Below are positions 1 to 64,000 of a stretch of DNA of 64,000 bases, in pieces. The notes below the pieces were generated by a model, which was not told where the DNA came from, did no database searches, and saw nothing but the letters and a program-made list of their open reading frames with translations. Position numbers and translations under genes: made by a program. Source of the stretch: an uncultured Verrucomicrobiae bacterium (GTDB taxonomy: Bacteria > Verrucomicrobiota > Verrucomicrobiia > Chthoniobacterales > JAFAMB01); assembly GCA_963762565.1 (NCBI GenBank), contig CAVXLD010000001.1, positions 736,001-800,000 of the forward strand, read 5' to 3'. Numbering within the stretch: the first letter of the stretch is position 1; each line of letters begins with the position of its first letter.

Positions 1-97
1 TTCCCTCCACGTTAAAAACGGCGATGGGTGGGTCGTCTATCCGTCTCACCTCACCCGGACCCAGCTCCGCCATTCGGCAAACTCGTTCCAGTGCCAT
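1..97 (-). CDS. N-terminal part of a Rieske (2Fe-2S) ferredoxin-like protein, runs off the left edge
   Basis: Manual translation from ATG at 97: MALERVCRMAELGPGEVRRIDDPPIAVFNVEG. This resembles the N-terminus of small Rieske ferredoxins. GAGGAGG RBS upstream (110-116). The Cys/His ligands would lie outside the window. Confidence 0.6.
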   Translation of the reverse strand, partial: MALERVCRMAELGPGEVRRIDDPPIAVFNVEG

Positions 98-248
98 CTG
101 ATTGTATCGCCTCCTCGAGGAATGTGACTTAACGAAACATCTTCTGCCAGGCCTTAAATTGCGAGGTGGGTTCGATCATTCTGTAAAACCCAGGATAGCA
201 TCTCAGAGGTTTCCGGGAGCTAGTTGAGAGGCGCGTTACGACTCATGA

Positions 249-373
249 GGGAGGGAGTGCGTCCTCGCGCGCCGCGAGCGTGGGGTTACCCCTCTAGGCC
301 GGATATCTTCCTCCTCGGTCCTCCAACGCGCTTAGCTTCGGGAACGACGGATCGCGAGGACGCGATCCCTCCC
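249..373. repeat. REP-doublet (REPIN-like) inverted repeat, GGGAGGGA(T/G)..C family
   Basis: GGGAGGGAGTGCGTCCTCGCGCGCCG (249-274) pairs imperfectly with CGGATCGCGAGGACGCGATCCCTCCC (348-373). Related arms at 34944-35121 and 37257-37432. Confidence 0.75.
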
Positions 374-383
374 AGCCCTCCGC

Positions 384-1262
384 CTACGCACCGGCTGGAA
401 AGAACTCAGTATCGTGCATACGCCCATAGTCCGCAGTGTAAGTACCATCCGGGTTTTCGCTGTAGATGTCTACAAAACGGTGATCCCACACGATTTCTTC
501 GAACAAATAGTCGGCTTGGCTCTGAATCGGCGCCACAATTACCGTGTCAATGCAAACAACTGACGCAAAAAGGCGTGTGTCCGCGCGCTGGAGCTCTTCC
601 CGGGTCCATCCATAAAAGGGGCTGGTCTCATCGATTCGATGCCGGATTACCAGTGCGACTGGAAACGAGATTACTCGATCATAATGTAGTTTGAGGGGAT
701 AGAATCGGCGCATGTCGTCCCCTTCTTTTGTCGGCTCGTTGCGAACCATCATCATCCGGAACTCGGCTTCGGCCATCGTGTGATGACGCAGGTTAGCGAC
801 GCGGATCATCAAGTTCGGATAGCCGTCAAAGAGGCCCACGGTGACGACCTTACTAAACAGGATCTTGGCCATCGGACGGGAAAAACGGATGAATATGAGG
901 CCGGTGATAACGGCCATGCCAAACAACCCCACCATGATTTCCAAGGTGGCGATGCTGTGACCGTAGATAGAGTCCGGGTACATATGGCCGTACCCGACGG
1001 TGGCGAACGTTTCGACACTAAAAAAGAAGCCATCCAAGAACGAGCCTGGATGCATTTCTGCGATACCGTTGCCGCCCAATACGTACAGCCCGGCAAAGAT
1101 TACGTTGACTATCAGATAGCTTCCCAACACCAGACCAGCAAACTGCGGCCAACTGAGGCTAAGCACCCAGTGGTAAGAATCACGCAAATCGAACCGATCT
1201 GCGTTGATTTTAAGAAATTCAGTTTTACCAAATCGGACCGAAATAGGAGATGGCTTGCTCAT
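384..1262 (-). CDS. Inward-rectifier potassium channel (KirBac family)
   Basis: FFFSVETFATVGYG selectivity filter, DSYHWVLSLSW slide helix, RFSRP, and a cytoplasmic IRK domain (MIRVANLR, HRIDETSP). Start placed at MSKPSP (1262). Confidence 0.93.
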   Translation of the reverse strand: MSKPSPISVRFGKTEFLKINADRFDLRDSYHWVLSLSWPQFAGLVLGSYLIVNVIFAGLYVLGGNGIAEMHPGSFLDGFFFSVETFATVGYGHMYPDSIYGHSIATLEIMVGLFGMAVITGLIFIRFSRPMAKILFSKVVTVGLFDGYPNLMIRVANLRHHTMAEAEFRMMMVRNEPTKEGDDMRRFYPLKLHYDRVISFPVALVIRHRIDETSPFYGWTREELQRADTRLFASVVCIDTVIVAPIQSQADYLFEEIVWDHRFVDIYSENPDGTYTADYGRMHDTEFFPAGA

Positions 1263-1634
1263 ACGAGTTAATCTTGCAGTCTCCCAGGGCAGAACGCGGG
1301 TTTCAAGGTTGCTGGATTTTTGGTGGAGCGAGGTTCCGGAGCTTCCTAAAAGGGTCCGCAAAGCGGCTGCCGGTCGTAAAGGCTGTAGTGGCCAGCGCCA
1401 GAAAACTGCCGAGCCGTAGTCCCGGAGTCAGCCATGGCCCATGAATAGCGAAGTCAGATGGAGGAGGACCTAACAAAATCGGCAGGTCGAGGCCTCACGA
1501 TGGGCACGGCTCGGCGGGCGTATCGGCCCAAAACACGAAATCTACGTTTCGACGTCGCAGTCCCTGGAAAGCCCGCAAGGCCGAGCGGGGGCCTCGCCCC
1601 ACCAAAGCCCTTGAACGAATTCCAGGTCCCGAAC

Positions 1635-1682
1635 TGGCTCGACAAGAAACCACGTTCCGTGGAAAATCGATATGACCACTCT
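1635..1682. promoter_or_regulatory. Putative MocR/GabR operator (copy 1)
   Basis: TGGCTC-N9-CCAC-N22-CCACT directly upstream of the MocR start at 1692. Near-identical geometry at 3360, 3843 and 7004. Confidence 0.55.
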
Positions 1683-1691
1683 ACTCTCAGG

Positions 1692-3182
1692 ATGAAACGT
1701 GCTAGCGCCGGCTTTTTCCCACCGATCCCGGTTGATGATGATGATCCCTCAAAGCCGATGTACGTCCAATTGTACGATTGGTTCCGATCTGCCATTGTCG
1801 GCGGCCATTTGCGGCCGGGACAAAAAATTCCTTCCAGCCGGCAGCTCGCTTCTGACCTGAAGGTCTCTCGGATTACGATTTTGAGCGCTTTCGAGCAGTT
1901 GCACGCCGAGGGCTATCTAGAGGGCTCCGTTGGTTCCGGGACGTACGTCGCCAAATCTATCCCGGATCATACGGTCAAACTGAAGTTAGGCGATTCGCCG
2001 CGGGAGCTTTCAGCCAACTCGCAACACGGCCCACGCAGGGTTTCAAAGCTAGGAAGTAGATTCCTCTCAGCGCCTCCCTTACCGCGAGGGTTTCGCGCCT
2101 TTCAGGTCGGTCTGCCAGCCCTGGACCGGTTCCCCAGAACAACTTGGTCGAAACTCCTGATCCGGCACTCAAGACAAACAAGAAAGGAATTAATGGCCTA
2201 TGGCAACCCGATGGGCCGCCTAGCTTGCCGCGAGGCCATTGCGGAATATCTCAGTGTGATCCGAGGCGTGCGCTGTCAACCGGCCCAGATTATGATCGTT
2301 ACTGGGTCACAACAAGCCCTGGATATCGCTGCGCGCGTTTTGCTGGATCCCGGCGACCCAGTGTGGATCGAAGAACCGGCCTATCCAGGCGCCGTCCGAG
2401 CTTTTGCCGCGGCAGGCGCTCGCCTGATACCAGTACGGGTCGATGAGGAAGGATTAGACGTGAACCGAGGGATCAAACGATGCCCCGGTGCGCGCGCTGC
2501 CGTCATTACTCCATCGCACCAGTTCCCGTTGGGGATGACCATGAGCGCGACTCGTCGCGTTCTATTGTTGGACTGGGCCACTCGCAACGGCTCATGGATC
2601 GTCGAAGATGACTACGACAACGAGTATCGCTTTGGGATTCGCCCGATCTCTTCTCTTCAGGGCCTGGATGAGGATGAAAGAGTCATTTACGTGGGAACCT
2701 TCAGCAAGGTTCTCTTCCCGTCGCTTCGAATTGGCTATGTGATTGCCCCCAAGGATCTTATCACACCGTTCTCCCGCGTTCGGGAAACATCGGATATCTT
2801 CCCGCCTCCGTTACATCAAGAAGTGTTAACCGACTTCATCCGCGAAGGCCACCTAGAACGACACATACGGCGCATGCGGATGCTTTACATGGAACGACAT
2901 GACATCCTGGTGGCGGAAATTCGAAAAAACCTGGGAACAAGTTTCGAGGTAATGACGGCACACGCGGGAACCTATCTCGTCATGCTATTGCCGGATGGCT
3001 TTCGAGATACCGTCGTGGCAGAGAAAGCGGCGGAGGCGGACATCTCCACGGTACCATTATCGATTTGCTACCAAGAAGAGCCTCGTAGACAAGGCTTGAT
3101 CCTAGGTTACGGCGGCGTCAATCGCAGGCAGATTCAAGAGGGAGTTAGTAAACTCGCGGCTATTCTCAGAAAAAGACACTAA
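1692..3182 (+). CDS. MocR/GabR family regulator (GntR wHTH + PLP-dependent aminotransferase-like domain), paralog 1
   Basis: LRPGQKIPSSRQLA wHTH, ITPSHQFPLG, IVEDDYDNEY, YVGTFSKVLFPSLRIGY (PLP lysine). Start MKRASAGFF chosen by alignment with the paralog at 7060. Confidence 0.95.
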   Translation: MKRASAGFFPPIPVDDDDPSKPMYVQLYDWFRSAIVGGHLRPGQKIPSSRQLASDLKVSRITILSAFEQLHAEGYLEGSVGSGTYVAKSIPDHTVKLKLGDSPRELSANSQHGPRRVSKLGSRFLSAPPLPRGFRAFQVGLPALDRFPRTTWSKLLIRHSRQTRKELMAYGNPMGRLACREAIAEYLSVIRGVRCQPAQIMIVTGSQQALDIAARVLLDPGDPVWIEEPAYPGAVRAFAAAGARLIPVRVDEEGLDVNRGIKRCPGARAAVITPSHQFPLGMTMSATRRVLLLDWATRNGSWIVEDDYDNEYRFGIRPISSLQGLDEDERVIYVGTFSKVLFPSLRIGYVIAPKDLITPFSRVRETSDIFPPPLHQEVLTDFIREGHLERHIRRMRMLYMERHDILVAEIRKNLGTSFEVMTAHAGTYLVMLLPDGFRDTVVAEKAAEADISTVPLSICYQEEPRRQGLILGYGGVNRRQIQEGVSKLAAILRKRH

Positions 3183-3359
3183 GCCACGAAGTTAGACCGA
3201 CCTAGCGATCCTTCCCCTTCCTTTGGGCTTCGTGGCTTTGGGTGATACTCCTATGCCCGCCGGGCAAACACGGCCGCTTCATCGAAGAGCAGGATATTTC
3301 GATAGCCACGACCAATGTTTGCCGGCAAAGGTTACTCGACTGGATTCTACGACATAACT

Positions 3360-3406
3360 TGGCTCTTGGGTAGAGCCACTTTCTAACTTTCTGACATAGC
3401 CACTTT
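3360..3406. promoter_or_regulatory. Putative MocR operator (copy 2, orphan)
   Basis: TGGCTC-N10-CCACTTT with a second AGCCACTTT 24 bp later. Confidence 0.5.
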
Positions 3407-3427
3407 TGACCTCCTAGTTGAGGCCGG

Positions 3428-3748
3428 TTATGCTAGAGTCTCGAATTCCGCGAATGCAATACATTGAGGCCCTTGTTCTACCACTAACACAAAAACATGG
3501 TACGTCTTCCCCGGTTCAAGCCCTACGAATTTAAATGTTTTTCGTTTCGTGAAGTAGACGCCGTAGACCTCCTGAGAAAAAACCATATAGCGGGTTCCCT
3601 CCCCGAGGGGCGTCCAAGTTAGGTGCACAGAGACTCGCGTCGGTTCCACACCCAAGAAGTTGAAACCAGTCGAACCGTTCTCCAAGGTCGCGGGACCGCC
3701 GGAATCGTGTCCATGACGGTGACTAACATTACGTGAGTACGCTTTCAT
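3428..3748 (-). CDS. Small fibronectin type III-like domain protein
   Basis: VHLTWTP...YMV...FVGLEPGKTYHVFV matches the FN3 W / Y / GLxPGxxY pattern. A purine-rich element (AAGGGGG) lies upstream. Confidence 0.6.
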   Translation of the reverse strand: MKAYSRNVSHRHGHDSGGPATLENGSTGFNFLGVEPTRVSVHLTWTPLGEGTRYMVFSQEVYGVYFTKRKTFKFVGLEPGKTYHVFVLVVEQGPQCIAFAEFETLA

Positions 3749-3842
3749 TAGTACAGCCCCCTTGCTCGAGTCGGTAACCCTTGCCGGCTCCTTAGTTGGC
3801 GGACATCCGCCCCTTCTGGCGACCAGTTATTACGATAAAATC

Positions 3843-3888
3843 TGGTTCCCTAAAATGACTGCTATTTCAATAAATTCCATAGCCACTT
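3843..3888. promoter_or_regulatory. Putative MocR operator (copy 3) upstream of the FN3-like gene
   Basis: TGGTTC-N10-CTGC (degenerate)-N20-CCACTT, same spacing as the other copies. Confidence 0.45.
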
Positions 3889-3918
3889 CGCCCTTCGCGC
3901 CTCCTGCGCCGAGAACGC

Positions 3919-6900
3919 TCAGAACTTCTTATCGATCGAGAACCAGAAGTAGCGCTGGATAAAATTTGCGCCGCCGGCGGTATCATAATTGGCTAGAAAA
4001 TTGTCTACGACAAGAGGCGGGGCGGTATCGAAGATGTTGTTAATACCGAAAGTGACCGTCGTATTGGCCAGCAAATTGCGCCAGCCCCATCGCGAGCCTT
4101 CCGGTGCAGGAGCAATCGCTTTTTCGCCAACGATTTGTTTTCCTTCCTTATTATAACCTGGCTTCGGTGCCTCGGGCGTTATCTCGACCGGCGGACCGAT
4201 TTTGTATGAGATCTGCCAGTCTAGCGTTGTCCAATTCCCGATCGTATGGACGTTCCCTGGGATACCATTGTCCGGGATAAAAGATCCGACGGGAGCGGCT
4301 GGGTTGGTACCGTTAGCAGAATTGGTAAAGTCCAGCTCGGAGCCAACGTAATGGAGGGTTAAACCGGTCCTGAAGGCGTCAGTCCCAAAGAGGGTCTTAG
4401 AGTAGAAAATACTGGCCAACATCTTCAAGTCAGGAGCGGACCCATTAGCGGTGTCGGTTAGGTTGAACACGCGATAAAAGAAGGTGCCATTGGCATTTAA
4501 CCCCTGAACGGATTTAAGGGTAAACCAGTAAAGATAGCTGGCATCGTAATCAAACTCGAGTTTACCCCAGTTAAATTCCTTAGTCTTGTAGCTAAAGCCC
4601 CACTCAAGCCCTTCGCTCCGCTCATTGCCGAGATTCAGGTAACTGTTAACCACTTCCGTGATCACCCCACTGGGCCCGCGAACAACAAAGTTGCCAGGCG
4701 GTGCCGAACTGCCCAAAGCAACGACTTCCTGAGGTAATAAAGTTCCGAACACCTGGTGTTGATCGACTTGAAACCAATCGACGTAGGCGCTGAATCCTTT
4801 TGCCCAGCTCCACCAGCTATTCTCATCGGTCGAGGCGGGAGTCCAAACGCCTCGCACATAGTACATGTAGGCATCCTCCGGTTTCAGTCTCGGGTTACCG
4901 GTGGTCGTGTTAAGCACGGTGATCTGTCCTAACTGCGGGAACTTTGGATCGATGATTCCGGTCTCCGCGGGAATCCCGGCTGACGAGTAAAGTTGAGGTA
5001 ACGATGGCGCAACAAACGATTCCGAATAACTGGCCTGAACCGTGAAATCATTGAACGGCTTGTAAAGGATCGCGAACTTCGGTTTCGCAGCGCTCCCGAA
5101 GTCACTGTAATAATCCTGGCGCTCGGAGATCGTCATTTGAAGGGAACGCATTCCGGGCCAAGACCATTGATCGCCAAAGATAGGAATATCCGACTCTCCG
5201 AAGATGCTCCAAATATAACGACGCGCATTGATGAGCCTCCCGACCGGGAACTGGATAGCGGTCAGGTTACCGTCATAACTGTTCGGATCATCGCCCTGGA
5301 TATAATCTTCGCTGCGGTACTCGAAGCCGCCGGCGACGTTAAGCGGGCCCGAGGGTAAATCCCATAAGGTACCGCCGGCGACGGCATGGAACTGCATGAT
5401 ATCGCTTCTGATATTCTCCCAGATGCTGCCGATGAGATTCTTATTACCGTAAAAGGACGAGTTGGGACCGGCGACCGATTCATCGGCAAACGGATTAAAG
5501 AACTGGCCGACATTGCCGGGAAGCGTGCCATTGAGAGCCTCCTGCATGCCATTGAAGGTAAACATGTTCTTGTCGGTTTGAGTGGCGTCGGCCTCTCCGT
5601 ACAGAAAATTGGCATCGATGTACCACGCGTGCGGTAACTGGATGGTAGCTCCCGCCACTTCCCGAAATGTGGTAATGGTACTATCCGTTTTCAATACATT
5701 GAATTCGTTAAGACCTAATCCCGTCACCAAGAGATTTTCATGGAAGGGGTTAAAAGGATTGTAACTAGGAACGATGACGCCTGGATTAAACGGCGGCGGA
5801 TAGACGCCCTGGTTCGGGCCGTAGGTACTGAGCTCTTCGGTTCGACTAATGAGGAAACTGTCGTAAAGCTTGAGCCAATCATTCACATCGTAAGTCATCT
5901 TAACCAGACCGCCTAGCCTGGTCTCCCGCGGATACACCTGCAGACCGTAGATGCTGAAGTCTGCCGGATTTTGCGGGCTTAACGCAGCGGGGCCGATGAT
6001 GAAATCGGACGGAGTCGGGTTGACGCCATTAAATCCCTGCTTGGTCTCATAGCTGTTGCCGCTCGTCAGACCAAAAAACTGGCCAGTTAAGAAGGGGGGG
6101 CCGATAGAGTGTCCGGGGTATGTAGGGCTCAGCAGGGTATAGTTCAGGAAGGTGTCCCGGCGATCGACCGCCATGACCGGACTTTGGGAATAGAAATCGA
6201 ATGACGCGACGATACTGAATTTCGAGGTATCGCTTAATTTCTGGATCCAGCCGCTCGTGAACTCGCCGTGATAAACTTCGTAATCCCCTCTTTGGCTGAT
6301 CCCATAATAGTTATAAATATCGGCTCCCTGGTATTGATCTTTTGTAATGAAGTTGACGACCCCGGCCACCGCGTCGGTGCCGTAAGTAGCGCTACCGCCA
6401 TCGTTGAGGATGTCGATGCGATCGACCGCTCCCAATGGGATCCCATTGATGTCGACGTAATTGAACGCACCCGCGGTCGAGACCTGGGGAAAAGGATACG
6501 AAGGCATGCGAAGGCCGTCTACGAGAACCAGGGTATCGTTGGGCGGCAACCCTTTCAGGGCGATGGAAGCGCCGCCCGGCGAGAAGCCGAACCCGGTGGT
6601 CACACCCGGGTTAAAGTTGCCGGTCGCACCAGGCAGATTTTGCAGAACATCGGTTACGTTCTGGTAGCCGGTGTTCTGAATATAAGTCTGGTCGTAGCTG
6701 GTGACCGGCTGAGGACCTTCGCCGATCCTGGGGATGAGATAGCCGGTTACCACAACTTGTTGCAATTGGCCGCCGCTGGTTGCATTGCCGGCGTTCTGGT
6801 TCTCGCTAACTGACGGGTTGGCAGCCGCCGGGGATGGCTCTGCGGTTTGAGCTCGAAGACTCAGATTTCCTGAGATTAAAGCTGTAGCTAGCCCTAGGGT

Positions 6901-6927
6901 CGCGGTAAGAAAAGGGGTTGTTTTCAT
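3919..6927 (-). CDS. TonB-dependent outer-membrane receptor
   Basis: Signal peptide MKTTPFL...LRAQ, TonB-box-like QQVVVTG, plug motifs TLVLVDG and IDILNDGGSATYGTDAVAGVVNFIT, C-terminal GINNIFD...FSIDKKF ending in Phe. Confidence 0.95.
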   Translation of the reverse strand: MKTTPFLTATLGLATALISGNLSLRAQTAEPSPAAANPSVSENQNAGNATSGGQLQQVVVTGYLIPRIGEGPQPVTSYDQTYIQNTGYQNVTDVLQNLPGATGNFNPGVTTGFGFSPGGASIALKGLPPNDTLVLVDGLRMPSYPFPQVSTAGAFNYVDINGIPLGAVDRIDILNDGGSATYGTDAVAGVVNFITKDQYQGADIYNYYGISQRGDYEVYHGEFTSGWIQKLSDTSKFSIVASFDFYSQSPVMAVDRRDTFLNYTLLSPTYPGHSIGPPFLTGQFFGLTSGNSYETKQGFNGVNPTPSDFIIGPAALSPQNPADFSIYGLQVYPRETRLGGLVKMTYDVNDWLKLYDSFLISRTEELSTYGPNQGVYPPPFNPGVIVPSYNPFNPFHENLLVTGLGLNEFNVLKTDSTITTFREVAGATIQLPHAWYIDANFLYGEADATQTDKNMFTFNGMQEALNGTLPGNVGQFFNPFADESVAGPNSSFYGNKNLIGSIWENIRSDIMQFHAVAGGTLWDLPSGPLNVAGGFEYRSEDYIQGDDPNSYDGNLTAIQFPVGRLINARRYIWSIFGESDIPIFGDQWSWPGMRSLQMTISERQDYYSDFGSAAKPKFAILYKPFNDFTVQASYSESFVAPSLPQLYSSAGIPAETGIIDPKFPQLGQITVLNTTTGNPRLKPEDAYMYYVRGVWTPASTDENSWWSWAKGFSAYVDWFQVDQHQVFGTLLPQEVVALGSSAPPGNFVVRGPSGVITEVVNSYLNLGNERSEGLEWGFSYKTKEFNWGKLEFDYDASYLYWFTLKSVQGLNANGTFFYRVFNLTDTANGSAPDLKMLASIFYSKTLFGTDAFRTGLTLHYVGSELDFTNSANGTNPAAPVGSFIPDNGIPGNVHTIGNWTTLDWQISYKIGPPVEITPEAPKPGYNKEGKQIVGEKAIAPAPEGSRWGWRNLLANTTVTFGINNIFDTAPPLVVDNFLANYDTAGGANFIQRYFWFSIDKKF

Positions 6928-7003
6928 TCTGCTCCTTGGTTCGGCCATTCTCGACAGCATCGGGACAACACTGGCCGATTTCCGTTCGAAATTAGTTGAA
7001 AAG

Positions 7004-7050
7004 CGGATCAACAAAATGTCCACTTCTTGAAAAAATGATATGTCCACTTT
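7004..7050. promoter_or_regulatory. Putative MocR operator (copy 4) in the divergent TBDR/MocR promoter
   Basis: CGGATC-N10-CCAC, with the ATGTCCACTT direct repeat at 24-bp spacing. Confidence 0.6.
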
Positions 7051-7059
7051 GAACGAGCT

Positions 7060-8544
7060 ATGAAACGGGTCGGCGCCGGTTTTTTTCCCTCGATCACTTT
7101 TGAAAACGATGGATCGGGTCCGATGTATCGCCGGCTATATGATTGGTTTCGATCCGCGATACTAACCGGTGAATTGCGTCCAGGTCAGAGGCTCCCTTCG
7201 ACCCGTTATTTAGCCTCGGAACTAAGGGTTTCGCGCATCACGATCTTATCCACATTTCAATTGTTATCCGCCGAAGGTTATATCGAAAGTTCTGCCGGCT
7301 CCGGGACCTATGTAACAAAGTCGATCCCGGATCAGGTAACTCACCTACGATTCGGAAAGCAGCCAAGATCGACCAAGCATCCTCCTAGCAGCGGGTCCCG
7401 TAGAATTTCCCAACTCAGCGCTCGATTGTCCCCTTTCCCTACCGTGCCGTTTGGCATAGAGGCGTTCCGAGTCGGTTTGCCGGCGCTGGATCGTTTTCCC
7501 GTAAATACCTGGTCGCGCCTTGCGGCTCGTCGTTGGAGGCAGCCAAGAAAAGAGCTGCTGACCTATGGCGGTCCCATGGGTTTCGAACCCTGTCGGAAAG
7601 CGATTGCCGAATATGTAGCTAGCGTCCGGGGCGTGCGTTGCGATGCATCTCAAATCATGATCGTTAACGGCTCTCAACAAGGCCTGGAGATTTCCGCCCG
7701 TGCTTTGCTAGATCCCGGTGATCCTGTTTGGATAGAGGAACCGGGTTATCCAGGCGCATTTCAAGCTTTCGGGGCAGTAACCGGCAAACTGATTTCGGTC
7801 CCGATCGACGATGATGGCTTGGACGTCAAAGAAGGCATCAGGCGCTGTCCGCAGGCCCGGGCTGCATTCATTACTCCGTCTCATCAATTCCCAATGGGCA
7901 TGACCATGAGTGCCGGGCGCAGAATGCTGCTGGTAGATTGGGCGGCTCGCAATAACTCCTGGATCGTGGAAGACGACTACGATAGCGAATACGATTTTCG
8001 TAAGCGTCCGATTGCGTCGGTTCAGGGCTTGGACACCGGCGCCAGAGTTATTTACGTCGGAACCTTTAGTAAGATATTGTTTCCATCACTCCGAATTGGC
8101 TACTTGATCGTACCTCCGGATCTGCTTTCGGCTTTCTGCCGGGTCAGGCAGGCTTCAGATCTGGCGCACTCTACGCTCGAACAGGCCGTACTCGCCGACT
8201 TCATCCAGGAGGGACATTTTGCCCGGCACATCCGGCGAATGCGCACGCTTTACATGGAGAGAAACGAAATGCTGGTGGCCGAAATCGAAAAACAACTCGG
8301 AGGCATCGTCGAGGTAGTCAGCGCCCAAGCCGGAATGCATTTGGTGGTTATGCTTCCGCGCGGCGCTGATGATATGATCGTCTGGCAGCGTGCCGTCAGC
8401 TTGGGTATCGCATCCTGGCCGTTATCGATTTGTTGCCAAAAGAAACCGCAGCGAGGTGGACTTGTTCTTGGCTACGGCGCCGTCGATCGAAAACAAATCT
8501 TGGATGGAGTGAAGAGACTTGCCGCAGTGATTCGGGAGTTCTGA
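7060..8544 (+). CDS. MocR/GabR family regulator, paralog 2
   Basis: LRPGQRLPSTRYLA, ITPSHQFPMG, IVEDDYDSEY, YVGTFSKILFPSLRIGY. Colinear with paralog 1. Confidence 0.95.
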   Translation: MKRVGAGFFPSITFENDGSGPMYRRLYDWFRSAILTGELRPGQRLPSTRYLASELRVSRITILSTFQLLSAEGYIESSAGSGTYVTKSIPDQVTHLRFGKQPRSTKHPPSSGSRRISQLSARLSPFPTVPFGIEAFRVGLPALDRFPVNTWSRLAARRWRQPRKELLTYGGPMGFEPCRKAIAEYVASVRGVRCDASQIMIVNGSQQGLEISARALLDPGDPVWIEEPGYPGAFQAFGAVTGKLISVPIDDDGLDVKEGIRRCPQARAAFITPSHQFPMGMTMSAGRRMLLVDWAARNNSWIVEDDYDSEYDFRKRPIASVQGLDTGARVIYVGTFSKILFPSLRIGYLIVPPDLLSAFCRVRQASDLAHSTLEQAVLADFIQEGHFARHIRRMRTLYMERNEMLVAEIEKQLGGIVEVVSAQAGMHLVVMLPRGADDMIVWQRAVSLGIASWPLSICCQKKPQRGGLVLGYGAVDRKQILDGVKRLAAVIREF

Positions 8545-8593
8545 ATCTAGTGAGCGCAACCGAGCATTGTGTTCCGGAAATAGACATGGTTAG

Positions 8594-8989
8594 TCACCCT
8601 GGATCATCGAAGATGACTATGATAGCGAATATCGTTTTGGAGTTCGTCCCATAGCGGCTATCCAGGGACTTGATACCCACGAGCGGGTAATTTACGTCGG
8701 AACGTTCAGCAAAATCCTATTCCCCTCACTGCGGATCGGATACCTGATTATCCCTAAGGATCTAGTTCCGGTCTTTGCACAAGTGCGCAGATTCTCTGAT
8801 ATTTTTCCGGCTACCCCTCTTCAGGCGGTGCTAGCCGACTTTCTCCGAGAAGGCCATCTTGCCCTGCACATCCGGCGGATGCGCAGGTTGTACCTCGAAC
8901 GGCATGACACACTGGTATCAGAAATTCGCACTAGGGGCTATTCTCCGAAACTGTCGGCATCAATAAAGGAGCTAGGAGCTAGAATCTAG
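8594..8989 (+). pseudogene. Fragment of a third MocR paralog (aminotransferase core only)
   Basis: Translation from 8600: WIIEDDYDSEYRFGVRPIAAIQGLD...YVGTFSKILFPSLRIGY...HIRRMRRLY. In-frame TAG at 8591 and no HTH. The tail AILRNCRHQ* (cf. AILRKRH* of paralog 1) follows in another frame after an apparent internal deletion. Confidence 0.85.
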
Positions 8990-9000
8990 CAGCCAGGAGG
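8968..9000 (+). repeat. Single arm of the GGAGCTA heptamer cassette family
   Basis: GGAGCTAGGAGCTAGAATCTAG begins 1 nt after the TAA at 8964-8966. The same arm occurs at 30096, 38070 and (inverted) 38424. Confidence 0.75.
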
Positions 9001-9108
9001 GGCGTTTCGTGGGCCCCAATCGTCGTTCTCGTTCTTCGCAAGGCTACGCTTGATCGTGGCACACGGTCATCTACGGTGTTGCCGGGCTATCTTTGCTTTG
9101 AAGAACGT

Positions 9109-12100
9109 ATGAACTTGTCGTTGCTTCCCAAATTGGTGTTTCCCATTGTCGTGGTCATTACTGGTTCGTTCGCGCCAGTCTCAGAGGCGCTGGACAAATC
9201 AGTTGCCGACGAAAAGTCGTATCCGCAGAACGATCAGAGCCTGTATTCCAGTCTTAAGTGGCGATTGGTCGGTCCCTTCAGGGGAGGTCGGGCGTTGGCG
9301 GTAACCGGCGTTGCCGGCGAGCCTAACCTCTTTTATTTCGGAGCGGTCGCCGGTGGTATTTGGAAGACAGTGGATGGCGGCCAAAACTGGGCGCCCCTTT
9401 TTCAAAATGAGCCAGTCTCATCGATTGGCGCTTTGGCGGTCGCACCCGCGGATCATAACGTGATTTATGCCGGCACGGGCGAGGCGGCGATTCGGGGAGA
9501 TATTACTTTTGGAGATGGCATCTACAAATCGGTCGATGCCGGTAAACACTGGAAGAATGTCGGGTTAACCGATAGTCAGTACATTGGAGCGTTGGTGGTT
9601 CATCCTACGAATCCCGACATCGTGTTTGTCGCCGCTTTGGGACATGCTTTCGGCCCCAATTCGCAGCGTGGCATCTTCAAGACAGCCGACGGAGGACGCA
9701 CCTGGCGAAATGTTTTGTTCAAGGACGACAATACCGGTGGGATCGACGTCGTCTTCGATCCACATAACTCGAACATCCTTTTTGCCGCCCTCTGGCAGGC
9801 GCGCCGGCAACCCTGGTATTTCTCTAGTGGCGGACCCGGAAGCGGATTATACCGATCGATCGATGGCGGCGATAGCTGGCAACGCCTCGAAGGAAACGGG
9901 CTGCCGGACGGGATTCTGGGAAGGATTGGAGTTTCCGTGTCGGGGGCCGATTCGAATCGGATTTATGCGTTAATTGAAGCCCAAGCGGGGGGCCTTTATC
10001 GCTCGGACGATGGCGGGGATCATTGGAGCCGAGTCAATGAAGATGGCCGTTTTCGGCAACGCGCTTGGTATTTTAGTAAAATTTACGCTGACCCTAGATC
10101 AGTCGACACCGTCTACGTGCTCAACACTGGTTTATATCGCTCCGAGGATGGCGGGCGCACGTTTACCTTATTGCCTGCACCGCATGGCGATCACCATGGC
10201 CTGTGGATCGATCCGGAGAATCCCCAACGGCTTATTAATGCGAATGACGGTGGAGCTACCGTTTCCACTGACGGAGGTAAGACCTGGACTACCCTCCATA
10301 ATCAACCGACGGCCCAGTTCTATCATGTTGCTACGGATAACGCTTTCCCTTACCGCATCTACGGAGCACAACAGGACAATTCAAATATCGCGATCGCGAG
10401 CGCCGGCAGTGAAGGCGTTATTGGGCGCGAGGACTGGTATCCTGCCGGCGGCGGTGAATGCGGCTTCGTCGTCCCCGATCCACGTGATCCCAATATCATC
10501 TACTCTAACAATGAGGGCTACATCACTCGATACGACAAGCGGACCGGCCAGTCTCAGGACGTGTCTGTTTGGCCGGTAGATGTTTCCGGTCATGGCGCCA
10601 GCGACCTAAAGCACCGATTCCAATGGGTTTCACCATTGTTCATCTCGCCGCACAATTCTGATACTCTCTATACCTCTGCGGAGTGTGTGTTTAAGTCCAC
10701 GGACGGAGGTAAGACCTGGCAGGCGATTAGCCCCGACCTTACCCGCAACGATCGGAGTAAACAACAACCCAGCGGCGGTCCAATCACCCGGGACATTACT
10801 AGTGTCGAGTACTACGATACGATTTTTGCGTTGGCCGAATCGCCAAAACAAAAGGGCCTACTGTGGGCGGGAACCGATGACGGACTAATTCACCTCACGA
10901 CAGATGACGGCAAGACCTGGAATGATGTGACGCCTCCGGAGCTTCCGGAATGGAGCACCGTCAGTTTAATCGAGCCTTCACCGCACGACGCCGGCACTGC
11001 TTACGTGGCGGTGGATCGGCATCGACTCGATGACTTGCGACCGTTGATCCTGGCAACCCATGACTATGGTAAGACGTGGAGTGTAATCGTCTCCGGGATC
11101 TCCAACACTGCTTATGTTCACGCGGTACGCGAGGATCCGATTCGTCCCGGACTGCTTTATGCCGGAACTGAAACCGGTGTCTATTTCTCGCTGGATGACG
11201 GCAATCATTGGCAATCGCTGCAGTTAAATCTGCCGACTTCCCCGATCCACGATCTGGTGGTAAAAGACAACGACTTGGTGGTAGCGACACATGGGCGTTC
11301 GTTTTGGGTGCTTGATGACCTCACCCCGCTACGGCAACTGGATCCCAAATCAACAGCCGCGATGGTTCTATACCAACCCGAACCCGCGGTTCGTCTACAC
11401 TATCCGGACGAAATCGGCAGACACGAACCTGCCGGCGACAACCCGCCTAGTGGGGCGATAATCGACTATTATCTCAAACAGAAACCAACCGACGAAGTGA
11501 TTCTGGAGATCTGGGATAAGAACAATAATCTGGTGCGCCGCATCTCCAGTCGAGCAGAACCAGAGGCAGAGGCCGAACAGCCCGAAGAATGGCCGGACCG
11601 AGTGCCTGAAGCCAAGACTATTCCGGCTGAGGCTGGAATGAACCGTTACGTTTGGAACTTGCGTTATCAAGATCCGGAGCAAATTCCGGGAGCATTTTAC
11701 TCGGACGATGGACCGAGAGGTCCAGTAGTTGCCCCTGGCGATTATCAGGTGCGACTGACGCTGGGCGCGATACGGCAAACGGCCGTCTTGCACGTCATCG
11801 CTGATCCACGACAAGCCGTTCCGGAAGACGCCTTCACAAAACAGCTCGCCCTTCAGCTGGAGGTGCGCGATCGCGTTTCGCAGCTACACCGAACAGTAAA
11901 CGAAATCCGCGACCTCAAGTCACAAATCGACAGTTTGCACCACCGATTCGCCAACAACCAAGAAATGCATCAGGCGTTAGGTGTAACCAAAAATCTGAAG
12001 GAAAAAATCTCAGGGGTCGAAGAACAGCTCATTCAAGTGAATATGAAAGGGTCAGAAGCGAATTTGGCTTTCCCTAATATGCTGAACGAAGAGTTTGATA

Positions 12101-12315
12101 CGTTCAGTCATACTATTGACCAGGCCGATGCTGAGCCAACTGCAGCCGAGTATAACGTCTTTCGAATGTTGAGCGACAAACTAGACGGACAGTTAGCAAC
12201 CTGGGCCAATATTCAAAAAAACGACCTGCCAACTGTAAATAACCTGGTGCTAGCAAGTCACATCCCCGTACTCACTGTGCAAGACGGGGAAAGTGAAAAA
12301 GCCGGCGGGAAGTGA
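9109..12315 (+). CDS. Secreted BNR/Asp-box repeat (VPS10/sortilin-like) glycosyl hydrolase-like protein
   Basis: Signal peptide, LKWRLVGPFRGGR start, many S/T-x-D-G-G-x-T/S-W Asp boxes, HGDHHGLWIDP, LVVATHGRSFW. Confidence 0.9.
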   Translation: MNLSLLPKLVFPIVVVITGSFAPVSEALDKSVADEKSYPQNDQSLYSSLKWRLVGPFRGGRALAVTGVAGEPNLFYFGAVAGGIWKTVDGGQNWAPLFQNEPVSSIGALAVAPADHNVIYAGTGEAAIRGDITFGDGIYKSVDAGKHWKNVGLTDSQYIGALVVHPTNPDIVFVAALGHAFGPNSQRGIFKTADGGRTWRNVLFKDDNTGGIDVVFDPHNSNILFAALWQARRQPWYFSSGGPGSGLYRSIDGGDSWQRLEGNGLPDGILGRIGVSVSGADSNRIYALIEAQAGGLYRSDDGGDHWSRVNEDGRFRQRAWYFSKIYADPRSVDTVYVLNTGLYRSEDGGRTFTLLPAPHGDHHGLWIDPENPQRLINANDGGATVSTDGGKTWTTLHNQPTAQFYHVATDNAFPYRIYGAQQDNSNIAIASAGSEGVIGREDWYPAGGGECGFVVPDPRDPNIIYSNNEGYITRYDKRTGQSQDVSVWPVDVSGHGASDLKHRFQWVSPLFISPHNSDTLYTSAECVFKSTDGGKTWQAISPDLTRNDRSKQQPSGGPITRDITSVEYYDTIFALAESPKQKGLLWAGTDDGLIHLTTDDGKTWNDVTPPELPEWSTVSLIEPSPHDAGTAYVAVDRHRLDDLRPLILATHDYGKTWSVIVSGISNTAYVHAVREDPIRPGLLYAGTETGVYFSLDDGNHWQSLQLNLPTSPIHDLVVKDNDLVVATHGRSFWVLDDLTPLRQLDPKSTAAMVLYQPEPAVRLHYPDEIGRHEPAGDNPPSGAIIDYYLKQKPTDEVILEIWDKNNNLVRRISSRAEPEAEAEQPEEWPDRVPEAKTIPAEAGMNRYVWNLRYQDPEQIPGAFYSDDGPRGPVVAPGDYQVRLTLGAIRQTAVLHVIADPRQAVPEDAFTKQLALQLEVRDRVSQLHRTVNEIRDLKSQIDSLHHRFANNQEMHQALGVTKNLKEKISGVEEQLIQVNMKGSEANLAFPNMLNEEFDTFSHTIDQADAEPTAAEYNVFRMLSDKLDGQLATWANIQKNDLPTVNNLVLASHIPVLTVQDGESEKAGGK

Positions 12316-12398
12316 GGTGGTGGTAAATGCTGGGGAGCCGTCAGCGGCTCGGCCAGAGGATGCAGGTGAAAGCTTATTGGAAGAATGGGACAACTCCG

Positions 12399-12974
12399 AT
12401 GCCGATAATCCCTTCATTTTTGACCCACTACTACGAAGAGGAAAGAGGGCCCTTTAGAAATGTCTGCGATCTTTCCGATCAAGAGCTAGATCGCCTTATT
12501 TCTGCGGAGCAAGACGCGCACACCGCTTTCAACCGTTTCGCTTTAGGAAAGGATTTCTTCAAAGTCAGGAAAGCGGCTGACGATTTACTGATTGAAAAGT
12601 ACGCTGAGAAATTTGGGCTTAGGCCCCGAAACCGCCCTTTCTACGGAGTGTTGGGCGAGTTTGATCGGACTCTGTCAATGTATCGTAACGGTCGAAGAAT
12701 CCGGCTTGAGATTTCTCAATTTTCCCGAAAACAGCTAACATTCATGTATCCGGACCACTTTGTTCTGGTCTGGAGCCGAGGATTGTTTCCGCCGCTGCCG
12801 GCATTGTTTGGCCCGTACGCCTATTCATACGAACCTTTTCATGACTGTTTGTTTACCTACGACGAGCTGCCGGAGGCTATTCTTACTTATTCTCTCGATG
12901 CTCGGATTGCTAATGCCAGGCAACAGGACTTATGGGTGTCTTCTTATATCGAGGCGCATATCTGGCAGGGATAA
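12399..12974 (+). CDS. Hypothetical protein
   Basis: Protein-like ORF (THYYEEERGPF...TFMYPD...YIEAHIW). Start uncertain (12327/12360/12399). Confidence 0.7.
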   Translation: MPIIPSFLTHYYEEERGPFRNVCDLSDQELDRLISAEQDAHTAFNRFALGKDFFKVRKAADDLLIEKYAEKFGLRPRNRPFYGVLGEFDRTLSMYRNGRRIRLEISQFSRKQLTFMYPDHFVLVWSRGLFPPLPALFGPYAYSYEPFHDCLFTYDELPEAILTYSLDARIANARQQDLWVSSYIEAHIWQG

Positions 12975-13022
12975 GGCACGCGTTGGGCAGCGCCGAGAGT
13001 CTAATAGACGGGAGGCGACATC

Positions 13023-13102
13023 AGCGGACGTAGTGGACTAAGTGGTTGTTTGCAGCTTGTCCACTAGGTCCACTGTGTCCACTCCGGTCCACTCCGTCCA
13101 CT
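13023..13102. repeat. Inverted short-tandem-repeat cassette (AGTGGAC / GTCCACT units)
   Basis: Three AGT/CGG(AC) units followed by five GTCCACT units, between convergent stop codons. Confidence 0.75.
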
Positions 13103-13127
13103 AACCGTGTCCCCCTTCGCCCCGGTA

Positions 13128-14633
13128 TCAGTCCGGAATCAGATGCAGCTTCTGCAGCTCTTGTTTGCTCGGCAGCTGCGAACTATCCCAACCACCACCC
13201 AGAGCTTGGACTAAAGCGACGCTCGCGATCAGGCGTTGTTCCTGGACCTGAAGCGCAGTCTCCTGATCCGTCAGGAGTGTTACCTGAGCGGTGATCACTG
13301 TCGTGTAGGCAATAGTCCCGGCTTGATACTCATTCAATGAGATCTGGACCGCCTGCTGCGCTTTCTGCACAGCATCTCGTTCTACGCCGATCTGCTGTCC
13401 CAATACCCGCAAAGCGACCAATTCATCTTCGACATTTTGGAAGGCGGCAAGAACGGTCTCTCGATAGTTAGCCACACTTTGGTCATACGCTGCCCGAGCC
13501 GCAGCGACCGCGGCGGAACGCTGCCCACCGGTGAGCACGCTTTGACTCGCACTGGCCATGAGTGTCCAAACCTCGCTCGAGGCAGAGAACAAAGCCGCGC
13601 CTGGGTTACCCGCATATCCAAATACAGCCGACAGGTCAAAGGTAGGAAAATAGGCAGCGACCTGTACTCCAATCAGCGCATTCTCTGACTTCATTTGACG
13701 TTCGGCCTCGGCAATATCCGGTCTTCGCTCAAGCAAAATCGAAGGAACACGTGTAGGCACAATCGGAACCCGCTCCGCCAATGAACCCGCCGGAATCGAC
13801 ACCTCGGCTGGCGGTTTTCCGATCAGCAGAGCAATAGCATGTTCGTCTTGGCCGCGTTGGACTCCGACATTAACCAATGCCGCTTGAGCGGCCAGAAGCT
13901 GGGCCTGAGCATTAATCACATCGGACTTCGCGGCTGTGCCCACCGCATACTGGTTTTCGGTTATCTTCAGTGAACGCTCGTAGCCGGCAACAGTATCGGC
14001 CAGCAATTGCTTAAGAGCGTCAGCGTAGCGCAACTCAAAGTAGTCGGTAGCAAGTGTGGCTTGAGCAGACAGCTTAGCTGCTGCCAATTCCGCTGCGCTT
14101 ACTTGGGCGCTCGCCACGCTGCTTTCAACGGTCCGGCGAATCTTACCCCATACGTCTGGTTCCCACGTCGCCGTGCCTTCTAAAGAATAAGAGGTAACGG
14201 CCCCGCTATTGAATCCGTTCGAGCCTCCGGATTTCTGCCGTTCAACTTGAGGTGACACGCTCACGGAAGGGAAAAAACTGGACTGCTGTTCATGCACCGT
14301 GGCCTGCGCTTCCTGATACGCGGCTTCCGCTGCCTTAACATTCTGGTTTGAGATATTAACCTGGCTTTCGAGCGCTTCGAGCGTTGGGTCCCGGTAAATC
14401 GACCACCAGGCGCCCCGGTTCATTGTGTCATTAGGCGTGGCTACTTTCCAGCCCTGGTACTCCTTATATGTGCTTGGGACGGGGGCTGAAAGGCGATGAT
14501 AATTTGGGCCGACCGAGCATGATAACATTGCAATGGAGAACGCGGCGAGGAACACCTGACGAAACGGCGAAAGGGCGAAAGGGCGAAACGGCGAAACAGC
14601 CCGTTGTGGGTAGGGATTGCGTAGATGATCCAT
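13128..14633 (-). CDS. RND efflux outer-membrane factor, NodT/OprM-type lipoprotein
   Basis: Lipobox-like MLSC followed by SVGPNY, WWSIY.DP.L, WEPDVWGKIRR, LLERRPDIAEAER, LVQALGGGW. The 5' end is interrupted by a repeat cassette (see findings). Confidence 0.93.
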   Translation of the reverse strand: MDHLRNPYPQRAVSPFRPFALSPFRQVFLAAFSIAMLSCSVGPNYHRLSAPVPSTYKEYQGWKVATPNDTMNRGAWWSIYRDPTLEALESQVNISNQNVKAAEAAYQEAQATVHEQQSSFFPSVSVSPQVERQKSGGSNGFNSGAVTSYSLEGTATWEPDVWGKIRRTVESSVASAQVSAAELAAAKLSAQATLATDYFELRYADALKQLLADTVAGYERSLKITENQYAVGTAAKSDVINAQAQLLAAQAALVNVGVQRGQDEHAIALLIGKPPAEVSIPAGSLAERVPIVPTRVPSILLERRPDIAEAERQMKSENALIGVQVAAYFPTFDLSAVFGYAGNPGAALFSASSEVWTLMASASQSVLTGGQRSAAVAAARAAYDQSVANYRETVLAAFQNVEDELVALRVLGQQIGVERDAVQKAQQAVQISLNEYQAGTIAYTTVITAQVTLLTDQETALQVQEQRLIASVALVQALGGGWDSSQLPSKQELQKLHLIPD

Positions 14634-14766
14634 CAATGTAGTCGTTTAAATTCGGAGCTCAAAATGCTCCTTCGGAGCCGATTCTGGGTTTTCAAGCCTC
14701 GTGACGACCCGAGCTGTCGCCCAAAATAATCGCCGTTTCGCCCATTCGCCCTGTCGCCGTTTCGTC
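14558..14766. mobile_element. 209-bp palindromic insert with 37-bp octamer-repeat arms (GGCGAAAC/GGCGAAAG units)
   Basis: 14558-14594 and 14730-14766 are inverted repeats with 2 mismatches in 37 bp. Mobility is inferred. Confidence 0.7.
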
Positions 14767-14776
14767 GTCTCGCCAT
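14633..14776 (-). CDS. 47-aa ORF spanning most of the insert, overlapping the mdtC stop and the OMF start by TGATG
   Basis: Manual translation MARRRNGDRANGRNGDYFGRQLGSSRGLKTQNRLRRSILSSEFKRLH*. Translation in vivo is unproven. Confidence 0.4.
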   Translation of the reverse strand: MARRRNGDRANGRNGDYFGRQLGSSRGLKTQNRLRRSILSSEFKRLH

Positions 14777-17700
14777 CACGCTAACCGCCGCCGGCTTGCC
14801 GGGTGCCTCAATTTTTCGAACCAGAGACTTAAGCGGTCGAGGTAGAGATAAATCACCGGCGTCGTATAAAGTGTCAGGATCTGGCTAATAACCAAACCAC
14901 CAATGATTGATACCCCTAAAGGCCGTCGGAGCTCCGAGCCGTAGCCGCTCGCGATCACTAGCGGAAACGCGCCCAGGATCGCAGCGAAAGTTGTCATCAT
15001 GATGGGACGAAATCGCACCAGACTCGCTTTGAAGATCGCATCGTGCGAGCTGAGAAGTTCTTCCCGTTCGGCCTGAAGCGCAAAATCAACCATCAATATT
15101 GCGTTCTTTTTAACGATCCCGATTAACAAGATCATGCCCAGCATCGCAATGATGCTGAACTCCATATTGAATAGGATCAAGGCGATCAACGCTCCTAACG
15201 TTGCTGACGGCAGCGTTGAGAGAATCGTAATCGGATGGATGTAACTCTCATAAAGAACGCCGAGAATTACATAAACTGCGGCTAACGCCGCCAGGATGAG
15301 AATCGGTTCGTCTTTAAGAGAAGACTGGAACGCGTTGGCAGTCCCAGCAAAGGTTCCGTGAATAGAGACAGGCATATGAATCTGGCCAATCGTCTCCTGA
15401 ATCGCGGCTACGGCATCGCTCAGGGAATAACCAGGGGCCAGATTGAATGAGATCGTCGACGCCACAAAAAGGCTCTGATGGTTCACTGAAAGAGGTGCAT
15501 GATCGAACTCATAATGACTAAACGCCGCCAGCAGGACCATTGGTTCTACCTCAGTCGTTACAGCAGCCCCACTGGAAGCGCTGGATTTTCCCGCTACCGC
15601 CAATGCATTCGTTGCCTGATTCACCGCCGAGCTGGTGCTGCGTGAGGTGCTGGCGCCATTGTTAGAGCTGGTAGCAGAGTTCGTCCCACTGGAGAAGGTG
15701 CCTGTTACTGCGTTAGTTGACTCGGTGCCGGCAGCAGTTTGACCCTGCGTACTAACATAGAGTTTTTTTAACGTATCAGGATCCTGCCAATACTGCGGTG
15801 CTACCTCCATAACCACGGAATACTGGTTCATGGCATTATAAATGGTAGAAACCTGGCGCTCCCCAAACGCGTCGTACAACGTGTTATCGACGGTGCTGGG
15901 AAACAATCCGAAGCGTCGCATGGTCAGCCGATCAATCTTCAAATCGGCTTGTAATCCGTTTTGTTGTTGATCGGAATTGAGATCGGTTAATTCGGGACGC
16001 TCTCTGAGCGCGGCGAGCAGCTTGGGGCCCCAGGCCAGTAGTTCACTCGTGTCATCGGCTTGCAGGGTATACTGATATTCTGACAGGCTTATCCGGCCGC
16101 CGACGCGAATATCTTGCATTGGGAAGAGAAAAAGGCGGGCGCCTGAAACCTGAACCAGTTTCGCGCGCAGGCGAGCTGCGACAATCCCAACTGAATCTCG
16201 CTCTGACAGCGATTTCAAGGTCACCCACACATTGCCAGAATTCGTTTGGCGCCCTCCGGTATTGGCCACCACACTCTCAACTGCCGGATCGTGTTGCACG
16301 ATGTCCTGAATTTGTTCCATCTTCTTCTTCATAAGCTGGAACGAAATCGCTGAGTCCGCCTGAATCCCTCCAAGCAAAGTTCCGGAATCCTGTTCCGGGA
16401 AGAAGTTTTTCGGTACGACGTTGAAGAGATAAAAATTCAGCGCGGTACTGCCGATCAGGATCAGCAGAATCAAAAACGAATGTCTTAACGACCAGCGCAA
16501 AGTTCCTTCGTAGAAACGCAACATGTGGTTGAAGCCCGCTTCGCTGACCCGGGATAACCATTTTGTCCACCCTGCTCGGCGGCTCGCCTCCGCAGCACCG
16601 GCGCGACGGGTCCTTCGCAGGAGTTTTGAACACATCATCGGTGTGGCCGTGAGTGAGAGCACGAGCGAGATCATGACGGCAACCGAAAGCGTAATGGTGA
16701 ACTCGCGAAAAAATCGACCGATAATTCCGCCCATCAAAAGGATCGGTAAAAAGACTCCGATTAGTGACAGACTGATAGAGAAAACAGTAAAGGCGACTTC
16801 CTTGGTTCCGATCAAGGCAGCCTGCAAGCGAGACCGGCCCAGTTCAATTTGCCGCGAAATATTTTCGAGAACGACTACGGCATCATCCACCACAAACCCG
16901 GTCGCTATGGTCAACGCCATCAACGAAAGATTGTTTAAGGAATAACCGAGGAGATACATGGCGGAGAACGTCCCGATAATCGAGATCGGCACCATCACGC
17001 CCGGGATTAGCATCGCCCGGAAGTCTCGCAAAAATACCAGCACAACTAAAATGACTAGCACGACCGCAACTACCAGCGTCTGCTCGGTATCCGCCAGGGA
17101 GGTGCGAATCGTCGCGGTTCGATCGCCGGTGATGATCATGTCGGTACCACCAGGCAGCGAACCCTTTAAGAAAGGCAGGATCGCTTTGATGCGGTCCACG
17201 GTCTGGATTACGTTCGCACCGGGTTGCTTATAAACAACTAACGTTACGGCGGGCTTGCCGTTGATCGAGCCGGCATAACGCAAGCTCTGCACGGAGTCGT
17301 TCACCTCCGCAATATCGGATAACAAGGTCGCCCGGCCGCTACGATAGGCCACAACCAAATCCCGATAATCCGCAGCGTGCGTCGCCTGGTCGTTCGTATA
17401 AACTTGAAACTGGTTGTCCCCGACGTCGATCGCACCTTTCGGGCTATTCGCGTTAGCAGCGGCCAAAGCCGCTCGCACATCTTCCAGCCCGATGCCGTAA
17501 TGCGAGAGCGCATTCGGGTTCAATTCTACTCTAACGGCCGGCAGTGAGCTGCCACCCACGTCGACATTTCCTACCCCTTCGATTTGGGATAATTTCTGTT
17601 GGAGTACGGTCGCTGCGGTGTCGTAAAGCTGACCGGCGGTGCGAGTGGCAGAAGTTAAAGCCACTAACAGAATAGGTGCGTCCGATGGATTATATTTTCG

Positions 17701-18087
17701 ATAGGTTGGGTTACTCCTCAAGTTCGAGGGCAAATCCGCGCGAGCTGCATTGATAGCCGCCTCCACGTCTCGAGCCGCGCCATCGATATCCCGATCAAGC
17801 GAGAACTGTAAGATAATCATTGTCTGACCCAGCGAGCTCCGAGACGTCATCTCGGTGACATCGGCAATAAAACCGAGATGGCGCTCGAGCGGCGCTGCCA
17901 CCGTAGCCGCCATCACATCCGGGCTGGCTCCCGACATGGACGCTTGGATCATCAAGGTCGGAAAATCGACCTGCGGCAGAGGCGCCACCGGTAGAAGCAG
18001 AAGAGCGAGGACTCCCGCAAAAGCGACCCCGACTGTGAGCAGGGTTGTGGCGACCGGTCGTCGAATGAAGATCTCGCTGAAGTTCAT
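14776..18087 (-). CDS. mdtC: RND multidrug efflux permease MdtC-like
   Basis: [52 protein letters not shown]. Second of a tandem RND pair. Confidence 0.9.
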   Translation of the reverse strand: MNFSEIFIRRPVATTLLTVGVAFAGVLALLLLPVAPLPQVDFPTLMIQASMSGASPDVMAATVAAPLERHLGFIADVTEMTSRSSLGQTMIILQFSLDRDIDGAARDVEAAINAARADLPSNLRSNPTYRKYNPSDAPILLVALTSATRTAGQLYDTAATVLQQKLSQIEGVGNVDVGGSSLPAVRVELNPNALSHYGIGLEDVRAALAAANANSPKGAIDVGDNQFQVYTNDQATHAADYRDLVVAYRSGRATLLSDIAEVNDSVQSLRYAGSINGKPAVTLVVYKQPGANVIQTVDRIKAILPFLKGSLPGGTDMIITGDRTATIRTSLADTEQTLVVAVVLVILVVLVFLRDFRAMLIPGVMVPISIIGTFSAMYLLGYSLNNLSLMALTIATGFVVDDAVVVLENISRQIELGRSRLQAALIGTKEVAFTVFSISLSLIGVFLPILLMGGIIGRFFREFTITLSVAVMISLVLSLTATPMMCSKLLRRTRRAGAAEASRRAGWTKWLSRVSEAGFNHMLRFYEGTLRWSLRHSFLILLILIGSTALNFYLFNVVPKNFFPEQDSGTLLGGIQADSAISFQLMKKKMEQIQDIVQHDPAVESVVANTGGRQTNSGNVWVTLKSLSERDSVGIVAARLRAKLVQVSGARLFLFPMQDIRVGGRISLSEYQYTLQADDTSELLAWGPKLLAALRERPELTDLNSDQQQNGLQADLKIDRLTMRRFGLFPSTVDNTLYDAFGERQVSTIYNAMNQYSVVMEVAPQYWQDPDTLKKLYVSTQGQTAAGTESTNAVTGTFSSGTNSATSSNNGASTSRSTSSAVNQATNALAVAGKSSASSGAAVTTEVEPMVLLAAFSHYEFDHAPLSVNHQSLFVASTISFNLAPGYSLSDAVAAIQETIGQIHMPVSIHGTFAGTANAFQSSLKDEPILILAALAAVYVILGVLYESYIHPITILSTLPSATLGALIALILFNMEFSIIAMLGMILLIGIVKKNAILMVDFALQAEREELLSSHDAIFKASLVRFRPIMMTTFAAILGAFPLVIASGYGSELRRPLGVSIIGGLVISQILTLYTTPVIYLYLDRLSLWFEKLRHPASRRRLA

Positions 18088-18388
18088 CCGCAGATTAAAA
18101 GGCAGAGTTTGTAATCCGCAGATTGACGAAACCCGGAGTTAATATCCGCAGATTTCGCAGATTACGCAGATTACGGTTTGAGGTTGTGCAGTGCGGTCGG
18201 GCAAAGAAACCTGCATTGGCGGGACGAGGGTTCTGATATTCGAGAGGCGTACCGGAGCCCCGGTAGTTCCTGCAAATGTCAAAACGCGCATCCCTCCAAT
18301 ACACCTTCCTTTGTCCTATCGTGGTCCACGACCCCAAACCGAAATCTGCGTAATCTGCGGATATTTCCATCTTCGGTGTAATCTGCGG
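18088..18388. mobile_element. 301-bp insert bounded by a perfect 10-bp IR CCGCAGATTA/TAATCTGCGG with internal CGCAGATT tandem units
   Basis: Fills the whole gap between the mdtB stop and the mdtC start. A second nested IR (ATATCCGCAGATT / AATCTGCGGATAT) lies inside. Confidence 0.7.
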
Positions 18389-21300
18389 TTACGGGTCGGT
18401 TAACTCCTCTTCGCCAGCGATACTCGATGAGATTCGACGGCCTAAACGGTCGAGTGCTAGATAGATTACCGGCGTCGTAAATAGAGTCAGGACTTGGCTC
18501 AACAGGAGACCACCGACAATAGAAATCCCTAGCGGTCGCCGAAGCTCGGATCCGGTGCCGGTTCCCAGCATCAGGGGCAACGCTCCGAATAAAGCCGCCA
18601 GCGTCGTCATCATGATTGGACGGAACCGAAGCAGACACGCTTCGTAAATTGCCTCCTGGGGCGCCTTACCATGATCGCGTTGCGCTTCTAGAGCAAAATC
18701 GACCATCATGATCGCGTTCTTCTTCACGATGCCGATTAACAATAGAATGCCGACGATTCCCATCACGTCGAGCCCGCAACCAGTGAACATCAGGGCCAGC
18801 AAAGCTCCCACCCCCGCCGAAGGCAGGGTAGACAGGATGGTAATTGGATGAATGAAGCTCTCGTAAAGAACACCTAGGATGATGTACATTGTCACGATCG
18901 CGGCGATGAGTAGAAAAATCTCGTTGTTAAGGGAAGACTCGAAGGCCGAGGTAGCCCCCCGAAAGTTTGCGATGAAGCCGTCCGGTAATTTTATCGCCTT
19001 TTGAGCCTCTCGAATTTTGCTTACGGCATCTCCTAACGACGCACCTGGTGCTAAGTTGAACGAGATAGTTGCCGCTGGGAACTGGCCTAAATGCTCAATC
19101 CGTAAGGGAGTGTGCTTCACCGAGACGGTGGAGATAGCAGATAAAGGCACCTGGCCCGCCCCGGACGTCGTGCTGGTGGAAGTAACTGAGCTAGGCACAT
19201 AAATTGAGCCAAGCGAATCCAACCCGCCTTGCAGATCAGGAGCCGCCTCAAGGATTACCCGGTACTGATTCGACTGGGTGAATATCGTGGAAGCGATTCG
19301 CTGACCGAAGGAGTCATACAACGCGTTGTCTACTGTTGCGGCAGTTACTCCAAACCGGGCGGCGCTTTTTCTATCGATAACGATATCCGCTGTCAAGCCG
19401 CTCTGTTGCAGGTCGCTGGCCAGGTCGGTAATCTCGGGAATACCTTGCAACTGGGTGATCAATTTTGGTACCCAAATGTTCAGTTGGTTTAGATCCGCAT
19501 TCTCTAGAACAAACTGATATTGGGTGGCGCTAACGGTAGTATCGGTGGTTAAATCCTGGACCGGCTGTAGGAAAAGAGTGATCCCTTCCACTCCCTGCAC
19601 TTCTTGCTCGATACGCCGGGCAATTTCTTGAGAGGTCAGGCGCCGTTCGTCATGGGGCTTTAGGCTGATCAGAAACCGCCCGTTATTTACAGTGGTGTTA
19701 GCGCCATCGACGCCCACGAACGAGGATAAGTTGACCACATCAGGATCTTTTAGAATCTCTTTTGCCAATGCGCTCTGCCGCCTGACCATGGCGGAATAAG
19801 AGGTTGACTGAGACGACTGGGTAACACCTTCGATCAATCCAGTGTCTTGGACTGGGAAAAATCCTTTCGGGACGACAATGTAAAGCCAGACGGTAAGCCC
19901 TAGCGTAGCGAACGCGACTACGAGTGTCAGACCCTGGTGACGCAGGACCAAGGTCAACATCCGTCCATACTGCCTGATCATTGTGCCGACGGTTTGCTCA
20001 CTCAACCTTTCGAATCCTCCAGTCGGCTTGTGGTGGCGCAGCATTTTGGCGCACATCATCGGCACCAGGGTTAACGATATAACCGCCGACAAAACGATGG
20101 TTACAACGGAGGTAACCGAGAATTCGTGAAAGAGACGCCCAATCACGTCGCTCATAAAGAGCAAAGGAAAATGGACTGCGATCAAAGAGATAGTAAGCGA
20201 AACAATGGTGAAACCGATCTGTTTGGAGCCTTTGAGCGCCGCTTCCAAAGGGGTGTCCCCCATCTCGATGTATCGGCTGATGTTTTCGATCACCACAATG
20301 GCGTCATCGACGACGAACCCGGTCGCAATCGTGAAAGCCATTAGTGAGAGGTTATCGAGATTAAAATGGAGCAGATACATCACCGATAACGTCCCAACCA
20401 ACGAAAGGGGGACAGATAAGCTCGGAATGATGGTGGCGCGCAGATTGCGTAGAAACAGAAAGACCACTAGCACAACCAGCGCCACGGAAAGACAGAGCTC
20501 AAACTCGACGTCCTTCACCGAGGCCCTGATCGTGACCGTCCGGTCCGTAAGCACCGAAACCTGGACTGCGGCCGGGAGCGTCGCCTCCAGCGTCGGCAAC
20601 AGCCTCTTGATGTCGTCTACGACGCTAATCACATTCGCGCTCGGTTGGCGCTGCACTTCTAAGATAATTGCCGGCGTCGTATCGACCCAGGAACCGAGCT
20701 TGGTGTTCTCGGCTGTCTCCGCAACATCCGCGACATCCCGCATCCGCACGGGCCTCCCATTCTTGTAAGCAATGATCGAGTCCATGTACTCCTGTGGGTC
20801 ATGCAACTGATCATTCGCATTGATGGTGTACGATTGAGATGGACCGTCAAAACTCCCCTTTGGTGTGTTGACGTTTAGATTGCTGATGGTGGTGCGGAGA
20901 TCGTCAATGTTCAGGCCGTAGGCAGCCAATGCTTGCAACTTCGCTTGAATTCGTACTGAAGGCCTGTGACCGGTACTAACTTGAACTAAGCCGACCCCTG
21001 GGATTTGCGACATTTTCTGAGCGAGCCGGGTGTCGGCCATATCCGCCACCTCAGGCAGCGGCAAAGTCTTCGAGGTCAGCGCTAGAGTCAGCACCGGAGC
21101 ATCCGCGGGATTTACTTTGGCGTAGATAGGAGGAGCCGGTAAATCAGACGGAAGGAGATTGTTGGCTGCGTTGATAGCGGCCTGCACTTCTTGCTCAGCG
21201 ATATCGAGATTTAAGCTGAGACTAAACCTTAGGGTTATGATCGATGCTCCCACAGAACTCGAAGACGACATTTCCTCCAGGCTGGGCATCTGTCCTAACT

Positions 21301-21508
21301 GCCTTTCGAGTGGCGCTGTGACCGAAGTGGTCATCACCTCTGCGCTGGCGCCAGGATAAAACGTCTGAATCTGAATGGTCGGGTAGTCGACTTCCGGGAG
21401 AGCGGAAATAGGAAGGAAACTGTAAGCGACCAGTCCCGCGAGCAGGATCGCGACCATCAGCAGCGAGGTCGCAACCGGCCGGAGTATGAACAAACGGGAA
21501 GGATTCAT
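18389..21508 (-). CDS. mdtB: RND multidrug efflux permease MdtB-like
   Basis: [47 protein letters not shown]. Confidence 0.92.
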
Positions 21509-21525
21509 CTAGTCGGGAGTCATCC

Positions 21526-21787
21526 ACAACCGCGAATACACACGAATGGACACGAATAAAAGACTCTAACCGCGGATGAACGCAGATTGACGCAGATGAG
21601 ACATGCCGAACAGGTTCTTCATTCGAAAAACGTGGCAACACCAGGACATCTTCTCTCAACTATCGAAAGACGCTGCGGATCCTCTTTCTCAACCACCGCT
21701 AGTGTGCGGGTATTCTATCTGTGTCAATCTGCGTTCATTGTGGTTGCCGGCCTTTGTTCGCATGCATTCGCGTCAATTCGTGGTTGT
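21526..21787. mobile_element. Two nested decamer-repeat palindromic cassettes (CACGAAT-type outer, CGCAGAT-type inner)
   Basis: Outer arms ACAACCGCGAATACACACGAATGGACACGAAT / TTCGCATGCATTCGCGTCAATTCGTGGTTGT. Inner arms 21568-21597 / 21717-21745. Confidence 0.7.
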
Positions 21788-23125
21788 TTCCGTTGGTCGT
21801 TTTCGTTGCTCGTTGCTGCCGCCGTTTCCGTTCCAATTCCGATGATGTTCTCTTGGTGATCCACCTGGCCGGTCCGGCGGTTGATGTGGTCTGCCTGCCG
21901 GGTCATCTAGGGGAGGCTTGCCGGGGAGTTGCACTTTCGCCCCGTCGTACAATCGGTCGACACCGTCAGTAATTACGGTTTCTCCTAACTCGAGCCCGGA
22001 TAGGATGGCGGTTCGCTGGGCATCGGCCGGTCCGGTCTTGACCACCCGAATCGAGACAGTGGAATTGGGATTCACTACATATACATAAGAGCCCGGTGCT
22101 CCTAACTGGATAGCAGCCGTCGGAACCACGATTGCATCCTTAAGTGTATCGACCAGAAGTCGCGCGTTAACGAATTGTTGAGGGAAAAGTTCCTCTTTGT
22201 CATTCGGAAACATCGCTCTCAGTTTTACCGTTCCCGTTGACGTATCTACCTGATTGTCAGTTGTGGCTAGCGTACCACTGGTGATTTCAGTTGTGTCGGA
22301 CCGGTCATACGCCGTTACCGCTAAGGTAGCGCCGCTACGAAGGCGCTTGATCACTTGCGAGATCTTATCTTCCGGGATGGTGAAGATAACTGACATCGGC
22401 TGCATTTGGGTAATAACCACAATGCCGTTAGTGTCACTGGTCTGCACATAATTACCTTCGTCGACTTGGCGGATCCCAACGAGGCCGTCAACCGGTGACT
22501 CAATGTGGCAGTAAACCAGGTTGACCTTGGCCGTATCGATTTGTGCCTGATCGACGAGAACGTTCCCTTCATCTTGCTTCACGGTGGCTTGCTGAGTGTC
22601 CACCTGCTGAAACGCGATTGAATCCTGGGCCGCAAGCTTCTGATACCGAGCCAGATCTAATTTTGCGTCCGCTAACAGCGCCTGATCTCGAACGAGTTGG
22701 CCCTGATATTGTTCAAGCTGCGCCTGGTAGATACGCGGATCGATCTGGGCCAGAAAATCACCCTTCCTAACCAGTTGTCCTTCCTTAAACGCAATCTGAG
22801 TTAGTTGCCCATTGATCTGCGTCTTCACTGTGACGGTGGCCAGCGGAGTCACTGTCCCCAGCCCTTCGAAGATGATGGGGATGTCGCCCTTTTCCGCGAC
22901 CGCGATCCCAACCGGCATCACCGAGTTCATAAAGGCGTGCCGGCCAAATTGGGCCGGCTGTTGCTGCTGACCCAGACGCGGCCGAATAACCCAGAACCAC
23001 AATGCCCCCAAGCCCAGCAAAATCAGGGCGAACACCAGAAGCCGTGCTCTAACCTTCGGTTTCCGAGGTGGCGGCGATGGCGGGGAAGGCTTTAATTGAG
23101 TTGGCTGGGTTATCTGCGTGCTCAT
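21773..23125 (-). CDS. mdtA: RND periplasmic adaptor MdtA-like
   Basis: N-terminal TM, GLGTVTPLATVTVKTQINGQL, LAQIDPR, IESPVDGLVGIRQVDEGN, DNQVDTSTGTVKLRA. Confidence 0.92.
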   Translation of the reverse strand: MSTQITQPTQLKPSPPSPPPRKPKVRARLLVFALILLGLGALWFWVIRPRLGQQQQPAQFGRHAFMNSVMPVGIAVAEKGDIPIIFEGLGTVTPLATVTVKTQINGQLTQIAFKEGQLVRKGDFLAQIDPRIYQAQLEQYQGQLVRDQALLADAKLDLARYQKLAAQDSIAFQQVDTQQATVKQDEGNVLVDQAQIDTAKVNLVYCHIESPVDGLVGIRQVDEGNYVQTSDTNGIVVITQMQPMSVIFTIPEDKISQVIKRLRSGATLAVTAYDRSDTTEITSGTLATTDNQVDTSTGTVKLRAMFPNDKEELFPQQFVNARLLVDTLKDAIVVPTAAIQLGAPGSYVYVVNPNSTVSIRVVKTGPADAQRTAILSGLELGETVITDGVDRLYDGAKVQLPGKPPLDDPAGRPHQPPDRPGGSPREHHRNWNGNGGSNEQRKRPTETTTN

Positions 23126-23326
23126 CCTCGTCTGGCGCTCGAATCGCGGCCGCTCAAAACCTGTTCGTTAATTGCCCATTTTACAGCAATTTCAAAGCGA
23201 TTTTCCCGAAACAAGCCTTGGAGAAACCAGTCACATCGATGACGTGAAAGCCCTCGGTAGGACACGACTTTACGATAAACGGTACGATCATAGGGATAAA
23301 AGGCCGGGAATCTGGTAGGGCGAGGC

Positions 23327-23793
23327 TCAGCTTCGCCCTAGATCCTCCGCGAGTGACGCATAGCCCTCCGCCTTCAGCTTCTCTACTTGCTTCTGGTCAG
23401 AGGACTGACGCAGAACGGCAGGACTGAGAGCGGTATTTTCGGAGCTCTTAGCGGTTATCATCGACCAACGGCCGGAAGCGACGTCGATCAACGCGGCACG
23501 CACATTGATCCGCATCCGCTGGGTTTGGTCAGGTATAAGACTCCCGGCGATTCGCCCCGATCGTTATCTCCCGGCGGTAGTCCGGAAAATCCCTGGACCC
23601 GATAGCCGAGATGGTTCAAAGCGTCAACCATAGCACCATCCGGCGCGATTGCTCCAGACTGGATCACCAGCAGTCGGAAATTGAACGGGTCTCGCAGCCC
23701 GTTAGAAACAATACCGGCGTCACGATGACCGCGACGACTCGTAAAGAGGGCTTCTTCATCGGCAGTTAGATGTAATATTAGAAGCTCAGTCAA
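23327..23793 (-). pseudogene. Probable remnant of a hypothetical protein gene split over two frames
   Basis: Two overlapping ORFs with protein-like segments (LLVIQSGAIAPDGAMV...FSGLP; MRINVRAALIDVASGRWS...SDQKQVEKLK). No clear start. Family not securely identified. Confidence 0.4.
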
Positions 23794-23815
23794 AGACCAA
23801 GCTCTAAAAGGGAGA

Positions 23816-24037
23816 AGTTCAGGAGTTCAAGGAGTCGCAGGAGTTCAGGAACCTGCTCGCTAACAACCTACCAGCAACCTTGGAGACAGTTGGTTTGCGG
23901 GAACCTTTTATTCTCGTAATTTTCTGTTTCGCGCAGCCTGAACTCCTGAACTCCTGAACTCCTGAACTCCTGAACTCCTGAACTCCTGAACTCCTGAACT
24001 CCTGAACTCCTGAACTCCTTGAACTCCTTGAACTCCT
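23816..24037. repeat. Inverted octamer cassette: AGTTCAGG arm and (CCTGAACT)10(CCTTGAACT)2 arm
   Basis: Left arm 23816-23850. Perfect 8-mer array 23937-24016 followed by two 9-mer variants. A single arm of the same family is at 59198-59222. Confidence 0.9.
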
Positions 24038-24777
24038 CCATCAGCTCCCTGCGGCAACGATGGACTATCTGGCAATCCATCGAAACAGTCGGGATAAAAA
24101 CCGGCGAGATTTTGCTGTCCTTCGACGACGGCCCGAATCCGATTGACAACACAACTGCCCGATTACTCGACGTTTTAGGACAAGAGACGGTTCGCGCTGC
24201 TTTTTGCGTTTGTGGCAAATCCGTTCGCGAGGCGCCGGAACTTGTACGTTGGATGATGAGCGACGGGCATTTAATTGTTAACCACAGCTATTGGCACCAG
24301 CCGTTAGCGGCGCTTTCGGAAAAGGCCCTGAAGAAAGAAATCAACGATTGCGATGCCACCATAGCCGGCGCCGGGCATAACCCTTCGTTCAAAACTCAAT
24401 TTTTCCGGCCGGCTTGCGGCTGGCGCACCCCTATAATCGATCGGGTACTACCGCGGCTGGAAAAGCAGTTATTCCCAATCACCGACTTTGGGTTCGACAC
24501 AAGCATAACGCGCCATAATTACCCCGAATGGGTTGATCGAACCGTGCACGCAGCCAAGCGCGACCGAGGTGGTCTCTTCGTCTTACACGATCGCCGTCTG
24601 CGCTTTTGGGGCGAGCGTTTCTACGATCCTACAGACAAAGATAGCAGTGCCTATCGTGGGTGGGTACCGGATGCGGCGGCGCTGCTGATTAGGCGGTGTA
24701 GAGCAGAGGGATTTAGCTTCGCGGATCCGCACGGCTTTGCGGGTTCTTTGGTAGGGCGAGGCTCCCGAATGGCGTGA
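24019..24777 (+). CDS. Polysaccharide deacetylase (NodB/CE4 family), start uncertain
   Basis: LSFDDGP, NHSYWH, FFRPACG, VLHD motifs. The TTG start lies inside the tandem repeat and the stop lies inside a REP arm. Confidence 0.85.
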   Translation: MNSLNSSISSLRQRWTIWQSIETVGIKTGEILLSFDDGPNPIDNTTARLLDVLGQETVRAAFCVCGKSVREAPELVRWMMSDGHLIVNHSYWHQPLAALSEKALKKEINDCDATIAGAGHNPSFKTQFFRPACGWRTPIIDRVLPRLEKQLFPITDFGFDTSITRHNYPEWVDRTVHAAKRDRGGLFVLHDRRLRFWGERFYDPTDKDSSAYRGWVPDAAALLIRRCRAEGFSFADPHGFAGSLVGRGSRMA

Positions 24778-25387
24778 ATGCTTTCGCAAAGGGACCTGAG
24801 CTTTTATCCCTTCTATCATTCGCAACGCCGGTACGCTCGCCGAGCCGGACCCTGCGTGTGAAATCGTAGTCGTCCTCGTTCTCGTCCTCGATAGTGGCGT
24901 GGCACGTCGATGCGACACGCGATTGCCCAGCGCCTGGAGGGGAGCCGCTTAGGCGCGAACCTTTCCACCCTCGCGAATTTCGTCTCAACACTAGTCCGGC
25001 CGAAACGTGCAAAAACAGGCGGCTCCCGGGAATGACCCAGCGGTTCGCAGCTTTACGGCCGGGTGTAAACGATTCGGAGCCGCAGATAAAATCATTGCAT
25101 TGGGCTAATCCCGGGAGCCGCCTGTTGCGACATTTTTTAGTCGGATTGAGCGCTGAGACAACTATCGCGGGTCCGTCTGCTACGCGCCAAAGCGGCTCCC
25201 CTCCAGGCGCTGGGCAATCGCGTGTCGCATCGACGCGCCACGCCACATCGAGGACGAGGGGCCACATAATGATTTCACACGCTGGGTCCGGCTCGGCGCA
25301 TGCATCGGTGTTGCAACCCGATAGAACCCAATAAATCGACAGTCTTCGCGAACCCGTTCAGGCCTTTCGGGAGCCTCGCCCCACCAA
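24748..25387. repeat. Five-layer nested inverted-repeat complex
   Basis: Concentric arm pairs 24748-24778/25357-25387, 24822-24865/25271-25314, 24870-24892/25247-25259 and 24894-24935/25205-25246, around core 24936-25204. Confidence 0.85.
24936..25204. mobile_element. GGAGGGGAGCCGC REPIN/MITE-like element, copy A (long subfamily)
   Basis: GGAGGGGAGCCGCTT..AGGCGGCTCCCGGGA..TCCCGGGAGCCGCCT..AAGCGGCTCCCCTCC. Five copies in the window. Confidence 0.8.
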
Positions 25388-25430
25388 GCTGCTAGGCCGA
25401 AAACGCTACGCGCCGATACGCCGACACGCT

Positions 25431-26777
25431 TCAGGCCGGCCGGAATTTCGCCGTGAAATGCCGCAGAAACGGTGGTGCTTCCACGATCTCAAAACCGCGC
25501 AGCTCTTTCTTTCGGGCATTCACTTCCAAAATTGCTTCCACGAGATAGTCGATATGGCTCTGAGTATAAACCCGGCGCGGAATAGCCAGGCGCAAAAGCT
25601 CTTGTTGAGCTGCTTCCGCAAACATGACTGATCCGATCTCAACCGAGCGGACCCCGGCATGCCGATAGAGCTCAACCGCCAATGCTTGCCCGGGAAAGTG
25701 GCGCCTAGGAATATGAGGCAGCATTAAACCGGCATCGATGTAGATGGCATGCCCGCCCGGAGGTTCAACAATCGGTACACCACCGTCCGCGATGTGGCGC
25801 CCGAGATATCCCGTGGACACGATGCGGTATTCCAGGTACTCCGGCTGGAGGACCTCTTCCAGACCGACAGCAATAGCATCCAGGTCACGACCAGCTAGTC
25901 CTCCATAGGTCGGGAATCCTTCGGTCAGAATCAACAGATTCATTTCTTGTTCGGCCAGCAAATCGTCGTTGTTGCAAAGGAACCCGCCGATGTTGGCAAA
26001 CGCATCTTTCTTGGCAGAAAAAGTGCAGCCATCGGCCAACGAGAACATTTCGCACGCGATTTCGCGAGGTGACTTATCAGCATAGCCAGGCTCGCGTTCT
26101 TTAATGAACCAGGCATTCTCGGCGAATCGACAAGCATCGAGATAGAATGGAATTCCATACCGCTGCGTGACTTCACGGATCCCTCTGAGATTTGCGAGCG
26201 ATACTGGCTGCCCCCCGCCCGAGTTATTCGTGACCGTCACCATGACCAGCGGAATTTTCCCCGGTCCCTCCCTCTGAATAAGAGCCTCAAGAGCCTCGAC
26301 GTCGAGATTGCCTTTGAATGGGAGCCTTGCCTGAGTATCGGCGGCTTCTCGAATTGGCAGATCGACCGCCTTTGCCCCCATGAATTCGATATTGGCGCGA
26401 GTAGTATCAAAATGGGTATTATTCGGGACCATCTGCCCCGGCTTACAAAGCGTTGAGAACAAGATGCGCTCGGCAGCGCGACCTTGGTGAGTAGGAATCA
26501 CATGGCGAAACCCGGTAAGGCCCTGTACGACCTTCTTCAGCCGGAAAAAGCTCTCGCTTCCCGCATACGACTCATCGCCCCGCATGATGGCTGCCCATTG
26601 CTCGGTCGACATCGCACTCGTGCCAGAATCAGTAAGCAAATCCAAAAGCACGTCAACGGCGCGAAGCCGGAAAAGATTATATCCAGCCTCCTGCAGTAAC
26701 ACTTCGCGTTGGGCTGGGGTGGTATAGGTGAGCGGTTCAACGCTTTTGATGCGAAAAGGTTCAATAATCGTTTTCAC
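25431..26777 (-). CDS. tnaA: Tryptophanase (beta-eliminating lyase family)
   Basis: EPFRIKSVE, DLLTDSGTSAMS, GDESYAGS, THQGRAAE, SAKKD (PLP Lys). C-terminal LRHFTA has His as in tryptophanase rather than the Phe of tyrosine phenol-lyase. Confidence 0.85.
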   Translation of the reverse strand: MKTIIEPFRIKSVEPLTYTTPAQREVLLQEAGYNLFRLRAVDVLLDLLTDSGTSAMSTEQWAAIMRGDESYAGSESFFRLKKVVQGLTGFRHVIPTHQGRAAERILFSTLCKPGQMVPNNTHFDTTRANIEFMGAKAVDLPIREAADTQARLPFKGNLDVEALEALIQREGPGKIPLVMVTVTNNSGGGQPVSLANLRGIREVTQRYGIPFYLDACRFAENAWFIKEREPGYADKSPREIACEMFSLADGCTFSAKKDAFANIGGFLCNNDDLLAEQEMNLLILTEGFPTYGGLAGRDLDAIAVGLEEVLQPEYLEYRIVSTGYLGRHIADGGVPIVEPPGGHAIYIDAGLMLPHIPRRHFPGQALAVELYRHAGVRSVEIGSVMFAEAAQQELLRLAIPRRVYTQSHIDYLVEAILEVNARKKELRGFEIVEAPPFLRHFTAKFRPA

Positions 26778-26840
26778 GGACTAGGCTTTCCCAACAAGGG
26801 CGCAAAGATCACAGAGGTTTTGGAAAAAGGAAGGAAATTG

Positions 26841-27227
26841 TCACGACTGCCAATCGGCAAGTTTCAGTCCTATAGACTTGAAAGGAAGAAAGTCACGATT
26901 ATCCAGCGTGAGAAACGTGGCGCTACGGTTAACCGCCGTAGCTGCGATCAAACAATCGGCCAAAGAACCTCGGCGCCGTCCTGTCGAATTAAAGAACTGT
27001 GCACCGAGTTCTGCTGCGAAACTCTCTAGCGGAACAGGAGCACCTTCAATCAATTGCCAGGAGAGCTCTCGTTCCTCGCTTGATAGGGGGCCACATAAAT
27101 ACTCCGCCCAGACCAGCACACTGCAGGAAACATGCTCCCCTGAGCGAACCCTTGATAAAAGCCAGGCACGAATCCGAGACCCAGGGGAGTGAATGTCGAT
27201 AAGACAATTCGTATCCAAATGAATCAT
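26841..27227 (-). CDS. PIN-domain toxin (VapC family)
   Basis: MIHLDTNCL, WAEY, SLADCLIAATA, LTLDNRDF. ATGA overlap with the antitoxin. Confidence 0.9.
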   Translation of the reverse strand: MIHLDTNCLIDIHSPGSRIRAWLLSRVRSGEHVSCSVLVWAEYLCGPLSSEERELSWQLIEGAPVPLESFAAELGAQFFNSTGRRRGSLADCLIAATAVNRSATFLTLDNRDFLPFKSIGLKLADWQS

Positions 27228-27514
27228 CGCCGACCGGGCCCTTGTGCTCGGCTCCAATCTTTTCGAAGCTGTCGCGCCGCAGCCAGACGGGTCCGCTTTT
27301 GCGCATCGGAAAGAAGGGGCTCCTGTGCCAGGTGCTCAAGTACGGCTACGGGCGTGCGGGCGGTTGTCTCCACCAGAGACCTCTCTTTAGCCTGTCGAAT
27401 CGCCTTGCGAACCACTTCCGATTTCGGAACGCCCCATTGTTCCGCCAGCTCTCGGATGGTGTCAGCCGTGAAGATATCGACCGTGAAGGTAAGCTTTACC
27501 ATATCAGATGCCAT
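27224..27514 (-). CDS. Ribbon-helix-helix (CopG-like) antitoxin
   Basis: VKLTFTVD...IRELAEQWGVPKSEVVRKAI RHH pattern, directly upstream of the PIN gene. Confidence 0.8.
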   Translation of the reverse strand: MASDMVKLTFTVDIFTADTIRELAEQWGVPKSEVVRKAIRQAKERSLVETTARTPVAVLEHLAQEPLLSDAQKRTRLAAARQLRKDWSRAQGPGRR

Positions 27515-27539
27515 ACTCACAATATGGCATCTACCCCAG

Positions 27540-27801
27540 TTGTCAAATCGCTATTCTGGACGCCCTCGAAGGTCCGCTGATAGCTTTGGATTTGACAGAG
27601 ATTCATCTCTGGGTTGGTGACCTGAACTGGGCGATTAACGCGCTTGAGACGCTCAGCGAGGTCCCCGGTGCATTAACCTACGGCGACTTGGTGCTGCCAG
27701 AATGGAATTCGTTGCGAAGTGATCCACGCTTTCAGAAGGTCTTGTCCGAGCTGAAACCGATCCCCATCGTGAATAGGCCGGAAGATCACAATAGCGAATA
27801 G
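27540..27801 (+). pseudogene. Orphan C-terminal fragment of a TPR-containing signalling protein
   Basis: LTEIHLWVGD...AINALE...LTYGDL..PEWNSLRSDPRFQKVL resembles the terminal W-x-x-L-R-x-D-P-R-F motif of large TolB-like/TPR kinase or cyclase proteins. The rest of the gene is absent. Confidence 0.6.
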
Positions 27802-27879
27802 CAGATCGCAAATAGCAAGTCTATCCAGCGGCGACTTAGCGAGCGAGACCGCTGGATTAGAGAAACGCCATTCAGTCTT

Positions 27880-29583
27880 TCATCCCCCGGCGTCGAGACA
27901 AGACCGGATCTTTTGCAGTAGCTTTTCAGGCGCAAATGGTTTCTCTATGAAATTGGAAGCCTTTCGCAACAGCGCGTCGTTGCCCAAAACATCGTCGGGA
28001 TAGCCGCTACAAAAGATCACTCTTAAACCAGGTTTTTCGGACCGCATTTGATCGAACAAAGCACGTCCATTGACACCGCCAGGCATAACTAAATCAGTGA
28101 CGATCAGCTGAATCGATTCATGATGTTCCCGCCAAATTTCCAGAGCGGCTGCGCCCGACACAGCGGCATGGACGTGATAACCGTAATGAGCCAAAATACT
28201 CCCTATCGATCGGCGCACGGCTTCTTCGTCTTCAACTAACAAGATCGTTTCGGTGCCACGGAGAATAGACAGGTTTTGGACACGCCGAGCCGAAGAAGCG
28301 AGCTTATTTCTGGTCAATGTAGGCAGATACAAATGAAATGTCGTGCCTGCACCCAGGCGGCTATCCACTTCAACCCAACCTCGATGTTGTTCAACGATAT
28401 GCAGAACGCTAGCCAGGCCTAATCCGGTGCCTTTGCCAGGCTCTTTAGTAGTAAAAAATGGCTCAAAAATACGCGGTAAATTTTCAGCGGCGATCCCAGC
28501 TCCTGTATCGGATACGCTGAGACGCGCGTATTGACCGGGCCGGCCATTGCCTGAAAGCAAAACCTCCGGCTTATCAACCTGAACTCTGGAGGTCTCGATC
28601 GCGAGCCGGCCGCCATTGAGCATGGCGTCTCGGGCATTGACCGCGAGGTTGATCAGAGCCTGTTCTAACATACTGGCATCAGCGTCGACGGGAACGACCT
28701 CGTGCGGGTACCGGGTTTTCAAGACGATGTGTTCGCCGATGAGTCGTCTCAGCATTTGCACGACTGATGCGACAACTTCGTTGAGATCGAGCGGTTCGGT
28801 CTGTGTCAATCGGCGCCGACCGAAGGCCAGCAAGTGTTGAGTCAGGCTAGTAGCTCGGTCAGCAGCATCAGAAATTTCGTTGGTTATCGTTTTCCGCTCG
28901 GATTCCGAGAGTTTCTTGGTCTGTAGGAGCGATACGTTCCCTTTGATTGCAGTCAGAACATTGTTGAAGTCATGAGCAATGCCACCGGTCAATTGCCCGA
29001 AAGCTTCCATCTTTTGCGCTTGGCGGAGCCGTTCTTCGAGTTGCGCTTTTTCAATGGCAATGCCCGCAAGGTGGGTTGTACCTTTCACTAACCGCAGTTC
29101 AGCCCGGCTCGGGGAACGCACTTCCCGATAATACATAGCAAATGTGCCTAGCACCTTGCCCCGGCGAGAAAAGATCGGCGTGGACCAGCATGCCCTGAAC
29201 CCATAAGGCTCAACTAAGTACCGATAGTCAGCCCACAGTGGGTCGGTCTGGATATCGGCAACAATCACCTGCTTCTTCCGGTAAGCAGCGGTACCACAGG
29301 ACCCAGCTTTCGGGCCAATAGGGCTGCCATCGATCGCTCTCATATACTCCGTGGGCAAGCTCGGCCCAGCCAAATGGCGCAATCGCTTACCTTCCGGATC
29401 CAGAAGTAAAATAGAGGCCAGCAAGCCTTTGGACCGGAATTCGTTAAGCCGCATCAGCCGGTCCAGCACGTCTGAAAGCGGTGCGCCCAGGGCCATCATC
29501 TCCAGAATAGCATTTTCCCCGGTACGCAAACCTTTTGCGTCCTGGCGGACACGGGAACTAACTGGTCGTGACGTGCTTTTCAC
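27880..29583 (-). CDS. Hybrid sensor histidine kinase (GAF-HisKA-HATPase-REC)
   Basis: GAF (GSCGTAAY...ACWSTPI), H-box GGIAHDFNN, NLAVNARDA, DTGAG, FEPFFTTK..GKGTGLGL, receiver LLVEDE...TDLVMP...KPF. Confidence 0.95.
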   Translation of the reverse strand: MKSTSRPVSSRVRQDAKGLRTGENAILEMMALGAPLSDVLDRLMRLNEFRSKGLLASILLLDPEGKRLRHLAGPSLPTEYMRAIDGSPIGPKAGSCGTAAYRKKQVIVADIQTDPLWADYRYLVEPYGFRACWSTPIFSRRGKVLGTFAMYYREVRSPSRAELRLVKGTTHLAGIAIEKAQLEERLRQAQKMEAFGQLTGGIAHDFNNVLTAIKGNVSLLQTKKLSESERKTITNEISDAADRATSLTQHLLAFGRRRLTQTEPLDLNEVVASVVQMLRRLIGEHIVLKTRYPHEVVPVDADASMLEQALINLAVNARDAMLNGGRLAIETSRVQVDKPEVLLSGNGRPGQYARLSVSDTGAGIAAENLPRIFEPFFTTKEPGKGTGLGLASVLHIVEQHRGWVEVDSRLGAGTTFHLYLPTLTRNKLASSARRVQNLSILRGTETILLVEDEEAVRRSIGSILAHYGYHVHAAVSGAAALEIWREHHESIQLIVTDLVMPGGVNGRALFDQMRSEKPGLRVIFCSGYPDDVLGNDALLRKASNFIEKPFAPEKLLQKIRSCLDAGG

Positions 29584-29909
29584 TGGCAGAATGCGACCCC
29601 AATAACTAACCCTATGAGAAACTTGGCTCTTTAGCCAGCTGCTTTCCGAACGGGCTCACACCGCTTCTTCTAGCCTAAGGCCTGTTTATCCGGTATTCAG
29701 CAGGCGGCGTTAATGAATTTAAGCTCTTTTCTTCAGCGATTACCGGCCGCACGCATTCTCCGCAAGACCAAGATGGCTCAGTAGCAGGTGGGTGCAAAGG
29801 ATCGGTTTAGACAATTGATTCGGCCCTACGGCAGGGTGCTCGACTTCCGGTTAAATACAGAAGCGGCACCGTCTTTGCGTCATTCCAACTAAAAGGAGAG
29901 GTAGAAACG

Positions 29910-30095
29910 TTGCAGTTTTGGATTCATGAGTATCAACTGGTTGAGACTAAGAAGGGTGAAACCTTTATCGTCGTAAACGGCAAAGATATCGAGACGTCCC
30001 GGGAATGGTTAACCAAGTTAATTGGCGATCAGCTTGGCCGGCAGAAGGTCCTAATCCCCGAACAATTTAGCTGGCTGAGTCGATTGCTTCGATGA
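29910..30095 (+). CDS. Small hypothetical protein (61 aa)
   Basis: Strong AAGGAGAGG RBS before the TTG start and protein-like composition. Confidence 0.5.
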   Translation: MQFWIHEYQLVETKKGETFIVVNGKDIETSREWLTKLIGDQLGRQKVLIPEQFSWLSRLLR

Positions 30096-30352
30096 GGAGC
30101 TAGGAGCTAGAATCCAGGAGTCAGGAGGATTCTTGGGACTGCCGCACGCTGAGACAAAAGTATGCCAGGGCCATGAGACGTGATTGGTGATTTGTGATTA
30201 GTGATTGGTGCGAGACACCGATCCTGGCGGAGGCCCCGCCAATCACCAATCACCTTTCACCAATCACCAATCACCTTTCACGCTCCCCGGACTAACCACG
30301 CCTCCACACATGCCACACCCCACGCCCTCCTGGCTCCTAGCGCCTGTTCCTT
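30096..30352. repeat. Nested heptamer cassettes: GGAGCTA-type outer, GTGATTG/CCAATCA inner
   Basis: Outer 30096-30128 / 30326-30352 (degenerate). Inner 30180-30210 / 30239-30281. Confidence 0.75.
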
Positions 30353-30386
30353 GACACCTTATCCGGCCTGCGGACTATAAGCCAAC

Positions 30387-31124
30387 ATGACGGCTAGCAT
30401 CGCTGCTCCGATCGGAGCCGACTTGGGTTTGGACCAGCCAGTAGCTAGAAATCGAGCGCGCGTCAGACGGACTAGTGCGACGAAGCAAAAGCGAGCGAAA
30501 ACGGGATCAAGAAGCGGCACCCGAGAACGGGCTACTCCCCGCACGTCCGAAATTCTTCGCCGATTATTAGAGGACGACTCACGCGGCTCGCTTACGATCG
30601 AAGAAATAGTCCCCGGTTGTCGTTCGGCAACCCAAAACTAGCTCTTTCGCGGTTTGTTGATGGCCCCGGCAATCCCGCATTCGGCGGCCAACCTCTTTAG
30701 TGAACGGGGACCACGGTCGCTACCGGCCTCTTTGATGATATTTACCATTCCGGGGGGGGTACCCATTCCGCTCCCCGTACTTTCCACAGCGGTGGTCATT
30801 CCTACCGAGATCATTTCCTACCAAATGTTTCAGGGTAAGGAAGAAATCAGTTTACCGAGGTGTATACTGGATCGGTCAGTCCCGCGATCAGCATTTAGCG
30901 CTTGCGTAACCACGATTCTGCCTTTCTTGGAAAAGGCGGAAGGAAAAGTCCGGCCGCGCTGGCGCTGGGCGTCCAGTCGAGCCGCGACAATCTACTTTCA
31001 TACGGCGGCCTTGTTTTCCGTCGCGATGACAACTCTCGGCACCATCTTCTGCTATTCGCGCGCATCCAGCCTCTTAAAAGAATCGACCCCGGAATCCGAT
31101 GTCATTCCGGAGCCGACGAATTGA
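30387..31124 (+). pseudogene. ExoD-family (exopolysaccharide synthesis) pseudogene
   Basis: RTSEILRRLLE...LTIEEIV, then SLMIFTIP..PIPLP.LST...ISYQM...LPRCILDRSV...LPFLEKAE..VRPRW in the same frame. In-frame TAG at 30639 inside about 100 bp of extra sequence. The C-terminal TM region is degraded. Confidence 0.7.
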
Positions 31125-31134
31125 AAAGCACAGA

Positions 31135-31164
31135 CGCCCTCGCAAGCGAGGCAGCGCTCCAAGA
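31135..31164. repeat. Single REP-like arm (TGGAGCGCTGCCTCGCTTGCGAGG family)
   Basis: Reverse complement matches the arm at about 51765-51790. Confidence 0.6.
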
Positions 31165-31225
31165 TTCCCGAAACATCCACAGACCCGCTGGCAATCTGCG
31201 GATGTCTACCAAGCGGAGTTTGGGT

Positions 31226-31414
31226 TTAGCTCTGACCGCCGCCCTGGTCACCGGTGTTGAACGCTTGGGCATGCCCCTCTTTTACGACATACACTCGTTC
31301 CACGGTGCCGCCGAAGGTGCCGACGGGGATTCGGATCAGTTTGAAGCCCTCGATTTCATGGTTCGAGTCAATTGCGGTTGAGTACCTACCTAGATCGATT
31401 AGTTCTTGGTTCAT
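31226..31414 (-). CDS. Small hypothetical protein divergent from the LysR regulator
   Basis: 62-aa ORF MNQELIDLGRY... Position is typical of a LysR target. No family recognised. Confidence 0.4.
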   Translation of the reverse strand: MNQELIDLGRYSTAIDSNHEIEGFKLIRIPVGTFGGTVERVYVVKEGHAQAFNTGDQGGGQS

Positions 31415-31543
31415 ATTGTTGGGTTTTTGCGAGTGCCGTACGTGACGACTCTCTGGAGTTGAGATTTTTGAGACTCGACTCAATAACCGCTCATTTGATA
31501 GGAGGGAAATATATGTTTACTATCCTTAGGATAGGAACTGCCT

Positions 31544-32458
31544 ATGGAGATGCACCAGCTACGTTATTTTGTGGCCGTGGCTCGTTCCGGTAATTTCAGC
31601 CGAGCGGCCGGCGAATGCAGAGTCGCCCAACCATCGCTTAGCCAACAGATCCTCAAGCTCGAAGATGAGGTGGGGGAACGGCTTTTTGAGCGAACCCGCC
31701 GCCGCGCAATCCTCACAACAGCCGGGACGCTCTTTTTGCCGCATGCGCTGAATATTCTGGAAGCAGCGGAAAGAGGGCGGCAAGAGATCCAGGACATGGG
31801 CGGTCACCTTCGAGGCAAGATCCTGCTCGGGGCGCTTCCGACAATTGCTCCTTATTTTCTGCCCAAAATCATTCGTCTCTTTGGGGAGAAACATCCAGGA
31901 GCCGAGTTAATCCTTCATGAACAGACCACCGGACAGCTGGTGCGCAATCTGGAAGAGAACGAAATCGATCTCGCCCTGATCAGTGATGTGGCCAACAACG
32001 CGCACATCCAAACCGAACCGCTCTTTAGCGAAGAACTTCTTCTCTGCCTGCCGATTGATCATCCACTGGTCCACCAAAAGGCGGTGGTGGCCGCGGATCT
32101 GCGCCAAGAGAAATTCATTCTGATGCATGACAGCCACTGTTTGGGAGCGCAGGCGCAGCAGTTCTGCCAATCGAAAGGTTTCAAGCCCCAGATTAGTTGC
32201 CGAAGCGCCCAAGTTGGGACGGTTCTGGCAATGGTCAAAGCTGGATTGGGCATCTCGTTAATACCCGAGATGGCCCGGGAACACGGAGCTGAGGAAGGAA
32301 TTGTCTACCGCTCGTTGGATGGTGTCCGGCCGAAACGAGTGATAGCGCTGGCGCTGTCCAGCCAGCGAAAACCTTCCCGTGGCACTAGTGAGCTTTCGCA
32401 GTTCATTCGGAATTCTTGCGAGCCAAGGCCACGGAAAAAGGATGGAGCTCGGCGGTAA
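31544..32458 (+). CDS. LysR family regulator (OxyR-like sequence)
   Basis: MEMHQLRYFVAVA..GNFSRAA..C.VAQPSLSQQI, GALPTIAPY.LP, HCLG..Q..C. Confidence 0.92.
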   Translation: MEMHQLRYFVAVARSGNFSRAAGECRVAQPSLSQQILKLEDEVGERLFERTRRRAILTTAGTLFLPHALNILEAAERGRQEIQDMGGHLRGKILLGALPTIAPYFLPKIIRLFGEKHPGAELILHEQTTGQLVRNLEENEIDLALISDVANNAHIQTEPLFSEELLLCLPIDHPLVHQKAVVAADLRQEKFILMHDSHCLGAQAQQFCQSKGFKPQISCRSAQVGTVLAMVKAGLGISLIPEMAREHGAEEGIVYRSLDGVRPKRVIALALSSQRKPSRGTSELSQFIRNSCEPRPRKKDGARR

Positions 32459-32792
32459 ACAAGCCGGCAGCCACCGCGGGGTCTTCTTTAACAAATTCTG
32501 ACGCCGCCTCCTGATCTTTCGCCTCGAAGACCAGGATACCGAAAGTCTTGTCCAGAGATTCAGCCGTACGGCCTGCCAGAATCAGCTGACCACGATCAGC
32601 CGCTTCCTTAAGCCGAGCGAAATGTTTGTCTACGACCGCGCTATCATCTTTGGTCCAGGCGTTCTCGTCATATAAGCGAGGGATCGGATGTAAAACGCAG
32701 ATAAATTGAGAGAGCTTAGCAGGGGTTTGATTTTGACCGAATGAACAACCGGCCCCGACAGATAGCAGCAGGATCATCAGAAAGCGGTTCAT
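32403..32792 (-). CDS. YciI-like protein with signal peptide
   Basis: HFARLK...GQLILAGRT...FGILVFEA...DPAV..G...AELHPF. Confidence 0.8.
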   Translation of the reverse strand: MNRFLMILLLSVGAGCSFGQNQTPAKLSQFICVLHPIPRLYDENAWTKDDSAVVDKHFARLKEAADRGQLILAGRTAESLDKTFGILVFEAKDQEAASEFVKEDPAVAAGLFTAELHPFSVALARKNSE

Positions 32793-32976
32793 AGGGCGAC
32801 GGTAGAGATTTCGGGTAGAAGCGGCAACGCGATTCGCAGGAGGATAGCTGCCTAGGTTTGGATGAGTATAAATAGGTGTTTGGATGACGGGCATCAATGA
32901 TCAAGGACGACCTCAATAATAATATATCATTTTACTTGCATGTTATTACAACTGATATATAGTGTGTTTTAATAAT

Positions 32977-34920
32977 GTGAACTCCGTCGATTCTTCCATC
33001 CTGGCCACACTTAAGAACGTCTTCGGCTTCGACCAATTTCGAGACGGACAAGCCAAGATCATCACGAAAATTCTGGAAGGAAAATCCGCGTTAGCGGTCT
33101 TCCCTACCGGCAGCGGTAAGAGCCTCTGCTACCAACTCAGCGCGCTGCATTTACCAGGTTTGACTCTCGTCATTTCGCCGCTCATCGCTTTGATGAAAGA
33201 TCAAATCGACTTTTTGAAAGCCCGAAATATTCCGGCAGCTAGATTGGATTCCACGGTCGATCTAGAGGAAATCCGGCGGACAGACGCGGCTTTACGAGCC
33301 GGACGTTTGAAGCTGCTCTATGTGGCGCCGGAACGTTTCTCAAACGAGCGGTTCATTCAGAAATTACGGCAACTCCAAATTTCTCTGGTGGTCATCGACG
33401 AAGCCCATTGCATCTCTGAATGGGGCCATAATTTTCGCCCGGAATACCTAAAGCTGGCTCAAGCCGCAAATAACCTCGGCATCAGCCGGGTGCTGGCGCT
33501 CACTGCGACGGCAACGCCCGCGGTAGCCGATGATATCTGTCGAGGGTTTAAGATCGACGGCGACGCTTTCGTACACACCGGATTTTACCGGCCGAATTTG
33601 ACGCTCCGAGTCACTTTTTGCGCCAACGGCGGCAAGACCGATATTTTATTGGACCGTTTAAAAGATCGTCCATCGGGCCCCGTGATCGTTTATGTCACCT
33701 TACAGCGAACCGCCGAGATGGTGGCCGGCTCTCTGAGCAAAAGAGGCTTCCCGGCTCGCCATTATCATGCCGGATTGAGCGGAGATGAACGGGCTCAAGT
33801 ACAGGATTGGTTTATGAAATCGTCCAACGCGATCGTCGTGGCGACGATCGCGTTCGGCATGGGGATCGATAAATCCAATATCCGCTATGTCTACCATTAT
33901 AACCTGCCGAAAAGCCTAGAGAACTACTCGCAAGAAATCGGCCGGGCTGGGCGTGACGGCCAGGAGTCGACCTGCGAAATGTTAGCCTCAGTCGATGATG
34001 TGACGGTGTTGGAAAATTTTACTTATGGCGACACTCCCGATAAAGGGAGCATTGGCGCCATCATCGATTGGGTTCTGGCCAAGGAGAACCAGTTCGATGT
34101 TTCCGTATACGAGTTGTCCCGGACCTACGATGTGCGACCCCTGGTGATCGAGACCTTGCTCACTTATCTGGAGCTAGAGGATGTGGTCGAAGCCACTGAG
34201 CCATTCTATAACGAGTACCAATTTGTGCTCCTTAAATCGGCGAAAGAGATCTTGGGCCGGTTTGATGCGGAGCGAGCAAACTTCGTTCGCGGCATTTTTG
34301 CCAACGCTACTAAGCACAGCAAGTGGTCTTCGATCGACATTGATGAGACAGAAGGGCGGCTCTCGACGAACCGGGCGCGTATCCTCAAGGCGCTCATGTA
34401 TCTCGAAGAGCGTGGCGACCTGCAGCTAAAGGTGGCAGGGCTCCGGCAAGGTTACCGCCGAAAACCGTGGCTTTCGGACCCGACGGAACTGAAAGGTAAA
34501 ATGGCGGAGCGCTTCGAGGTCAGGGAGAAAAACGACGTGAAGCGGGTCCGACAGGTGGGTCAGCTGGCAGAACATGCCGGATGCATTGTACGCTATCTCC
34601 TGCAGTATTTCGGTGAAGAGCTCGGGCGGGATTGCGGACATTGCGAAAGTTGTCTCGGTAGTTCCCAAAGAACGTTTCTGACCCAACGGACTAAGAACGT
34701 CCCCGCGCTCGATCATCAGTTCAGCGTCCTACGGCACAACTATCTCGACGCGCTTTCTTCTCCGAGGCAAATCGCCCGTTTCCTTTGCGGGCTGAACTCG
34801 CCTCTGCTAACACAAACGAAGTTAAATCGACATGCAGACTTTGGGGCGCTGGCGGAAATCCCGTTCCAGAACGTGATACAGGCCGCGGAGGAGTTGGTGC
34901 TGAACGGGAAGACCGCTTAA
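32977..34920 (+). CDS. recQ: RecQ family ATP-dependent DNA helicase
   Basis: PTGSGKSLCYQ, DEAHCISEWGHNFRP, ATIAFGMGIDK, QEIGRAGRDG, Zn-binding Cys cluster. No obvious HRDC domain. Confidence 0.93.
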   Translation: MNSVDSSILATLKNVFGFDQFRDGQAKIITKILEGKSALAVFPTGSGKSLCYQLSALHLPGLTLVISPLIALMKDQIDFLKARNIPAARLDSTVDLEEIRRTDAALRAGRLKLLYVAPERFSNERFIQKLRQLQISLVVIDEAHCISEWGHNFRPEYLKLAQAANNLGISRVLALTATATPAVADDICRGFKIDGDAFVHTGFYRPNLTLRVTFCANGGKTDILLDRLKDRPSGPVIVYVTLQRTAEMVAGSLSKRGFPARHYHAGLSGDERAQVQDWFMKSSNAIVVATIAFGMGIDKSNIRYVYHYNLPKSLENYSQEIGRAGRDGQESTCEMLASVDDVTVLENFTYGDTPDKGSIGAIIDWVLAKENQFDVSVYELSRTYDVRPLVIETLLTYLELEDVVEATEPFYNEYQFVLLKSAKEILGRFDAERANFVRGIFANATKHSKWSSIDIDETEGRLSTNRARILKALMYLEERGDLQLKVAGLRQGYRRKPWLSDPTELKGKMAERFEVREKNDVKRVRQVGQLAEHAGCIVRYLLQYFGEELGRDCGHCESCLGSSQRTFLTQRTKNVPALDHQFSVLRHNYLDALSSPRQIARFLCGLNSPLLTQTKLNRHADFGALAEIPFQNVIQAAEELVLNGKTA

Positions 34921-34943
34921 TGGGATCTCGCGCGGCAGGAACT

Positions 34944-35121
34944 GGGAGGGATCGCTGCCTGTCCGACATAGCCTTCTCTTCCTGGTTTCTTTTCTCCCAG
35001 AGTTGGCGACGTCGGATCCTCGCGATCCGTTGTTCGCAGAGCCCCGTGCAGACCAGATAGAGTGTTTGCATATGCCGACGACACAGACCTGTTCGCGGCG
35101 CGCGAGGACACGCGCCTCCCC
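34944..35121. repeat. Tripartite REP-like element (GGGAGGGATCGCTGCCT family)
   Basis: Inverted copy of 37257-37432 (shared GCTGCCTGTCCGACATAGCC and GGCGACGTCGGATCC blocks). Confidence 0.75.
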
Positions 35122-35249
35122 GGGGCTCCGCTCGACCGGATTCGAGGACGGGGACGAGAACGAAGCGCCCGGCTAGCGAGGCTCTCCACCGGTTCCTACT
35201 TGAAAAAAACGACAAACCAGTAGAATACAGGTCGAAATTTTTGCTTCGT

Positions 35250-35951
35250 ATGACAAAACCCCGCCTCCGTGCCCTCTTCCTGGGAGCTGCCTCCGGTATA
35301 GCCCTTTTGACCGGCTGCACCACAACCGAAACGACCTCAACCAGCGGTACGTTCCCAGGCAACTATACAGTCGTAGCCTACAAACCGAAGGACCCCAGTG
35401 CGGTCCGGGTTAAAGTGTCGCTCGAAAACGCGATGATTTACGTGATGGAGGGTGACCGTCCGTTACTGGTGACGCCCTGCACGGTTGGCGTTCCGGGTAA
35501 ATCAACTCCGACCGGCACCTACCACGTGCTCGACAAGGAAAAGGACAAACGCTCCGCTTCATACGGGTTCTGGGTCAAAGGCGGTGAAATTATCGTTGGA
35601 GAAAGCACCAGGGCGCCAGGGAGTGGATATCACTACGTTGGCTATCCGATGCCATACTGGGTCGAGTTTAAACCGGAATACGGATTTCACGCCGGAGCCG
35701 TTTGGCCAGTCCCGCGTAGCCACGGCTGCATTCACGTACACCCGAACGTCGCACCAAAGTTTTTCGCCCTGGTCCATAGCGGCACGCCGGTCACGATTTC
35801 CAGATCCCTTCCGGAGGATGCAACCATTGGAAAGAACGTCGGGCGACCGAGAGACTATACCTGGAAAGACCCGGCAGCCTCACTGCTGATCTCAGGTCCT
35901 TCAAGTCACGCGTTCACCGGGCCGCAAGAGCCAGCTTTGGCGAATCAGTAA
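35250..35951 (+). CDS. L,D-transpeptidase family lipoprotein (YkuD domain)
   Basis: Lipobox LTGC, TPTGTY, MPYWVEF, GFHAG...SHGCIH. Confidence 0.9.
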   Translation: MTKPRLRALFLGAASGIALLTGCTTTETTSTSGTFPGNYTVVAYKPKDPSAVRVKVSLENAMIYVMEGDRPLLVTPCTVGVPGKSTPTGTYHVLDKEKDKRSASYGFWVKGGEIIVGESTRAPGSGYHYVGYPMPYWVEFKPEYGFHAGAVWPVPRSHGCIHVHPNVAPKFFALVHSGTPVTISRSLPEDATIGKNVGRPRDYTWKDPAASLLISGPSSHAFTGPQEPALANQ

Positions 35952-36000
35952 CCACTTTTTTAGTAGCTGCGAACCGGCATAGCCGGGTTTAGCCTTATCA

Positions 36001-37248
36001 ATGTCCGCACCCGAAAGTACTGCTCCCGCCAAAGCAAGGAAGATCAACCTGCGTACGCCAGATGTAATGGCGAAAGTGCAGGAGCAGGTAGAGTCCCATT
36101 ATCGTAGTACGATTGTTGAGAAGATCCGAGCTAACGGCGGGATCCTTCGCGTGCAGGACACAACCGTCTTCTTGGCGAAGCAATTCGGCTTCTGCTACGG
36201 GGTGGAACGGGCTATCGACTTAGCTTATGCCGCGCGCAAGGTCTTTAAAGACAAGCGTTTATTCATTCTCGGCGAGATTATTCATAATCCGCTGGTGAAC
36301 GACCAGATCGCGACGATGGGGATTAAGAACCTTATCGGTAAGAACCGCGAAGCGAAGATCGAGGATTTGACGGCTGACGACGTCGTCATCGTTCCGGCCT
36401 TTGGCACTGATCTGGAAACCTTACGGCAAATTAACGAGCGCGGTTGTCAAATTGTGGACACAACCTGCGGCGATGTAATGAGCGTCTGGAAGCGAGTGAG
36501 ACAAAACGCTACCGAGAACGTTACTTCCATTATTCATGGGAAAGCCGAACACGAAGAGACGAAAGCGACGGCATCCCGTGCGCTCGGTCTGGGTCATGGC
36601 CATTATCTCGTAGTCTTGACCTTAGCTGACACCGATTACGTCTGTGACTACATCCGCCACGGCGGGGACAAAAATACTTTACTCGAACGGTTTGAAGACG
36701 CGTGCTCGCCCGGGTTTGATCCCGATATCCATCTGAAAGCGGTGGGCGTCGCCAACCAAACGACGATGTTGCGGGGCGAAACCGAAGAAGTCCAAAGACG
36801 AGTTCGAGCAGCCATCATTGATCGAGACGGACCAGAGAAGGGAGCCCAGAACTTTCGTTTCTTCGACACCATTTGCGGAGCCACACAGGAACGGCAAGAT
36901 GCGCTGCGAGTGCTCATGAAGGAGAAGATGGACCTGCTCTTGGTTGTTGGCGGTTACAATAGTTCGAACACTTCCCACCTGGCGGAGATGGGAGAAGCCG
37001 AGTTGCCGACTTATTTCATTCGCGGGGCGAACAAGCTCGAGAGCACCAATCGGATTACCCACTTCAATCTGCACAGAAAGGCCGAAACCACGACGGACGA
37101 TTGGCTTCCGACTGGGCCAGCCGTTATTGGAATCACCGCCGGCGCCTCCTGTCCCAATAACCTCATCGAAGAGACTATTTTGCGTGTTTACCAGCTACGC
37201 GGGGTGGCAGCTGAGGAAATTTTGGGGACTAATCTGGAAGTCGAGTAG
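36001..37248 (+). CDS. ispH: 4-hydroxy-3-methylbut-2-enyl diphosphate reductase
   Basis: FGFCYGVERA, GEIIHN, DTTC, HEE, QTT, DTICGATQERQ, GGYNSSNT, GITAGAS. Confidence 0.96.
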   Translation: MSAPESTAPAKARKINLRTPDVMAKVQEQVESHYRSTIVEKIRANGGILRVQDTTVFLAKQFGFCYGVERAIDLAYAARKVFKDKRLFILGEIIHNPLVNDQIATMGIKNLIGKNREAKIEDLTADDVVIVPAFGTDLETLRQINERGCQIVDTTCGDVMSVWKRVRQNATENVTSIIHGKAEHEETKATASRALGLGHGHYLVVLTLADTDYVCDYIRHGGDKNTLLERFEDACSPGFDPDIHLKAVGVANQTTMLRGETEEVQRRVRAAIIDRDGPEKGAQNFRFFDTICGATQERQDALRVLMKEKMDLLLVVGGYNSSNTSHLAEMGEAELPTYFIRGANKLESTNRITHFNLHRKAETTTDDWLPTGPAVIGITAGASCPNNLIEETILRVYQLRGVAAEEILGTNLEVE

Positions 37249-37256
37249 CGTCCGTC

Positions 37257-37432
37257 GGGAGGGATCGCTGCCTCGCGATCCGTTCGAAGCCGAGGACGGG
37301 TTGTGATCGCATGAAAATACACCTTTGGGGTTGTGGCACGTTCTCGCAGCGCGCGGGGATCCGACGTCGCCACGCTCGGTGAAAAATCGATTGGATGCGT
37401 CAGGCTATGTCGGACAGGCAGCGCGCCCTCCC
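37257..37432. repeat. Tripartite REP-like element (inverted relative to the copy at 34944)
   Basis: GGGAGGGATCGCTGCCTCGCGATCCG ... GGCTATGTCGGACAGGCAGCGCGCCCTCCC. Confidence 0.75.
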
Positions 37433-37636
37433 CGATTTGCACCTTGCGATGCCGCGGGGTCGATTCACGCAACCGCGACGGACAGACAGAGCGCATACCC
37501 GGTTCGAGTTACCCAAGCCTGAGGCCTGGGCTAATCTCGGTAACCCGCCGCGGCGGGTAGACCCATCGGAGACCAGCCTCAACCCTCCCCGCTTTTCGTC
37601 TGTTCTTCAGCCACCGACAACGGTTAATTTTCGTAC

Positions 37637-38077
37637 GTGTCCGAGCGTTTTCTGATCGTCGACGGCCATAGTATTATTTTTGCCTGGCCGGAGTTGCTTG
37701 CGTTGCATCAACGCAATACGGCGGGAGCGCGCGACAGCTTAGTGAGGACGTTGACCGCTTATCAGGACGTATCAGGGACTCACGTGGTGGTAGTTTTTGA
37801 TGGTAAAGGCGCCATGGTTAACAAAATCGAGGAACCGGGCGGAATTCAGATCTTTTATTCGAACGCCGGTCGTACAGCCGATGAGATCGTCGAGCGTTTG
37901 GTCGCTAAGTACGGCAAAAAGTTTTCGATGACGGTAGCAACGGCCGATTTGCTAGAGCAGCAAACGGTGACCTCTTTCGGAGCTCAACCAATTGGATCTG
38001 AGGGACTACGTCGAATGATTCAGGATGCTCAAGTGGAGTTCGCAGCGGAGCTGAAGCGGCGACGACGCAGGAGCTAG
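37637..38077 (+). CDS. NYN-domain protein (YacP/Rae1-like)
   Basis: LIVDGHSII, VVVVFDG, TADEIVERL, VATAD..EQ. Confidence 0.88.
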   Translation: MSERFLIVDGHSIIFAWPELLALHQRNTAGARDSLVRTLTAYQDVSGTHVVVVFDGKGAMVNKIEEPGGIQIFYSNAGRTADEIVERLVAKYGKKFSMTVATADLLEQQTVTSFGAQPIGSEGLRRMIQDAQVEFAAELKRRRRRS

Positions 38078-38424
38078 GAGCTAGAATCTAGGAGCTAGGA
38101 GAGGAGCCGCTGGGCGTAGGAAAGCGCTGGGCAGGGGCGGCGCGACCGGCGCCGCGAACGGATGGGACCTATACGACATATACGACCTATAGGACATATA
38201 GGACTTATATGACGCGGGAGACATATAGGTCCTATGGTCCGATAAGCCTGTCGCGCCGTAGGCTTGGCGAAGGCGGATCCTATCCGTGCCACTCTTCGCT
38301 GCGGCTGTCGCCAAAGTGACCGCCAACACACCTGAACGCCCCAAATCGAGGACGAGAACGAGAACGATTCCTGCCGCGGTAGCCTCGTCTAGCTCCTAGA
38401 TTCTAGCTCCTAGCTCCTAGCTCC
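38070..38424. repeat. GGAGCTA heptamer cassette enclosing several other repeat families
   Basis: Arms 38070-38100 / 38388-38424. Inside are GACCTATAG-type nonamers (38165-38260), CCTGTCGCGCCGTAGGCTTGGCGAAGGCGG, and GAGGACGAGAACGAGAACGA. Confidence 0.85.
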
Positions 38425-38426
38425 TT

Positions 38427-39425
38427 TTATCCGGTCCGATAGATTCGGATCTGGGAATCGAGCTCGCCATCAAGGAGGTCACAGAACTCACGAGGAGACT
38501 CCAACGCAGCGAAGACTCCGGCCTTATCCAAAACGACGAGATTACATTGGCGAGCCACTTCCCGGAGCCGGTGACCTACATGGACGGGCGGGAACTTTGC
38601 TTCTTCTCCCCAAACCAGCGTAACCGGCTGAGTCACTTCGGCTAAATGCCGCTCCAAATCAACGTTGAGCCTGCCCCGAATCGAATAGAGAGCGGCACGG
38701 TTGGCGCCAAACTGGCGGGAGTAAGTCCAGATAACGTCGACTATCTCGTCATCGATCTTCTCTGGGTCGGCAAAACAAGCCGTGGCCAGCCAAAGGCGGA
38801 TCCGAGCTTTGGTCGCCAGAAACCGATAGTAATAGGTTTGCCGGGCCAATGGGAGTGCAGCCAACCACCGACTATAGCCAAAGAAAGAGCGCCGGCCGTG
38901 GTTCTGCGCCCTACCGCCGGGCATCACTAGAACCAATCTTTGGATCAATTCCGGATGACGTTCGGCCAACAGAGTCGCGAAGGCCGCACCTAAGCCGCTA
39001 GCGACGATTACTGAGCGCGTTTGTCCGGCTTTTGCGCGAAGAAATTCAGCTAGAATCTCTGTGTGTTCCGAAGGACTGAATGGCCGATTCGGCCGGGATG
39101 ATTCGCCAAACCCGAGGAGGTCCGGCGCCAGGACCTGGAACCGATCTGCAAAATGGGGATAAACTCGTGACCACTCAAACGACGATGCCCCCGTGTAGAC
39201 GCCATGGATGAAAACCAGCGGTTCGCCCTTCCCAGACTCGTGATAAACCAGATGGCCTCTACCAGTATAAAAGATTCGGGTCGCAAAAATCGCGGGAGCG
39301 ACTGTGTCCGGGATTTTCGCAGATTTCGGCGTTTTGAAGGCGTAACGGAGCGCCAAGACGACCGCGCCGAGCAAACCCGCGCCCAGGCCTACGCCCCAGA
39401 ACCGATACTTCGAAAGAAATTTCAA
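38427..39425 (-). CDS. Alpha/beta hydrolase fold protein with N-terminal membrane anchor, catalytic residues apparently degenerate
   Basis: PLVFIHG, APDLLGFGES, PVTLVWGE. The nucleophile elbow reads ASGLG. The TTG start overlaps the purM stop. Confidence 0.85.
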   Translation of the reverse strand: MKFLSKYRFWGVGLGAGLLGAVVLALRYAFKTPKSAKIPDTVAPAIFATRIFYTGRGHLVYHESGKGEPLVFIHGVYTGASSFEWSRVYPHFADRFQVLAPDLLGFGESSRPNRPFSPSEHTEILAEFLRAKAGQTRSVIVASGLGAAFATLLAERHPELIQRLVLVMPGGRAQNHGRRSFFGYSRWLAALPLARQTYYYRFLATKARIRLWLATACFADPEKIDDEIVDVIWTYSRQFGANRAALYSIRGRLNVDLERHLAEVTQPVTLVWGEEAKFPPVHVGHRLREVARQCNLVVLDKAGVFAALESPREFCDLLDGELDSQIRIYRTG

Positions 39426-40447
39426 GTCAGCAGCACCCTACCCGAGCCGGGCGTGATCTGTCCAATCACCTTTGAGCCCGTCTTCGCAGCGACCTCTTCA
39501 ACGTGATGCCTGGCGACAACCAAGACCATGCCGATCCCCATATTGAAGACCTCAAACATTTCCTGAACGGAGATATCTCCCCCGCGTTGGATGAGGCGAA
39601 AAATCGGCGGCACTTTCCAAGAGGCCGTATCGACCAACGCGTCGCAAGTTGGAGGCAATACTCTTGGAATATTATCGATCAAGCCACCGCCGGTGACATG
39701 GGCTGCTGCTTTGATGCGACCCGAGGGCACACCGGCTAGCAGTGGTTGATAATTCTTATGAATCCGCAGAAGCTCTTCTCCCAGCGGCCGAGTCAGGCCT
39801 TCGGCTTTAGCCGCCAGATCGAGGCGCATTTGCTGTAACAAAACTTTGCGAGCCAGGCTAAATCCGTTCGTATGCAATCCGTTCGAAGGAAGCCCGAGTA
39901 AAACGTCGGATGGGACGATGCGTAAGCCGTCCAAGATCTTCGGACGATCAACCACTCCAACAATACAACCAGCGAGGTCATACTCGCGAGGGTGATAAAG
40001 GTCGGGCAACTGCGCCGTCTCTCCGCCGATCAAAGCGCAATTCCCCGCTTTGCAGGCCTTGGTAAAACCCGAGATCAGTTGATCAAAAACCTCGGGATCC
40101 AATCGTTCGGACCCGATATAATCCAAAAAGAAAAGGGGCCGAGCGCCGGTCACCGCGATATCATTGATACAGTGATTCACCAAATCCTGCGCAACTGATT
40201 CATGGCTGTTCAACGCGACCGCTATCTTCAGCTTGGTGCCAACTCCGTCGATACTGGAAACCAGCACCGGCTCTTTCATTTGTCCAAACTCGGCCCGAAA
40301 CAAGCCACCAAAACCACCGATTCGGCCTAAGACCTCAGGTCCGTAGGTTCGTTGGACTTTATCCTGCAGGCCCTGCTTTACCTTATTGCCAAGTGCGATA
40401 TCGACGCCGGCGGCTGCGTAGGCCTTCTTCTTTGAGACAGGTCTCAT
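39422..40447 (-). CDS. purM: Phosphoribosylformylglycinamidine cyclo-ligase
   Basis: YAAAGVDI, GGFGGLF, DGVGTK, PLFFLDY, LIGGETA, SNGLHTNG, HVTGGG, FNMGIG. Confidence 0.97.
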   Translation of the reverse strand: MRPVSKKKAYAAAGVDIALGNKVKQGLQDKVQRTYGPEVLGRIGGFGGLFRAEFGQMKEPVLVSSIDGVGTKLKIAVALNSHESVAQDLVNHCINDIAVTGARPLFFLDYIGSERLDPEVFDQLISGFTKACKAGNCALIGGETAQLPDLYHPREYDLAGCIVGVVDRPKILDGLRIVPSDVLLGLPSNGLHTNGFSLARKVLLQQMRLDLAAKAEGLTRPLGEELLRIHKNYQPLLAGVPSGRIKAAAHVTGGGLIDNIPRVLPPTCDALVDTASWKVPPIFRLIQRGGDISVQEMFEVFNMGIGMVLVVARHHVEEVAAKTGSKVIGQITPGSGRVLLT

Positions 40448-41904
40448 TTAGACGGAACGAATAGTCGAGGCTGGGCGATATCTTCCTGCAAAAGCTGCGA
40501 TCGCCCTTTGCGACGTTCCATGATGAATTTGTCCAACACACCATTAAACGGAACCGGATATTCGCCGTCGAAGCATGCCAGACAAAAATTGTCCCTGGGC
40601 AGGCCAGTTGCCCGAACCATGCCTTCAATGTCTAGGTAGCCGACGGAATCGACTCCGAGATAGTCCTCAATCCCGTCAGGAGGACACTGATTGGCTAAGA
40701 GATTCTTGGGGTCAGGGAAATCGATGCCGTAAAAACAGGCAAACCGATGGGGAGGACAGCTAATCCGGAGGTGTACTTCCTTCGCGCCGGCCTCCCTCAA
40801 GTTCACTACCCGCGCTCGCGCCGTGGTCCCGCGCACAACCGAATCATCCACTACTACTACTCTCTTGCCTTCCACTAACTCTTTGATCAGGTTCAGCTTC
40901 ACTCGCACATTGAAGTCACGAATGAGTTGGGTTGGCTGAAGGAAGGTTCGCCCGATGTAGTGATTTCGAACGAAAGCAGGCTCGTAAGGAATTCCCAGCT
41001 CGTGACTGAATCCGAGAGCGGCATAGTTACCGGAGTCGGGCACAGGCACCACGATGTCGGCTTCCACGGGATGCAAGAGCGCAAGTTCCCTTCCCATTGC
41101 CACCCGAACTTTACTGACATTGCGGTTCTGGATCATGCTATCCGGCCGCGCAAAGTAGACGAACTCAAACATGCAGAACGCTTGCCGCTCTTCCTTGAAC
41201 GGCCATTCGGAGTGGATGCCATCGTCGTTGATGATGATCACCTCGCCCGGCTCTACCTCGCGAACAAACTCGGCGTGAATCAGGTCAAACGCACAGGTCT
41301 CTGAAGCTAAAATAAAGGCATCGTCTAGTTTCCCTAGAACCAAGGGCCGGAAGCCATACGGGTCACGCACCCCAATAATTTCTTTCTCGCCCATAACCAC
41401 AAACGAGAAGGCCCCATGGAGTTGACGAAGGGCGGTTAGCACATTCCGATGTCCGCTAGGCTGAGCTAACAAATGCAAAACGATCTCGCTATCGACAGTC
41501 GTCTGAAAAATCGAGCCCCGACTCTCCAGTTCGTCGCGCAAAGGCGCCGCATTAATAAGGTTACCGTTGTGAGCGATCGCTAACTGGCCGCGAGCGCAAT
41601 CCACCACAAAGGGTTGAGCATTTTTTAAGGTACTCGAACCGCTGGTGGAATATCGAACATGGCCGATCGCTCGAGACCCTCTTAGTACCTGCAGTTCCTT
41701 TTCCCCAAAGACCTGGGAGACCAAGCCCATTCCCCGATGAATATGAAATGGCTGAGACGACCCCTCGGCGGTAACAATACCGGCACTTTCTTGACCCCGG
41801 TGCTGGAGGGCGAATAACCCATAGTACGTCAGCATCGCGGCGTCGGGATGCCCGTACACCGCGAAGACACCGCATTCGTGGGTGGGTTTATGGTGCGTTT
41901 TCAC
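40444..41904 (-). CDS. purF: Amidophosphoribosyltransferase
   Basis: [50 protein letters not shown] overlap with the purL stop. Confidence 0.97.
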
Positions 41905-44156
41905 AAGTCTTGCTGAGACAGAGCCAGCGCTACAGAAGAATACCACGTCTCGTGGAGTTGATCCAAAGACCAAGATAGAGTGCCATCGGGCCCCTCGATC
42001 GCCAATTCACTGCCGCCCACCAAACCGAGCCTGAACAAGGCAATTCCCATCTGAGCAGCTTCTTGTTGAACCTGCTCAACCGCCTCGCTGGGAACGCTCA
42101 CGACGATGCGGGATTGCGATTCGTTGAATAGACTAATGTCCAGACGCTGATTCGGTAGAGATGAGCTCAAGGTCATCCCAGGGAGCCGGACCTGGGCGCC
42201 GATTTTTTCGGGGCCGCTCATGCAACATTCGGCCAGCGCTACGGCTAAGCCTCCATCCGAGCAGTCGTGGGCGCTCTTTACAAAGCCTTTTCGAATCAGC
42301 GCCCGTAAGAATTTCTGGACCGCTAGCTCCTGATCAAAATTCAAACGAGGAGGCCGGCCAGCCTTCTTTCCATAAATGGCTTTGAGATACAATGAACCAC
42401 CAATCTCCTCCCCAACGTCGCCAATAAGAAAAATCACATCTCCCTCGTTACGAAAGTACTGACGAGTGATCCAGCGCTCGTCTTCAATTAAACCGATCAT
42501 ACCAACCGTTGGTGTTGGATCGATCGTTCCTTCGGGACTTTCGTTGTATAAACTGACATTTCCTCCCGTCACCGGCGTTTCGAAACGGCGGCAGGCTTCC
42601 GTCAGCCCTTCCACGGCCTCTCGGAGCTGCCAAAAGTTCTCCGGCCGGTAAGGGTTGCCAAAATTGAGGTTGTCCGTTACTGCCAGCGGAATAGCACCAG
42701 AACAGGTCAGGTTGCGCGCAGCTTCCGCAACGGCAATTTTGGCGCCTTCCCGCGGGTCGAGACGACAATACAGATTGTTACAATCGGTGGTCGCGGCCAA
42801 GAACCTGTCTGCCTCTCGCACGTAGAAGACGGCCGCATCGGAGCCCGGTGGAACAACGGTTCCTGCCCGGACCGTGTGGTCGTACTGCCTGAAAACCCAA
42901 TTCTTAGAGGCAATGGTCGGATGGGCTAGGAGTTGCAACAAGCTGTCCTTCGGGTCGCGCCAGGCGAGATCCGAAACCGCTATCGCTTCGGGCCCTGCAG
43001 GGGTCGTCACCTCGCGTTCGTAGACCGGTGCGTCATCCGCTAACTGTTTCGCAGGGATCTCAACTGCAACTGCACCATCGTCCAGAACCCGCATAAAGCC
43101 GTCATCCGTCACTTTACCGACACGCGAGTAAGGTAGATCCCATTTTTCGAAGACCTCCTTGACACGCTCTTCCTCACCGCTGCGAACGATGATCAACATC
43201 CGTTCCTGGGATTCGCTGAGTAAGATCTCATACGGAGACATGCCAGTTTCGCGTTTCGGAACCAGCGCCAGGTCGATTTGGACGCCGGTGCCTCCACGGC
43301 TAGCCGTTTCACAGGTGGAACACGTGAGTCCAGCGGCTCCCATGTCTTGGATCCCGGCGACTGCGCCGCTGTTCAGGAGCTCGAGACAAGCTTCTAAAAG
43401 CAATTTTCCGCGGAATGGATCACCGACCTGGACCGCCGGCCGGTCTGCCTTTGATTCTTCTGTCAGATCGCGAGAAGCAAACGCCGCTCCCGCCAAACCG
43501 TCCCGCCCCGTCTCGGAACCGACGTAGAATACCGCGTTCCCGACACCAGAGGCGGCTCCGCGGGCGATCTCAGATTTCTTCAAAATGCCTAAACAGAGGA
43601 CATTTACCAAAGGGTTGCCGTTATACGACTCATCGAAGCCGATCTCTCCCCCAATGGTGGGAACACCAATGCAGTTCCCATAATGCGCAATTCCAGCAAC
43701 TACGCCGCGGAGCAGTTTTCGATTTTTGCGGGCCGCGTCATTATGACCGTGGATCGGCCCAAATCGGAGCGAGTTCATCAGGAAGACAGGCCGCGCTCCC
43801 ATAGTGAAAATGTCTCGGATTATCCCCCCAACCCCGGTCGCGGCTCCCTGGAAAGGCTCCACGGCACTGGGATGATTGTGACTCTCCATTTTGAAGGCCA
43901 CGGCCCAGCCGTCACCGATATCGATCACCCCGGCATTTTCTTCACCAGCCTTTACCAAGACTCTGGGGCCGGTGGTCGGAAATTTTCTGAGCTCTCTCCG
44001 GGTGTTCTTATAGGAGCAATGCTCGCTCCACATGACTGAGAAGACGCCCAACTCGGTAAAGTTCGGTTCACGCCCTAGAATCGCTTTGATGCGTTCGAAC
44101 TCCTCCTCCGACAGACCATGTTGCCGTACTAGTTCGGGCGTTAGAGTAGGAGTCAT
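41901..44156 (-). CDS. purL: Phosphoribosylformylglycinamidine synthase subunit PurL
   Basis: [46 protein letters not shown]. Confidence 0.97.
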
Positions 44157-44854
44157 GCCGCAACTGATAGCAGGGTATCCACCAAGGATCTGAATAGTTG
44201 CAAACCGTCTTCGCTGCCTAGCCGGTGATCCCAAGACCGATCCGGGTGAGGCATCAGCCCGAGGACGTTCCCAGCGAGGTTGCAAATACCGGCGATATTG
44301 TTCCGGCTTCCGTTCGGGTTCGCCTCGGAAGTAGGCAGACCGTTCGCATCCACGTACCGAAACACCACTTGCCCTCCCTCTTCGAGTTCTCTTAAGGTTT
44401 GGTCGTCCGCATAGTAGGCGCCTTCGCCATGGGCAATTGGCATTCGCAGGATAGCGCCCTCATCAGACAGCCGGGTAAAAGGCGTCCGATTGTTTTCCAG
44501 CTTCAAGTAGACTGGCTGGCACAAAAACAAGAGAGCGCGATTCCGGATTAGAGCACCAGGCAAAAGACCAGTCTCGCACAAGATCTGAAAACCGTTGCAG
44601 ATACCGAAAACCGGCATCCCTGCGTGTGCTGACTTAATGACAGACTGCATCACCGGTGAAAACGTGGCGATGGCGCCGCAGCGGAGGTAATCACCGTACG
44701 AAAAGCCGCCGGGGAGGATGACAGCATCATAACCGGCGATCGACGTTTCTTTGTGCCAAACGTACTCGGCCTTGACGCCAAGGCCGTCGGTTAAGGCGCG
44801 CAAACAGTCTTGATCGCAATTTGAGCCGGGAAAACGAACAACGGCAATTTTCAT
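44153..44854 (-). CDS. purQ: Phosphoribosylformylglycinamidine synthase subunit PurQ
   Basis: [38 protein letters not shown]. Confidence 0.97.
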
Positions 44855-45114
44855 CGCGATGTTATTTCAGAAACAGCGCCTAGGATGCGGTAGTCTTCGA
44901 TCACTTGGTTACAAAGAAGGTCCCGGCAGATTTCATCGAGTTTCGCCTCGTCCGGTTCACCGGTAAACTCTATCTCAATAATCTTCCCGACGCGAACCGT
45001 GCCAACGTTACTTAAACCGAGCTCGCGGACGGCGTTACGGACGGCTACCCCCTGCGGATCAAGCACATTCCGCTTTGGCATCACGACAACCTCGAGTTTC
45101 ACGGCGAAAACCAT
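44851..45114 (-). CDS. purS: Phosphoribosylformylglycinamidine synthase subunit PurS
   Basis: [21 protein letters not shown]. Confidence 0.93.
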
Positions 45115-45261
45115 CAGGGGAGACGGGGCCTGCGTAAAGAAAAAATTGAAAAAGCGTCCGGGGAGCGGCTAGGGCGAAAATCTCGGCGCTTCAGGGCTTC
45201 GTTCTCGTCCTCGTCCTCGAATGGTGTGAAGCGGTGATGCGATGTGCGATTCCCAGCGCCT

Positions 45262-45528
45262 GGAGGGGAGCCGCTTTGGAGCGTATCTTTCCGCCCCGGC
45301 GAATTTAGTCTCAACACTTATCCGACCGAAACGGGCAAAAACAGGCGGCTCCCGGGAACGGCCCAGCGGTTCACAGCTCTAAGCCGGGGCAAACGAATCG
45401 GAGCCACGGGGTAAATCATCACCCTGGGTTATTCCCGGGAGCCGCTAGTTGCGACATTTTTTGGTCCGATTGAGTGCTGAAACAAATATCGCGAGGTCGC
45501 ATGCTACGCGCAAAAGCGGCTCCCCTCC
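45262..45528. mobile_element. GGAGGGGAGCCGC element, copy B (long subfamily)
   Basis: Colinear with copy A, including the flanks out to the TCGTCCTCG hexamers (about 45199-45590). Confidence 0.8.
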
Positions 45529-45693
45529 AGGCGTTGGGAACAAAATGCCTGGGCGACGTGCCACGCCTTTCGAGGACGAGGACGAAAACGCTCGTCGCGG
45601 AAGCGTTTGCCCCTATCGGAATCCCAAGATAGCAAATGAGAAACACGTCGTAGGGCTGGACAGGTACGCCTCTATTGATAAACTGCGGTGCAT

Positions 45694-46533
45694 ATGTCCC
45701 CTCCGTGGAAGTGGCTTTTGCCGAGCATCATCGCCATTTTGGCAGTCGAACCTTCGGGTGCACAGCAAGCCGCCGCGGGTGGTTCCGCGACCCCAGCGGC
45801 TTCACCGTTGCCCGAGGCGGAACTGAAAGCAGCCGTCACTGTCGACTCACTCACCGTCCCGACGCCGGGAGAATTTTTCAAAGCGATCGATAAGACCGGT
45901 AAACCAAACTGGGCCTCTCAATTTCGCCCGCCTACTCCGATCGGAGGGGTGAATCGAGCCCAAATGGCCCTAAACCTGGGTACCTTGATCGCGGACGGGT
46001 ACATCGCAGTCGAGGCGCAGGACGGTCAACAGGTCAAAAATATCGGACGAGATGTACTAGCCCTGGCGAAAAAACTCAGCGTGTCCGATAGCGTCTTAGC
46101 CCGCGGTAAGAGCATAACCCAATTCGCTGAGGACGGATCCTGGGATCAGCTGAATGAAGAGTTGGAAGCTACGCAAAACGAGGTAAAAAAGGCGCTCGAA
46201 GAGAACCGCGATAACGACTTAATTACTTTGGTGAGCATTGGAGGCTGGATCCGCGGTACCCAAGTTGTGACTGGGCTTCTAGTCGAAAGCTATAACCCGG
46301 AGACGGCGAAGCTTCTGCGACAGCCTGCTTTGGTTGACTATTTGCGAGGCAAATTGGATCAACTTCCAACCAGGCTCCGTCAGGACAAACTCGTCGTTAA
46401 AGTGAATGGCGACCTTAAGAACATCGCGACTCTGGTCTCATTCCCCGCGGATCATGTTCCCACAGCGGGTGAGGTGAAGACTCTTAACCAGGCTTCTGCA
46501 AAATTGACCAAGGAAATCTCGGCCGGCGAATGA
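45694..46533 (+). CDS. Exported hypothetical protein (predicted helical)
   Basis: Signal-peptide-like N-terminus and long clean ORF. ATGA overlap with the next gene. Confidence 0.8.
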   Translation: MSPPWKWLLPSIIAILAVEPSGAQQAAAGGSATPAASPLPEAELKAAVTVDSLTVPTPGEFFKAIDKTGKPNWASQFRPPTPIGGVNRAQMALNLGTLIADGYIAVEAQDGQQVKNIGRDVLALAKKLSVSDSVLARGKSITQFAEDGSWDQLNEELEATQNEVKKALEENRDNDLITLVSIGGWIRGTQVVTGLLVESYNPETAKLLRQPALVDYLRGKLDQLPTRLRQDKLVVKVNGDLKNIATLVSFPADHVPTAGEVKTLNQASAKLTKEISAGE

Positions 46534-47000
46534 AACGTCTCTTACACACTCTTGCCTTTTTCTTACCGTTTCCGGCGTTCCTGCTCGCTATCGGCGTTAC
46601 CATGAGCGGGCCTGCATCGCTGTTCGGCGCAGACACCGACGACCAAACGAAAGCTCACAGTGAGGTCCTGGATCTGGCCGGCGCTTTTCAAAATGACGGT
46701 TTCAAGCTCCGCGATGGAACTTGGTACGCGCAGGTTTCTAAGGACCATCCTCAAATACTCCAAGTCAATCTCTATACCGGCAACGCTTATTGGTTTTCCG
46801 TTGCCGAAGCCGATAGTTCAACGGGTTTGAACGTCTCGGTGTTTGACGATCATGGAAATCCAGTCGACGTTCAGGTCTACCAAAAGGACAACAAAGCTGC
46901 GGCGGGTTTTAGCCCAGACGCCAGCGGATTATACTACGTCGAAGTCTCGAGCTCCGCTCCAGTAGCGGCGACCTTTTGTTTGATCTACTCGTACAAATAA
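46530..47000 (+). CDS. Exported hypothetical protein (predicted beta-rich)
   Basis: Hydrophobic N-terminus, VNLYTGNAYWF...GLYYVEV. Coupled to the upstream gene. Confidence 0.8.
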   Translation: MKRLLHTLAFFLPFPAFLLAIGVTMSGPASLFGADTDDQTKAHSEVLDLAGAFQNDGFKLRDGTWYAQVSKDHPQILQVNLYTGNAYWFSVAEADSSTGLNVSVFDDHGNPVDVQVYQKDNKAAAGFSPDASGLYYVEVSSSAPVAATFCLIYSYK

Positions 47001-47016
47001 AGTTTTTGCGTTTTCG

Positions 47017-47487
47017 ATGGCCACGGCCGGAGCTCAGGTTAGAGAAACCACGTCTGGACCAACCGTTAAACAGTTCTCTGTTTTTCTGTTGAATAAAGTT
47101 GGGGCTCTCCTCGAGATAATTCGAATACTGAATGAAAGTGAGGTTCACGTCATCGGTCTAAACTCCCAAGACTCGACCGACTCGGCGATAGTCCGGATCA
47201 TCGTGAGCGATCCGGAAGCGGTTGAACAGATTTTCGACCTCCACGAGGTCGCCTACAGCATCTCAGAGATCTTAGTAGTGGAGATGCGGGAAGTTGCCGT
47301 AGACCTGAAGAAGCTGCTCTCTTGCCTTCTGATGGCCGAGGTTAATATCCAGGTTTGCTACCCGCTTTTGCTCCGTCCCCACGGCCGTTCTGCCCTGGCT
47401 CTCCACTTGGACGATGTCGAGTGCGCCAGATCGGTCCTGGGGGGCCGAGGATTTACGATTTTGAATCAGACGGATCTTTCGCGATAG
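47017..47487 (+). CDS. Tandem ACT-domain protein
   Basis: VKQFSVFLLNKVGAL, DSAIVRIIVSDP, AEVNIQVCYP. Confidence 0.85.
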   Translation: MATAGAQVRETTSGPTVKQFSVFLLNKVGALLEIIRILNESEVHVIGLNSQDSTDSAIVRIIVSDPEAVEQIFDLHEVAYSISEILVVEMREVAVDLKKLLSCLLMAEVNIQVCYPLLLRPHGRSALALHLDDVECARSVLGGRGFTILNQTDLSR

Positions 47488-47531
47488 CCTGCGTAGCCGG
47501 AAATGCGTACGCATTTCCGGCTACGCAGGCT
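47486..47531. repeat. Perfect 46-bp palindrome between convergent genes (possible bidirectional terminator / collapsed REP doublet)
   Basis: AGCCTGCGTAGCCGGAAATGCGT|ACGCATTTCCGGCTACGCAGGCT. Confidence 0.85.
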
Positions 47532-47533
47532 GG

Positions 47534-49498
47534 TCACGCCGATTTCCGCCGATAACTCGGAAAACTTACTATTGCCTCCGATTCCTTCTCGCTCTCGGCT
47601 TCCAGGTCGCTGAAACCAATGCCCAGCCGATGGTCTCGATAGAGCGTGATCGCCACGTTCCGATTTACCCGGATGCACTGTTTGATTGCTTCCGGCTCTT
47701 TCTCGCAGAACAGGACGGTCTTCCAGGAGAAGATGTGTTTCGGCTTATGAAAATCGCTATTCGCGACAAACGGTAGCCGCTTTAGCCCGATGGGATTGAA
47801 GATGTCGTCACGATTGGCGACCTCCCAAGCGTCGAGCAGTGGGGCGTACTGGTCGATATGTTCCCAAAAATAGAGCGTGTTTTTCCCCCAGTGAGTCTTG
47901 AATTCATGGGGGTGAGAAGCGATCGCCAAGGCGCCCTGACCGTGAATCTCCGCAATGGTTCGAGTTATACTCAGGCCCGGATCAATCGGGCCTTTCAGAT
48001 CAACCGCTAATAAATGTGCAGAAGACCGCTTGGTCAGCCCATCCTTATTGAACTCAAGACCGCCCATCAGGATCATCCGGTATTTGTCGAGCGCCCTTTT
48101 CTTTTCCTTTTCGATGATGTCGAAGTACTCGGGCACCAGATCCAGAGTCAAAACCAAGCCGCTAAGGTTAGTAACTCTTCCAATCAATCGCGTGTAGTCA
48201 CAAATATGGTCGGTCACGCACAGGACATCAAAACCGCGTTGGCCATAGAAATCGACCAGCTCAGGGATGGTCAACTTGCCATCCGAATAGACCGAATGGG
48301 TATGCAGGTCGCAAAGGAGAATCGAGGGTGATTTTTTCCGGGCCGGCCTGGCAGATTCTATCTTTGGAACCAAAACCTTGCGGTTGGGTTCTGTGACTTC
48401 GAGACTAAGAATAAATCGAGCGATCTGTAAGGAAGCCGCGGGTCGACTCAACTTAGAGACATTTTGCGTCCACCGGGCCAGTACCACACCGCCGTTGGTA
48501 AAGGCATCGTCGAGCGTTTCAACGATGGAGTCCGCATCCGGAGCTAGCTGTCCACAATCGTTTTCTACGATCAACCTGGCGTTACCCTCTTCCTGGCCCG
48601 GCACCACTTGGCTAATCAGTACCGGGGTTCGCGCAGCGATTGCTTCTTGGATCGTCGCCCCACCGGCCTTCGTAATGACCAAGTGGTGACTCGTCAATAG
48701 CTCCGGCATCTTGGTCGTCCACCCTAGAATCTCGACCCGATGGCCAGGCGCCCTGACTTCGGCCTCAATAGCCCGCCGAAGAGCGGTATCGCGACCAACC
48801 GTCACCGTAAGCCGGATATCGTCACGCTTGCTTAGGCGTCTAACAAGAGAAGGAGCCTCTTTTTTGCCCGAGTTGATAAGGTACAAGACCCGTTTCGGCC
48901 CCACGTCTTGGCTCGTAAATCGATGGTCGACCATCTCGGCAAACCGATGAGTAACCGGAAAACCGAAAGTATGGATCCGATCATCGGTTATCCCGGCAGC
49001 CCGCAGAACCGCCGCAGTGTCGTCATTTGCAACAATAAAGTGATCGCTTGCACACCGGTACCAGATCGAATTCACCGTGATCGAATCAGTGACCACCGTG
49101 ATGTGCGTGAAGGCCCGGGGCTCACCGGCCGGCAAAACCTGGTCAATCACATAGCCGTACAGCGGATAGGTGGAAATCACCGCGTCGGGTTCAAACTGGC
49201 GAAGGAGGTCGGCCATCGCTCGTTTGAATCTGATCAGCATGGGCATGTTTGTTTCCACGAACTGCGTCCCATCGATGACATTGTAGATCTTGCCCCAGAC
49301 TCGGGGGGTACGATTGATGGCCGCAATGTAAGCGCGCCGCAAAAATTCGTTCAATCGACCGTAACACCGATCGAACAGATCGATGATCTGGACCCTGACC
49401 TCATTGCCGGCGACAACTTCCAAGGCATCCCGAATGTTTCGAGCTGCCGTGTTATGGCCTTCGCCGAATCCAGCAGTGAAGATCAGAATCTGCTTCAT
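47534..49498 (-). CDS. MGDG-synthase/UgtP-like glycosyltransferase (GT28) fused to a PHP-domain phosphoesterase
   Basis: GFGEGHNTAA, VVTD, ITKAGGAT, PGQEEGNA, then DLHTHSVYSDG, TDH, SHPH, NSDFH. Confidence 0.88.
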   Translation of the reverse strand: MKQILIFTAGFGEGHNTAARNIRDALEVVAGNEVRVQIIDLFDRCYGRLNEFLRRAYIAAINRTPRVWGKIYNVIDGTQFVETNMPMLIRFKRAMADLLRQFEPDAVISTYPLYGYVIDQVLPAGEPRAFTHITVVTDSITVNSIWYRCASDHFIVANDDTAAVLRAAGITDDRIHTFGFPVTHRFAEMVDHRFTSQDVGPKRVLYLINSGKKEAPSLVRRLSKRDDIRLTVTVGRDTALRRAIEAEVRAPGHRVEILGWTTKMPELLTSHHLVITKAGGATIQEAIAARTPVLISQVVPGQEEGNARLIVENDCGQLAPDADSIVETLDDAFTNGGVVLARWTQNVSKLSRPAASLQIARFILSLEVTEPNRKVLVPKIESARPARKKSPSILLCDLHTHSVYSDGKLTIPELVDFYGQRGFDVLCVTDHICDYTRLIGRVTNLSGLVLTLDLVPEYFDIIEKEKKRALDKYRMILMGGLEFNKDGLTKRSSAHLLAVDLKGPIDPGLSITRTIAEIHGQGALAIASHPHEFKTHWGKNTLYFWEHIDQYAPLLDAWEVANRDDIFNPIGLKRLPFVANSDFHKPKHIFSWKTVLFCEKEPEAIKQCIRVNRNVAITLYRDHRLGIGFSDLEAESEKESEAIVSFPSYRRKSA

Positions 49499-49668
49499 GC
49501 GCCGCAAAAAAAAGAAGTCCGGACCGGTTTATGTTTTGGGAGCGGAAATTGTTCGGATATAATAATGAGCCGGTGAGAGTAACTGAATGACCCACTGCCT
49601 TCCAGTGAATTTCGCACAACGCAAGATCAAGCGGGCCATCGGAGAAGGTATCAGCAAAGGAGTAGCCT

Positions 49669-50718
49669 TTGGTTTGTTTTAGCGTGCGAAACCTCAGCCG
49701 CCATTTTCGCAGGAGCTACTTCATACTCGGACTAGCTTGGTTTTTTGCCACCTCATTTTCGCCTGGCCAATCCTCGGACGAGGAGCAGCGCCTGAAGGAA
49801 CTATTCTTGAAGAGCCGGCAGGAAATGCAAATCGTTCCCAGCCCGACTCCTACGCCGAAGGCGACGCCAGTGCCGGCGGCGCCGGCTCACAAACCCTTCC
49901 ATCACCGCGCCAGCGAAAGTGAAACTCCGGCCAACCGATCCGAGGAAAAGTCTGAAGAGAGAAGTGAGCATGCGGCTGAGACGACGAAGCCGACGCCGAT
50001 GCAAACCCCGATACCGGCGCCAACTGAAAAGGTTGAAGAGCCTCCGGCTCGATCAGCGGCAACGCCCAAAGAGGAAAGTTGGGTTGCACCGACCCCAAAG
50101 AAGCGTCACAGCTTCCTCTTTTTCCATTGGGGTTCTGACGACGACGAAATCGTGGTTCAAAAGTCAGGGCGCCAGGGTGAATCCGTTCCGGTCGGACACT
50201 ATAATGGCCGATGGCGATACCTAACTCCGGCTGTGCGACGGGCGATCGATGAAGCGCGTGTCGCCAGGAACCGCTGGAAATATATCGTGGTGCACAACAG
50301 TGGAACCCGCCAAGGAAACGCGAGGATCTTTGACTATTATCACCGGCACGTCAGGCGTATGCCCAATGGGCTTGCCTATCATTTTGTTATTGGAAATGGG
50401 ACCTCATCAGGGGATGGCCAGATCGAGATTGGGAATCGGTGGGTGGTCCAACTCGCCGGCGGACACGTCCACAGCGACTATCTCAATTACATCGCCCTCG
50501 GCATCTGTCTGGTCGGCGATTTCAATCGCGATCTCCCCACCAGAGCGCAATACGACGCCTTGGACGAGCTGATCCGGTATCTTCGACAGCGAGTCGGCAA
50601 AATCGACGGACACTACTCGATTGTCCTAGGTCACAAAGAGATAAATCCGGTGCCAACGGATTGCCCTGGCAATCGTTTCCCTCTTAATTGGCTGCATCGG
50701 ACTTTTCCTAACAATTAA
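49669..50718 (+). CDS. N-acetylmuramoyl-L-alanine amidase (Amidase_2/PGRP-like) with Pro-rich linker
   Basis: YIVVHNS, LAYHFVI, GGHV, LGICLVGDF, GHKEI..TDCPG. Confidence 0.88.
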   Translation: MVCFSVRNLSRHFRRSYFILGLAWFFATSFSPGQSSDEEQRLKELFLKSRQEMQIVPSPTPTPKATPVPAAPAHKPFHHRASESETPANRSEEKSEERSEHAAETTKPTPMQTPIPAPTEKVEEPPARSAATPKEESWVAPTPKKRHSFLFFHWGSDDDEIVVQKSGRQGESVPVGHYNGRWRYLTPAVRRAIDEARVARNRWKYIVVHNSGTRQGNARIFDYYHRHVRRMPNGLAYHFVIGNGTSSGDGQIEIGNRWVVQLAGGHVHSDYLNYIALGICLVGDFNRDLPTRAQYDALDELIRYLRQRVGKIDGHYSIVLGHKEINPVPTDCPGNRFPLNWLHRTFPNN

Positions 50719-50730
50719 GCAAGCCCTCCG

Positions 50731-50818
50731 GAAATGACAGATGACAGAATAACAAATGACAGATTCCGCGTCAGGGGAAAACCTCATTTGTCATTTGGCA
50801 TCTGTAATTTGTCATTTC
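50731..50818. repeat. Inverted heptamer cassette (ATGACAA/ATGACAG vs TTGTCAT)
   Basis: About four heptamers per arm around a short spacer. Same family at 53325-53405. Confidence 0.85.
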
Positions 50819-50855
50819 TATGGGCTTGGGATATTGAATCCGCTACCATCGTAAA

Positions 50856-51746
50856 ATGGAGATCGGCCTAACCGGAGCCTCGGGTTTTCTAGGTAGGCAA
50901 ATTATCGATCAAGCCGTTGCCAGCGGTTGCAAGGTGGTCGCTTTCTCGCGAAATCCACATCACCCAGTGCCGGGTTGTGTCCGAACGGAATCGTTCAGCC
51001 CGGGGCTACATCTCAATGGTCTGAGCGCGGTCGTTCATCTGGCTGGAGAATCGATTTTCGGCCTTTGGACCAAGGCAAAGAAAGACCGCATCCTCCATAG
51101 CCGGGTGGAAGGAACCCGCTGGATCGTCAAAGCGATCCAAGGTGCACCTGACCCTCCCAAGGTGTTAGTGTGTGCCTCCGCCATTGGGATTTACGGAGAC
51201 CGCGGCGAGGAAGAGCTAACCGAAAGGCACACGGCTGGGACAGGAGCGTTTCTCACCGAGGTGAGTCGGGCTTGGGAGGCTGAAACCCAAGGAGCGACTG
51301 CCGCCGGCACTCGGGTCGTCAGCATTCGCACCGCGTTAGTGCTCGGGGAAAAAGGTCCGTTGGCTCTAATGCAGCCGGTTTTTAGTCTCGGACTCGGAGG
51401 CCGGTTCGGGAAAGGCGACCAGTGGATGTCGTGGGTCCATATTCGCGACATCGCAAATATCTTCCTGTACGCAATCCAAACAGACTCCCTATCCGGACCA
51501 GTGAATGGCGCAGCGCCTAATCCGGTTCGAAACAGTGAATTCACTCAGGTCTTGGGGACGATGTTTAACAAATCCACGGTCTGTACAGTCCCGTCATTCG
51601 TTTTGAGGACAGTATTTCCCGAGCAATCCACATTGGTGCTCGATAGCCAGAGAGTGATCCCGGAAAAACTTCTGGCTTCTGGCTACCAGTTCCAATTTCC
51701 GTTTTTGGACGGGGCACTAAAGGATCTGGTCAAGCCGAAGAGCTGA
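50856..51746 (+). CDS. TIGR01777/YfcH-like NAD-dependent epimerase family protein
   Basis: TGASGFLG, VVHLAGE, SRVEGT, ASAIGIYG, GDQWMSWVHI, GPVN..APNPV.N. Confidence 0.92.
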   Translation: MEIGLTGASGFLGRQIIDQAVASGCKVVAFSRNPHHPVPGCVRTESFSPGLHLNGLSAVVHLAGESIFGLWTKAKKDRILHSRVEGTRWIVKAIQGAPDPPKVLVCASAIGIYGDRGEEELTERHTAGTGAFLTEVSRAWEAETQGATAAGTRVVSIRTALVLGEKGPLALMQPVFSLGLGGRFGKGDQWMSWVHIRDIANIFLYAIQTDSLSGPVNGAAPNPVRNSEFTQVLGTMFNKSTVCTVPSFVLRTVFPEQSTLVLDSQRVIPEKLLASGYQFQFPFLDGALKDLVKPKS

Positions 51747-52226
51747 GTAGGGGTGGCCACCCGTGGAGCGTTGCCTCGCTTGCGAGGCCGTTCTCGCCGT
51801 CGCCCTCGACAGGCGGGTGGCGCGTCAATGCAATGCTCGACTACCCAGCGCCTGGAGGGGAGCCGCTTTGGCGTTCATCTCTCCGCCCTCGCGAATTTCG
51901 TCGCAACCCTCATCCGGCCGAAACTCGCAAAAACAGGCGGCTCCCGGGAACGACCGAGCGGTTCGTAGCTCTACGGCCGGGTGTAAACGAGTTGAGCCAA
52001 GGGCAAATCATCGCGCTGGATTATTCGCGGGAGCCGCGTGTTGCGACATTTCGTGGTCGGATGAAGCACTGAAACAAATATTGCGAGGTCGTCTGTTACG
52101 CACCAAAGCGGCTCCCCTCCATGCGTTGGGAACAAACATACGTTGTCAACGGGCCACGCTTTTCGAGGACGAGAACGGCCCCGCAAGCGAGGCAGCGGTA
52201 CACGGGTCGCGACCCTTCGCCCTACC
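51747..52226. repeat. Outer REP doublet enclosing copy C
   Basis: GTAGGG..ACCCGTGGAGCGTTGCCTCGCTTGCGAGGCCGTTCTCG pairs with CGAGAACGGCCCCGCAAGCGAGGCAGCGGTACACGGGT..CCCTAC. Confidence 0.75.
51854..52120. mobile_element. GGAGGGGAGCCGC element, copy C (long subfamily)
   Basis: Colinear with copies A and B. Confidence 0.8.
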
Positions 52227-52229
52227 AAC

Positions 52230-53276
52230 TTACACCAGCTCTCGAAGCGACTCCTTTAATGCTTCGATCCCTTCGTTCTTCTCAGCAGAAATGGGAACGA
52301 TCTTCCGCTCGGGGAATCGCTGTTTTAGCGCACTGAGGTTTTGTTTCGCTTCGGACAAATCCATTTTGTTAGCCACAATTACCCACGGCCGCCGGCTCAG
52401 CAGAGGGTCATATAAGTCTAGCTCCCGTCGCAGCGTCTGCAGATCGTTGATAGTATCCCGTCCCTCACTACCGGCGGTGTCCACGACGAAAACCAGCAGT
52501 TTGCACCGAACAATATGCCTCAGGAAATCGTGCCCTAGCCCGACGTTGCGATGGGCGCCCTCAATCAATCCAGGGATGTCAGCCACCGTTAGCCGGCGAT
52601 AATCATTAAACTCAACAACACCCACGATCGGATTTAACGTTGTGAACGGATAGGGAGCTACCTTGGGGTGGGCTGCGGATAATTTTCCTAAGAGGGTGGA
52701 TTTGCCGGCATTGGGATATCCCACCAAACCGACGTCTGCGATAGTTCTGAGCTCTAAAAGGAAATCGCCTTCCTCGCCTGAGTCGCCCGGAGTGGATTGT
52801 CGCGGTACACGATTGCGTGAACTCTTGAAATGGGTATTGCCCTTTCCTCCAGCGCCGCCTCGACAGAGAACGAACCTTTGGCCTGGATCAGCTAGATCCG
52901 CTAACATTTCGTGGGCTGAAGAGGCTTCAGTTGCCTCGCCCTGCGTCGATTCACCGTTTCCGGAATCATTGGTCCTGGATGAATAGCGATACGCTACCGT
53001 GCCCACAGGTACCTTAAAGACCGCGTCTGCTGCCGCCCTCCCATACATATCTTTGCCCATTCCATTTTGGCCTGACTTCGCTCGAAGGAGGGGCCGGTAA
53101 AAGAAATCCACCAGGTTGTCAGTCTGAACGTCCGTTTCCAGGATAATGTCTCCTCCCCTTCCGCCGTCTCCCCCGTCAGGGCCGCCCTTGGGCACAAATT
53201 TTTCCCGACGGAAACTGACACAGCCATCGCCGCCGTCTCCGGCCTTTGCGTGGATTTTTATGCGATCGACAAACAT
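52230..53276 (-). CDS. obgE: GTPase ObgE/CgtA
   Basis: MFVD...GDGGDG..SFRREKFVPKGGPDGGDGGRGG, GYPNAGKST, YPFTT, DIPG, NKMD, ISA. Confidence 0.97.
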   Translation of the reverse strand: MFVDRIKIHAKAGDGGDGCVSFRREKFVPKGGPDGGDGGRGGDIILETDVQTDNLVDFFYRPLLRAKSGQNGMGKDMYGRAAADAVFKVPVGTVAYRYSSRTNDSGNGESTQGEATEASSAHEMLADLADPGQRFVLCRGGAGGKGNTHFKSSRNRVPRQSTPGDSGEEGDFLLELRTIADVGLVGYPNAGKSTLLGKLSAAHPKVAPYPFTTLNPIVGVVEFNDYRRLTVADIPGLIEGAHRNVGLGHDFLRHIVRCKLLVFVVDTAGSEGRDTINDLQTLRRELDLYDPLLSRRPWVIVANKMDLSEAKQNLSALKQRFPERKIVPISAEKNEGIEALKESLRELV

Positions 53277-53324
53277 CAGACTGAATACCTCACACTTACT
53301 GCCAGGAGCCCTAGAGACCATCAG

Positions 53325-53405
53325 AATGACAAATGACAAATGACAGATGACAAATAGCCGGTCCCGGCCACATATTTGTCATGTGTCATTTGTCATCTGT
53401 CATTT
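53325..53405. repeat. Inverted heptamer cassette (ATGACAA family)
   Basis: AATGACAAATGACAAATGACAGATGACAAAT / ATTTGTCATGTGTCATTTGTCATCTGTCATT. Confidence 0.85.
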
Positions 53406-53416
53406 CTCATCCACTC

Positions 53417-54619
53417 CTAGCCAATCAATTCCTCATAGAGTTGCTTCGTTTGGTGGGCGATCGCCCCCCAACTGAACTTGTCGACTGCTCGTTTTCGGCC
53501 GGCCTCCCCGAATCGACGCCTTAGTTCCGGATCTCTCATTAATACGTTAATTTTGAACGCCAGATCATGAGAAAAGGTGTCCGGGTCAAGCGGCTCAAAC
53601 GGGCTCTCCTGCATTTGCTCGAGTGGCACCAAAAATCCGGTCTCACCGTCGACAACAACCTCTTTGATGCCACCAACCGCACTCGCCACCACGGGCGTCT
53701 CACAGGCCATCGCTTCCAGATTAATGATTCCAAAAGGCTCATAGATGGATGGGCAACAGAAAACGGCGGCGTGGCTGTAAAGTTGGTAAACAGCCGACTT
53801 GGGAACCATGCTATCGATCCAGACGACGTGAGAATTCTGAGTCCGAGCCGCTTCGACCGCCCGCAACATTTCGGCTGCAATTTCGGGGGTATCAGGAGCA
53901 CCAGCGCAAAGAACCACCTGGATGTCCGGGTCCAAATAACGTATTGCGCGTACGAGGTGGATGATCCCTTTCTGACGCGCAATCCTGCCTACGAACAGAA
54001 CGTATGGCTTGGTCATGTCGACCCCGTACTGCTTCAAAGCACTAGTTTCAGTAGTCGGCCTGTATTCGTCAGGATCGATTCCATTATAGATAATTCGGAC
54101 GCGGTTCTCATCCACGTTGAACAAGCGCATAACGTCCGTCTTTGTCCCCTGTGACACTGCAATGACCGCGTCGGCCATCTCGATCGCCGTCTTTTCCACC
54201 CAACTACTGAAATCGTAGCCATGGCCAAGCTGTTCTCGTTTCCAGGGCCTCAAAGGTTCTAAAGAATGAATCGTGATAACCAACGGGATCCCGTAGTTCA
54301 GCTTGGCCAAAATTCCCCCGAAATGAGTGTACCAGGTATGGCAATGAACAATGTCGGCGTCGGTACCGGCGGTATTGAAGTCCGTACACCTGCGCACTGC
54401 GCCAAATATCGAGACTAGATTTTTCGGGCACTGAAACGAGGACGTGTCCAGGGCGAAGCCCCGCACGCGCAAGTTGACCTCATCCGAGCGTTGATCGCCG
54501 AACGCTCTCACATCAACCTGCATGAGCTTAGCTAACTCGCGACTGAGATAATCAACATGGACCCCGGCGCCTCCATACGTAGATGGGGGGTATTCGTTTG
54601 TGAGGAGGAGCGTTTTCAT
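53417..54619 (-). CDS. glgA: GT4 glycogen synthase-like glucosyltransferase (actinobacterial GlgA/GlgM type)
   Basis: LTNEYPP..YGGAGVHV, HCHTWY, HSLEPLRPWKREQLG, FVGRI.RQKG, PSIYEPFGIINLEA. Confidence 0.88.
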   Translation of the reverse strand: MKTLLLTNEYPPSTYGGAGVHVDYLSRELAKLMQVDVRAFGDQRSDEVNLRVRGFALDTSSFQCPKNLVSIFGAVRRCTDFNTAGTDADIVHCHTWYTHFGGILAKLNYGIPLVITIHSLEPLRPWKREQLGHGYDFSSWVEKTAIEMADAVIAVSQGTKTDVMRLFNVDENRVRIIYNGIDPDEYRPTTETSALKQYGVDMTKPYVLFVGRIARQKGIIHLVRAIRYLDPDIQVVLCAGAPDTPEIAAEMLRAVEAARTQNSHVVWIDSMVPKSAVYQLYSHAAVFCCPSIYEPFGIINLEAMACETPVVASAVGGIKEVVVDGETGFLVPLEQMQESPFEPLDPDTFSHDLAFKINVLMRDPELRRRFGEAGRKRAVDKFSWGAIAHQTKQLYEELIG

Positions 54620-54625
54620 AGCCTT

Positions 54626-54737
54626 GGACTCGCCTGAAGCTCGCCCAGGAATAGCCAATAGCCAATAGCCAAAAGGTAGCTTCAATCGGCTATTGGCTAT
54701 CGGCTATTGACGATGCGGACGAGCCTGAGGCGAGTCC
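54626..54737. repeat. Nested palindrome: GGACTCGCCT outer arms, AATAGCC heptamer inner arms
   Basis: The hairpin leaves only 6 nt to the hppA stop and 6 nt to the glgA start. Confidence 0.8.
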
Positions 54738-54743
54738 GCTGGT

Positions 54744-56825
54744 TTACCTGAAGATAATCGGGATGATTAGAATCGCGACGATGTTTGCGACCTTGATCAT
54801 CGGATTGATGGCAGGACCGGCGGTATCCTTATACGGGTCGCCCACTGTATCACCGGTTACAGCGGCCTGATGAGCGGGAGATCCTTTGCCGCCGTGCGCG
54901 CCATCTTCAATCAACTTCTTCGCGTTGTCCCAAGCACCACCGCCTGAGGTCATTGAGATCGCAACGAAAAGGCCGGTCACAATTGTCCCGACCAGAACTC
55001 CTCCGAGGACCATCGGACCGAGGAAAGCTGCTGCTATCACAAAAATCACGGGCAACAGCGCAGGGACAACCATCTCCCGCAGAGCGGCCTTGGTCACGAT
55101 ATCAACGCAGGCTCCGTACTCGGGATCAGCAGTGCCATTGAGAATACCCGGCTTGGCTTGTAGCTGACGGCGGACCTCCTTGACGACGGCGCCGGCTGTC
55201 TTTCCTACTGCTTCCATACTGAGCGCGCTGAAAAGAAAGGGCAGCAACCCGCCAATGAAAAGACCAATAATGATTTGAGGCCGCTCAAGCGAAAAATCCA
55301 ACCCGTTTAAGGCATCGCTGCTGCCGTGACTAAAATGGGCTCTCAGCTCAGCAACATACGAGCCGAATAAGACGAGCGCAGCCAGCCCGGCCGAAGCGAT
55401 CGCGTAGCCTTTAGTGACCGCTTTCATGGTATTGCCTATTGCATCAAGGTTGTCAGTGACAAGTCGCGTCTCCTTTGGCATATCGCTCATCACCGCCACT
55501 CCGCCGGCGTTATCGGTGATGGGACCGAACGCGTCCAAAGAGATGATAATTCCCGCCATCGAAAGCATGCTAGTGACGGCCACCGCCACCCCGTAAAGAC
55601 CGGCAGCCGCATAACTGAGCAAAATGGCCAACGAGATACATACCACCGGCAAAGCCGTAGCCTGTTGACCGAGGGCCAGCCCGGCGATGATGTTGGTAGC
55701 ATGTCCGGTCTCGGACGCTTGCGCGATCTTCTTAACCGGAGAGCACTCTTTGGATGTATAATAGTTGGTGATGACAACGATCAGACCCGTCATCGCTAAT
55801 CCGACCAGAGCGGCAAGGTAGATTTGGAATGAGCTGTGAGTCTGGTCACCGATCTTGAAGCTGCCTGGGAATAGGAAGGTTGTAACCGGTAGATAAAGAA
55901 TTGCTGAAACGACCCCGCTGGCGACCACCGCTTCGACCAGCACTCGACCCGGAGCCGTCTTTCTTTTGTTTACATAGAAGATCCCCGCGATTGCTCCGAT
56001 TACCGATATCCCGCCTAAAAGAAAGGGGTAGATCACGGCTTCAGGGACCTCTTTGAGAGTGAGGAAACCGACCAGCATCGCTCCAATAATACTGATGGCG
56101 TAGGTTTCAAAGACGTCTGCAGCCATGCCGGCACAGTCGCCCACGTTATCCCCGACGTTATCCGCGATCGTGGCGGGGTTGCGCGGATCATCTTCGTCCA
56201 AATTGCTCTCTATTTTGCCGACTAGATCCGCACCGACATCGGCCGCCTTTGTATAGATACCGCCTCCCAGACGAGCAAAGACGCTGATCAAACTCGCACC
56301 CAACGCTAGTCCGACCAAACTACTGATTGCCCTATCCAATCCAAAGATCTGCTCACCCACCAAAAAAAAGATCCCTACTGAAAGCAATCCTAACCCTACC
56401 ACCAATAGCCCGGTAACGGCTCCTCCATTGAAGGCTACCCGCAACGCACCTTCGGTTGAAGTGGTTGCCGCTTGAGCCGTACGACAGTTCGAGATGACTG
56501 CTATCCGCATCCCGATATACCCCGCGGCCATCGAGCAGCATGCGCCAATCAGAAATCCGAGTGCCGTAAAAAAATCTCGGGTAAACCCGAGCACGAAAAA
56601 GATCACCACGGCTATAATGCTAACCGTGAAAATTTGGCGATTCAGATAGGCCTTGGCTCCCTCTTCGATGGCGCCCGCAATCCGGCGCATGGTTTCGTTC
56701 CCAGGCGAATAGCCAATGATCATCTTGATCAGATACGTCGCTGCTCCTAGCCCAATTACAGCGCAAATTAAGGAAATCCAGATTCCAATGCCGAGGGGGG
56801 AAGTGGCTAAGGAAGTAGCAATCAT
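54744..56825 (-). CDS. hppA: Membrane-bound H+-translocating pyrophosphatase, probably K+-independent
   Basis: [68 protein letters not shown] carries Lys at the K+-dependence determinant. Confidence 0.93.
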
Positions 56826-56989
56826 AGGGGTAGGTATAAGGGAACAACAGATGCGCAGGGTGCGACATTTTTGCAACCTGAACTAATAGTCGAGAACAAC
56901 TTTTTAGAGAGAAGTTCGGTTTTTTGTTGAAAGCCTATCAACTTTGGCTGTCCGTCGGGGAGGTTATGGGCGGGGAGGGAGAGGAGTTT

Positions 56990-57883
56990 TTATTCCATCA
57001 ATGCGGCCACGATCGCCTTCTGCGCGTGCAAGCGGTTTTCAGCTTGCTCAAAAATGGTGTCGGCATGCGCCTCAAAAACCGCTTCGGTGATTTCTTTCCC
57101 CCGATAGGCAGGTAAACAGTGCATCACCAACGCTCCAGGTTGCGCAACCCCTAGTAACTCTTCGTTGATTTGATAAGGAGCGAACTCCGCTAAACGGTCC
57201 TGCAGCTCCGTCTCTTTGCCCATGCTCACCCAGACGTCCGTGTAGAGCACGTCAGCTCCGGCAGCAGCATCCTTAGGCGATTCGGTAAAAACTATTTTTC
57301 GGCTTTTCAGTTTAGAACGCACCTCTTCGCCCAATGCATATTTGATTGGAGCGGCAATCCTAAGCTCAAAACCAAGGTGTTCAGCCGCCCACGCCCAAGA
57401 CCGGGCTATATTGCAGTCGCCATCGCCAACAAAACAAACCTTGATATCGTGTAGCTCTCTGCGCTCAGAGATCGTAAAAAGATCAGCCACGATCTGACAA
57501 GGATGCTCTTGATCCGTCAAGGCGTTGATAGTGGGCACCTGGCTGAATTTAGCAAAATCCTCTACATCATGTTGGGCGAACGTCCGGATCACGGCGCCGT
57601 GTATCATTCTGGCGAGAACCCGGGCTGTATCCTTGATTGGCTCCCCGCGTCCGAGTTGAATGTCCTGCTGGGCCAAAAACAAAACCCGAGCACCCAATTC
57701 CTGGAGACCGACCTCAAAACTGATTCTGGTCCGAGTAGACGGTTTGCTAAACATCAAGACCCAGCTTTGATCTGCAAGCAGATCTGAGCCGTAACGCCGG
57801 TCCGCCTTAAAAGTCTGCGAACTGCTCAGCAGTGCGAGAATGTCCTTCTGATGACACTCCTCGATTGAAAGGAAATGCTTCAT
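56990..57883 (-). CDS. argF: Ornithine carbamoyltransferase
   Basis: PSTRTR, HPCQ, YTDVWVSMG, MHCLP, EQAENRLH. Confidence 0.96.
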   Translation of the reverse strand: MKHFLSIEECHQKDILALLSSSQTFKADRRYGSDLLADQSWVLMFSKPSTRTRISFEVGLQELGARVLFLAQQDIQLGRGEPIKDTARVLARMIHGAVIRTFAQHDVEDFAKFSQVPTINALTDQEHPCQIVADLFTISERRELHDIKVCFVGDGDCNIARSWAWAAEHLGFELRIAAPIKYALGEEVRSKLKSRKIVFTESPKDAAAGADVLYTDVWVSMGKETELQDRLAEFAPYQINEELLGVAQPGALVMHCLPAYRGKEITEAVFEAHADTIFEQAENRLHAQKAIVAALME

Positions 57884-57896
57884 AACCGGGTTGAAC

Positions 57897-59174
57897 TCAG
57901 CCGATGGAAGAAAGCAATGAGCGCAGCGTCAATTGAATGATCTCCAGCGCTTGTTGAACTTGTTCCTTATCGACAATCAGCGGAGGCAACAGACGGATTA
58001 CCCTCGGCCCGGCAGGAATCGTCAAAAGGCCATTTTCCATCAGTCTATTGACCACGATCTGGGACGGCAGACGTTTCCCATCCTTTAAGCTCTCAAAGCG
58101 GGCATCGAGCTCCATGCCGATCAGCAATCCTTTGCCCCGAACCGCGCTGACGCCCGGGATCGCAGCAAGCTCGCTGGTAATAAAGGCTCCCAGAGAAGCA
58201 CTTTTTTCTACGAGACCGTTGCTGAGTATCGTATCCAACACGGCCAAAGAAACCGAACAGGCCAGCGGCGTACCGCCATAGGTGGTGGCATGATTTCCCG
58301 GCTGCAAGACGTCGCACAGCATCCCCTCTGATCCGTCTTCGCGAGCAAATGATTTTTCTCGGAACCAGGAAGCGCCCAGAGGAAAACCTCCGCCGATCGC
58401 CTTTGCCCAGCTGACCGCATCGGGAACAACTTCTGGGGCGACCGTTTTCCAGGCACACCAGTTACCGGTTCTCCCCAGGCCGCACTGAATCTCATCAAAC
58501 ATCAACAACAGACCACGCTCATCACAAAGGCGCCGCAACCCCGTCAGAAACTCCGGTGTGGTTGGGTTGATTCCGCCTTCTCCTTGGATTGGCTCAACCA
58601 GGACGGCAACAGTTTGCTCAGAGATTCCGCGCTCTACCGCAGCCAAGTCATTGAAAGGCAAATGCCGGAAACCAGGCAACAGCGGTGCAAATCCAACCTT
58701 GACCTTCTCCTGACCGGTTGCGGAAATGCCGGCCATGGTCCGGCCATGGAACGACTGTTCAAAGGTGATGATTTCAAAACGCGCCGCGGCTGATCTCCGT
58801 TTTTCGTCGTTTCCGTACTTTCTGGCCAGCTTGATTAGCGCTTCATTTGCCTCGGCCCCACTATTTGAAAAGAACACCTTTCCAGGGCTACCCACGATCT
58901 CGACCAGGCGTTTCGCCAATTCCCCTTGAGGTCTAGTGAAATAGAGGTTCGACGTATGAATCAATCGCCGACTTTGCCGGCTGAGCGCCTCTACTATTGC
59001 GGGGTGTCCGTGCCCAAGAACTGACACAGCGATTCCGGCACCAAAATCTAGGTAACATTTCCCGCGCTCGTCCCAAACCCGTACCCCTTCACCACGTTCT
59101 AACACCAAGTCATATCGGCCGTAGGTAGGGGCGACATAGTCGGCGAACAATTGTTTGGTTTCTGGGTGGCTCAT
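57897..59174 (-). CDS. argD: Acetylornithine aminotransferase
   Basis: NSGAEANE, SFHGRT, EPIQGEGG, DEIQCGLGRTG, AKAIGGG. Lies within the arg cluster. Confidence 0.93.
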   Translation of the reverse strand: MSHPETKQLFADYVAPTYGRYDLVLERGEGVRVWDERGKCYLDFGAGIAVSVLGHGHPAIVEALSRQSRRLIHTSNLYFTRPQGELAKRLVEIVGSPGKVFFSNSGAEANEALIKLARKYGNDEKRRSAAARFEIITFEQSFHGRTMAGISATGQEKVKVGFAPLLPGFRHLPFNDLAAVERGISEQTVAVLVEPIQGEGGINPTTPEFLTGLRRLCDERGLLLMFDEIQCGLGRTGNWCAWKTVAPEVVPDAVSWAKAIGGGFPLGASWFREKSFAREDGSEGMLCDVLQPGNHATTYGGTPLACSVSLAVLDTILSNGLVEKSASLGAFITSELAAIPGVSAVRGKGLLIGMELDARFESLKDGKRLPSQIVVNRLMENGLLTIPAGPRVIRLLPPLIVDKEQVQQALEIIQLTLRSLLSSIG

Positions 59175-59197
59175 GGAAAAAGGGGGAGGATAAGCTC

Positions 59198-59449
59198 GGG
59201 AGTTCAGGAGTTCAAGGAGTTCGGTAGGGCGAAAACCTCGGCGCGCCTTTGACGCCGCCACTTCACATCGATTGAACGCGCCGGGTTTGAGCCGCGCCGT
59301 GCGGCGATCATGCCCAATGTCAACAAAGTCCGCGCCTTGGTTCGGTTCTGGTCCATGAGTATCGGCTGCGCTGGATCGCGGCTCAAACCCGGCGCGGCCA
59401 GACTATAGAGTAAACGGCACCCTCGACGCGCCGAGGTTTTCGCCCTACC
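59198..59449. repeat. GGTAGGGCGAAAA REP doublet (59223-59449) with an inner IR, plus a GAGTTCA arm (59198-59222)
   Basis: GGTAGGGCGAAAACCTCGGCGCG / CGCGCCGAGGTTTTCGCCCTACC. Inner CGCGCCGGGTTTGAGCCGCG / CGCGGCTCAAACCCGGCGCG. Confidence 0.85.
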
Positions 59450-59453
59450 ACCT

Positions 59454-60329
59454 TCAAGGAATGATCTCTGTCCCGATCCCTTCAGCGGTGAACACTTCCG
59501 CCAAAAGAGCGTGCGGAAGTCGACCATCAACCAGATGTACTTTACTCACTCCCTGCTCGAGTGCGGACAGAGCTGATTGCACCTTTGGGATCATGCCGGC
59601 CTCGATGATCCCTTCGTCCATCAATTTCAGGCTTGATTCGCGATCCAAGCGCGGAATGAGAGACGACGGATCTTTTACATCGCGCATCACTCCTAGGACG
59701 TCGCTCACATAAATCATTTTCGACGCTTTTAACGCTCCAGCCATAGCGCCGGCCGCCACATCCGCGTTCACATTCAAAAGAGCGCCATCTTCAGATCGAG
59801 CAATCGGAGAGATAACCGGAACTACTTCCCGTTCGATCGCTTCTCGAACCTGCTCGAGTACCAACGATACGACTTCACCAACGTACCCAACGTCCACCAT
59901 GACGCCCCCGTCCGGCATCGGTGGCAACCGTTCAGCCAGAAAAACGTCGCGGCCGGAAAAACCTTCGGCGTCACCGTTGAAGCTCTTCACCGTTGAGACG
60001 ATGCGAGGCAGAATCACCTGGTCCAGAACGTCCTCCACAATCGCTATCGTTTCAGCATCGGTAACCCGAAGTCCGCTAATGAAACGGGGCACTTTCCCAA
60101 TTTCGCGCATCCGCTGGCTAATCGCTTTGCCGCCCCCGTGAATCACTACCGGGTTAATGCCAACCGCTTCCAGAAAGACGACATCACGCAACAGGCGTTC
60201 CACTAAGTGGTCGTCCTCCATGGCGGCGCCCCCGTACTTGATGACAAAGGTGTGGCCCCGGAACTTTTGGATGAAGGGCAGGGCGTCGATTAAAGACTCT
60301 GTTTTCTCGGTATCAATTCGTTTCTGCAT
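59454..60329 (-). CDS. argB: Acetylglutamate kinase
   Basis: VIKYGGAAM, IHGGGK, GLRVTD, NVNAD, GMIPKV. Confidence 0.96.
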   Translation of the reverse strand: MQKRIDTEKTESLIDALPFIQKFRGHTFVIKYGGAAMEDDHLVERLLRDVVFLEAVGINPVVIHGGGKAISQRMREIGKVPRFISGLRVTDAETIAIVEDVLDQVILPRIVSTVKSFNGDAEGFSGRDVFLAERLPPMPDGGVMVDVGYVGEVVSLVLEQVREAIEREVVPVISPIARSEDGALLNVNADVAAGAMAGALKASKMIYVSDVLGVMRDVKDPSSLIPRLDRESSLKLMDEGIIEAGMIPKVQSALSALEQGVSKVHLVDGRLPHALLAEVFTAEGIGTEIIP

Positions 60330-60356
60330 TCTCAGTCTCCCCGAACCCACGCCCAG

Positions 60357-61571
60357 TCACTCGGACATGTTTAAGCGAACATATTCGGGCGTCAGGTCTG
60401 TTGTGAATACCTTGTATTCAGCTGAGCCGAGGTGCAGGTCAACGGTGACCGTGAATTTTTCGTTCTCGAGGATCTCTTTCAGCTTTTCTGGGGGAGTCGA
60501 ACTCGCCATGCCGTGCTCGACCGCAACAACCCCGTCGAAAAAGATGTCCAGCATTTCTTCTCTGACTTTTGCTGAGGAATAACCAACCGCCGCCATTATC
60601 CGGCCCCAGTTGGGATCTTCGCCGTACCAACTGCATTTAAGTAGCTTCGAATTGGCAATTGCTTCCGCGGCTTTCCGCGCATCCTGATAAGTAGCAGCGC
60701 CTTTCACATGGACCTCTACGAACTTGCTGACGCCTTCGCCGTCTTCCACGATCATTCTGGCAAGATTGCGAGTCACAAAGTTTAGCCCCTCGCCAAAGGT
60801 CTCGTAGCTCTGGTCTTCCGGTGAAAGCACCGGAACGCCTGCCTGGCCGTTAGCCAAACAGATGGCGGTATCGTTAGTGCTCATGTCGCCATCCACTGTG
60901 ATGCAGTTAAACGATTGCTCGACACTCTGCAAAAAAAGGCGTTGCAGGTCCCGTTTCTCGATCGCGGCATCGGTAGTCACAAAACAAAGCATCGTCGCCA
61001 TATTCGGGTCGATCATACCTGCTCCTTTGGCGGCGCCTCCGATCCGGATCGCCTTCCCCCGCACGGGAAATTCGATCGCGACCTCCTTGTGAAAAGTGTC
61101 ACTAGTCATGATGGCACGCGCAAAGGCAGAACCTGCCTGGCTATCCAGCCCGGCGAACAGCTCAGGAATTGCCCGCTCAATCTTCTCGATTGGCAGTTGC
61201 CGCCCGATCCGTCCGGTCGAACAGACTAAAGTATGGCGTTCCCTCCAGTGGCCGTTTTGTCCTACCACTTTCGCCATGCGTTTGGCGCTTTGAATCCCCG
61301 TCGTTCCGGTACAAGCATTAGCGTTCCCGCTGTTAACGACGACGGCTCTGATCTCAGCCGAACGCACATGGCTAGCCGATACCCGGACCGGGGCGGCTTT
61401 TATGCGATTGGTGGTAAACGTGGCGGCTGGTACTGCCGGCACATCGGAAACAATGAGGGCAAGGTCAGGGCCCGCTTTCGTGTCGCCCTTTATACCGCAT
61501 CGGACCGCGGAAGCTCGGAATCCTCTGGGCGCCGTGACACCCCCAATGATCTCAGTAAAAGCGAAGGCCAT
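60357..61571 (-). CDS. argJ: Ornithine acetyltransferase / N-acetylglutamate synthase ArgJ
   Basis: NSGNANACTG, STGRIG, AKGAGMI.PNMATML, DGDMSTND, DGEG, DPNWGR. Confidence 0.96.
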   Translation of the reverse strand: MAFAFTEIIGGVTAPRGFRASAVRCGIKGDTKAGPDLALIVSDVPAVPAATFTTNRIKAAPVRVSASHVRSAEIRAVVVNSGNANACTGTTGIQSAKRMAKVVGQNGHWRERHTLVCSTGRIGRQLPIEKIERAIPELFAGLDSQAGSAFARAIMTSDTFHKEVAIEFPVRGKAIRIGGAAKGAGMIDPNMATMLCFVTTDAAIEKRDLQRLFLQSVEQSFNCITVDGDMSTNDTAICLANGQAGVPVLSPEDQSYETFGEGLNFVTRNLARMIVEDGEGVSKFVEVHVKGAATYQDARKAAEAIANSKLLKCSWYGEDPNWGRIMAAVGYSSAKVREEMLDIFFDGVVAVEHGMASSTPPEKLKEILENEKFTVTVDLHLGSAEYKVFTTDLTPEYVRLNMSE

Positions 61572-61732
61572 CAGTGAATCCTCTCAAATACCTCAGAGCG
61601 GGCGTTGGAACGAAGACAATAATCTTATGTTTTTTTATAACGGTAGGGCGAAAATCTCGGCGCGCCGAGGACGCGCCAACGAATAACCCCGATTTCGCGC
61701 CGGATTTGAGCCGCCGCGTGCGACCGGCACCT

Positions 61733-61943
61733 GGAGGGGAGCCGCTTTGTCGGTTGACAGCTCTGCAGGATAGCAGCAGGCGGCTCCCGGGAATTACCCA
61801 TCGTCTCGTGTATGCCCCAGCGCACTCGGTCCGTCGGGAATAAATCGTTCGCGGCCCGTAGAATTGCAACGCGCTGGACCGTTCCCGGGAGCCGCCTGCT
61901 GACAAGCCTACAGAACTAGCAACTTATAAAGCGGCTCCCCTCC
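61733..61943. mobile_element. GGAGGGGAGCCGC element, copy D (short subfamily), preceded by a GGTAGGGCGAAAA arm at 61642
   Basis: Same four conserved boxes with shorter loops. The central spacer appears reversed relative to copies A-C. Confidence 0.8.
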
Positions 61944-61988
61944 AGTCTTGGAAGCTGCATCACGTCGAGACCAACGAACGCTCCCCGC

Positions 61989-63026
61989 CTAATTCAACCC
62001 CAGCGCTTCATCCCAGCCCTGCATGATATTTAAGCATTGGATCGCTTGGCCGGCAGCGCCTTTAACGAGATTATCCTCAGCTGACATCAAAATGACTTTC
62101 CCGGTCCTGGGATCCACTCGCCACCCCACCTCAATCGCGTTCGTGTAGGCCACGTTTTTCACGTCCGGAAATTGGGGCGCAGATAAAAGCCGTATGAAAG
62201 GTTCTTCACCGTAGGCGGAGGTCAGCGTGGCGCCGACTTGCTCCTCAGTCACCGGCGATGAAGGATCAACATGGATCGTGGTCGCAATTCCGCGATTTAA
62301 CGGTACGAGGTGAGGGGCAAACTGGATCTGCACCTTATCACCAGCTGCCAGAGAGATCTCTTGTTCGATCTCGGCAAGGTGCCGATGGGCGGGTAAGCCG
62401 TAGGGGCGCACACTTTCATTACATTCGACAAACATTAGCCGCGACTCGACAGTCCGGCCGGCGCCGCTCACGCCGCTCATGCTCACCGCCACGATTGAGG
62501 GCGGACGAACTTGCCCGGCCAATATTAAAGGGAGCAAGGGAATGAGGACGCTGGTCGGATAGCAGCCAGGACAGGCCACTAGGTTCGCCGTCCGGATCGA
62601 CTGCCGATGCCGCTCTGGCAGACCGTAGACTGCGTTTGCCAGCAGACGAGGCACGGGATGCGTGTGCCCGTAGAATTGCTCGTAAACCTGCGGGTCTTTG
62701 ATCCTGAAATCGGCACTGAGATCGACCACTCGGATGCCTGCCTCCAGCAAGGGCGCCGCCTGTTCTGCGGCAACACCATGTGGCAAGGCGAGAAAGGCGA
62801 CTTCGGCCCGACCTTTCAAACTAGCCACCTCTGGCGATTCGAACTGAAGCTTGCCCAAAGCGCTACGACGATCGAGCCAAGGAAAAATCTCAGAGGCCGT
62901 TTTGCCCGCTGCTTGTCGCGAGGTCAGAGCCACGATCTCGACCAGCGGATGCTTTGCCAATCGGCGCACGAGCTCTTCCCCCGTATAACCGGTGGCGCCA
63001 ATGATAGCAGCATTCAGTTTATTCAT
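61989..63026 (-). CDS. argC: N-acetyl-gamma-glutamyl-phosphate reductase
   Basis: GATGYTG, LALPHG, DLSADFR, PGCYPT, SGVSGAGR, HRH..EI, DNLVKGAAGQA. Confidence 0.96.
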   Translation of the reverse strand: MNKLNAAIIGATGYTGEELVRRLAKHPLVEIVALTSRQAAGKTASEIFPWLDRRSALGKLQFESPEVASLKGRAEVAFLALPHGVAAEQAAPLLEAGIRVVDLSADFRIKDPQVYEQFYGHTHPVPRLLANAVYGLPERHRQSIRTANLVACPGCYPTSVLIPLLPLILAGQVRPPSIVAVSMSGVSGAGRTVESRLMFVECNESVRPYGLPAHRHLAEIEQEISLAAGDKVQIQFAPHLVPLNRGIATTIHVDPSSPVTEEQVGATLTSAYGEEPFIRLLSAPQFPDVKNVAYTNAIEVGWRVDPRTGKVILMSAEDNLVKGAAGQAIQCLNIMQGWDEALGLN

Positions 63027-63102
63027 CGGACGTGTTGAGAAATGTGGTTGTTAAAAAGAAGAGCGACCATCGGCCTGCGAGGAGATGGTTGCAAGACGAA
63101 CC

Positions 63103-63317
63103 GGAGGGGAGCCGCTTTGTAGGTTGGCATCTCTATCGGTTGGCAGCAGGCGGCTCCCGGGAATAACCCAGAGCAATCCTCGCACCCACGGACTCCGTTC
63201 TTTCACGTCAATCCATCCGAGCGCTACCGATAGAACTGCAGAATCGGGTGACGTTCCCGGGAGCCGCCTGTTAAATAGCCGACAGACCTTTGCCACAATA
63301 CAAAGCGGCTCCCCTCC
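63103..63317. mobile_element. GGAGGGGAGCCGC element, copy E (short subfamily)
   Basis: Same four boxes. First loop similar to that of copy D. Confidence 0.8.
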
Positions 63318-63406
63318 AGTCTCCTGGGCCCTCCAAAACGCGCTCCCGTTCGTCGAAAAAACCATCTGGTCTTCGGCTTTGTTACATGTAAGTTCCCTCC
63401 CCTTTG

Positions 63407-64000
63407 ATGAGCGACAAAAATACAGCTGCAAAACCGATGACTGATCTCGAGCGGTTAAGGCACTCAACCGCTCATGTGTTGGCCACCGCTATCCTGCGCA
63501 TTTGGCCAGAAGCCCAGTTCGCTGCTGGGCCACCGGTGGACAACGGCTTTTATTATGACCTGGAGCTGGATCATCACATTACCCCGGACGATTTCGGCCG
63601 CATCGAGGCAGAGATGGGTAAAGTCATCCAGGAAAACCAGCCCTTTGAGCGAATCTCGGTCGATAGAAAAGAAGCGATCAATTTAGCTCAAAAGGGAGCA
63701 CTGGCTGCACTCGGGCCCCGCACTGTGCCCAGCAAGTATAAGTTGGATATTCTGCGAAGAATTCCAGACGACGAAGAAATTACCCTTTACCGTAACGGGA
63801 ACTTTACCGACCTCTGCGCCGGGCCGCATGTTTCCAAGACCGGGGATATTGGCGGTTTTAAACTGACGAACGTCGCCAGCGCTTACTATCAAGGGGATGA
63901 GAGCCAGCCCCAATTGCAACGCGTCTATGGCACTGCTTTCAAAACCGAGCAGGAACTCAACGACTACTTTGCCCGGTTAGAAGAAGCCAAGAAACGCGAC
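63407..64000 (+). CDS. thrS: Threonyl-tRNA synthetase, N-terminal part (runs off the right edge; not in the ORF track)
   Basis: Manual translation MSDKNTAAKPMTDLERLRHSTAHVLA...GPPVDNGFYYD...FTDLCAGPHV...LQRVYGTAF...LEEAKKRD. Confidence 0.95.
   Translation, partial: MSDKNTAAKPMTDLERLRHSTAHVLATAILRIWPEAQFAAGPPVDNGFYYDLELDHHITPDDFGRIEAEMGKVIQENQPFERISVDRKEAINLAQKGALAALGPRTVPSKYKLDILRRIPDDEEITLYRNGNFTDLCAGPHVSKTGDIGGFKLTNVASAYYQGDESQPQLQRVYGTAFKTEQELNDYFARLEEAKKRD

Follow-up and report, generated by a model that had tools for sequence, protein, structure and literature searches.

Repeat-armed hairpins at gene junctions of a Verrucomicrobiae genome: probable gene-less copies of one-gene four-helix or GxxExxY cassettes

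Cyanobacterial STRR sequences consist of short tandem units that resemble the cassette arms described here. Short tandem units, preferably about four, have also been found beside stop or start codons in Xanthomonas and Nostoc (PMC4692102) and, as TAACTGA, in Beggiatoa (PMC4679880), and the Xanthomonas heptamers form inverted pairs (PMC4692102). The intervening sequence of the Coxiella 23S rRNA contains an S23p four-helix ORF and GACAGAT heptamers and is excised by RNase III (PMC4990558). REPINs, which are linked to RAYT genes, are inverted doublets with a variable spacer that occur extragenically in many gene-less copies next to a rare repeat-flanked gene (PMC3116915, in part), and in the Ssn/NTS system a small nuclease gene lies between hairpin repeats, again with many gene-less copies and with a link to natural transformation (PMC11893778, in part).

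Here, we analysed a stretch of 64,000 nucleotides (the window) from an uncultured Verrucomicrobiae bacterium, in which an initial annotation had described unit families with one hairpin architecture. This repeat-armed architecture at gene junctions is real, and all unit families named were found where they had been placed or within a few bases. Genome-wide, 19 arm patterns form 611 inward-facing but only 14 outward-facing pairs, i.e. the polarity is fixed and inverted (a twentieth pattern, GTGAAC7, with 139 vs. 108 pairs was excluded as noise), and contig 1 contains 113 paired loci, compared to none in a control with block-shuffled triplets. When folded as DNA, eight window cassettes reach z values of -2.9 to -10.4 relative to mononucleotide shuffles. 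Like REPINs, the cassettes are hairpin-forming inverted doublets scattered extragenically, with 2 of 591 classified loci within called genes. Arms pair no better with their own partner than with other family members (284 of 578 loci), and stems that extend into the flanks show a small excess (46 vs. 14), for which nesting can account. The window yielded no Rfam match at gathering score.

Each of four sites in the RND operon carries a different family, as noted before, and most window cassettes indeed lie at gene junctions. Two do so only in part: one arm of the GGCGAAA cassette (14558..14766; four-helix filled forms, i.e. gene-bearing cassettes, in the relatives G002-G005, absent in G016) lies inside an outer-membrane gene (- strand), where it is read in frame within the predicted lipoprotein signal peptide, and the right outer arm of the CACGAAT cassette (21526..21783; GxxExxY filled form at C1:1445043) overlaps the final codons of the membrane-fusion gene. 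The latter has a nested CGCAGAT cassette in its loop (about 21568-21745), and this inner element is missing from G002 and G005. The two-layered CGCAGATT cassette (18088..18388; members of this family enclose a GxxExxY gene at C1:643983 and C11:64902) fits exactly between two RND genes, reaching from the stop of the first to the start of the second, and at the equivalent position in G016 the start directly follows the stop. In the GGAGTTCA cassette (23814..24037; four-helix filled forms L045, L050 and L067) the right arm has grown to about 12 units.

Similar diversity is seen along the rest of the window. The gene-less GTGGAC cassette (13020..13103), whose family includes the four-helix-suffix gene-enclosing forms L153 and L154, has a GTGATTG cassette as its counterpart after the same stop in G002. 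The GGAGCTA cassette at 30095..30345 begins at a stop codon and holds a GTGATTG cassette (30174-30281) in its loop, with a RAYT-type core at this junction in G002 and a GGCGA cassette in G005. A second GGAGCTA cassette (38069..38425), the arm of which provides the stop of an NYN gene, contains a single unpaired hexamer arm as well as a GACCTATAG cassette (about 38165-38240); filled forms of its families are four-helix L044 and four-helix-suffix L152 and L156. An ATGACA(G/A) cassette that includes the GACAGAT heptamer of the Coxiella intervening sequence is located at 50731..50817, and an ATGACA cassette at 53323..53411, a site that is free of the ATGACA cassette in G004 and has different arms in G016; TIGR02436 filled forms of this family were found at 5 of 11 GTDB loci. 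The AATAGCC cassette (54648..54712; four-helix filled form at C1:1345410) is absent in G016. Two sites described as cassettes, 8968 and 59198, are in fact solitary left arms, as no right arm follows within 600 nt: the GGAGCTA arm at 8967..8999 and the GGAGTTCA arm at 59198-59222, which has a GTAGGGCGA RAYT-type palindrome in place of its partner (59198..59449), the cassette being complete in G002-G005. The hexamers had been counted in the same class, but the cores of their palindromes are a separate RAYT-associated repeat: 24870..25260 has TCGTCC arms and a GGAGGGGAGCCGC core (arms without core in G003 and G005), 45199..45585 has hexamer arms and a core (ATGACA in G002, GGAGCTA with nested GTGGAC in G005) and 51790..52175 has decayed arms and a core (a near-empty gap of 66 nt in G002). 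Altogether, the ~600 copies in the genome reshape gene ends, operon junctions and one signal peptide.

The initial annotation had pointed to a link to four-helix-bundle and GxxExxY genes, and gene-bearing forms exist for 11 of the 11 named unit families, nine enclosing a four-helix-bundle gene and two a GxxExxY nuclease gene. This supports the view that the hairpins are non-autonomous derivatives of gene-bearing elements. The four-helix cargo is TIGR02436, 23S-IVS/Avd-like, with PDB relatives 2RLD and 2GSC. The GxxExxY cargo is TIGR04256 and has a PD-(D/E)XK rather than a GIY-YIG fold, with E29, D69, K81 and Q93 invariant and a restriction-endonuclease-like protein and Cas4-type SSO0001 as best fold matches. 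Class-wide, an automatic arm test was passed by 26 of 40 four-helix genes, but by only 39 of 899 short control genes, and by 55 of 66 four-helix genes in metagenomes, a set collected with a query built from three intragenic proteins. The arm unit follows the protein clade: unit labels change 14 times over 15 groups of the tree, which is the minimum (shuffled mean 29.1), in a tree that includes many orthologous copies, so that this match is not independent evidence of co-evolution. As dN/dS is 0.05-0.10 in 6 of 9 pairs, the other 3 being saturated, the cargo proteins are under purifying selection. Each family has one or two filled copies and dozens of gene-less ones. No filled copies of GGCGA, ATGACA, GGAGCTA, GGAGTTCA and GACnTAT were found in this assembly (93.7% complete), yet a GGCGA pair with a 100% identical spacer exists, which means that the cognate protein either is not absolutely required or is lacking in the genome or in its assembly. 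Remnants of the gene are limited to one weak match among 585 gene-less copies, and C10:371505 is a clear case of a truncated GxxExxY cassette.

No transposase family is present among the 46 scanned window ORFs, in line with the initial annotation, nor was a parent element with a transposase found between cassette ends, where the filled forms carry four-helix or GxxExxY genes. Likewise, no HUH Y1 transposase was found between short-unit arms; the Y1 genes seen bear other repeats, and a Y1 gene flanked by the same repeat was found for the GGAGGGGAGCCGC and GTAGGGCGA cores only, the latter at C10:17375.

Several observations speak for mobility. Gene-less copies with 97-100% identical spacers occupy unrelated sites, and of the 492 spacers 135 have a counterpart that covers 60% of their length, 13 of them at >=90% identity, which suggests that recent copying is rare. 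Of 14 window junctions, 12 differ in a relative; one of these is empty, and as this site comes from another genus it does not resolve the precise ends of the element or any short duplication. Congeners differ in their filled cassettes through gain, loss and exchange, one junction being occupied by two different four-helix cassettes across relatives. Of the three outcomes which the initial annotation had set against its own reading, i.e. no empty orthologous sites, no ORF-containing versions and no preference for inverted arms, none occurred. Target duplications >=6 nt were not detected above control, direct repeats >=6 nt being present in 49 of 603 own flanks vs. 60 cross-paired ones, a comparison to which shorter repeats are invisible. 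In contigs of four DNA runs covering window positions 8500-23800 arm units are gained or lost, e.g. 10 nt are omitted at 13077 and about 9 nt are extra near 14575, and contigs often break at cassettes; no clean cassette skip was found among the joints listed.

Based on these findings we consider it fairly probable that the window hairpins are gene-less copies of one-gene four-helix or GxxExxY cassettes, copied as single-stranded DNA hairpins recognised by the cognate protein, and a spread as DNA is likely. Every repeat unit goes with one particular clade of four-helix-bundle or GxxExxY proteins, and the protein would bind its own tandem units, with a footprint of perhaps three 9-nt units for the nuclease and three to five 6-8-nt units for a ring-forming four-helix protein. 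GxxExxY may do the cutting for its own families; no catalytic activity is known for the four-helix proteins, whose families would depend on an enzyme of the host or of a helper. Copying and insertion would both proceed via single-stranded DNA hairpins.

Many cargo genes share a promoter box of the AACAT-N9-ATGTT type with comEC, comM, ssb and recQ, which makes action on single-stranded DNA likely, and expression may thus be coupled to DNA uptake, a state that offers both single-stranded DNA and recombination. The box precedes comEC, comM, a pilC-containing operon, rpsF-ssb and recQ, with two copies upstream of the latter in the window (32926..32971, + strand; C1:768926, 768950), and 6 of 12 Y1 genes outside the training set compared to 8 of 599 random genes. 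It is not present upstream of recA, dprA and 9 of the 19 cargo genes, and unrelated genes have it as well. Identity with the DdaA motif was rejected, as that motif is given as CGWCA-N5-TGWCG (PMC12392091, in part).

The crowding at gene junctions is likely a survivor bias. An insertion would survive if it ends the upstream frame, which 7-nt units with a stop codon could manage in any frame, if it falls into the loop of an older hairpin or if it leaves the host frame open. The idea that an RNA hairpin makes insertion neutral is not supported, as G-U pairs are not enriched among the stem mismatches on the mRNA strand (379 vs. 352), divergent genes flank 102 of the 589 loci and the host frames of intragenic cassettes are open. 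Neutrality is better explained by reading-frame effects, since the 7-nt arms give a stop in any of the three frames. The host frame is open through 3 of 3 intragenic cassettes vs. 0 of 37 others, with 8 more long host frames among 80 metagenome loci; these 11 cassettes, which lie within DNA-methyltransferase-type genes of other genomes, leave it open throughout, a dual-coding arrangement overlooked by gene callers. Divergent sites make up 17% of the loci, compared to 17% among all junctions and 24% among the long ones, so that the depletion there is mild at most, as counted with a home-made gene caller with unreliable starts.

An RNA route, in which RNase III would cut the hairpin from transcripts and an Avd-like four-helix protein would hand it to a reverse transcriptase for re-insertion, is unlikely. 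It is suggested by the protein family and the gene-in-stem layout, both as in the Coxiella intervening sequence with its published RNase III excision (PMC4990558, in part), the GACAGAT heptamer of which is present in 67 of 67 ATGACA cassettes, by the weak match of the four-helix protein to the Avd model, by the presence in the genome of an intact reverse transcriptase and of two further ones that are partial or broken, and by the 487 of 589 loci between tandem or convergent genes. However, besides the missing G-U excess, intragenic cassettes keep host frames open, which precise removal would make needless, the reverse transcriptases resemble (by eye) group II intron enzymes, none of the three loci lying beside a filled cassette, and the GxxExxY families have the same layout although their fold is of the DNase type. 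Even less probable is a domesticated, Ssn/NTS-like host system whose proteins would mark or cut hairpin single-stranded DNA at uptake and thereby tune recombination, repeat spread being a by-product. The box common to uptake genes, the few filled copies per family, the low dN/dS and a layout equal to NTS-ssnA-NTS (PMC11893778, in part) are consistent with it, but congeners gain, lose and swap filled cassettes even within methyltransferase genes, the occurrence of about 15 four-helix clades within a single genus fits selfish diversification, and RAYT genes bear the same box, which may therefore only mark uptake-exploiting elements. Finally, that the repeats expanded locally and are kept by the host as signals for termination or translation or as quadruplexes, unconnected to any element, is very improbable, although 317 of 589 loci lie <=30 nt from a stop, unit number differs between close strains and such roles were suggested for similar heptamers (PMC4679880, PMC4692102, both in part), for this reading is largely refuted by the junction comparison in relatives with its family swaps, by filled forms for every family and by common spacers at unrelated sites, and arms show no preference for their own partner.

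Returning to single-stranded cassettes, we tentatively speculate that they form a separate transposase-free mobile class in which a four-helix ring or a minimal GxxExxY nuclease reads the periodic arm in single-stranded form during uptake and drives insertion, with arms that would be translation-neutral owing to stops in all frames and overprintable in methyltransferase genes, and that this class may account both for the intervening sequences of 23S genes and for the so far unexplained heptamers found in many bacteria. Such a selfish element would be widespread, and we found no account of dispersed repeat-armed four-helix or GxxExxY cassettes among mainly openly accessible papers, three of which mention GxxExxY. 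It would link three old questions, i.e. what S23p four-helix proteins do, what GxxExxY proteins do and where intergenic heptamer repeats come from. Because the arm unit that goes with a protein clade is its predicted substrate, binding and cleavage can be tested directly, and a set of small proteins that bind or cut single strands in a unit-specific way might serve as tools.

How do the cassettes relate to the systems described so far? The texts on the Xanthomonas/Nostoc (PMC4692102) and Beggiatoa (PMC4679880) units name, in the parts available, neither an enclosed gene family nor a mobile parent. Avd of diversity-generating retroelements has a homologous four-helix fold (PMC10053308, in part), but the cargo scores below the Avd model cut-off. 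Ssn is a GIY-YIG nuclease, whereas the cargo here is PD-(D/E)XK or a four-helix protein, and the arms here are periodic. In contrast to REPINs, the arms consist of direct units in tandem instead of REP palindromes, and the enclosed gene does not encode an HUH enzyme; nevertheless, true RAYT-type palindromes nest within the cassettes and RAYT genes carry the same promoter box. Unlike the 23S intervening sequences, the cassettes occur within genes as well as at junctions of protein genes, with hundreds of gene-less copies, many unit families and GxxExxY as second cargo, and the genome's single 23S gene (2851 nt), which spans the whole model, has no insert. What both have in common is a four-helix ORF between terminal inverted repeats, and the tandem GACAGAT heptamer reported for Coxiella is the very unit of the ATGACA family.

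The repeat-arm cassette architecture, i.e. an inverted pair of short-tandem-repeat arms around a spacer, is confirmed for the window (contig 1, 736001-800000) as well as for the genome (6.1 Mb, 54% G+C, 15 contigs), which occurs mostly in sequencing runs of soil metagenomes. Periodic 5-mer arrays followed by their own reverse complement, searched de novo, form 113 paired loci in contig 1 (C1) and none after block shuffling, and genome-wide the 19 family patterns kept (one more was discarded as noise) yield 611 inward-facing arm pairs (593 loci) vs. 14 outward-facing ones. Eight window cassettes fold with z-scores of -2.9 to -10.4; an Rfam search of the window gave no match. The initial annotation had named at least ten units, each of which is present at or beside its assigned position, and it had seen no transposase, in agreement with zero transposase family matches among the 46 window ORFs scanned. 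Its cassettes at 8968 and 59198 are lone arms. Nearby, at 8540-8940, aminotransferase-like coding sequence continues, by eye, past the GntR-aminotransferase ORF, which suggests a frameshift or partial duplication. An ExoD-family gene (30654-31414) is broken across two frames.

The proposed hexamer family stood in part: TCGTCC arms exist, but at 24870, 45199, and 51790, where the palindromes are long, these arms enclose a core made of a different repeat, and that repeat flanks a Y1 (RAYT-type HUH) gene at C1:579877. The palindromes of this first RAYT-type family (window 24935-25205, 45250-45540, 51844-52130, 61731-61945, 63100-63320), with a core motif found 389 times in the genome and a short Y1 gene between copies, nest in repeat-armed cassettes. 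A second family (GTAGGGCGA / GGAGCCTCGCCC; window 23318-23340, 59223-59449, 61645-61700) has its own short Y1-like gene on contig 10 (C10:17375).

A gene-bearing form exists for 11/11 window families when this genome, its congeners, and GTDB are considered, as the idea of non-autonomous derivatives had anticipated. Six of the 11 are filled within this genome, i.e. CGCAGATT and CACGAAT with GxxExxY nuclease-type genes, GTGATTG, AATAGCC, and TCGTCC with four-helix-bundle genes, and GTGGAC with a four-helix-suffix type, both arms of which are seen in congeners. The assembly holds no filled copy of the other five: GGCGA, GGAGTTCA, GGAGCTA, and GACnTAT are filled in congeners only, ATGACA in 5/11 GTDB loci with arms at ATGACA spacing. 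Six congener loci (L146, L149, L043, L138, L064, L157) carry further four-helix arm families (GGGAACGCC, CGGTT, TTGCGAG), absent from the initial annotation. Both arms are present at seven of the eight four-helix loci (eight PF05635 matches) and at 9/9 of the GxxExxY loci listed (14 PF13366 matches at about 12 loci); most GxxExxY arms consist of three units of 9 nt, and four-helix arms contain between three and five units, which are shorter. An automatic arm test was passed by 26 of 40 high-scoring four-helix genes, chosen class-wide from 247 matches; among short genes from this genome, 39 of 899 passed. Of the metagenome four-helix loci with sufficient flank, 55/66 passed. On a tree of 38 proteins 15 unit labels need 14 changes, the fewest possible (29.1 when shuffled); because many rows are orthologues, this shows matching of units to clades, not independent co-evolution. 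Cargo dN/dS is 0.05-0.10 in six pairs, with three saturated. E29, D69, K81, and Q93 are kept in 24/24 GxxExxY sequences, and a model (pLDDT 91) matches a restriction-endonuclease-like protein and SSO0001 (E < 0.001) with modest TM-scores (0.44-0.48).

Relatives cover 14 of the named junctions of the window, and by eye 12 of these are not the same in one relative or more, where they show another family, a nested layer gained or missing, or nothing at all. The suggested comparison for empty sites found one: the RND junction spans 301 nt here, with inverted CCGCAGATT at both ends, and in G016, from another genus, start follows stop directly. Past the glucose-6-phosphate dehydrogenase-like gene (by eye), this genome and congeners G003 and G005 have a GTGATTG four-helix cassette, G002 and G004 a TCAGTAA cassette of another clade. 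Gene-less spacers recur at unrelated flanks, with 100% identity across 118 nt in one case, 97% across 207 nt in another, and 86-91% within a set of five, and similarity stops at the arms; gene-less copies move as units. Matching spacers are a minority (135/492, 13 with at least 90% identity). Gene-less copies carry the promoter box described below in 1/562 cases, and one weak match to protein remnants was found among 585. Target duplications, which had been suggested as a check, were not found around cassettes at 6 nt or more. Close strains vary in arm unit number, and the joints listed in their comparison include no clean excision. An AT-richer segment with two small ORFs (23327-23793), preceding the cassette at 23814, is missing from G002 and G005, and a close strain has part of it replaced. 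At one G016 junction (L037), CACAGATT arms are stacked over about 1 kb, with several left blocks opposite several right ones, a much expanded version of the layout.

We lean towards the view that the cassettes are selfish hairpins that would act on single-stranded DNA, their arms being recognized by unit-specific proteins, and that would insert without long duplication, often into older hairpins, while reading-frame tolerance would filter the surviving insertions. Of 589 loci, 317 start within 30 nt of a stop. The proposed gene-junction placement does not apply to the arm at 14558, which is translated within a lipoprotein signal peptide, as in G002 and G004; G016 has a plain signal peptide there. 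Across five families with 7-nt units there are 79 cases in which the neighboring gene takes its stop from the arm; most of the offsets differ by steps of 7 nt (4, 11, 18 or 8, 15, 22), i.e. all three frames are served. Four-helix cassettes are also overprinted in DNA methyltransferase-type genes (L098, L100, L112; L208, L211, L215, L222, L224, L233, L236, L243; hosts PglX/Eco57I-like, N6/N4 methylase, DUF1156). The relative frame is the same in all of them, each cassette adds about 150-200 residues, and these hosts hold further arm-coded peptide repeats. Three of the class-wide cassettes are intragenic, each with its own unit and its own insertion point; two of their hosts resemble PglX models at scores below cut-off, and the third was assigned by eye from its motif. 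The host reading frame runs open across the cassette in 3/3, and an open alternative frame occurs in 0/37 others. Among 80 metagenome loci a host-type frame is open in 11 (other frame, 0), a rate biased because the query derived from the three intragenic proteins; eight are long host frames, three short chance frames, and a scan of five of the long ones gave methyltransferase or DUF1156 families for four and no match for the fifth.

An open host frame is required by translation through the insert, not by precise RNA removal. G-U pairs are not in excess among stem mismatches on the mRNA strand (379 vs. 352; 126 vs. 106 loci), and arms pair with their own partner no better than with other family members. 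Of the initial interpretation, filled parents and mobility are supported; neutrality through an RNA hairpin is not. Spread by RNase III and a reverse transcriptase appears unlikely. That the cassettes are a domesticated uptake filter is, in our view, quite improbable. An AACAT-N9-ATGTT-type box, derived from 61 cargo upstream regions, precedes 10/19 cargo genes of this genome (training set) and, independently, 6/12 Y1 genes vs. 8/599 random genes. The box is palindromic, and among its 91 top sites comEC, comM, and recQ appear twice, a pilC-containing operon and rpsF-ssb once (window 32926-32971 for recQ; C10:399260, C1:903756, C1:421150, and C10:65076 for comEC, comM, the pilin-like operon, and rpsF-ssb), as well as unrelated genes; recA and dprA have no upstream box. 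From these shared sites a link of the cassettes to DNA uptake is inferred. Plain regulatory repeats, set beside copies that move as units, are hardly credible.

A dispersed repeat-armed class was not found described in the openly accessible article texts searched. Going by the parts of the sources available, the selfish hairpins favored here operate like REPIN/RAYT (PMC3116915) and Ssn/NTS (PMC11893778), but fall outside both by the enzyme criterion; the heptamer surveys name no enclosed gene in the text consulted (PMC4692102, PMC4679880). The Coxiella intervening sequence, according to the portion of its description consulted, has a stem-enclosed four-helix protein gene and tandem GACAGAT heptamers (PMC4990558); the four-helix cassettes share the protein family within a stem, and GACAGAT occurs in 67/67 ATGACA cassettes.

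Follow-up and report, generated by a model that had tools for sequence, protein, structure and literature searches.

How does an outer-membrane factor (OMF) gene stay intact when a long palindrome lies across its start? The question is raised by the end of an mdtA-mdtB-mdtC-OMF efflux cluster in the genome of an uncultured soil Verrucomicrobiota bacterium (G000). In the window, by which we mean the whole 64,000-nt stretch of DNA that was analysed, the mdtC ORF ends on the minus strand in GCG-TGA (TGA at 14778-14776), its stop sharing bases with an ATG at 14776-14774, and the OMF ORF, the last of the cluster, spans 13128..14636 on the same strand and is intact over 502 codons. The permease matches the NCBIfam MdtC model with 1375 bits, a score that lies under the equivalog cut-off of 1774 and comes from a match split into two stretches. 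Between the two genes lie inverted arms (14558-14594 and 14730-14766) of 37 nt each, 95% complementary and 135 nt apart, for a 209-nt stretch in total, and a small ORF that stops at TGA 14635-14633, where the stop overlaps an ATG (14633-14631) in frame with the OMF ORF. The first-pass annotation had listed the mdtC stop overlap, the arms, the 209-nt stretch and the second TGATG, all of which are present, and had proposed that the insert is kept silent by RNA-level excision, by ribosomal bypass or by a stop-start relay. Our analysis points to a different explanation, which we consider probable, namely that the repeat was co-opted as the start of the OMF gene and as the n-region of its signal peptide, and that neither excision or bypass nor a relay is required. 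The features of the locus are as follows.

14776..18087, minus strand: mdtC-type RND permease gene (ORF list and NCBIfam NF007905 MdtC match)
14774..14776, minus strand: ATG overlapping the mdtC stop (TGATG) and opening the 47-codon 'relay' ORF; not homologous to the relatives' fossil ATGA start
14633..14779, minus strand: small ORF, 48 codons from GTG 14779 or 47 from ATG 14776; array-encoded, of low complexity, not conserved
14730..14774, minus strand: 5' array, G-rich on the sense strand, forming the 5' hairpin arm; starts at the G of the ATG, 2 nt past the mdtC stop
14660..14777, no strand assigned: 118-nt stretch absent from a near-identical natural variant (X6 contig); takes in the 5' arm, the start of the relay ORF and the core's upstream half
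14595..14729, minus strand: core between the arms, unique in the genome; its upstream half (14660-14729) is strongly strain-variable
14625..14659, minus strand: conserved block of about 35 nt, GCTCCGAATYTRAACGACTAYATTR-ATG-GAY-CAY, the proposed OMF translation-initiation region (10 clade loci and L086 in an anchored alignment)
14631..14633, minus strand: ATG, the proposed present OMF start codon (M-D-H)
14558..14594, minus strand: 3' array, C-rich on the sense strand, forming the 3' hairpin arm; translated as SPFRPFALSPFR, part of the signal-peptide n-region
14517..14633, minus strand: predicted extended lipoprotein signal peptide, 38 residues followed by Cys39 (TGC 14519-14517), read from the translation
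13128..14633, minus strand: NodT-family OMF gene (TIGR01845, 409.6 bits against a cut-off of 210; dN/dS)

The palindrome belongs to a genus-wide class of convergent tandem arrays

Both hairpin arms are built from short tandem units: the 5' array reads GGCGAGAC GACGAAAC GGCGACAG GGCGAATG GGCGAAAC GGCGA and extends to 14774, and the 3' array reads TCGCC GTTTCGCC CTTTCGCC CTTTCGCC GTTTCGTC. The RNA of 14540-14790 folds at -115 kcal/mol against -84.6 +/- 4.8 in 200 shuffles (z = -6.3), none of which was as stable. The arm sequence returned 110 BLAST matches genome-wide, and the core, searched against the whole genome, returned only itself; differences in the X5 contig concentrate at 14652-14729.

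This soil Verrucomicrobiota genome contains 168 tandem arrays of at least three in-phase 8-nt units (GGCGAAAN), among which we counted at least 48 convergent pairs, the 209-nt 'insert' being one, and no pair in the opposite arrangement. All 48 pairs have the same polarity, with the GGCGAAAN array first and an array of its complement second, and the number of units per array ranges from 3 to 13. A three-unit pattern matched 169 times in G000, 169 in G003, 99 in G004, 70 in G005 and 21 in G002; there were no matches in G001, which is of the same genus and 89% complete, and at most three in each of 35 other genomes searched, in which a reversed control pattern gave none except in G014 (7) and G026 (1). 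The class consists of genus-wide intergenic palindromes that usually lie flush with stop codons: the 48 paired elements have 96 ends, 47 of which face a stop codon belonging to an ORF of 150 aa or more (16 within 6 nt, 32 within 20 nt); 29 face a start, only two of these within 20 nt, and 20 have no ORF of that size within 400 nt.

This architecture affects how the 'insert' is delimited. Since the 5' array continues to 14774 and an offset pairing of the arms (I2) reaches 14781, its boundaries are not unique. Deletion of 14766..14558 is in frame, as had been claimed, and joins ATG GCG AGA C to AG GTG TTC, the GTG (14555) being OMF codon 27; the periodicity of the arrays nonetheless permits many deletion edges, and any one deletion picked from among them would be in frame with a chance of about one in three.

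The element is old and the OMF gene has remained under selection

In a tree of 33 OMF rows, 14 form one clade (support 100/99) and 19 fall outside it. C-rich arrays lie between mdtC and the lipobox Cys in all 14 clade rows, with a stop-to-Cys spacer of 121-444 nt in the 11 rows in which the mdtC stop was found, and in none of the 19 rows outside, where the spacer is 53-103 nt if the mdtC stop was found and signal peptides have 18-22 residues before the Cys. Wherever the end of mdtC was found in these outside rows, the OMF ATG is at or just past its stop; ATGA overlaps occur in L034, L133, L135 and L140, and further insert-free orthologs at 72-80% identity are arranged likewise. Comparison of these loci indicates that the element is old, dating in all probability to the ancestor from which this genus-level clade of soil Verrucomicrobiota descends. 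Because the insert-free OMF begins within or shortly after the mdtC stop, with no spacer, the element would have severed the old ATG and n-region.

The idea that the palindromic repeat had split the OMF start from the mdtC stop is thus borne out by element-free orthologs, which start at or just past that stop. Their start adjoins mdtC, as the first-pass annotation predicted, but it is not MARQVF-like: insert-free orthologs open with M-R-L-I-G-P.., M-S-L-I-R.., M-I-F-F-G-P.. and similar sequences. Nor does MARQVF stand as the ancestral start, since the G of the ATG is already the first base of the 5' array and 'GCG AGA C' is therefore an array unit (GGCGAGAC, codons 2-4) and not a set of ancestral codons. 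Seven of the eight other clade loci with a visible mdtC stop retain a fossil start, GCATGA, and the eighth, L051, has GCATAA; G000 has GCGTGATG, so that its ATG 14776 sits two bases from the old ATG. All 14 clade OMF ORFs are open, and dN/dS against clade orthologs is 0.030-0.057 at dS >2 (five of six pairs computable).

These results weigh on the proposal that excision or bypass of the palindrome restores MARQVFLAAFSIAMLSC from the upstream ATG. Exact removal of 14766..14558 would yield a plausible short lipoprotein signal peptide, and the arms do fold into a very stable hairpin. Against this, the ATG that would be used is not the ancestral one, the candidate take-off and landing codons at the edges are unmatched (AGA-C... 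vs ...C-AG GTG), and no Rfam family, self-splicing introns included, matched near its gathering score, the two matches at E 0.4-1 falling far below threshold. L051, L032 and the L090 lineage, moreover, retain a reduced 5' array or none, L090 being nested beside L057 with its full element, and the 5' arm is missing from the X6 variant; these lineages offer nothing to excise, yet their OMF is intact and the gene is under purifying selection. Excision or bypass would also leave a conserved internal ATG, its frame and the block upstream of it unexplained, and we regard it as barely credible.

A conserved in-frame ATG inside the element is the proposed OMF start

The block ...AAACGACTAYATTR-ATG-GAY-CAY is conserved, with its ATG in frame, in all ten distinct clade loci that retain the core, a count that represents fewer than ten independent events as clade rows are kin; dS between the block-bearing loci is >2. 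The block is unique within G000. Within the block an in-frame stop lies at -15 in nine of the ten loci, position -1 holds only purines, and a T-R-A stop overlaps the ATG in all ten and in L086. Six loci share an ATG-to-Cys distance of 114 nt, two have 138 nt and the remaining two have 144 and 147 nt, all multiples of three, and no stop interrupts the leader in any of the ten. In L057 the M-D-H ATG is the sole in-frame ATG, GTG or TTG before the Cys, and in L054, L056 and L051 the only other in-frame candidate is a TTG one codon upstream of it. The block contains no Shine-Dalgarno motif; such motifs seem rare genome-wide, at 11.5% against 6.6% in a control window, which is a crude estimate based on unreliable start calls. 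On this comparative evidence we propose that ATG 14633, with a repeat-encoded leader, is the present OMF start, a possibility that the first-pass annotation had itself raised and that gains from the conservation of this in-frame ATG. The survival of the OMF gene would then be due to the ATG in the core of the element being in frame.

G000 offers one alternative in-frame start, GTG 14555 (fM-FLAAFSIAMLSC), 12 codons before the Cys. Were it used, or were the OMF crippled in G000, the leader would be untranslated and the hairpin could act as a barrier or RNase III site that uncouples the OMF from mdtABC. Long perfect stems of Correia elements in Neisseria operon RNAs, mtrCDE transcripts included, are described as RNase III substrates in PMC10969869 and offer an analogy, and the genome encodes other OMF paralogs at 33-43% identity. 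However, GTG 14555 is not conserved, as L057, L054, L056 and L051 lack any start codon downstream of the M-D-H ATG and ahead of the Cys. A signal peptide of 12 residues without a charged n-region would also be atypical. Upkeep of the leader's frame across the block-bearing loci, the intact ORF and a dN/dS of about 0.03 likewise argue against both versions, which we consider very unlikely.

The hairpin and the small upstream ORF appear dispensable

In the stop-start relay, ribosomes would restart at ATG 14776, translate the 47-codon ORF, melt the hairpin and restart at ATG 14633, and the OMF of G000 would depend on this passage. The part of this proposal that holds is structural: the two TGATG overlaps exist, as does the open frame of 47 codons, the T-R-A stop over the ATG is kept wherever the block was found, and G002 (L033) has an ORF in that frame running from 7 nt past the mdtC stop to a TAATG. 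What does not hold is conservation: the mdtC stop is visible in nine loci, and just two of them, L031 and L033, offer an ATG or GTG in that frame close to mdtC. In five others the frame stays open for a mere 36-72 nt and lacks any start codon, and in L054 the 63 open nt contain one TTG. With arrays so poor in stops, a rough estimate puts at 0.05-0.1 the probability that ATG 14776 would lie in the one frame leading to the second overlap and that this frame would remain open for 47 codons.

The X6 variant lacks the relay start and most of the relay ORF, its mdtC ending in TAG at the same codon, 24 nt ahead of ATG 14633; this allele is represented by one contig of 156 nt (depth 4.3) that extends 70 and 86 nt to the two sides of the joint. 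Two mismatches fall within 8 nt of the joint, which is hence exact to about 8 nt only. Together with the lineages that have lost the 5' array, this variant suggests that hairpin and relay are dispensable, and dependence of the G000 gene on the relay is in our view unlikely.

The leader reads as a putative extended signal peptide

In G000 the leader is MDHLRNPYPQRAVSPFRPFALSPFRQVFLAAFSIAMLSC, with an n-region of 26 residues, the h-region VFLAAFSIAML and a lipobox-like end, M-L-S-C, followed by SVGPNY; the TIGR01845 profile starts only at residue 32 of the protein (P0001). Under this predicted reading the n-region is long for a lipoprotein and the M at lipobox position -3 is unusual. One X6 contig and one X7 contig carry a net 9-nt insertion within the 3' array.

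The data directly document that the element is old, that the ATG is conserved together with about 26 nt on its upstream side, that the frame is kept throughout the leader and that the OMF is under strong purifying selection. We envisage that, in the clade ancestor, the element came to lie directly after the mdtC stop, by insertion or by slippage and arm copying in place, and would thereby have separated the old ATG and an old n-region of 8-9 codons from the rest of the OMF signal peptide. The C-rich 3' array is stop-free in every frame and in the OMF frame encodes Arg-rich S-P-F-R-P-F-A-L repeats, which could act as a long, positive n-region before the retained h-region and lipobox Cys. Ordinary internal initiation at ATG 14633 on the operon mRNA would then suffice, the likely initiation site being a conserved A/U-rich block, free of Shine-Dalgarno sequence, in the unpaired top of the hairpin. 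If the OMF starts at this ATG inside the hairpin and one arm is translated, neither RNA excision nor a ribosome jump is needed; in G000 the TGATG...TGATG small ORF may contribute some termination-reinitiation without being required.

How the element arose is a separate matter, and origin without transposition, in which slippage grew the arrays from native ..TTCGCC.. in signal-peptide codons and the second arm formed by arm-to-arm copying, is compatible with the co-option proposed here. The 96 element ends show no target-site duplication and no sharp termini, unit numbers vary, the core of the mdtC-OMF copy is unique in the genome, and insert-free L133 has CATTCGCC at the n/h boundary (R-A-F-A = CGG GCA TTC GCC). 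On the other hand, other genomic pairs share cores of about 230 nt at 82-84% identity, which implies that those copies were duplicated as units, the 48 pairs are of one polarity, and nothing in insert-free orthologs corresponds to the conserved block and core. We therefore hold growth in place to be possible but the less likely origin.

Comparison with known repeats and coupling mechanisms

Programmed translational bypass is exemplified by phage T4 gene 60, and ATGA or TGATG motifs mark overlapping stop-start coupling. The locus resembles these systems in that a hairpin adjoins a stop codon and the small ORF both begins and ends in a stop-start overlap, but its hairpin is dispensable in relatives, its relay ORF is not conserved and, unlike gene 60, it has no matched take-off and landing codons. 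REP, BIME and REPIN sequences are multi-copy, hairpin-forming intergenic palindromes found after stops, between operon genes and between convergent genes. The present class shares with them multi-copy intergenic hairpins just past stop codons; it differs in lacking a REP consensus with a fixed 5' tetranucleotide and in having arms that are tandem arrays of variable unit number.

Close counterparts are known from Xanthomonas (GGGAATC) and Nostoc, where G-rich short tandem repeats form convergent pairs (Rehm et al. 2015, PLoS One, PMC4692102). Their 7-9-nt units are described there as scattered over the genome, many of them in two converging arrays, one on each strand; most are intergenic, commonly overlapping a stop codon or lying within 50 bp of one, and coding regions hold fewer than expected. 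Short G-rich units, convergent arrays and an intergenic position near stop codons are common to both; here, however, the unit is the 8-mer GGCGAAAN, confined to one verrucomicrobial genus, and the short G-runs of its arrays make G-quadruplex formation doubtful. Unlike the repeats as described in that account, the copy studied here is partly coding and would supply a start region and part of a signal peptide.

Correia repeat-enclosed elements of Neisseria are likewise small inverted repeats, with one copy at the mtrCDE RND efflux operon where a co-transcribed hairpin can alter pump expression (PMC10969869, PMC2649163). As portrayed in those sources they are marked by defined TIRs, a TA duplication, an IHF site and ends that form promoters, and at mtr the element follows closely on the operon promoter, whereas ours is inside a coding start. 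Rickettsia palindromic elements are translated in frame within host genes (PMC10969869), and the present case resembles them, as that source presents them, in that a palindromic repeat is tolerated in an ORF through one open frame and its translation forms part of a functional protein. Those elements are internal insertions that form a conserved peptide module; here the start codon appears to be donated by the element, and the added peptide would be a variable signal-peptide n-region removed on maturation. One hairpin arm of an intergenic repeat would thus now be translated as part of an export signal.

Structure of the mdtC-OMF junction

The first-pass annotation of this locus had placed a hairpin insert inside codon 4 of the outer-membrane-factor (OMF) gene, the last of an mdtA-mdtB-mdtC-OMF cluster, and had proposed that the insert stays silent through RNA excision, ribosome bypass or a stop-start relay ORF. 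All of the sequence features on which it drew are present:

14776..18087, minus strand: mdtC-type ORF ending GCG-TGA, its stop overlapping an ATG (TGATG, 14778-14774)
14730-14766 and 14558-14594: inverted arms of 37 nt, 95% complementary and 135 nt apart
14779..14633, minus strand: small ORF that stops at the TGA 14635-14633, overlapping the ATG 14633-14631 (second TGATG, 14635-14631)
13128..14633, minus strand: OMF ORF of 502 codons, in frame with the ATG 14633-14631
14766..14558: palindrome whose removal joins ATG GCG AGA C to AG GTG in the OMF frame

The RNA fold predicted for 14540-14790 reaches -115 kcal/mol (z = -6.3 against 200 shuffles). Both arms consist of 8-nt units at 8-nt spacing, and the 5' array extends outward to 14774 as GGCGAGAC, GACGAAAC, GGCGACAG, GGCGAATG, GGCGAAAC and GGCGA, beginning at the G of the ATG, 2 nt past the mdtC stop. 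Codons 2-4 (GCG AGA C), which had been read as ancestral OMF codons, are one unit of this array, and the in-frame join produced by deleting the palindrome is a 1-in-3 coincidence among the many possible edges of a periodic sequence.

The element arose once and displaced the ancestral start

To place the element in time, we gathered ortholog mdtC-OMF junctions from protein searches of relatives, metagenome contigs and species genomes, and inferred a maximum-likelihood phylogeny from 33 OMF rows. Loci that retained under 400 residues past the lipobox Cys (L035, L087, L094, L095 and L101) and exact duplicates (L052, L058, L061, L068 and L089) were dropped before the tree, and those in which no Cys motif was found (L069, L070, L077, L082-L085, L092, L093, L097-L100 and L102) were left unscored. 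The nearest OMF orthologs all belong to Verrucomicrobiota or Verrucomicrobiae MAGs. Fourteen of the 33 rows form one clade (support 100/99), and every one of them carries C-rich arrays upstream of the lipobox Cys, with 121-444 nt between the mdtC stop and the Cys in the 11 rows where that stop was found. Arrays are absent from all 19 rows outside the clade, two of which are truncated by contig ends; those with an identified mdtC end have a spacer of 53-103 nt and an OMF ATG overlapping the mdtC stop or lying just past it. Leaders outside the clade have 18-22 residues (e.g. MSLIRVIRQSVNCAVLLILAAGC), and insert-free orthologs, with up to 80% identity, show ATGA overlaps, as in locus L133 (MRLIGPTARAFACISLLVLAAC). 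This distribution indicates a single origin of the element, at the root of a clade of about genus rank. In two metagenome contigs with identical OMF sequences (L088 and L089), mdtC reads straight on into the OMF frame through a linker that lacks both a stop and a Met, representing either a fused mdtC-OMF ORF or an assembly frameshift.

Traces of the former arrangement survive at the mdtC terminus. In seven of the eight other clade loci with a visible mdtC stop the gene ends GCA-TGA (L051 reads GCATAA), preserving as a fossil the ATGA overlap seen in insert-free orthologs. The source genome, G000, reads GCG-TGA-TG, and its ATG at 14776 thus lies two bases from the old ATG, which has mutated. 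The first-pass expectation that orthologs begin with a MARQVF-like leader right after the mdtC stop was borne out as to position, insert-free starts being at or near that stop, but not as to sequence, as their leaders are unlike MARQVF (M-R-L-I-G-P-T-A-R-A-F-A...). By this comparison the old n-region of 8-9 codons is gone. The element may have originated either by insertion or by in-place growth from a native TTCGCC, such as that at the n/h boundary of L133.

The proposed present OMF start lies in a conserved block inside the element

Ten distinct clade loci keep the core between the arms, and all share the block GCTCCGAATYTRAACGACTAYATTR-ATG-GAY-CAY, which is nearly invariant from about -26 to +9 and is flanked on both sides by unalignable sequence. 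Because synonymous divergence between the OMF genes of the clade is saturated (dS >2), this near-invariance indicates constraint on the block. The block ATG of all ten loci is in frame with OMF and stop-free up to the Cys, at an ATG-to-Cys distance of 114 nt (six loci), 138 nt (two), 144 nt or 147 nt, giving leaders of 38-49 residues, with 117 nt in L086; the differences are all multiples of 3 even though the array steps by 8 nt. One contig in each of the metagenome runs X6 and X7 likewise carries a net 9-nt insertion inside the 3' array. In L057 the block ATG is the sole in-frame start codon before the Cys, and in L054, L056 and L051 it has a single competitor, a TTG in the preceding codon. 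The ratio dN/dS of the OMF gene, 0.030-0.057 over the five computable pairs, shows at the level of substitutions that the gene has been kept functional under purifying selection. On these comparative grounds, we place the present OMF start at the ATG at 14633.

The product of this frame is a NodT-family RND efflux outer-membrane protein by a full-length profile match (TIGR01845, 409.6 bits against a cut-off of 210), with residues 32-482 covering profile positions 2-460 of 460. As residue 32 is the first that the profile covers, the ~30 residues ahead of it extend the protein relative to the family. Translation of the 3' arm gives S-P-F-R-P-F-A-L-S-P-F-R, the source of the arginines in a long n-region, after which the h-region VFLAAFSIAML is retained and followed by Cys39; both the h-region and the subsequent M-L-S-C-SVGPNY are conserved. 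The extended leader would be expected still to direct lipoprotein export.

The conserved block carries no Shine-Dalgarno motif; it may serve as an initiation site, as a binding site for protein or RNA, or as a promoter. A promoter scan detected nothing sigma-70-like at the block, nor any terminator-like site in 14300-15000; the one minus-strand promoter-like site in that interval (14525-14496) falls past the start, among the signal-peptide codons, and was discarded. A search of G000 for further copies with at most 5 mismatches returned the locus itself and two poor matches, so the block is single-copy and not a shared regulatory motif. A palindrome beside it, GCTCC-N3-4-GGAGC, was considered as a repeat family and set aside, since 37 occurrences against ~19 expected do not clearly make it one. 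In our preferred model, ribosomes would use the A/U-rich block to begin translation of the operon mRNA at 14633; the block would sit in the largely unpaired top of the predicted hairpin. The genome-wide estimate of Shine-Dalgarno usage is weak because 3-nt periodicity upstream of start calls shows that many calls are wrong. A contig from a third metagenome run (X5, record 5) represents a strain variant ~97% identical over 1 kb, with differences concentrated in the upstream half of the core (~11 in 70 nt, 14652-14729) and flanking genes that differ by a few percent.

Hairpin and relay ORF are dispensable, and excision or bypass is not supported

We folded 11 loci and found a long arm-to-arm helix enclosing the ATG in six (L031, L033, L054, L056, L057 and L053). 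The predicted helix is weaker in L079, L086 folds otherwise, and no such helix forms where the 5' array is decayed or deleted (L051, L032 and L090). L090, L080 and L081 retain the C-rich array only, with the ATG adjoining the mdtC stop; as they are nested in the tree beside L057, which has the full element, their state is a secondary deletion. A 156-nt contig in X6 lacks 14660-14777 and nearly matches the window on its two sides, with 0 differences in 86 nt and 3 in 70 nt, although it is a single low-depth contig with a joint placed to within about 8 nt. Here a TAG at the same codon closes mdtC, 24 nt ahead of the ATG 14633.

As for the relay proposed in the first-pass annotation, both TGATG overlaps exist in G000, and all ten loci, and L086 as well, have a T-R-A stop (TGA or TAA) overlapping the ATG, but only two (L031 and L033) of nine scorable loci have an ORF that opens with ATG or GTG close to the mdtC stop and continues to the overlap. 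Lineages that have lost the 5' array, the X6 variant and the rarity of the relay ORF together indicate that hairpin and relay ORF are dispensable; the relay may contribute in G000 and is not a conserved mechanism. Nor did the arms show covariation: pairing the two arrays of one locus gave duplex energies no better than pairing arrays across species, with own pairs ranking 1, 12, 5, 3, 11, 6, 11, 11 and 12 among 17. Pairing is thus a generic property of the unit, with no evidence of selection on it.

A more elaborate possibility makes the block a translational device under selection. It would be held open at the apex of an array hairpin of 40-60 bp, with the mdtC stop touching the hairpin's base, and ribosomes arriving from mdtC or from short ORFs in the 5' arm would melt the stem and be released at two maintained T-R-A stops, one just before the ATG and one on it, so that OMF synthesis would be gated by translation of the pump genes. 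Three features fit such a device: the block is strictly conserved, both T-R-A stops are preserved because only purines vary in them, and 6-7 of 10 lineages still have a recognisable 5' array despite dS >2; but the arm-loss lineages mean that it cannot be essential, and we consider it improbable. Were it true, it would amount to a hairpin-gated re-initiation pad built from a selfish repeat.

The remaining proposal, that the palindrome is excised from the RNA or bypassed by the ribosome, found no support and is in our judgment extremely unlikely. Its edges carry no matched codons (AGA C/... versus ...C/AG GTG), the gene is kept in lineages without the 5' arm, and the internal start is conserved. 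An Rfam scan of 14000-15300 with E up to 1 yielded two chance-level matches (E 0.4-1) far below gathering scores; a self-splicing intron or other described RNA family was accordingly rejected, there being no match at or near a gathering score.

The element belongs to an abundant octamer repeat class

The arm sequence has 110 matches across the 6.1-Mb genome of G000, and the core has none besides itself. A census script recovered 168 arrays of at least 3 in-phase octamer units (3-13 units each) in G000, among which are 48 convergent pairs with the G-rich array first and 0 in the opposite arrangement. The cores of paired elements span 9-334 nt, and cores of about 230 nt are common to some pairs at 82-84% identity, indicating that at least some elements were copied as units. 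This subfamily is represented in G000 at C1:546989-547228, C3:186210-186445, C6:57826-58055 and C7:511399-511606, where its core matches itself in both orientations, indicating duplication of whole units. Inspection of the flanks at the 96 ends of the 48 pairs revealed no recurrent target-site duplication or sharp terminus, and array ends are variable. Counting ORFs of at least 150 aa, nearly half of these ends (47 of 96) point at a stop codon, 32 of them at no more than 20 nt from it and 16 at no more than 6 nt. Another 29 point at a possible start, mostly at 34-79 nt and in just 2 cases within 20 nt, and for the last 20 no such ORF lies within 400 nt. GG or GGG runs occur in the units only where the variable positions are G.

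A 3-unit pattern is abundant in five of the six genus genomes searched (169 matches in G000, 169 in G003, 99 in G004, 70 in G005 and 21 in G002) and has 0 matches in G001, which belongs to the same genus and is 89% complete. Each of the other 35 genomes searched has at most 3 matches. The reversed control pattern gave 0 in G000 and 0 in all but two of those 35. C-rich arrays also lie in open frames just upstream of other gene starts in G000 (C7:544727, C5:165070, C1:524791 and C10:507023), ahead of a response regulator, adenylosuccinate synthase and others. These genes have obvious downstream Mets, so array translation as in OMF appears exceptional.

Comparison with known systems

REP/BIME elements show the same position behaviour as the octamer elements. 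The convergent pairs of G-rich tandem repeats described in Xanthomonas (Rehm et al. 2015, PMC4692102) offer a close structural parallel: both types have at least 3 tandem units at many loci, convergent arrays on opposite strands forming an inverted repeat, and intergenic positions close to stop codons, and they differ in host and in the 8-nt unit found here. The octamer element departs from a MITE in having no target-site duplication and, for this copy, a unique core, although other pairs do form core subfamilies. A review (PMC10969869) describes Rickettsia RPEs, palindromic repeats translated within a host ORF, and, together with PMC2649163, Correia elements at mtrCDE, where a repeat hairpin lies within an RND efflux operon. 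Programmed bypass of the gene 60 type uses matching take-off and landing codons, which are absent at this junction. Termination-reinitiation coupling shares the stop-start overlap but not a conserved translated upstream ORF (2 of 9 loci). Among the titles and abstract openings listed by a narrow full-text search, no description appeared of a repeat donating both a start codon and a signal-peptide n-region, which does not imply its absence from print.

On its comparative record, we regard the locus as a well-documented case of an intergenic repeat being co-opted to start a gene; exotic readings of the excision or bypass type are not supported, and no new RNA-processing or decoding mechanism is revealed. 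It provides a dated natural case in which a repeat hairpin invaded a spacer-less operon junction and the downstream gene was rescued by a repeat-derived start and n-region, an arrangement that persisted through saturating synonymous divergence. A lipoprotein signal-peptide n-region can apparently absorb about 20-30 repeat-encoded residues, and tight stop-start coupling in an RND pump operon is replaceable by a free-standing initiation site. For annotation, gene starts may sit inside palindromes in repeat-rich Verrucomicrobiota, and the Shine-Dalgarno-less block is a candidate model for initiation-site recognition in a little-studied phylum.

Other palindromes of the cluster

The mdtB-mdtC junction (18088-18388) holds a nested palindrome with arms of tandem 7-nt CGCAGAT-type units, its outer arms (18088-18106 and 18370-18388) abutting the mdtB TAA stop at one end and the mdtC ATG at the other. 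The CGCAGAT-type unit also builds the arms of a palindrome at the mdtA-mdtB junction (21576-21738), here 22 nt long and 95% complementary, so that each of the cluster's three junctions has an array-armed hairpin. L032 (genome G004), L055 and L053 contain a second, different palindromic element, with ~21-nt inverted ends of the GAGCTCCGTAGGAGCGACAT type, lying between the conserved block and the decayed 5' array, indicating that the same junction was hit repeatedly. The mdtC-type protein itself (14776-18087) has 1103 aa against about 1025 in the profile, which it matches in two stretches, and its L032 ortholog has a Ser/Thr/Gly/Asn-rich low-complexity segment in the periplasmic part.
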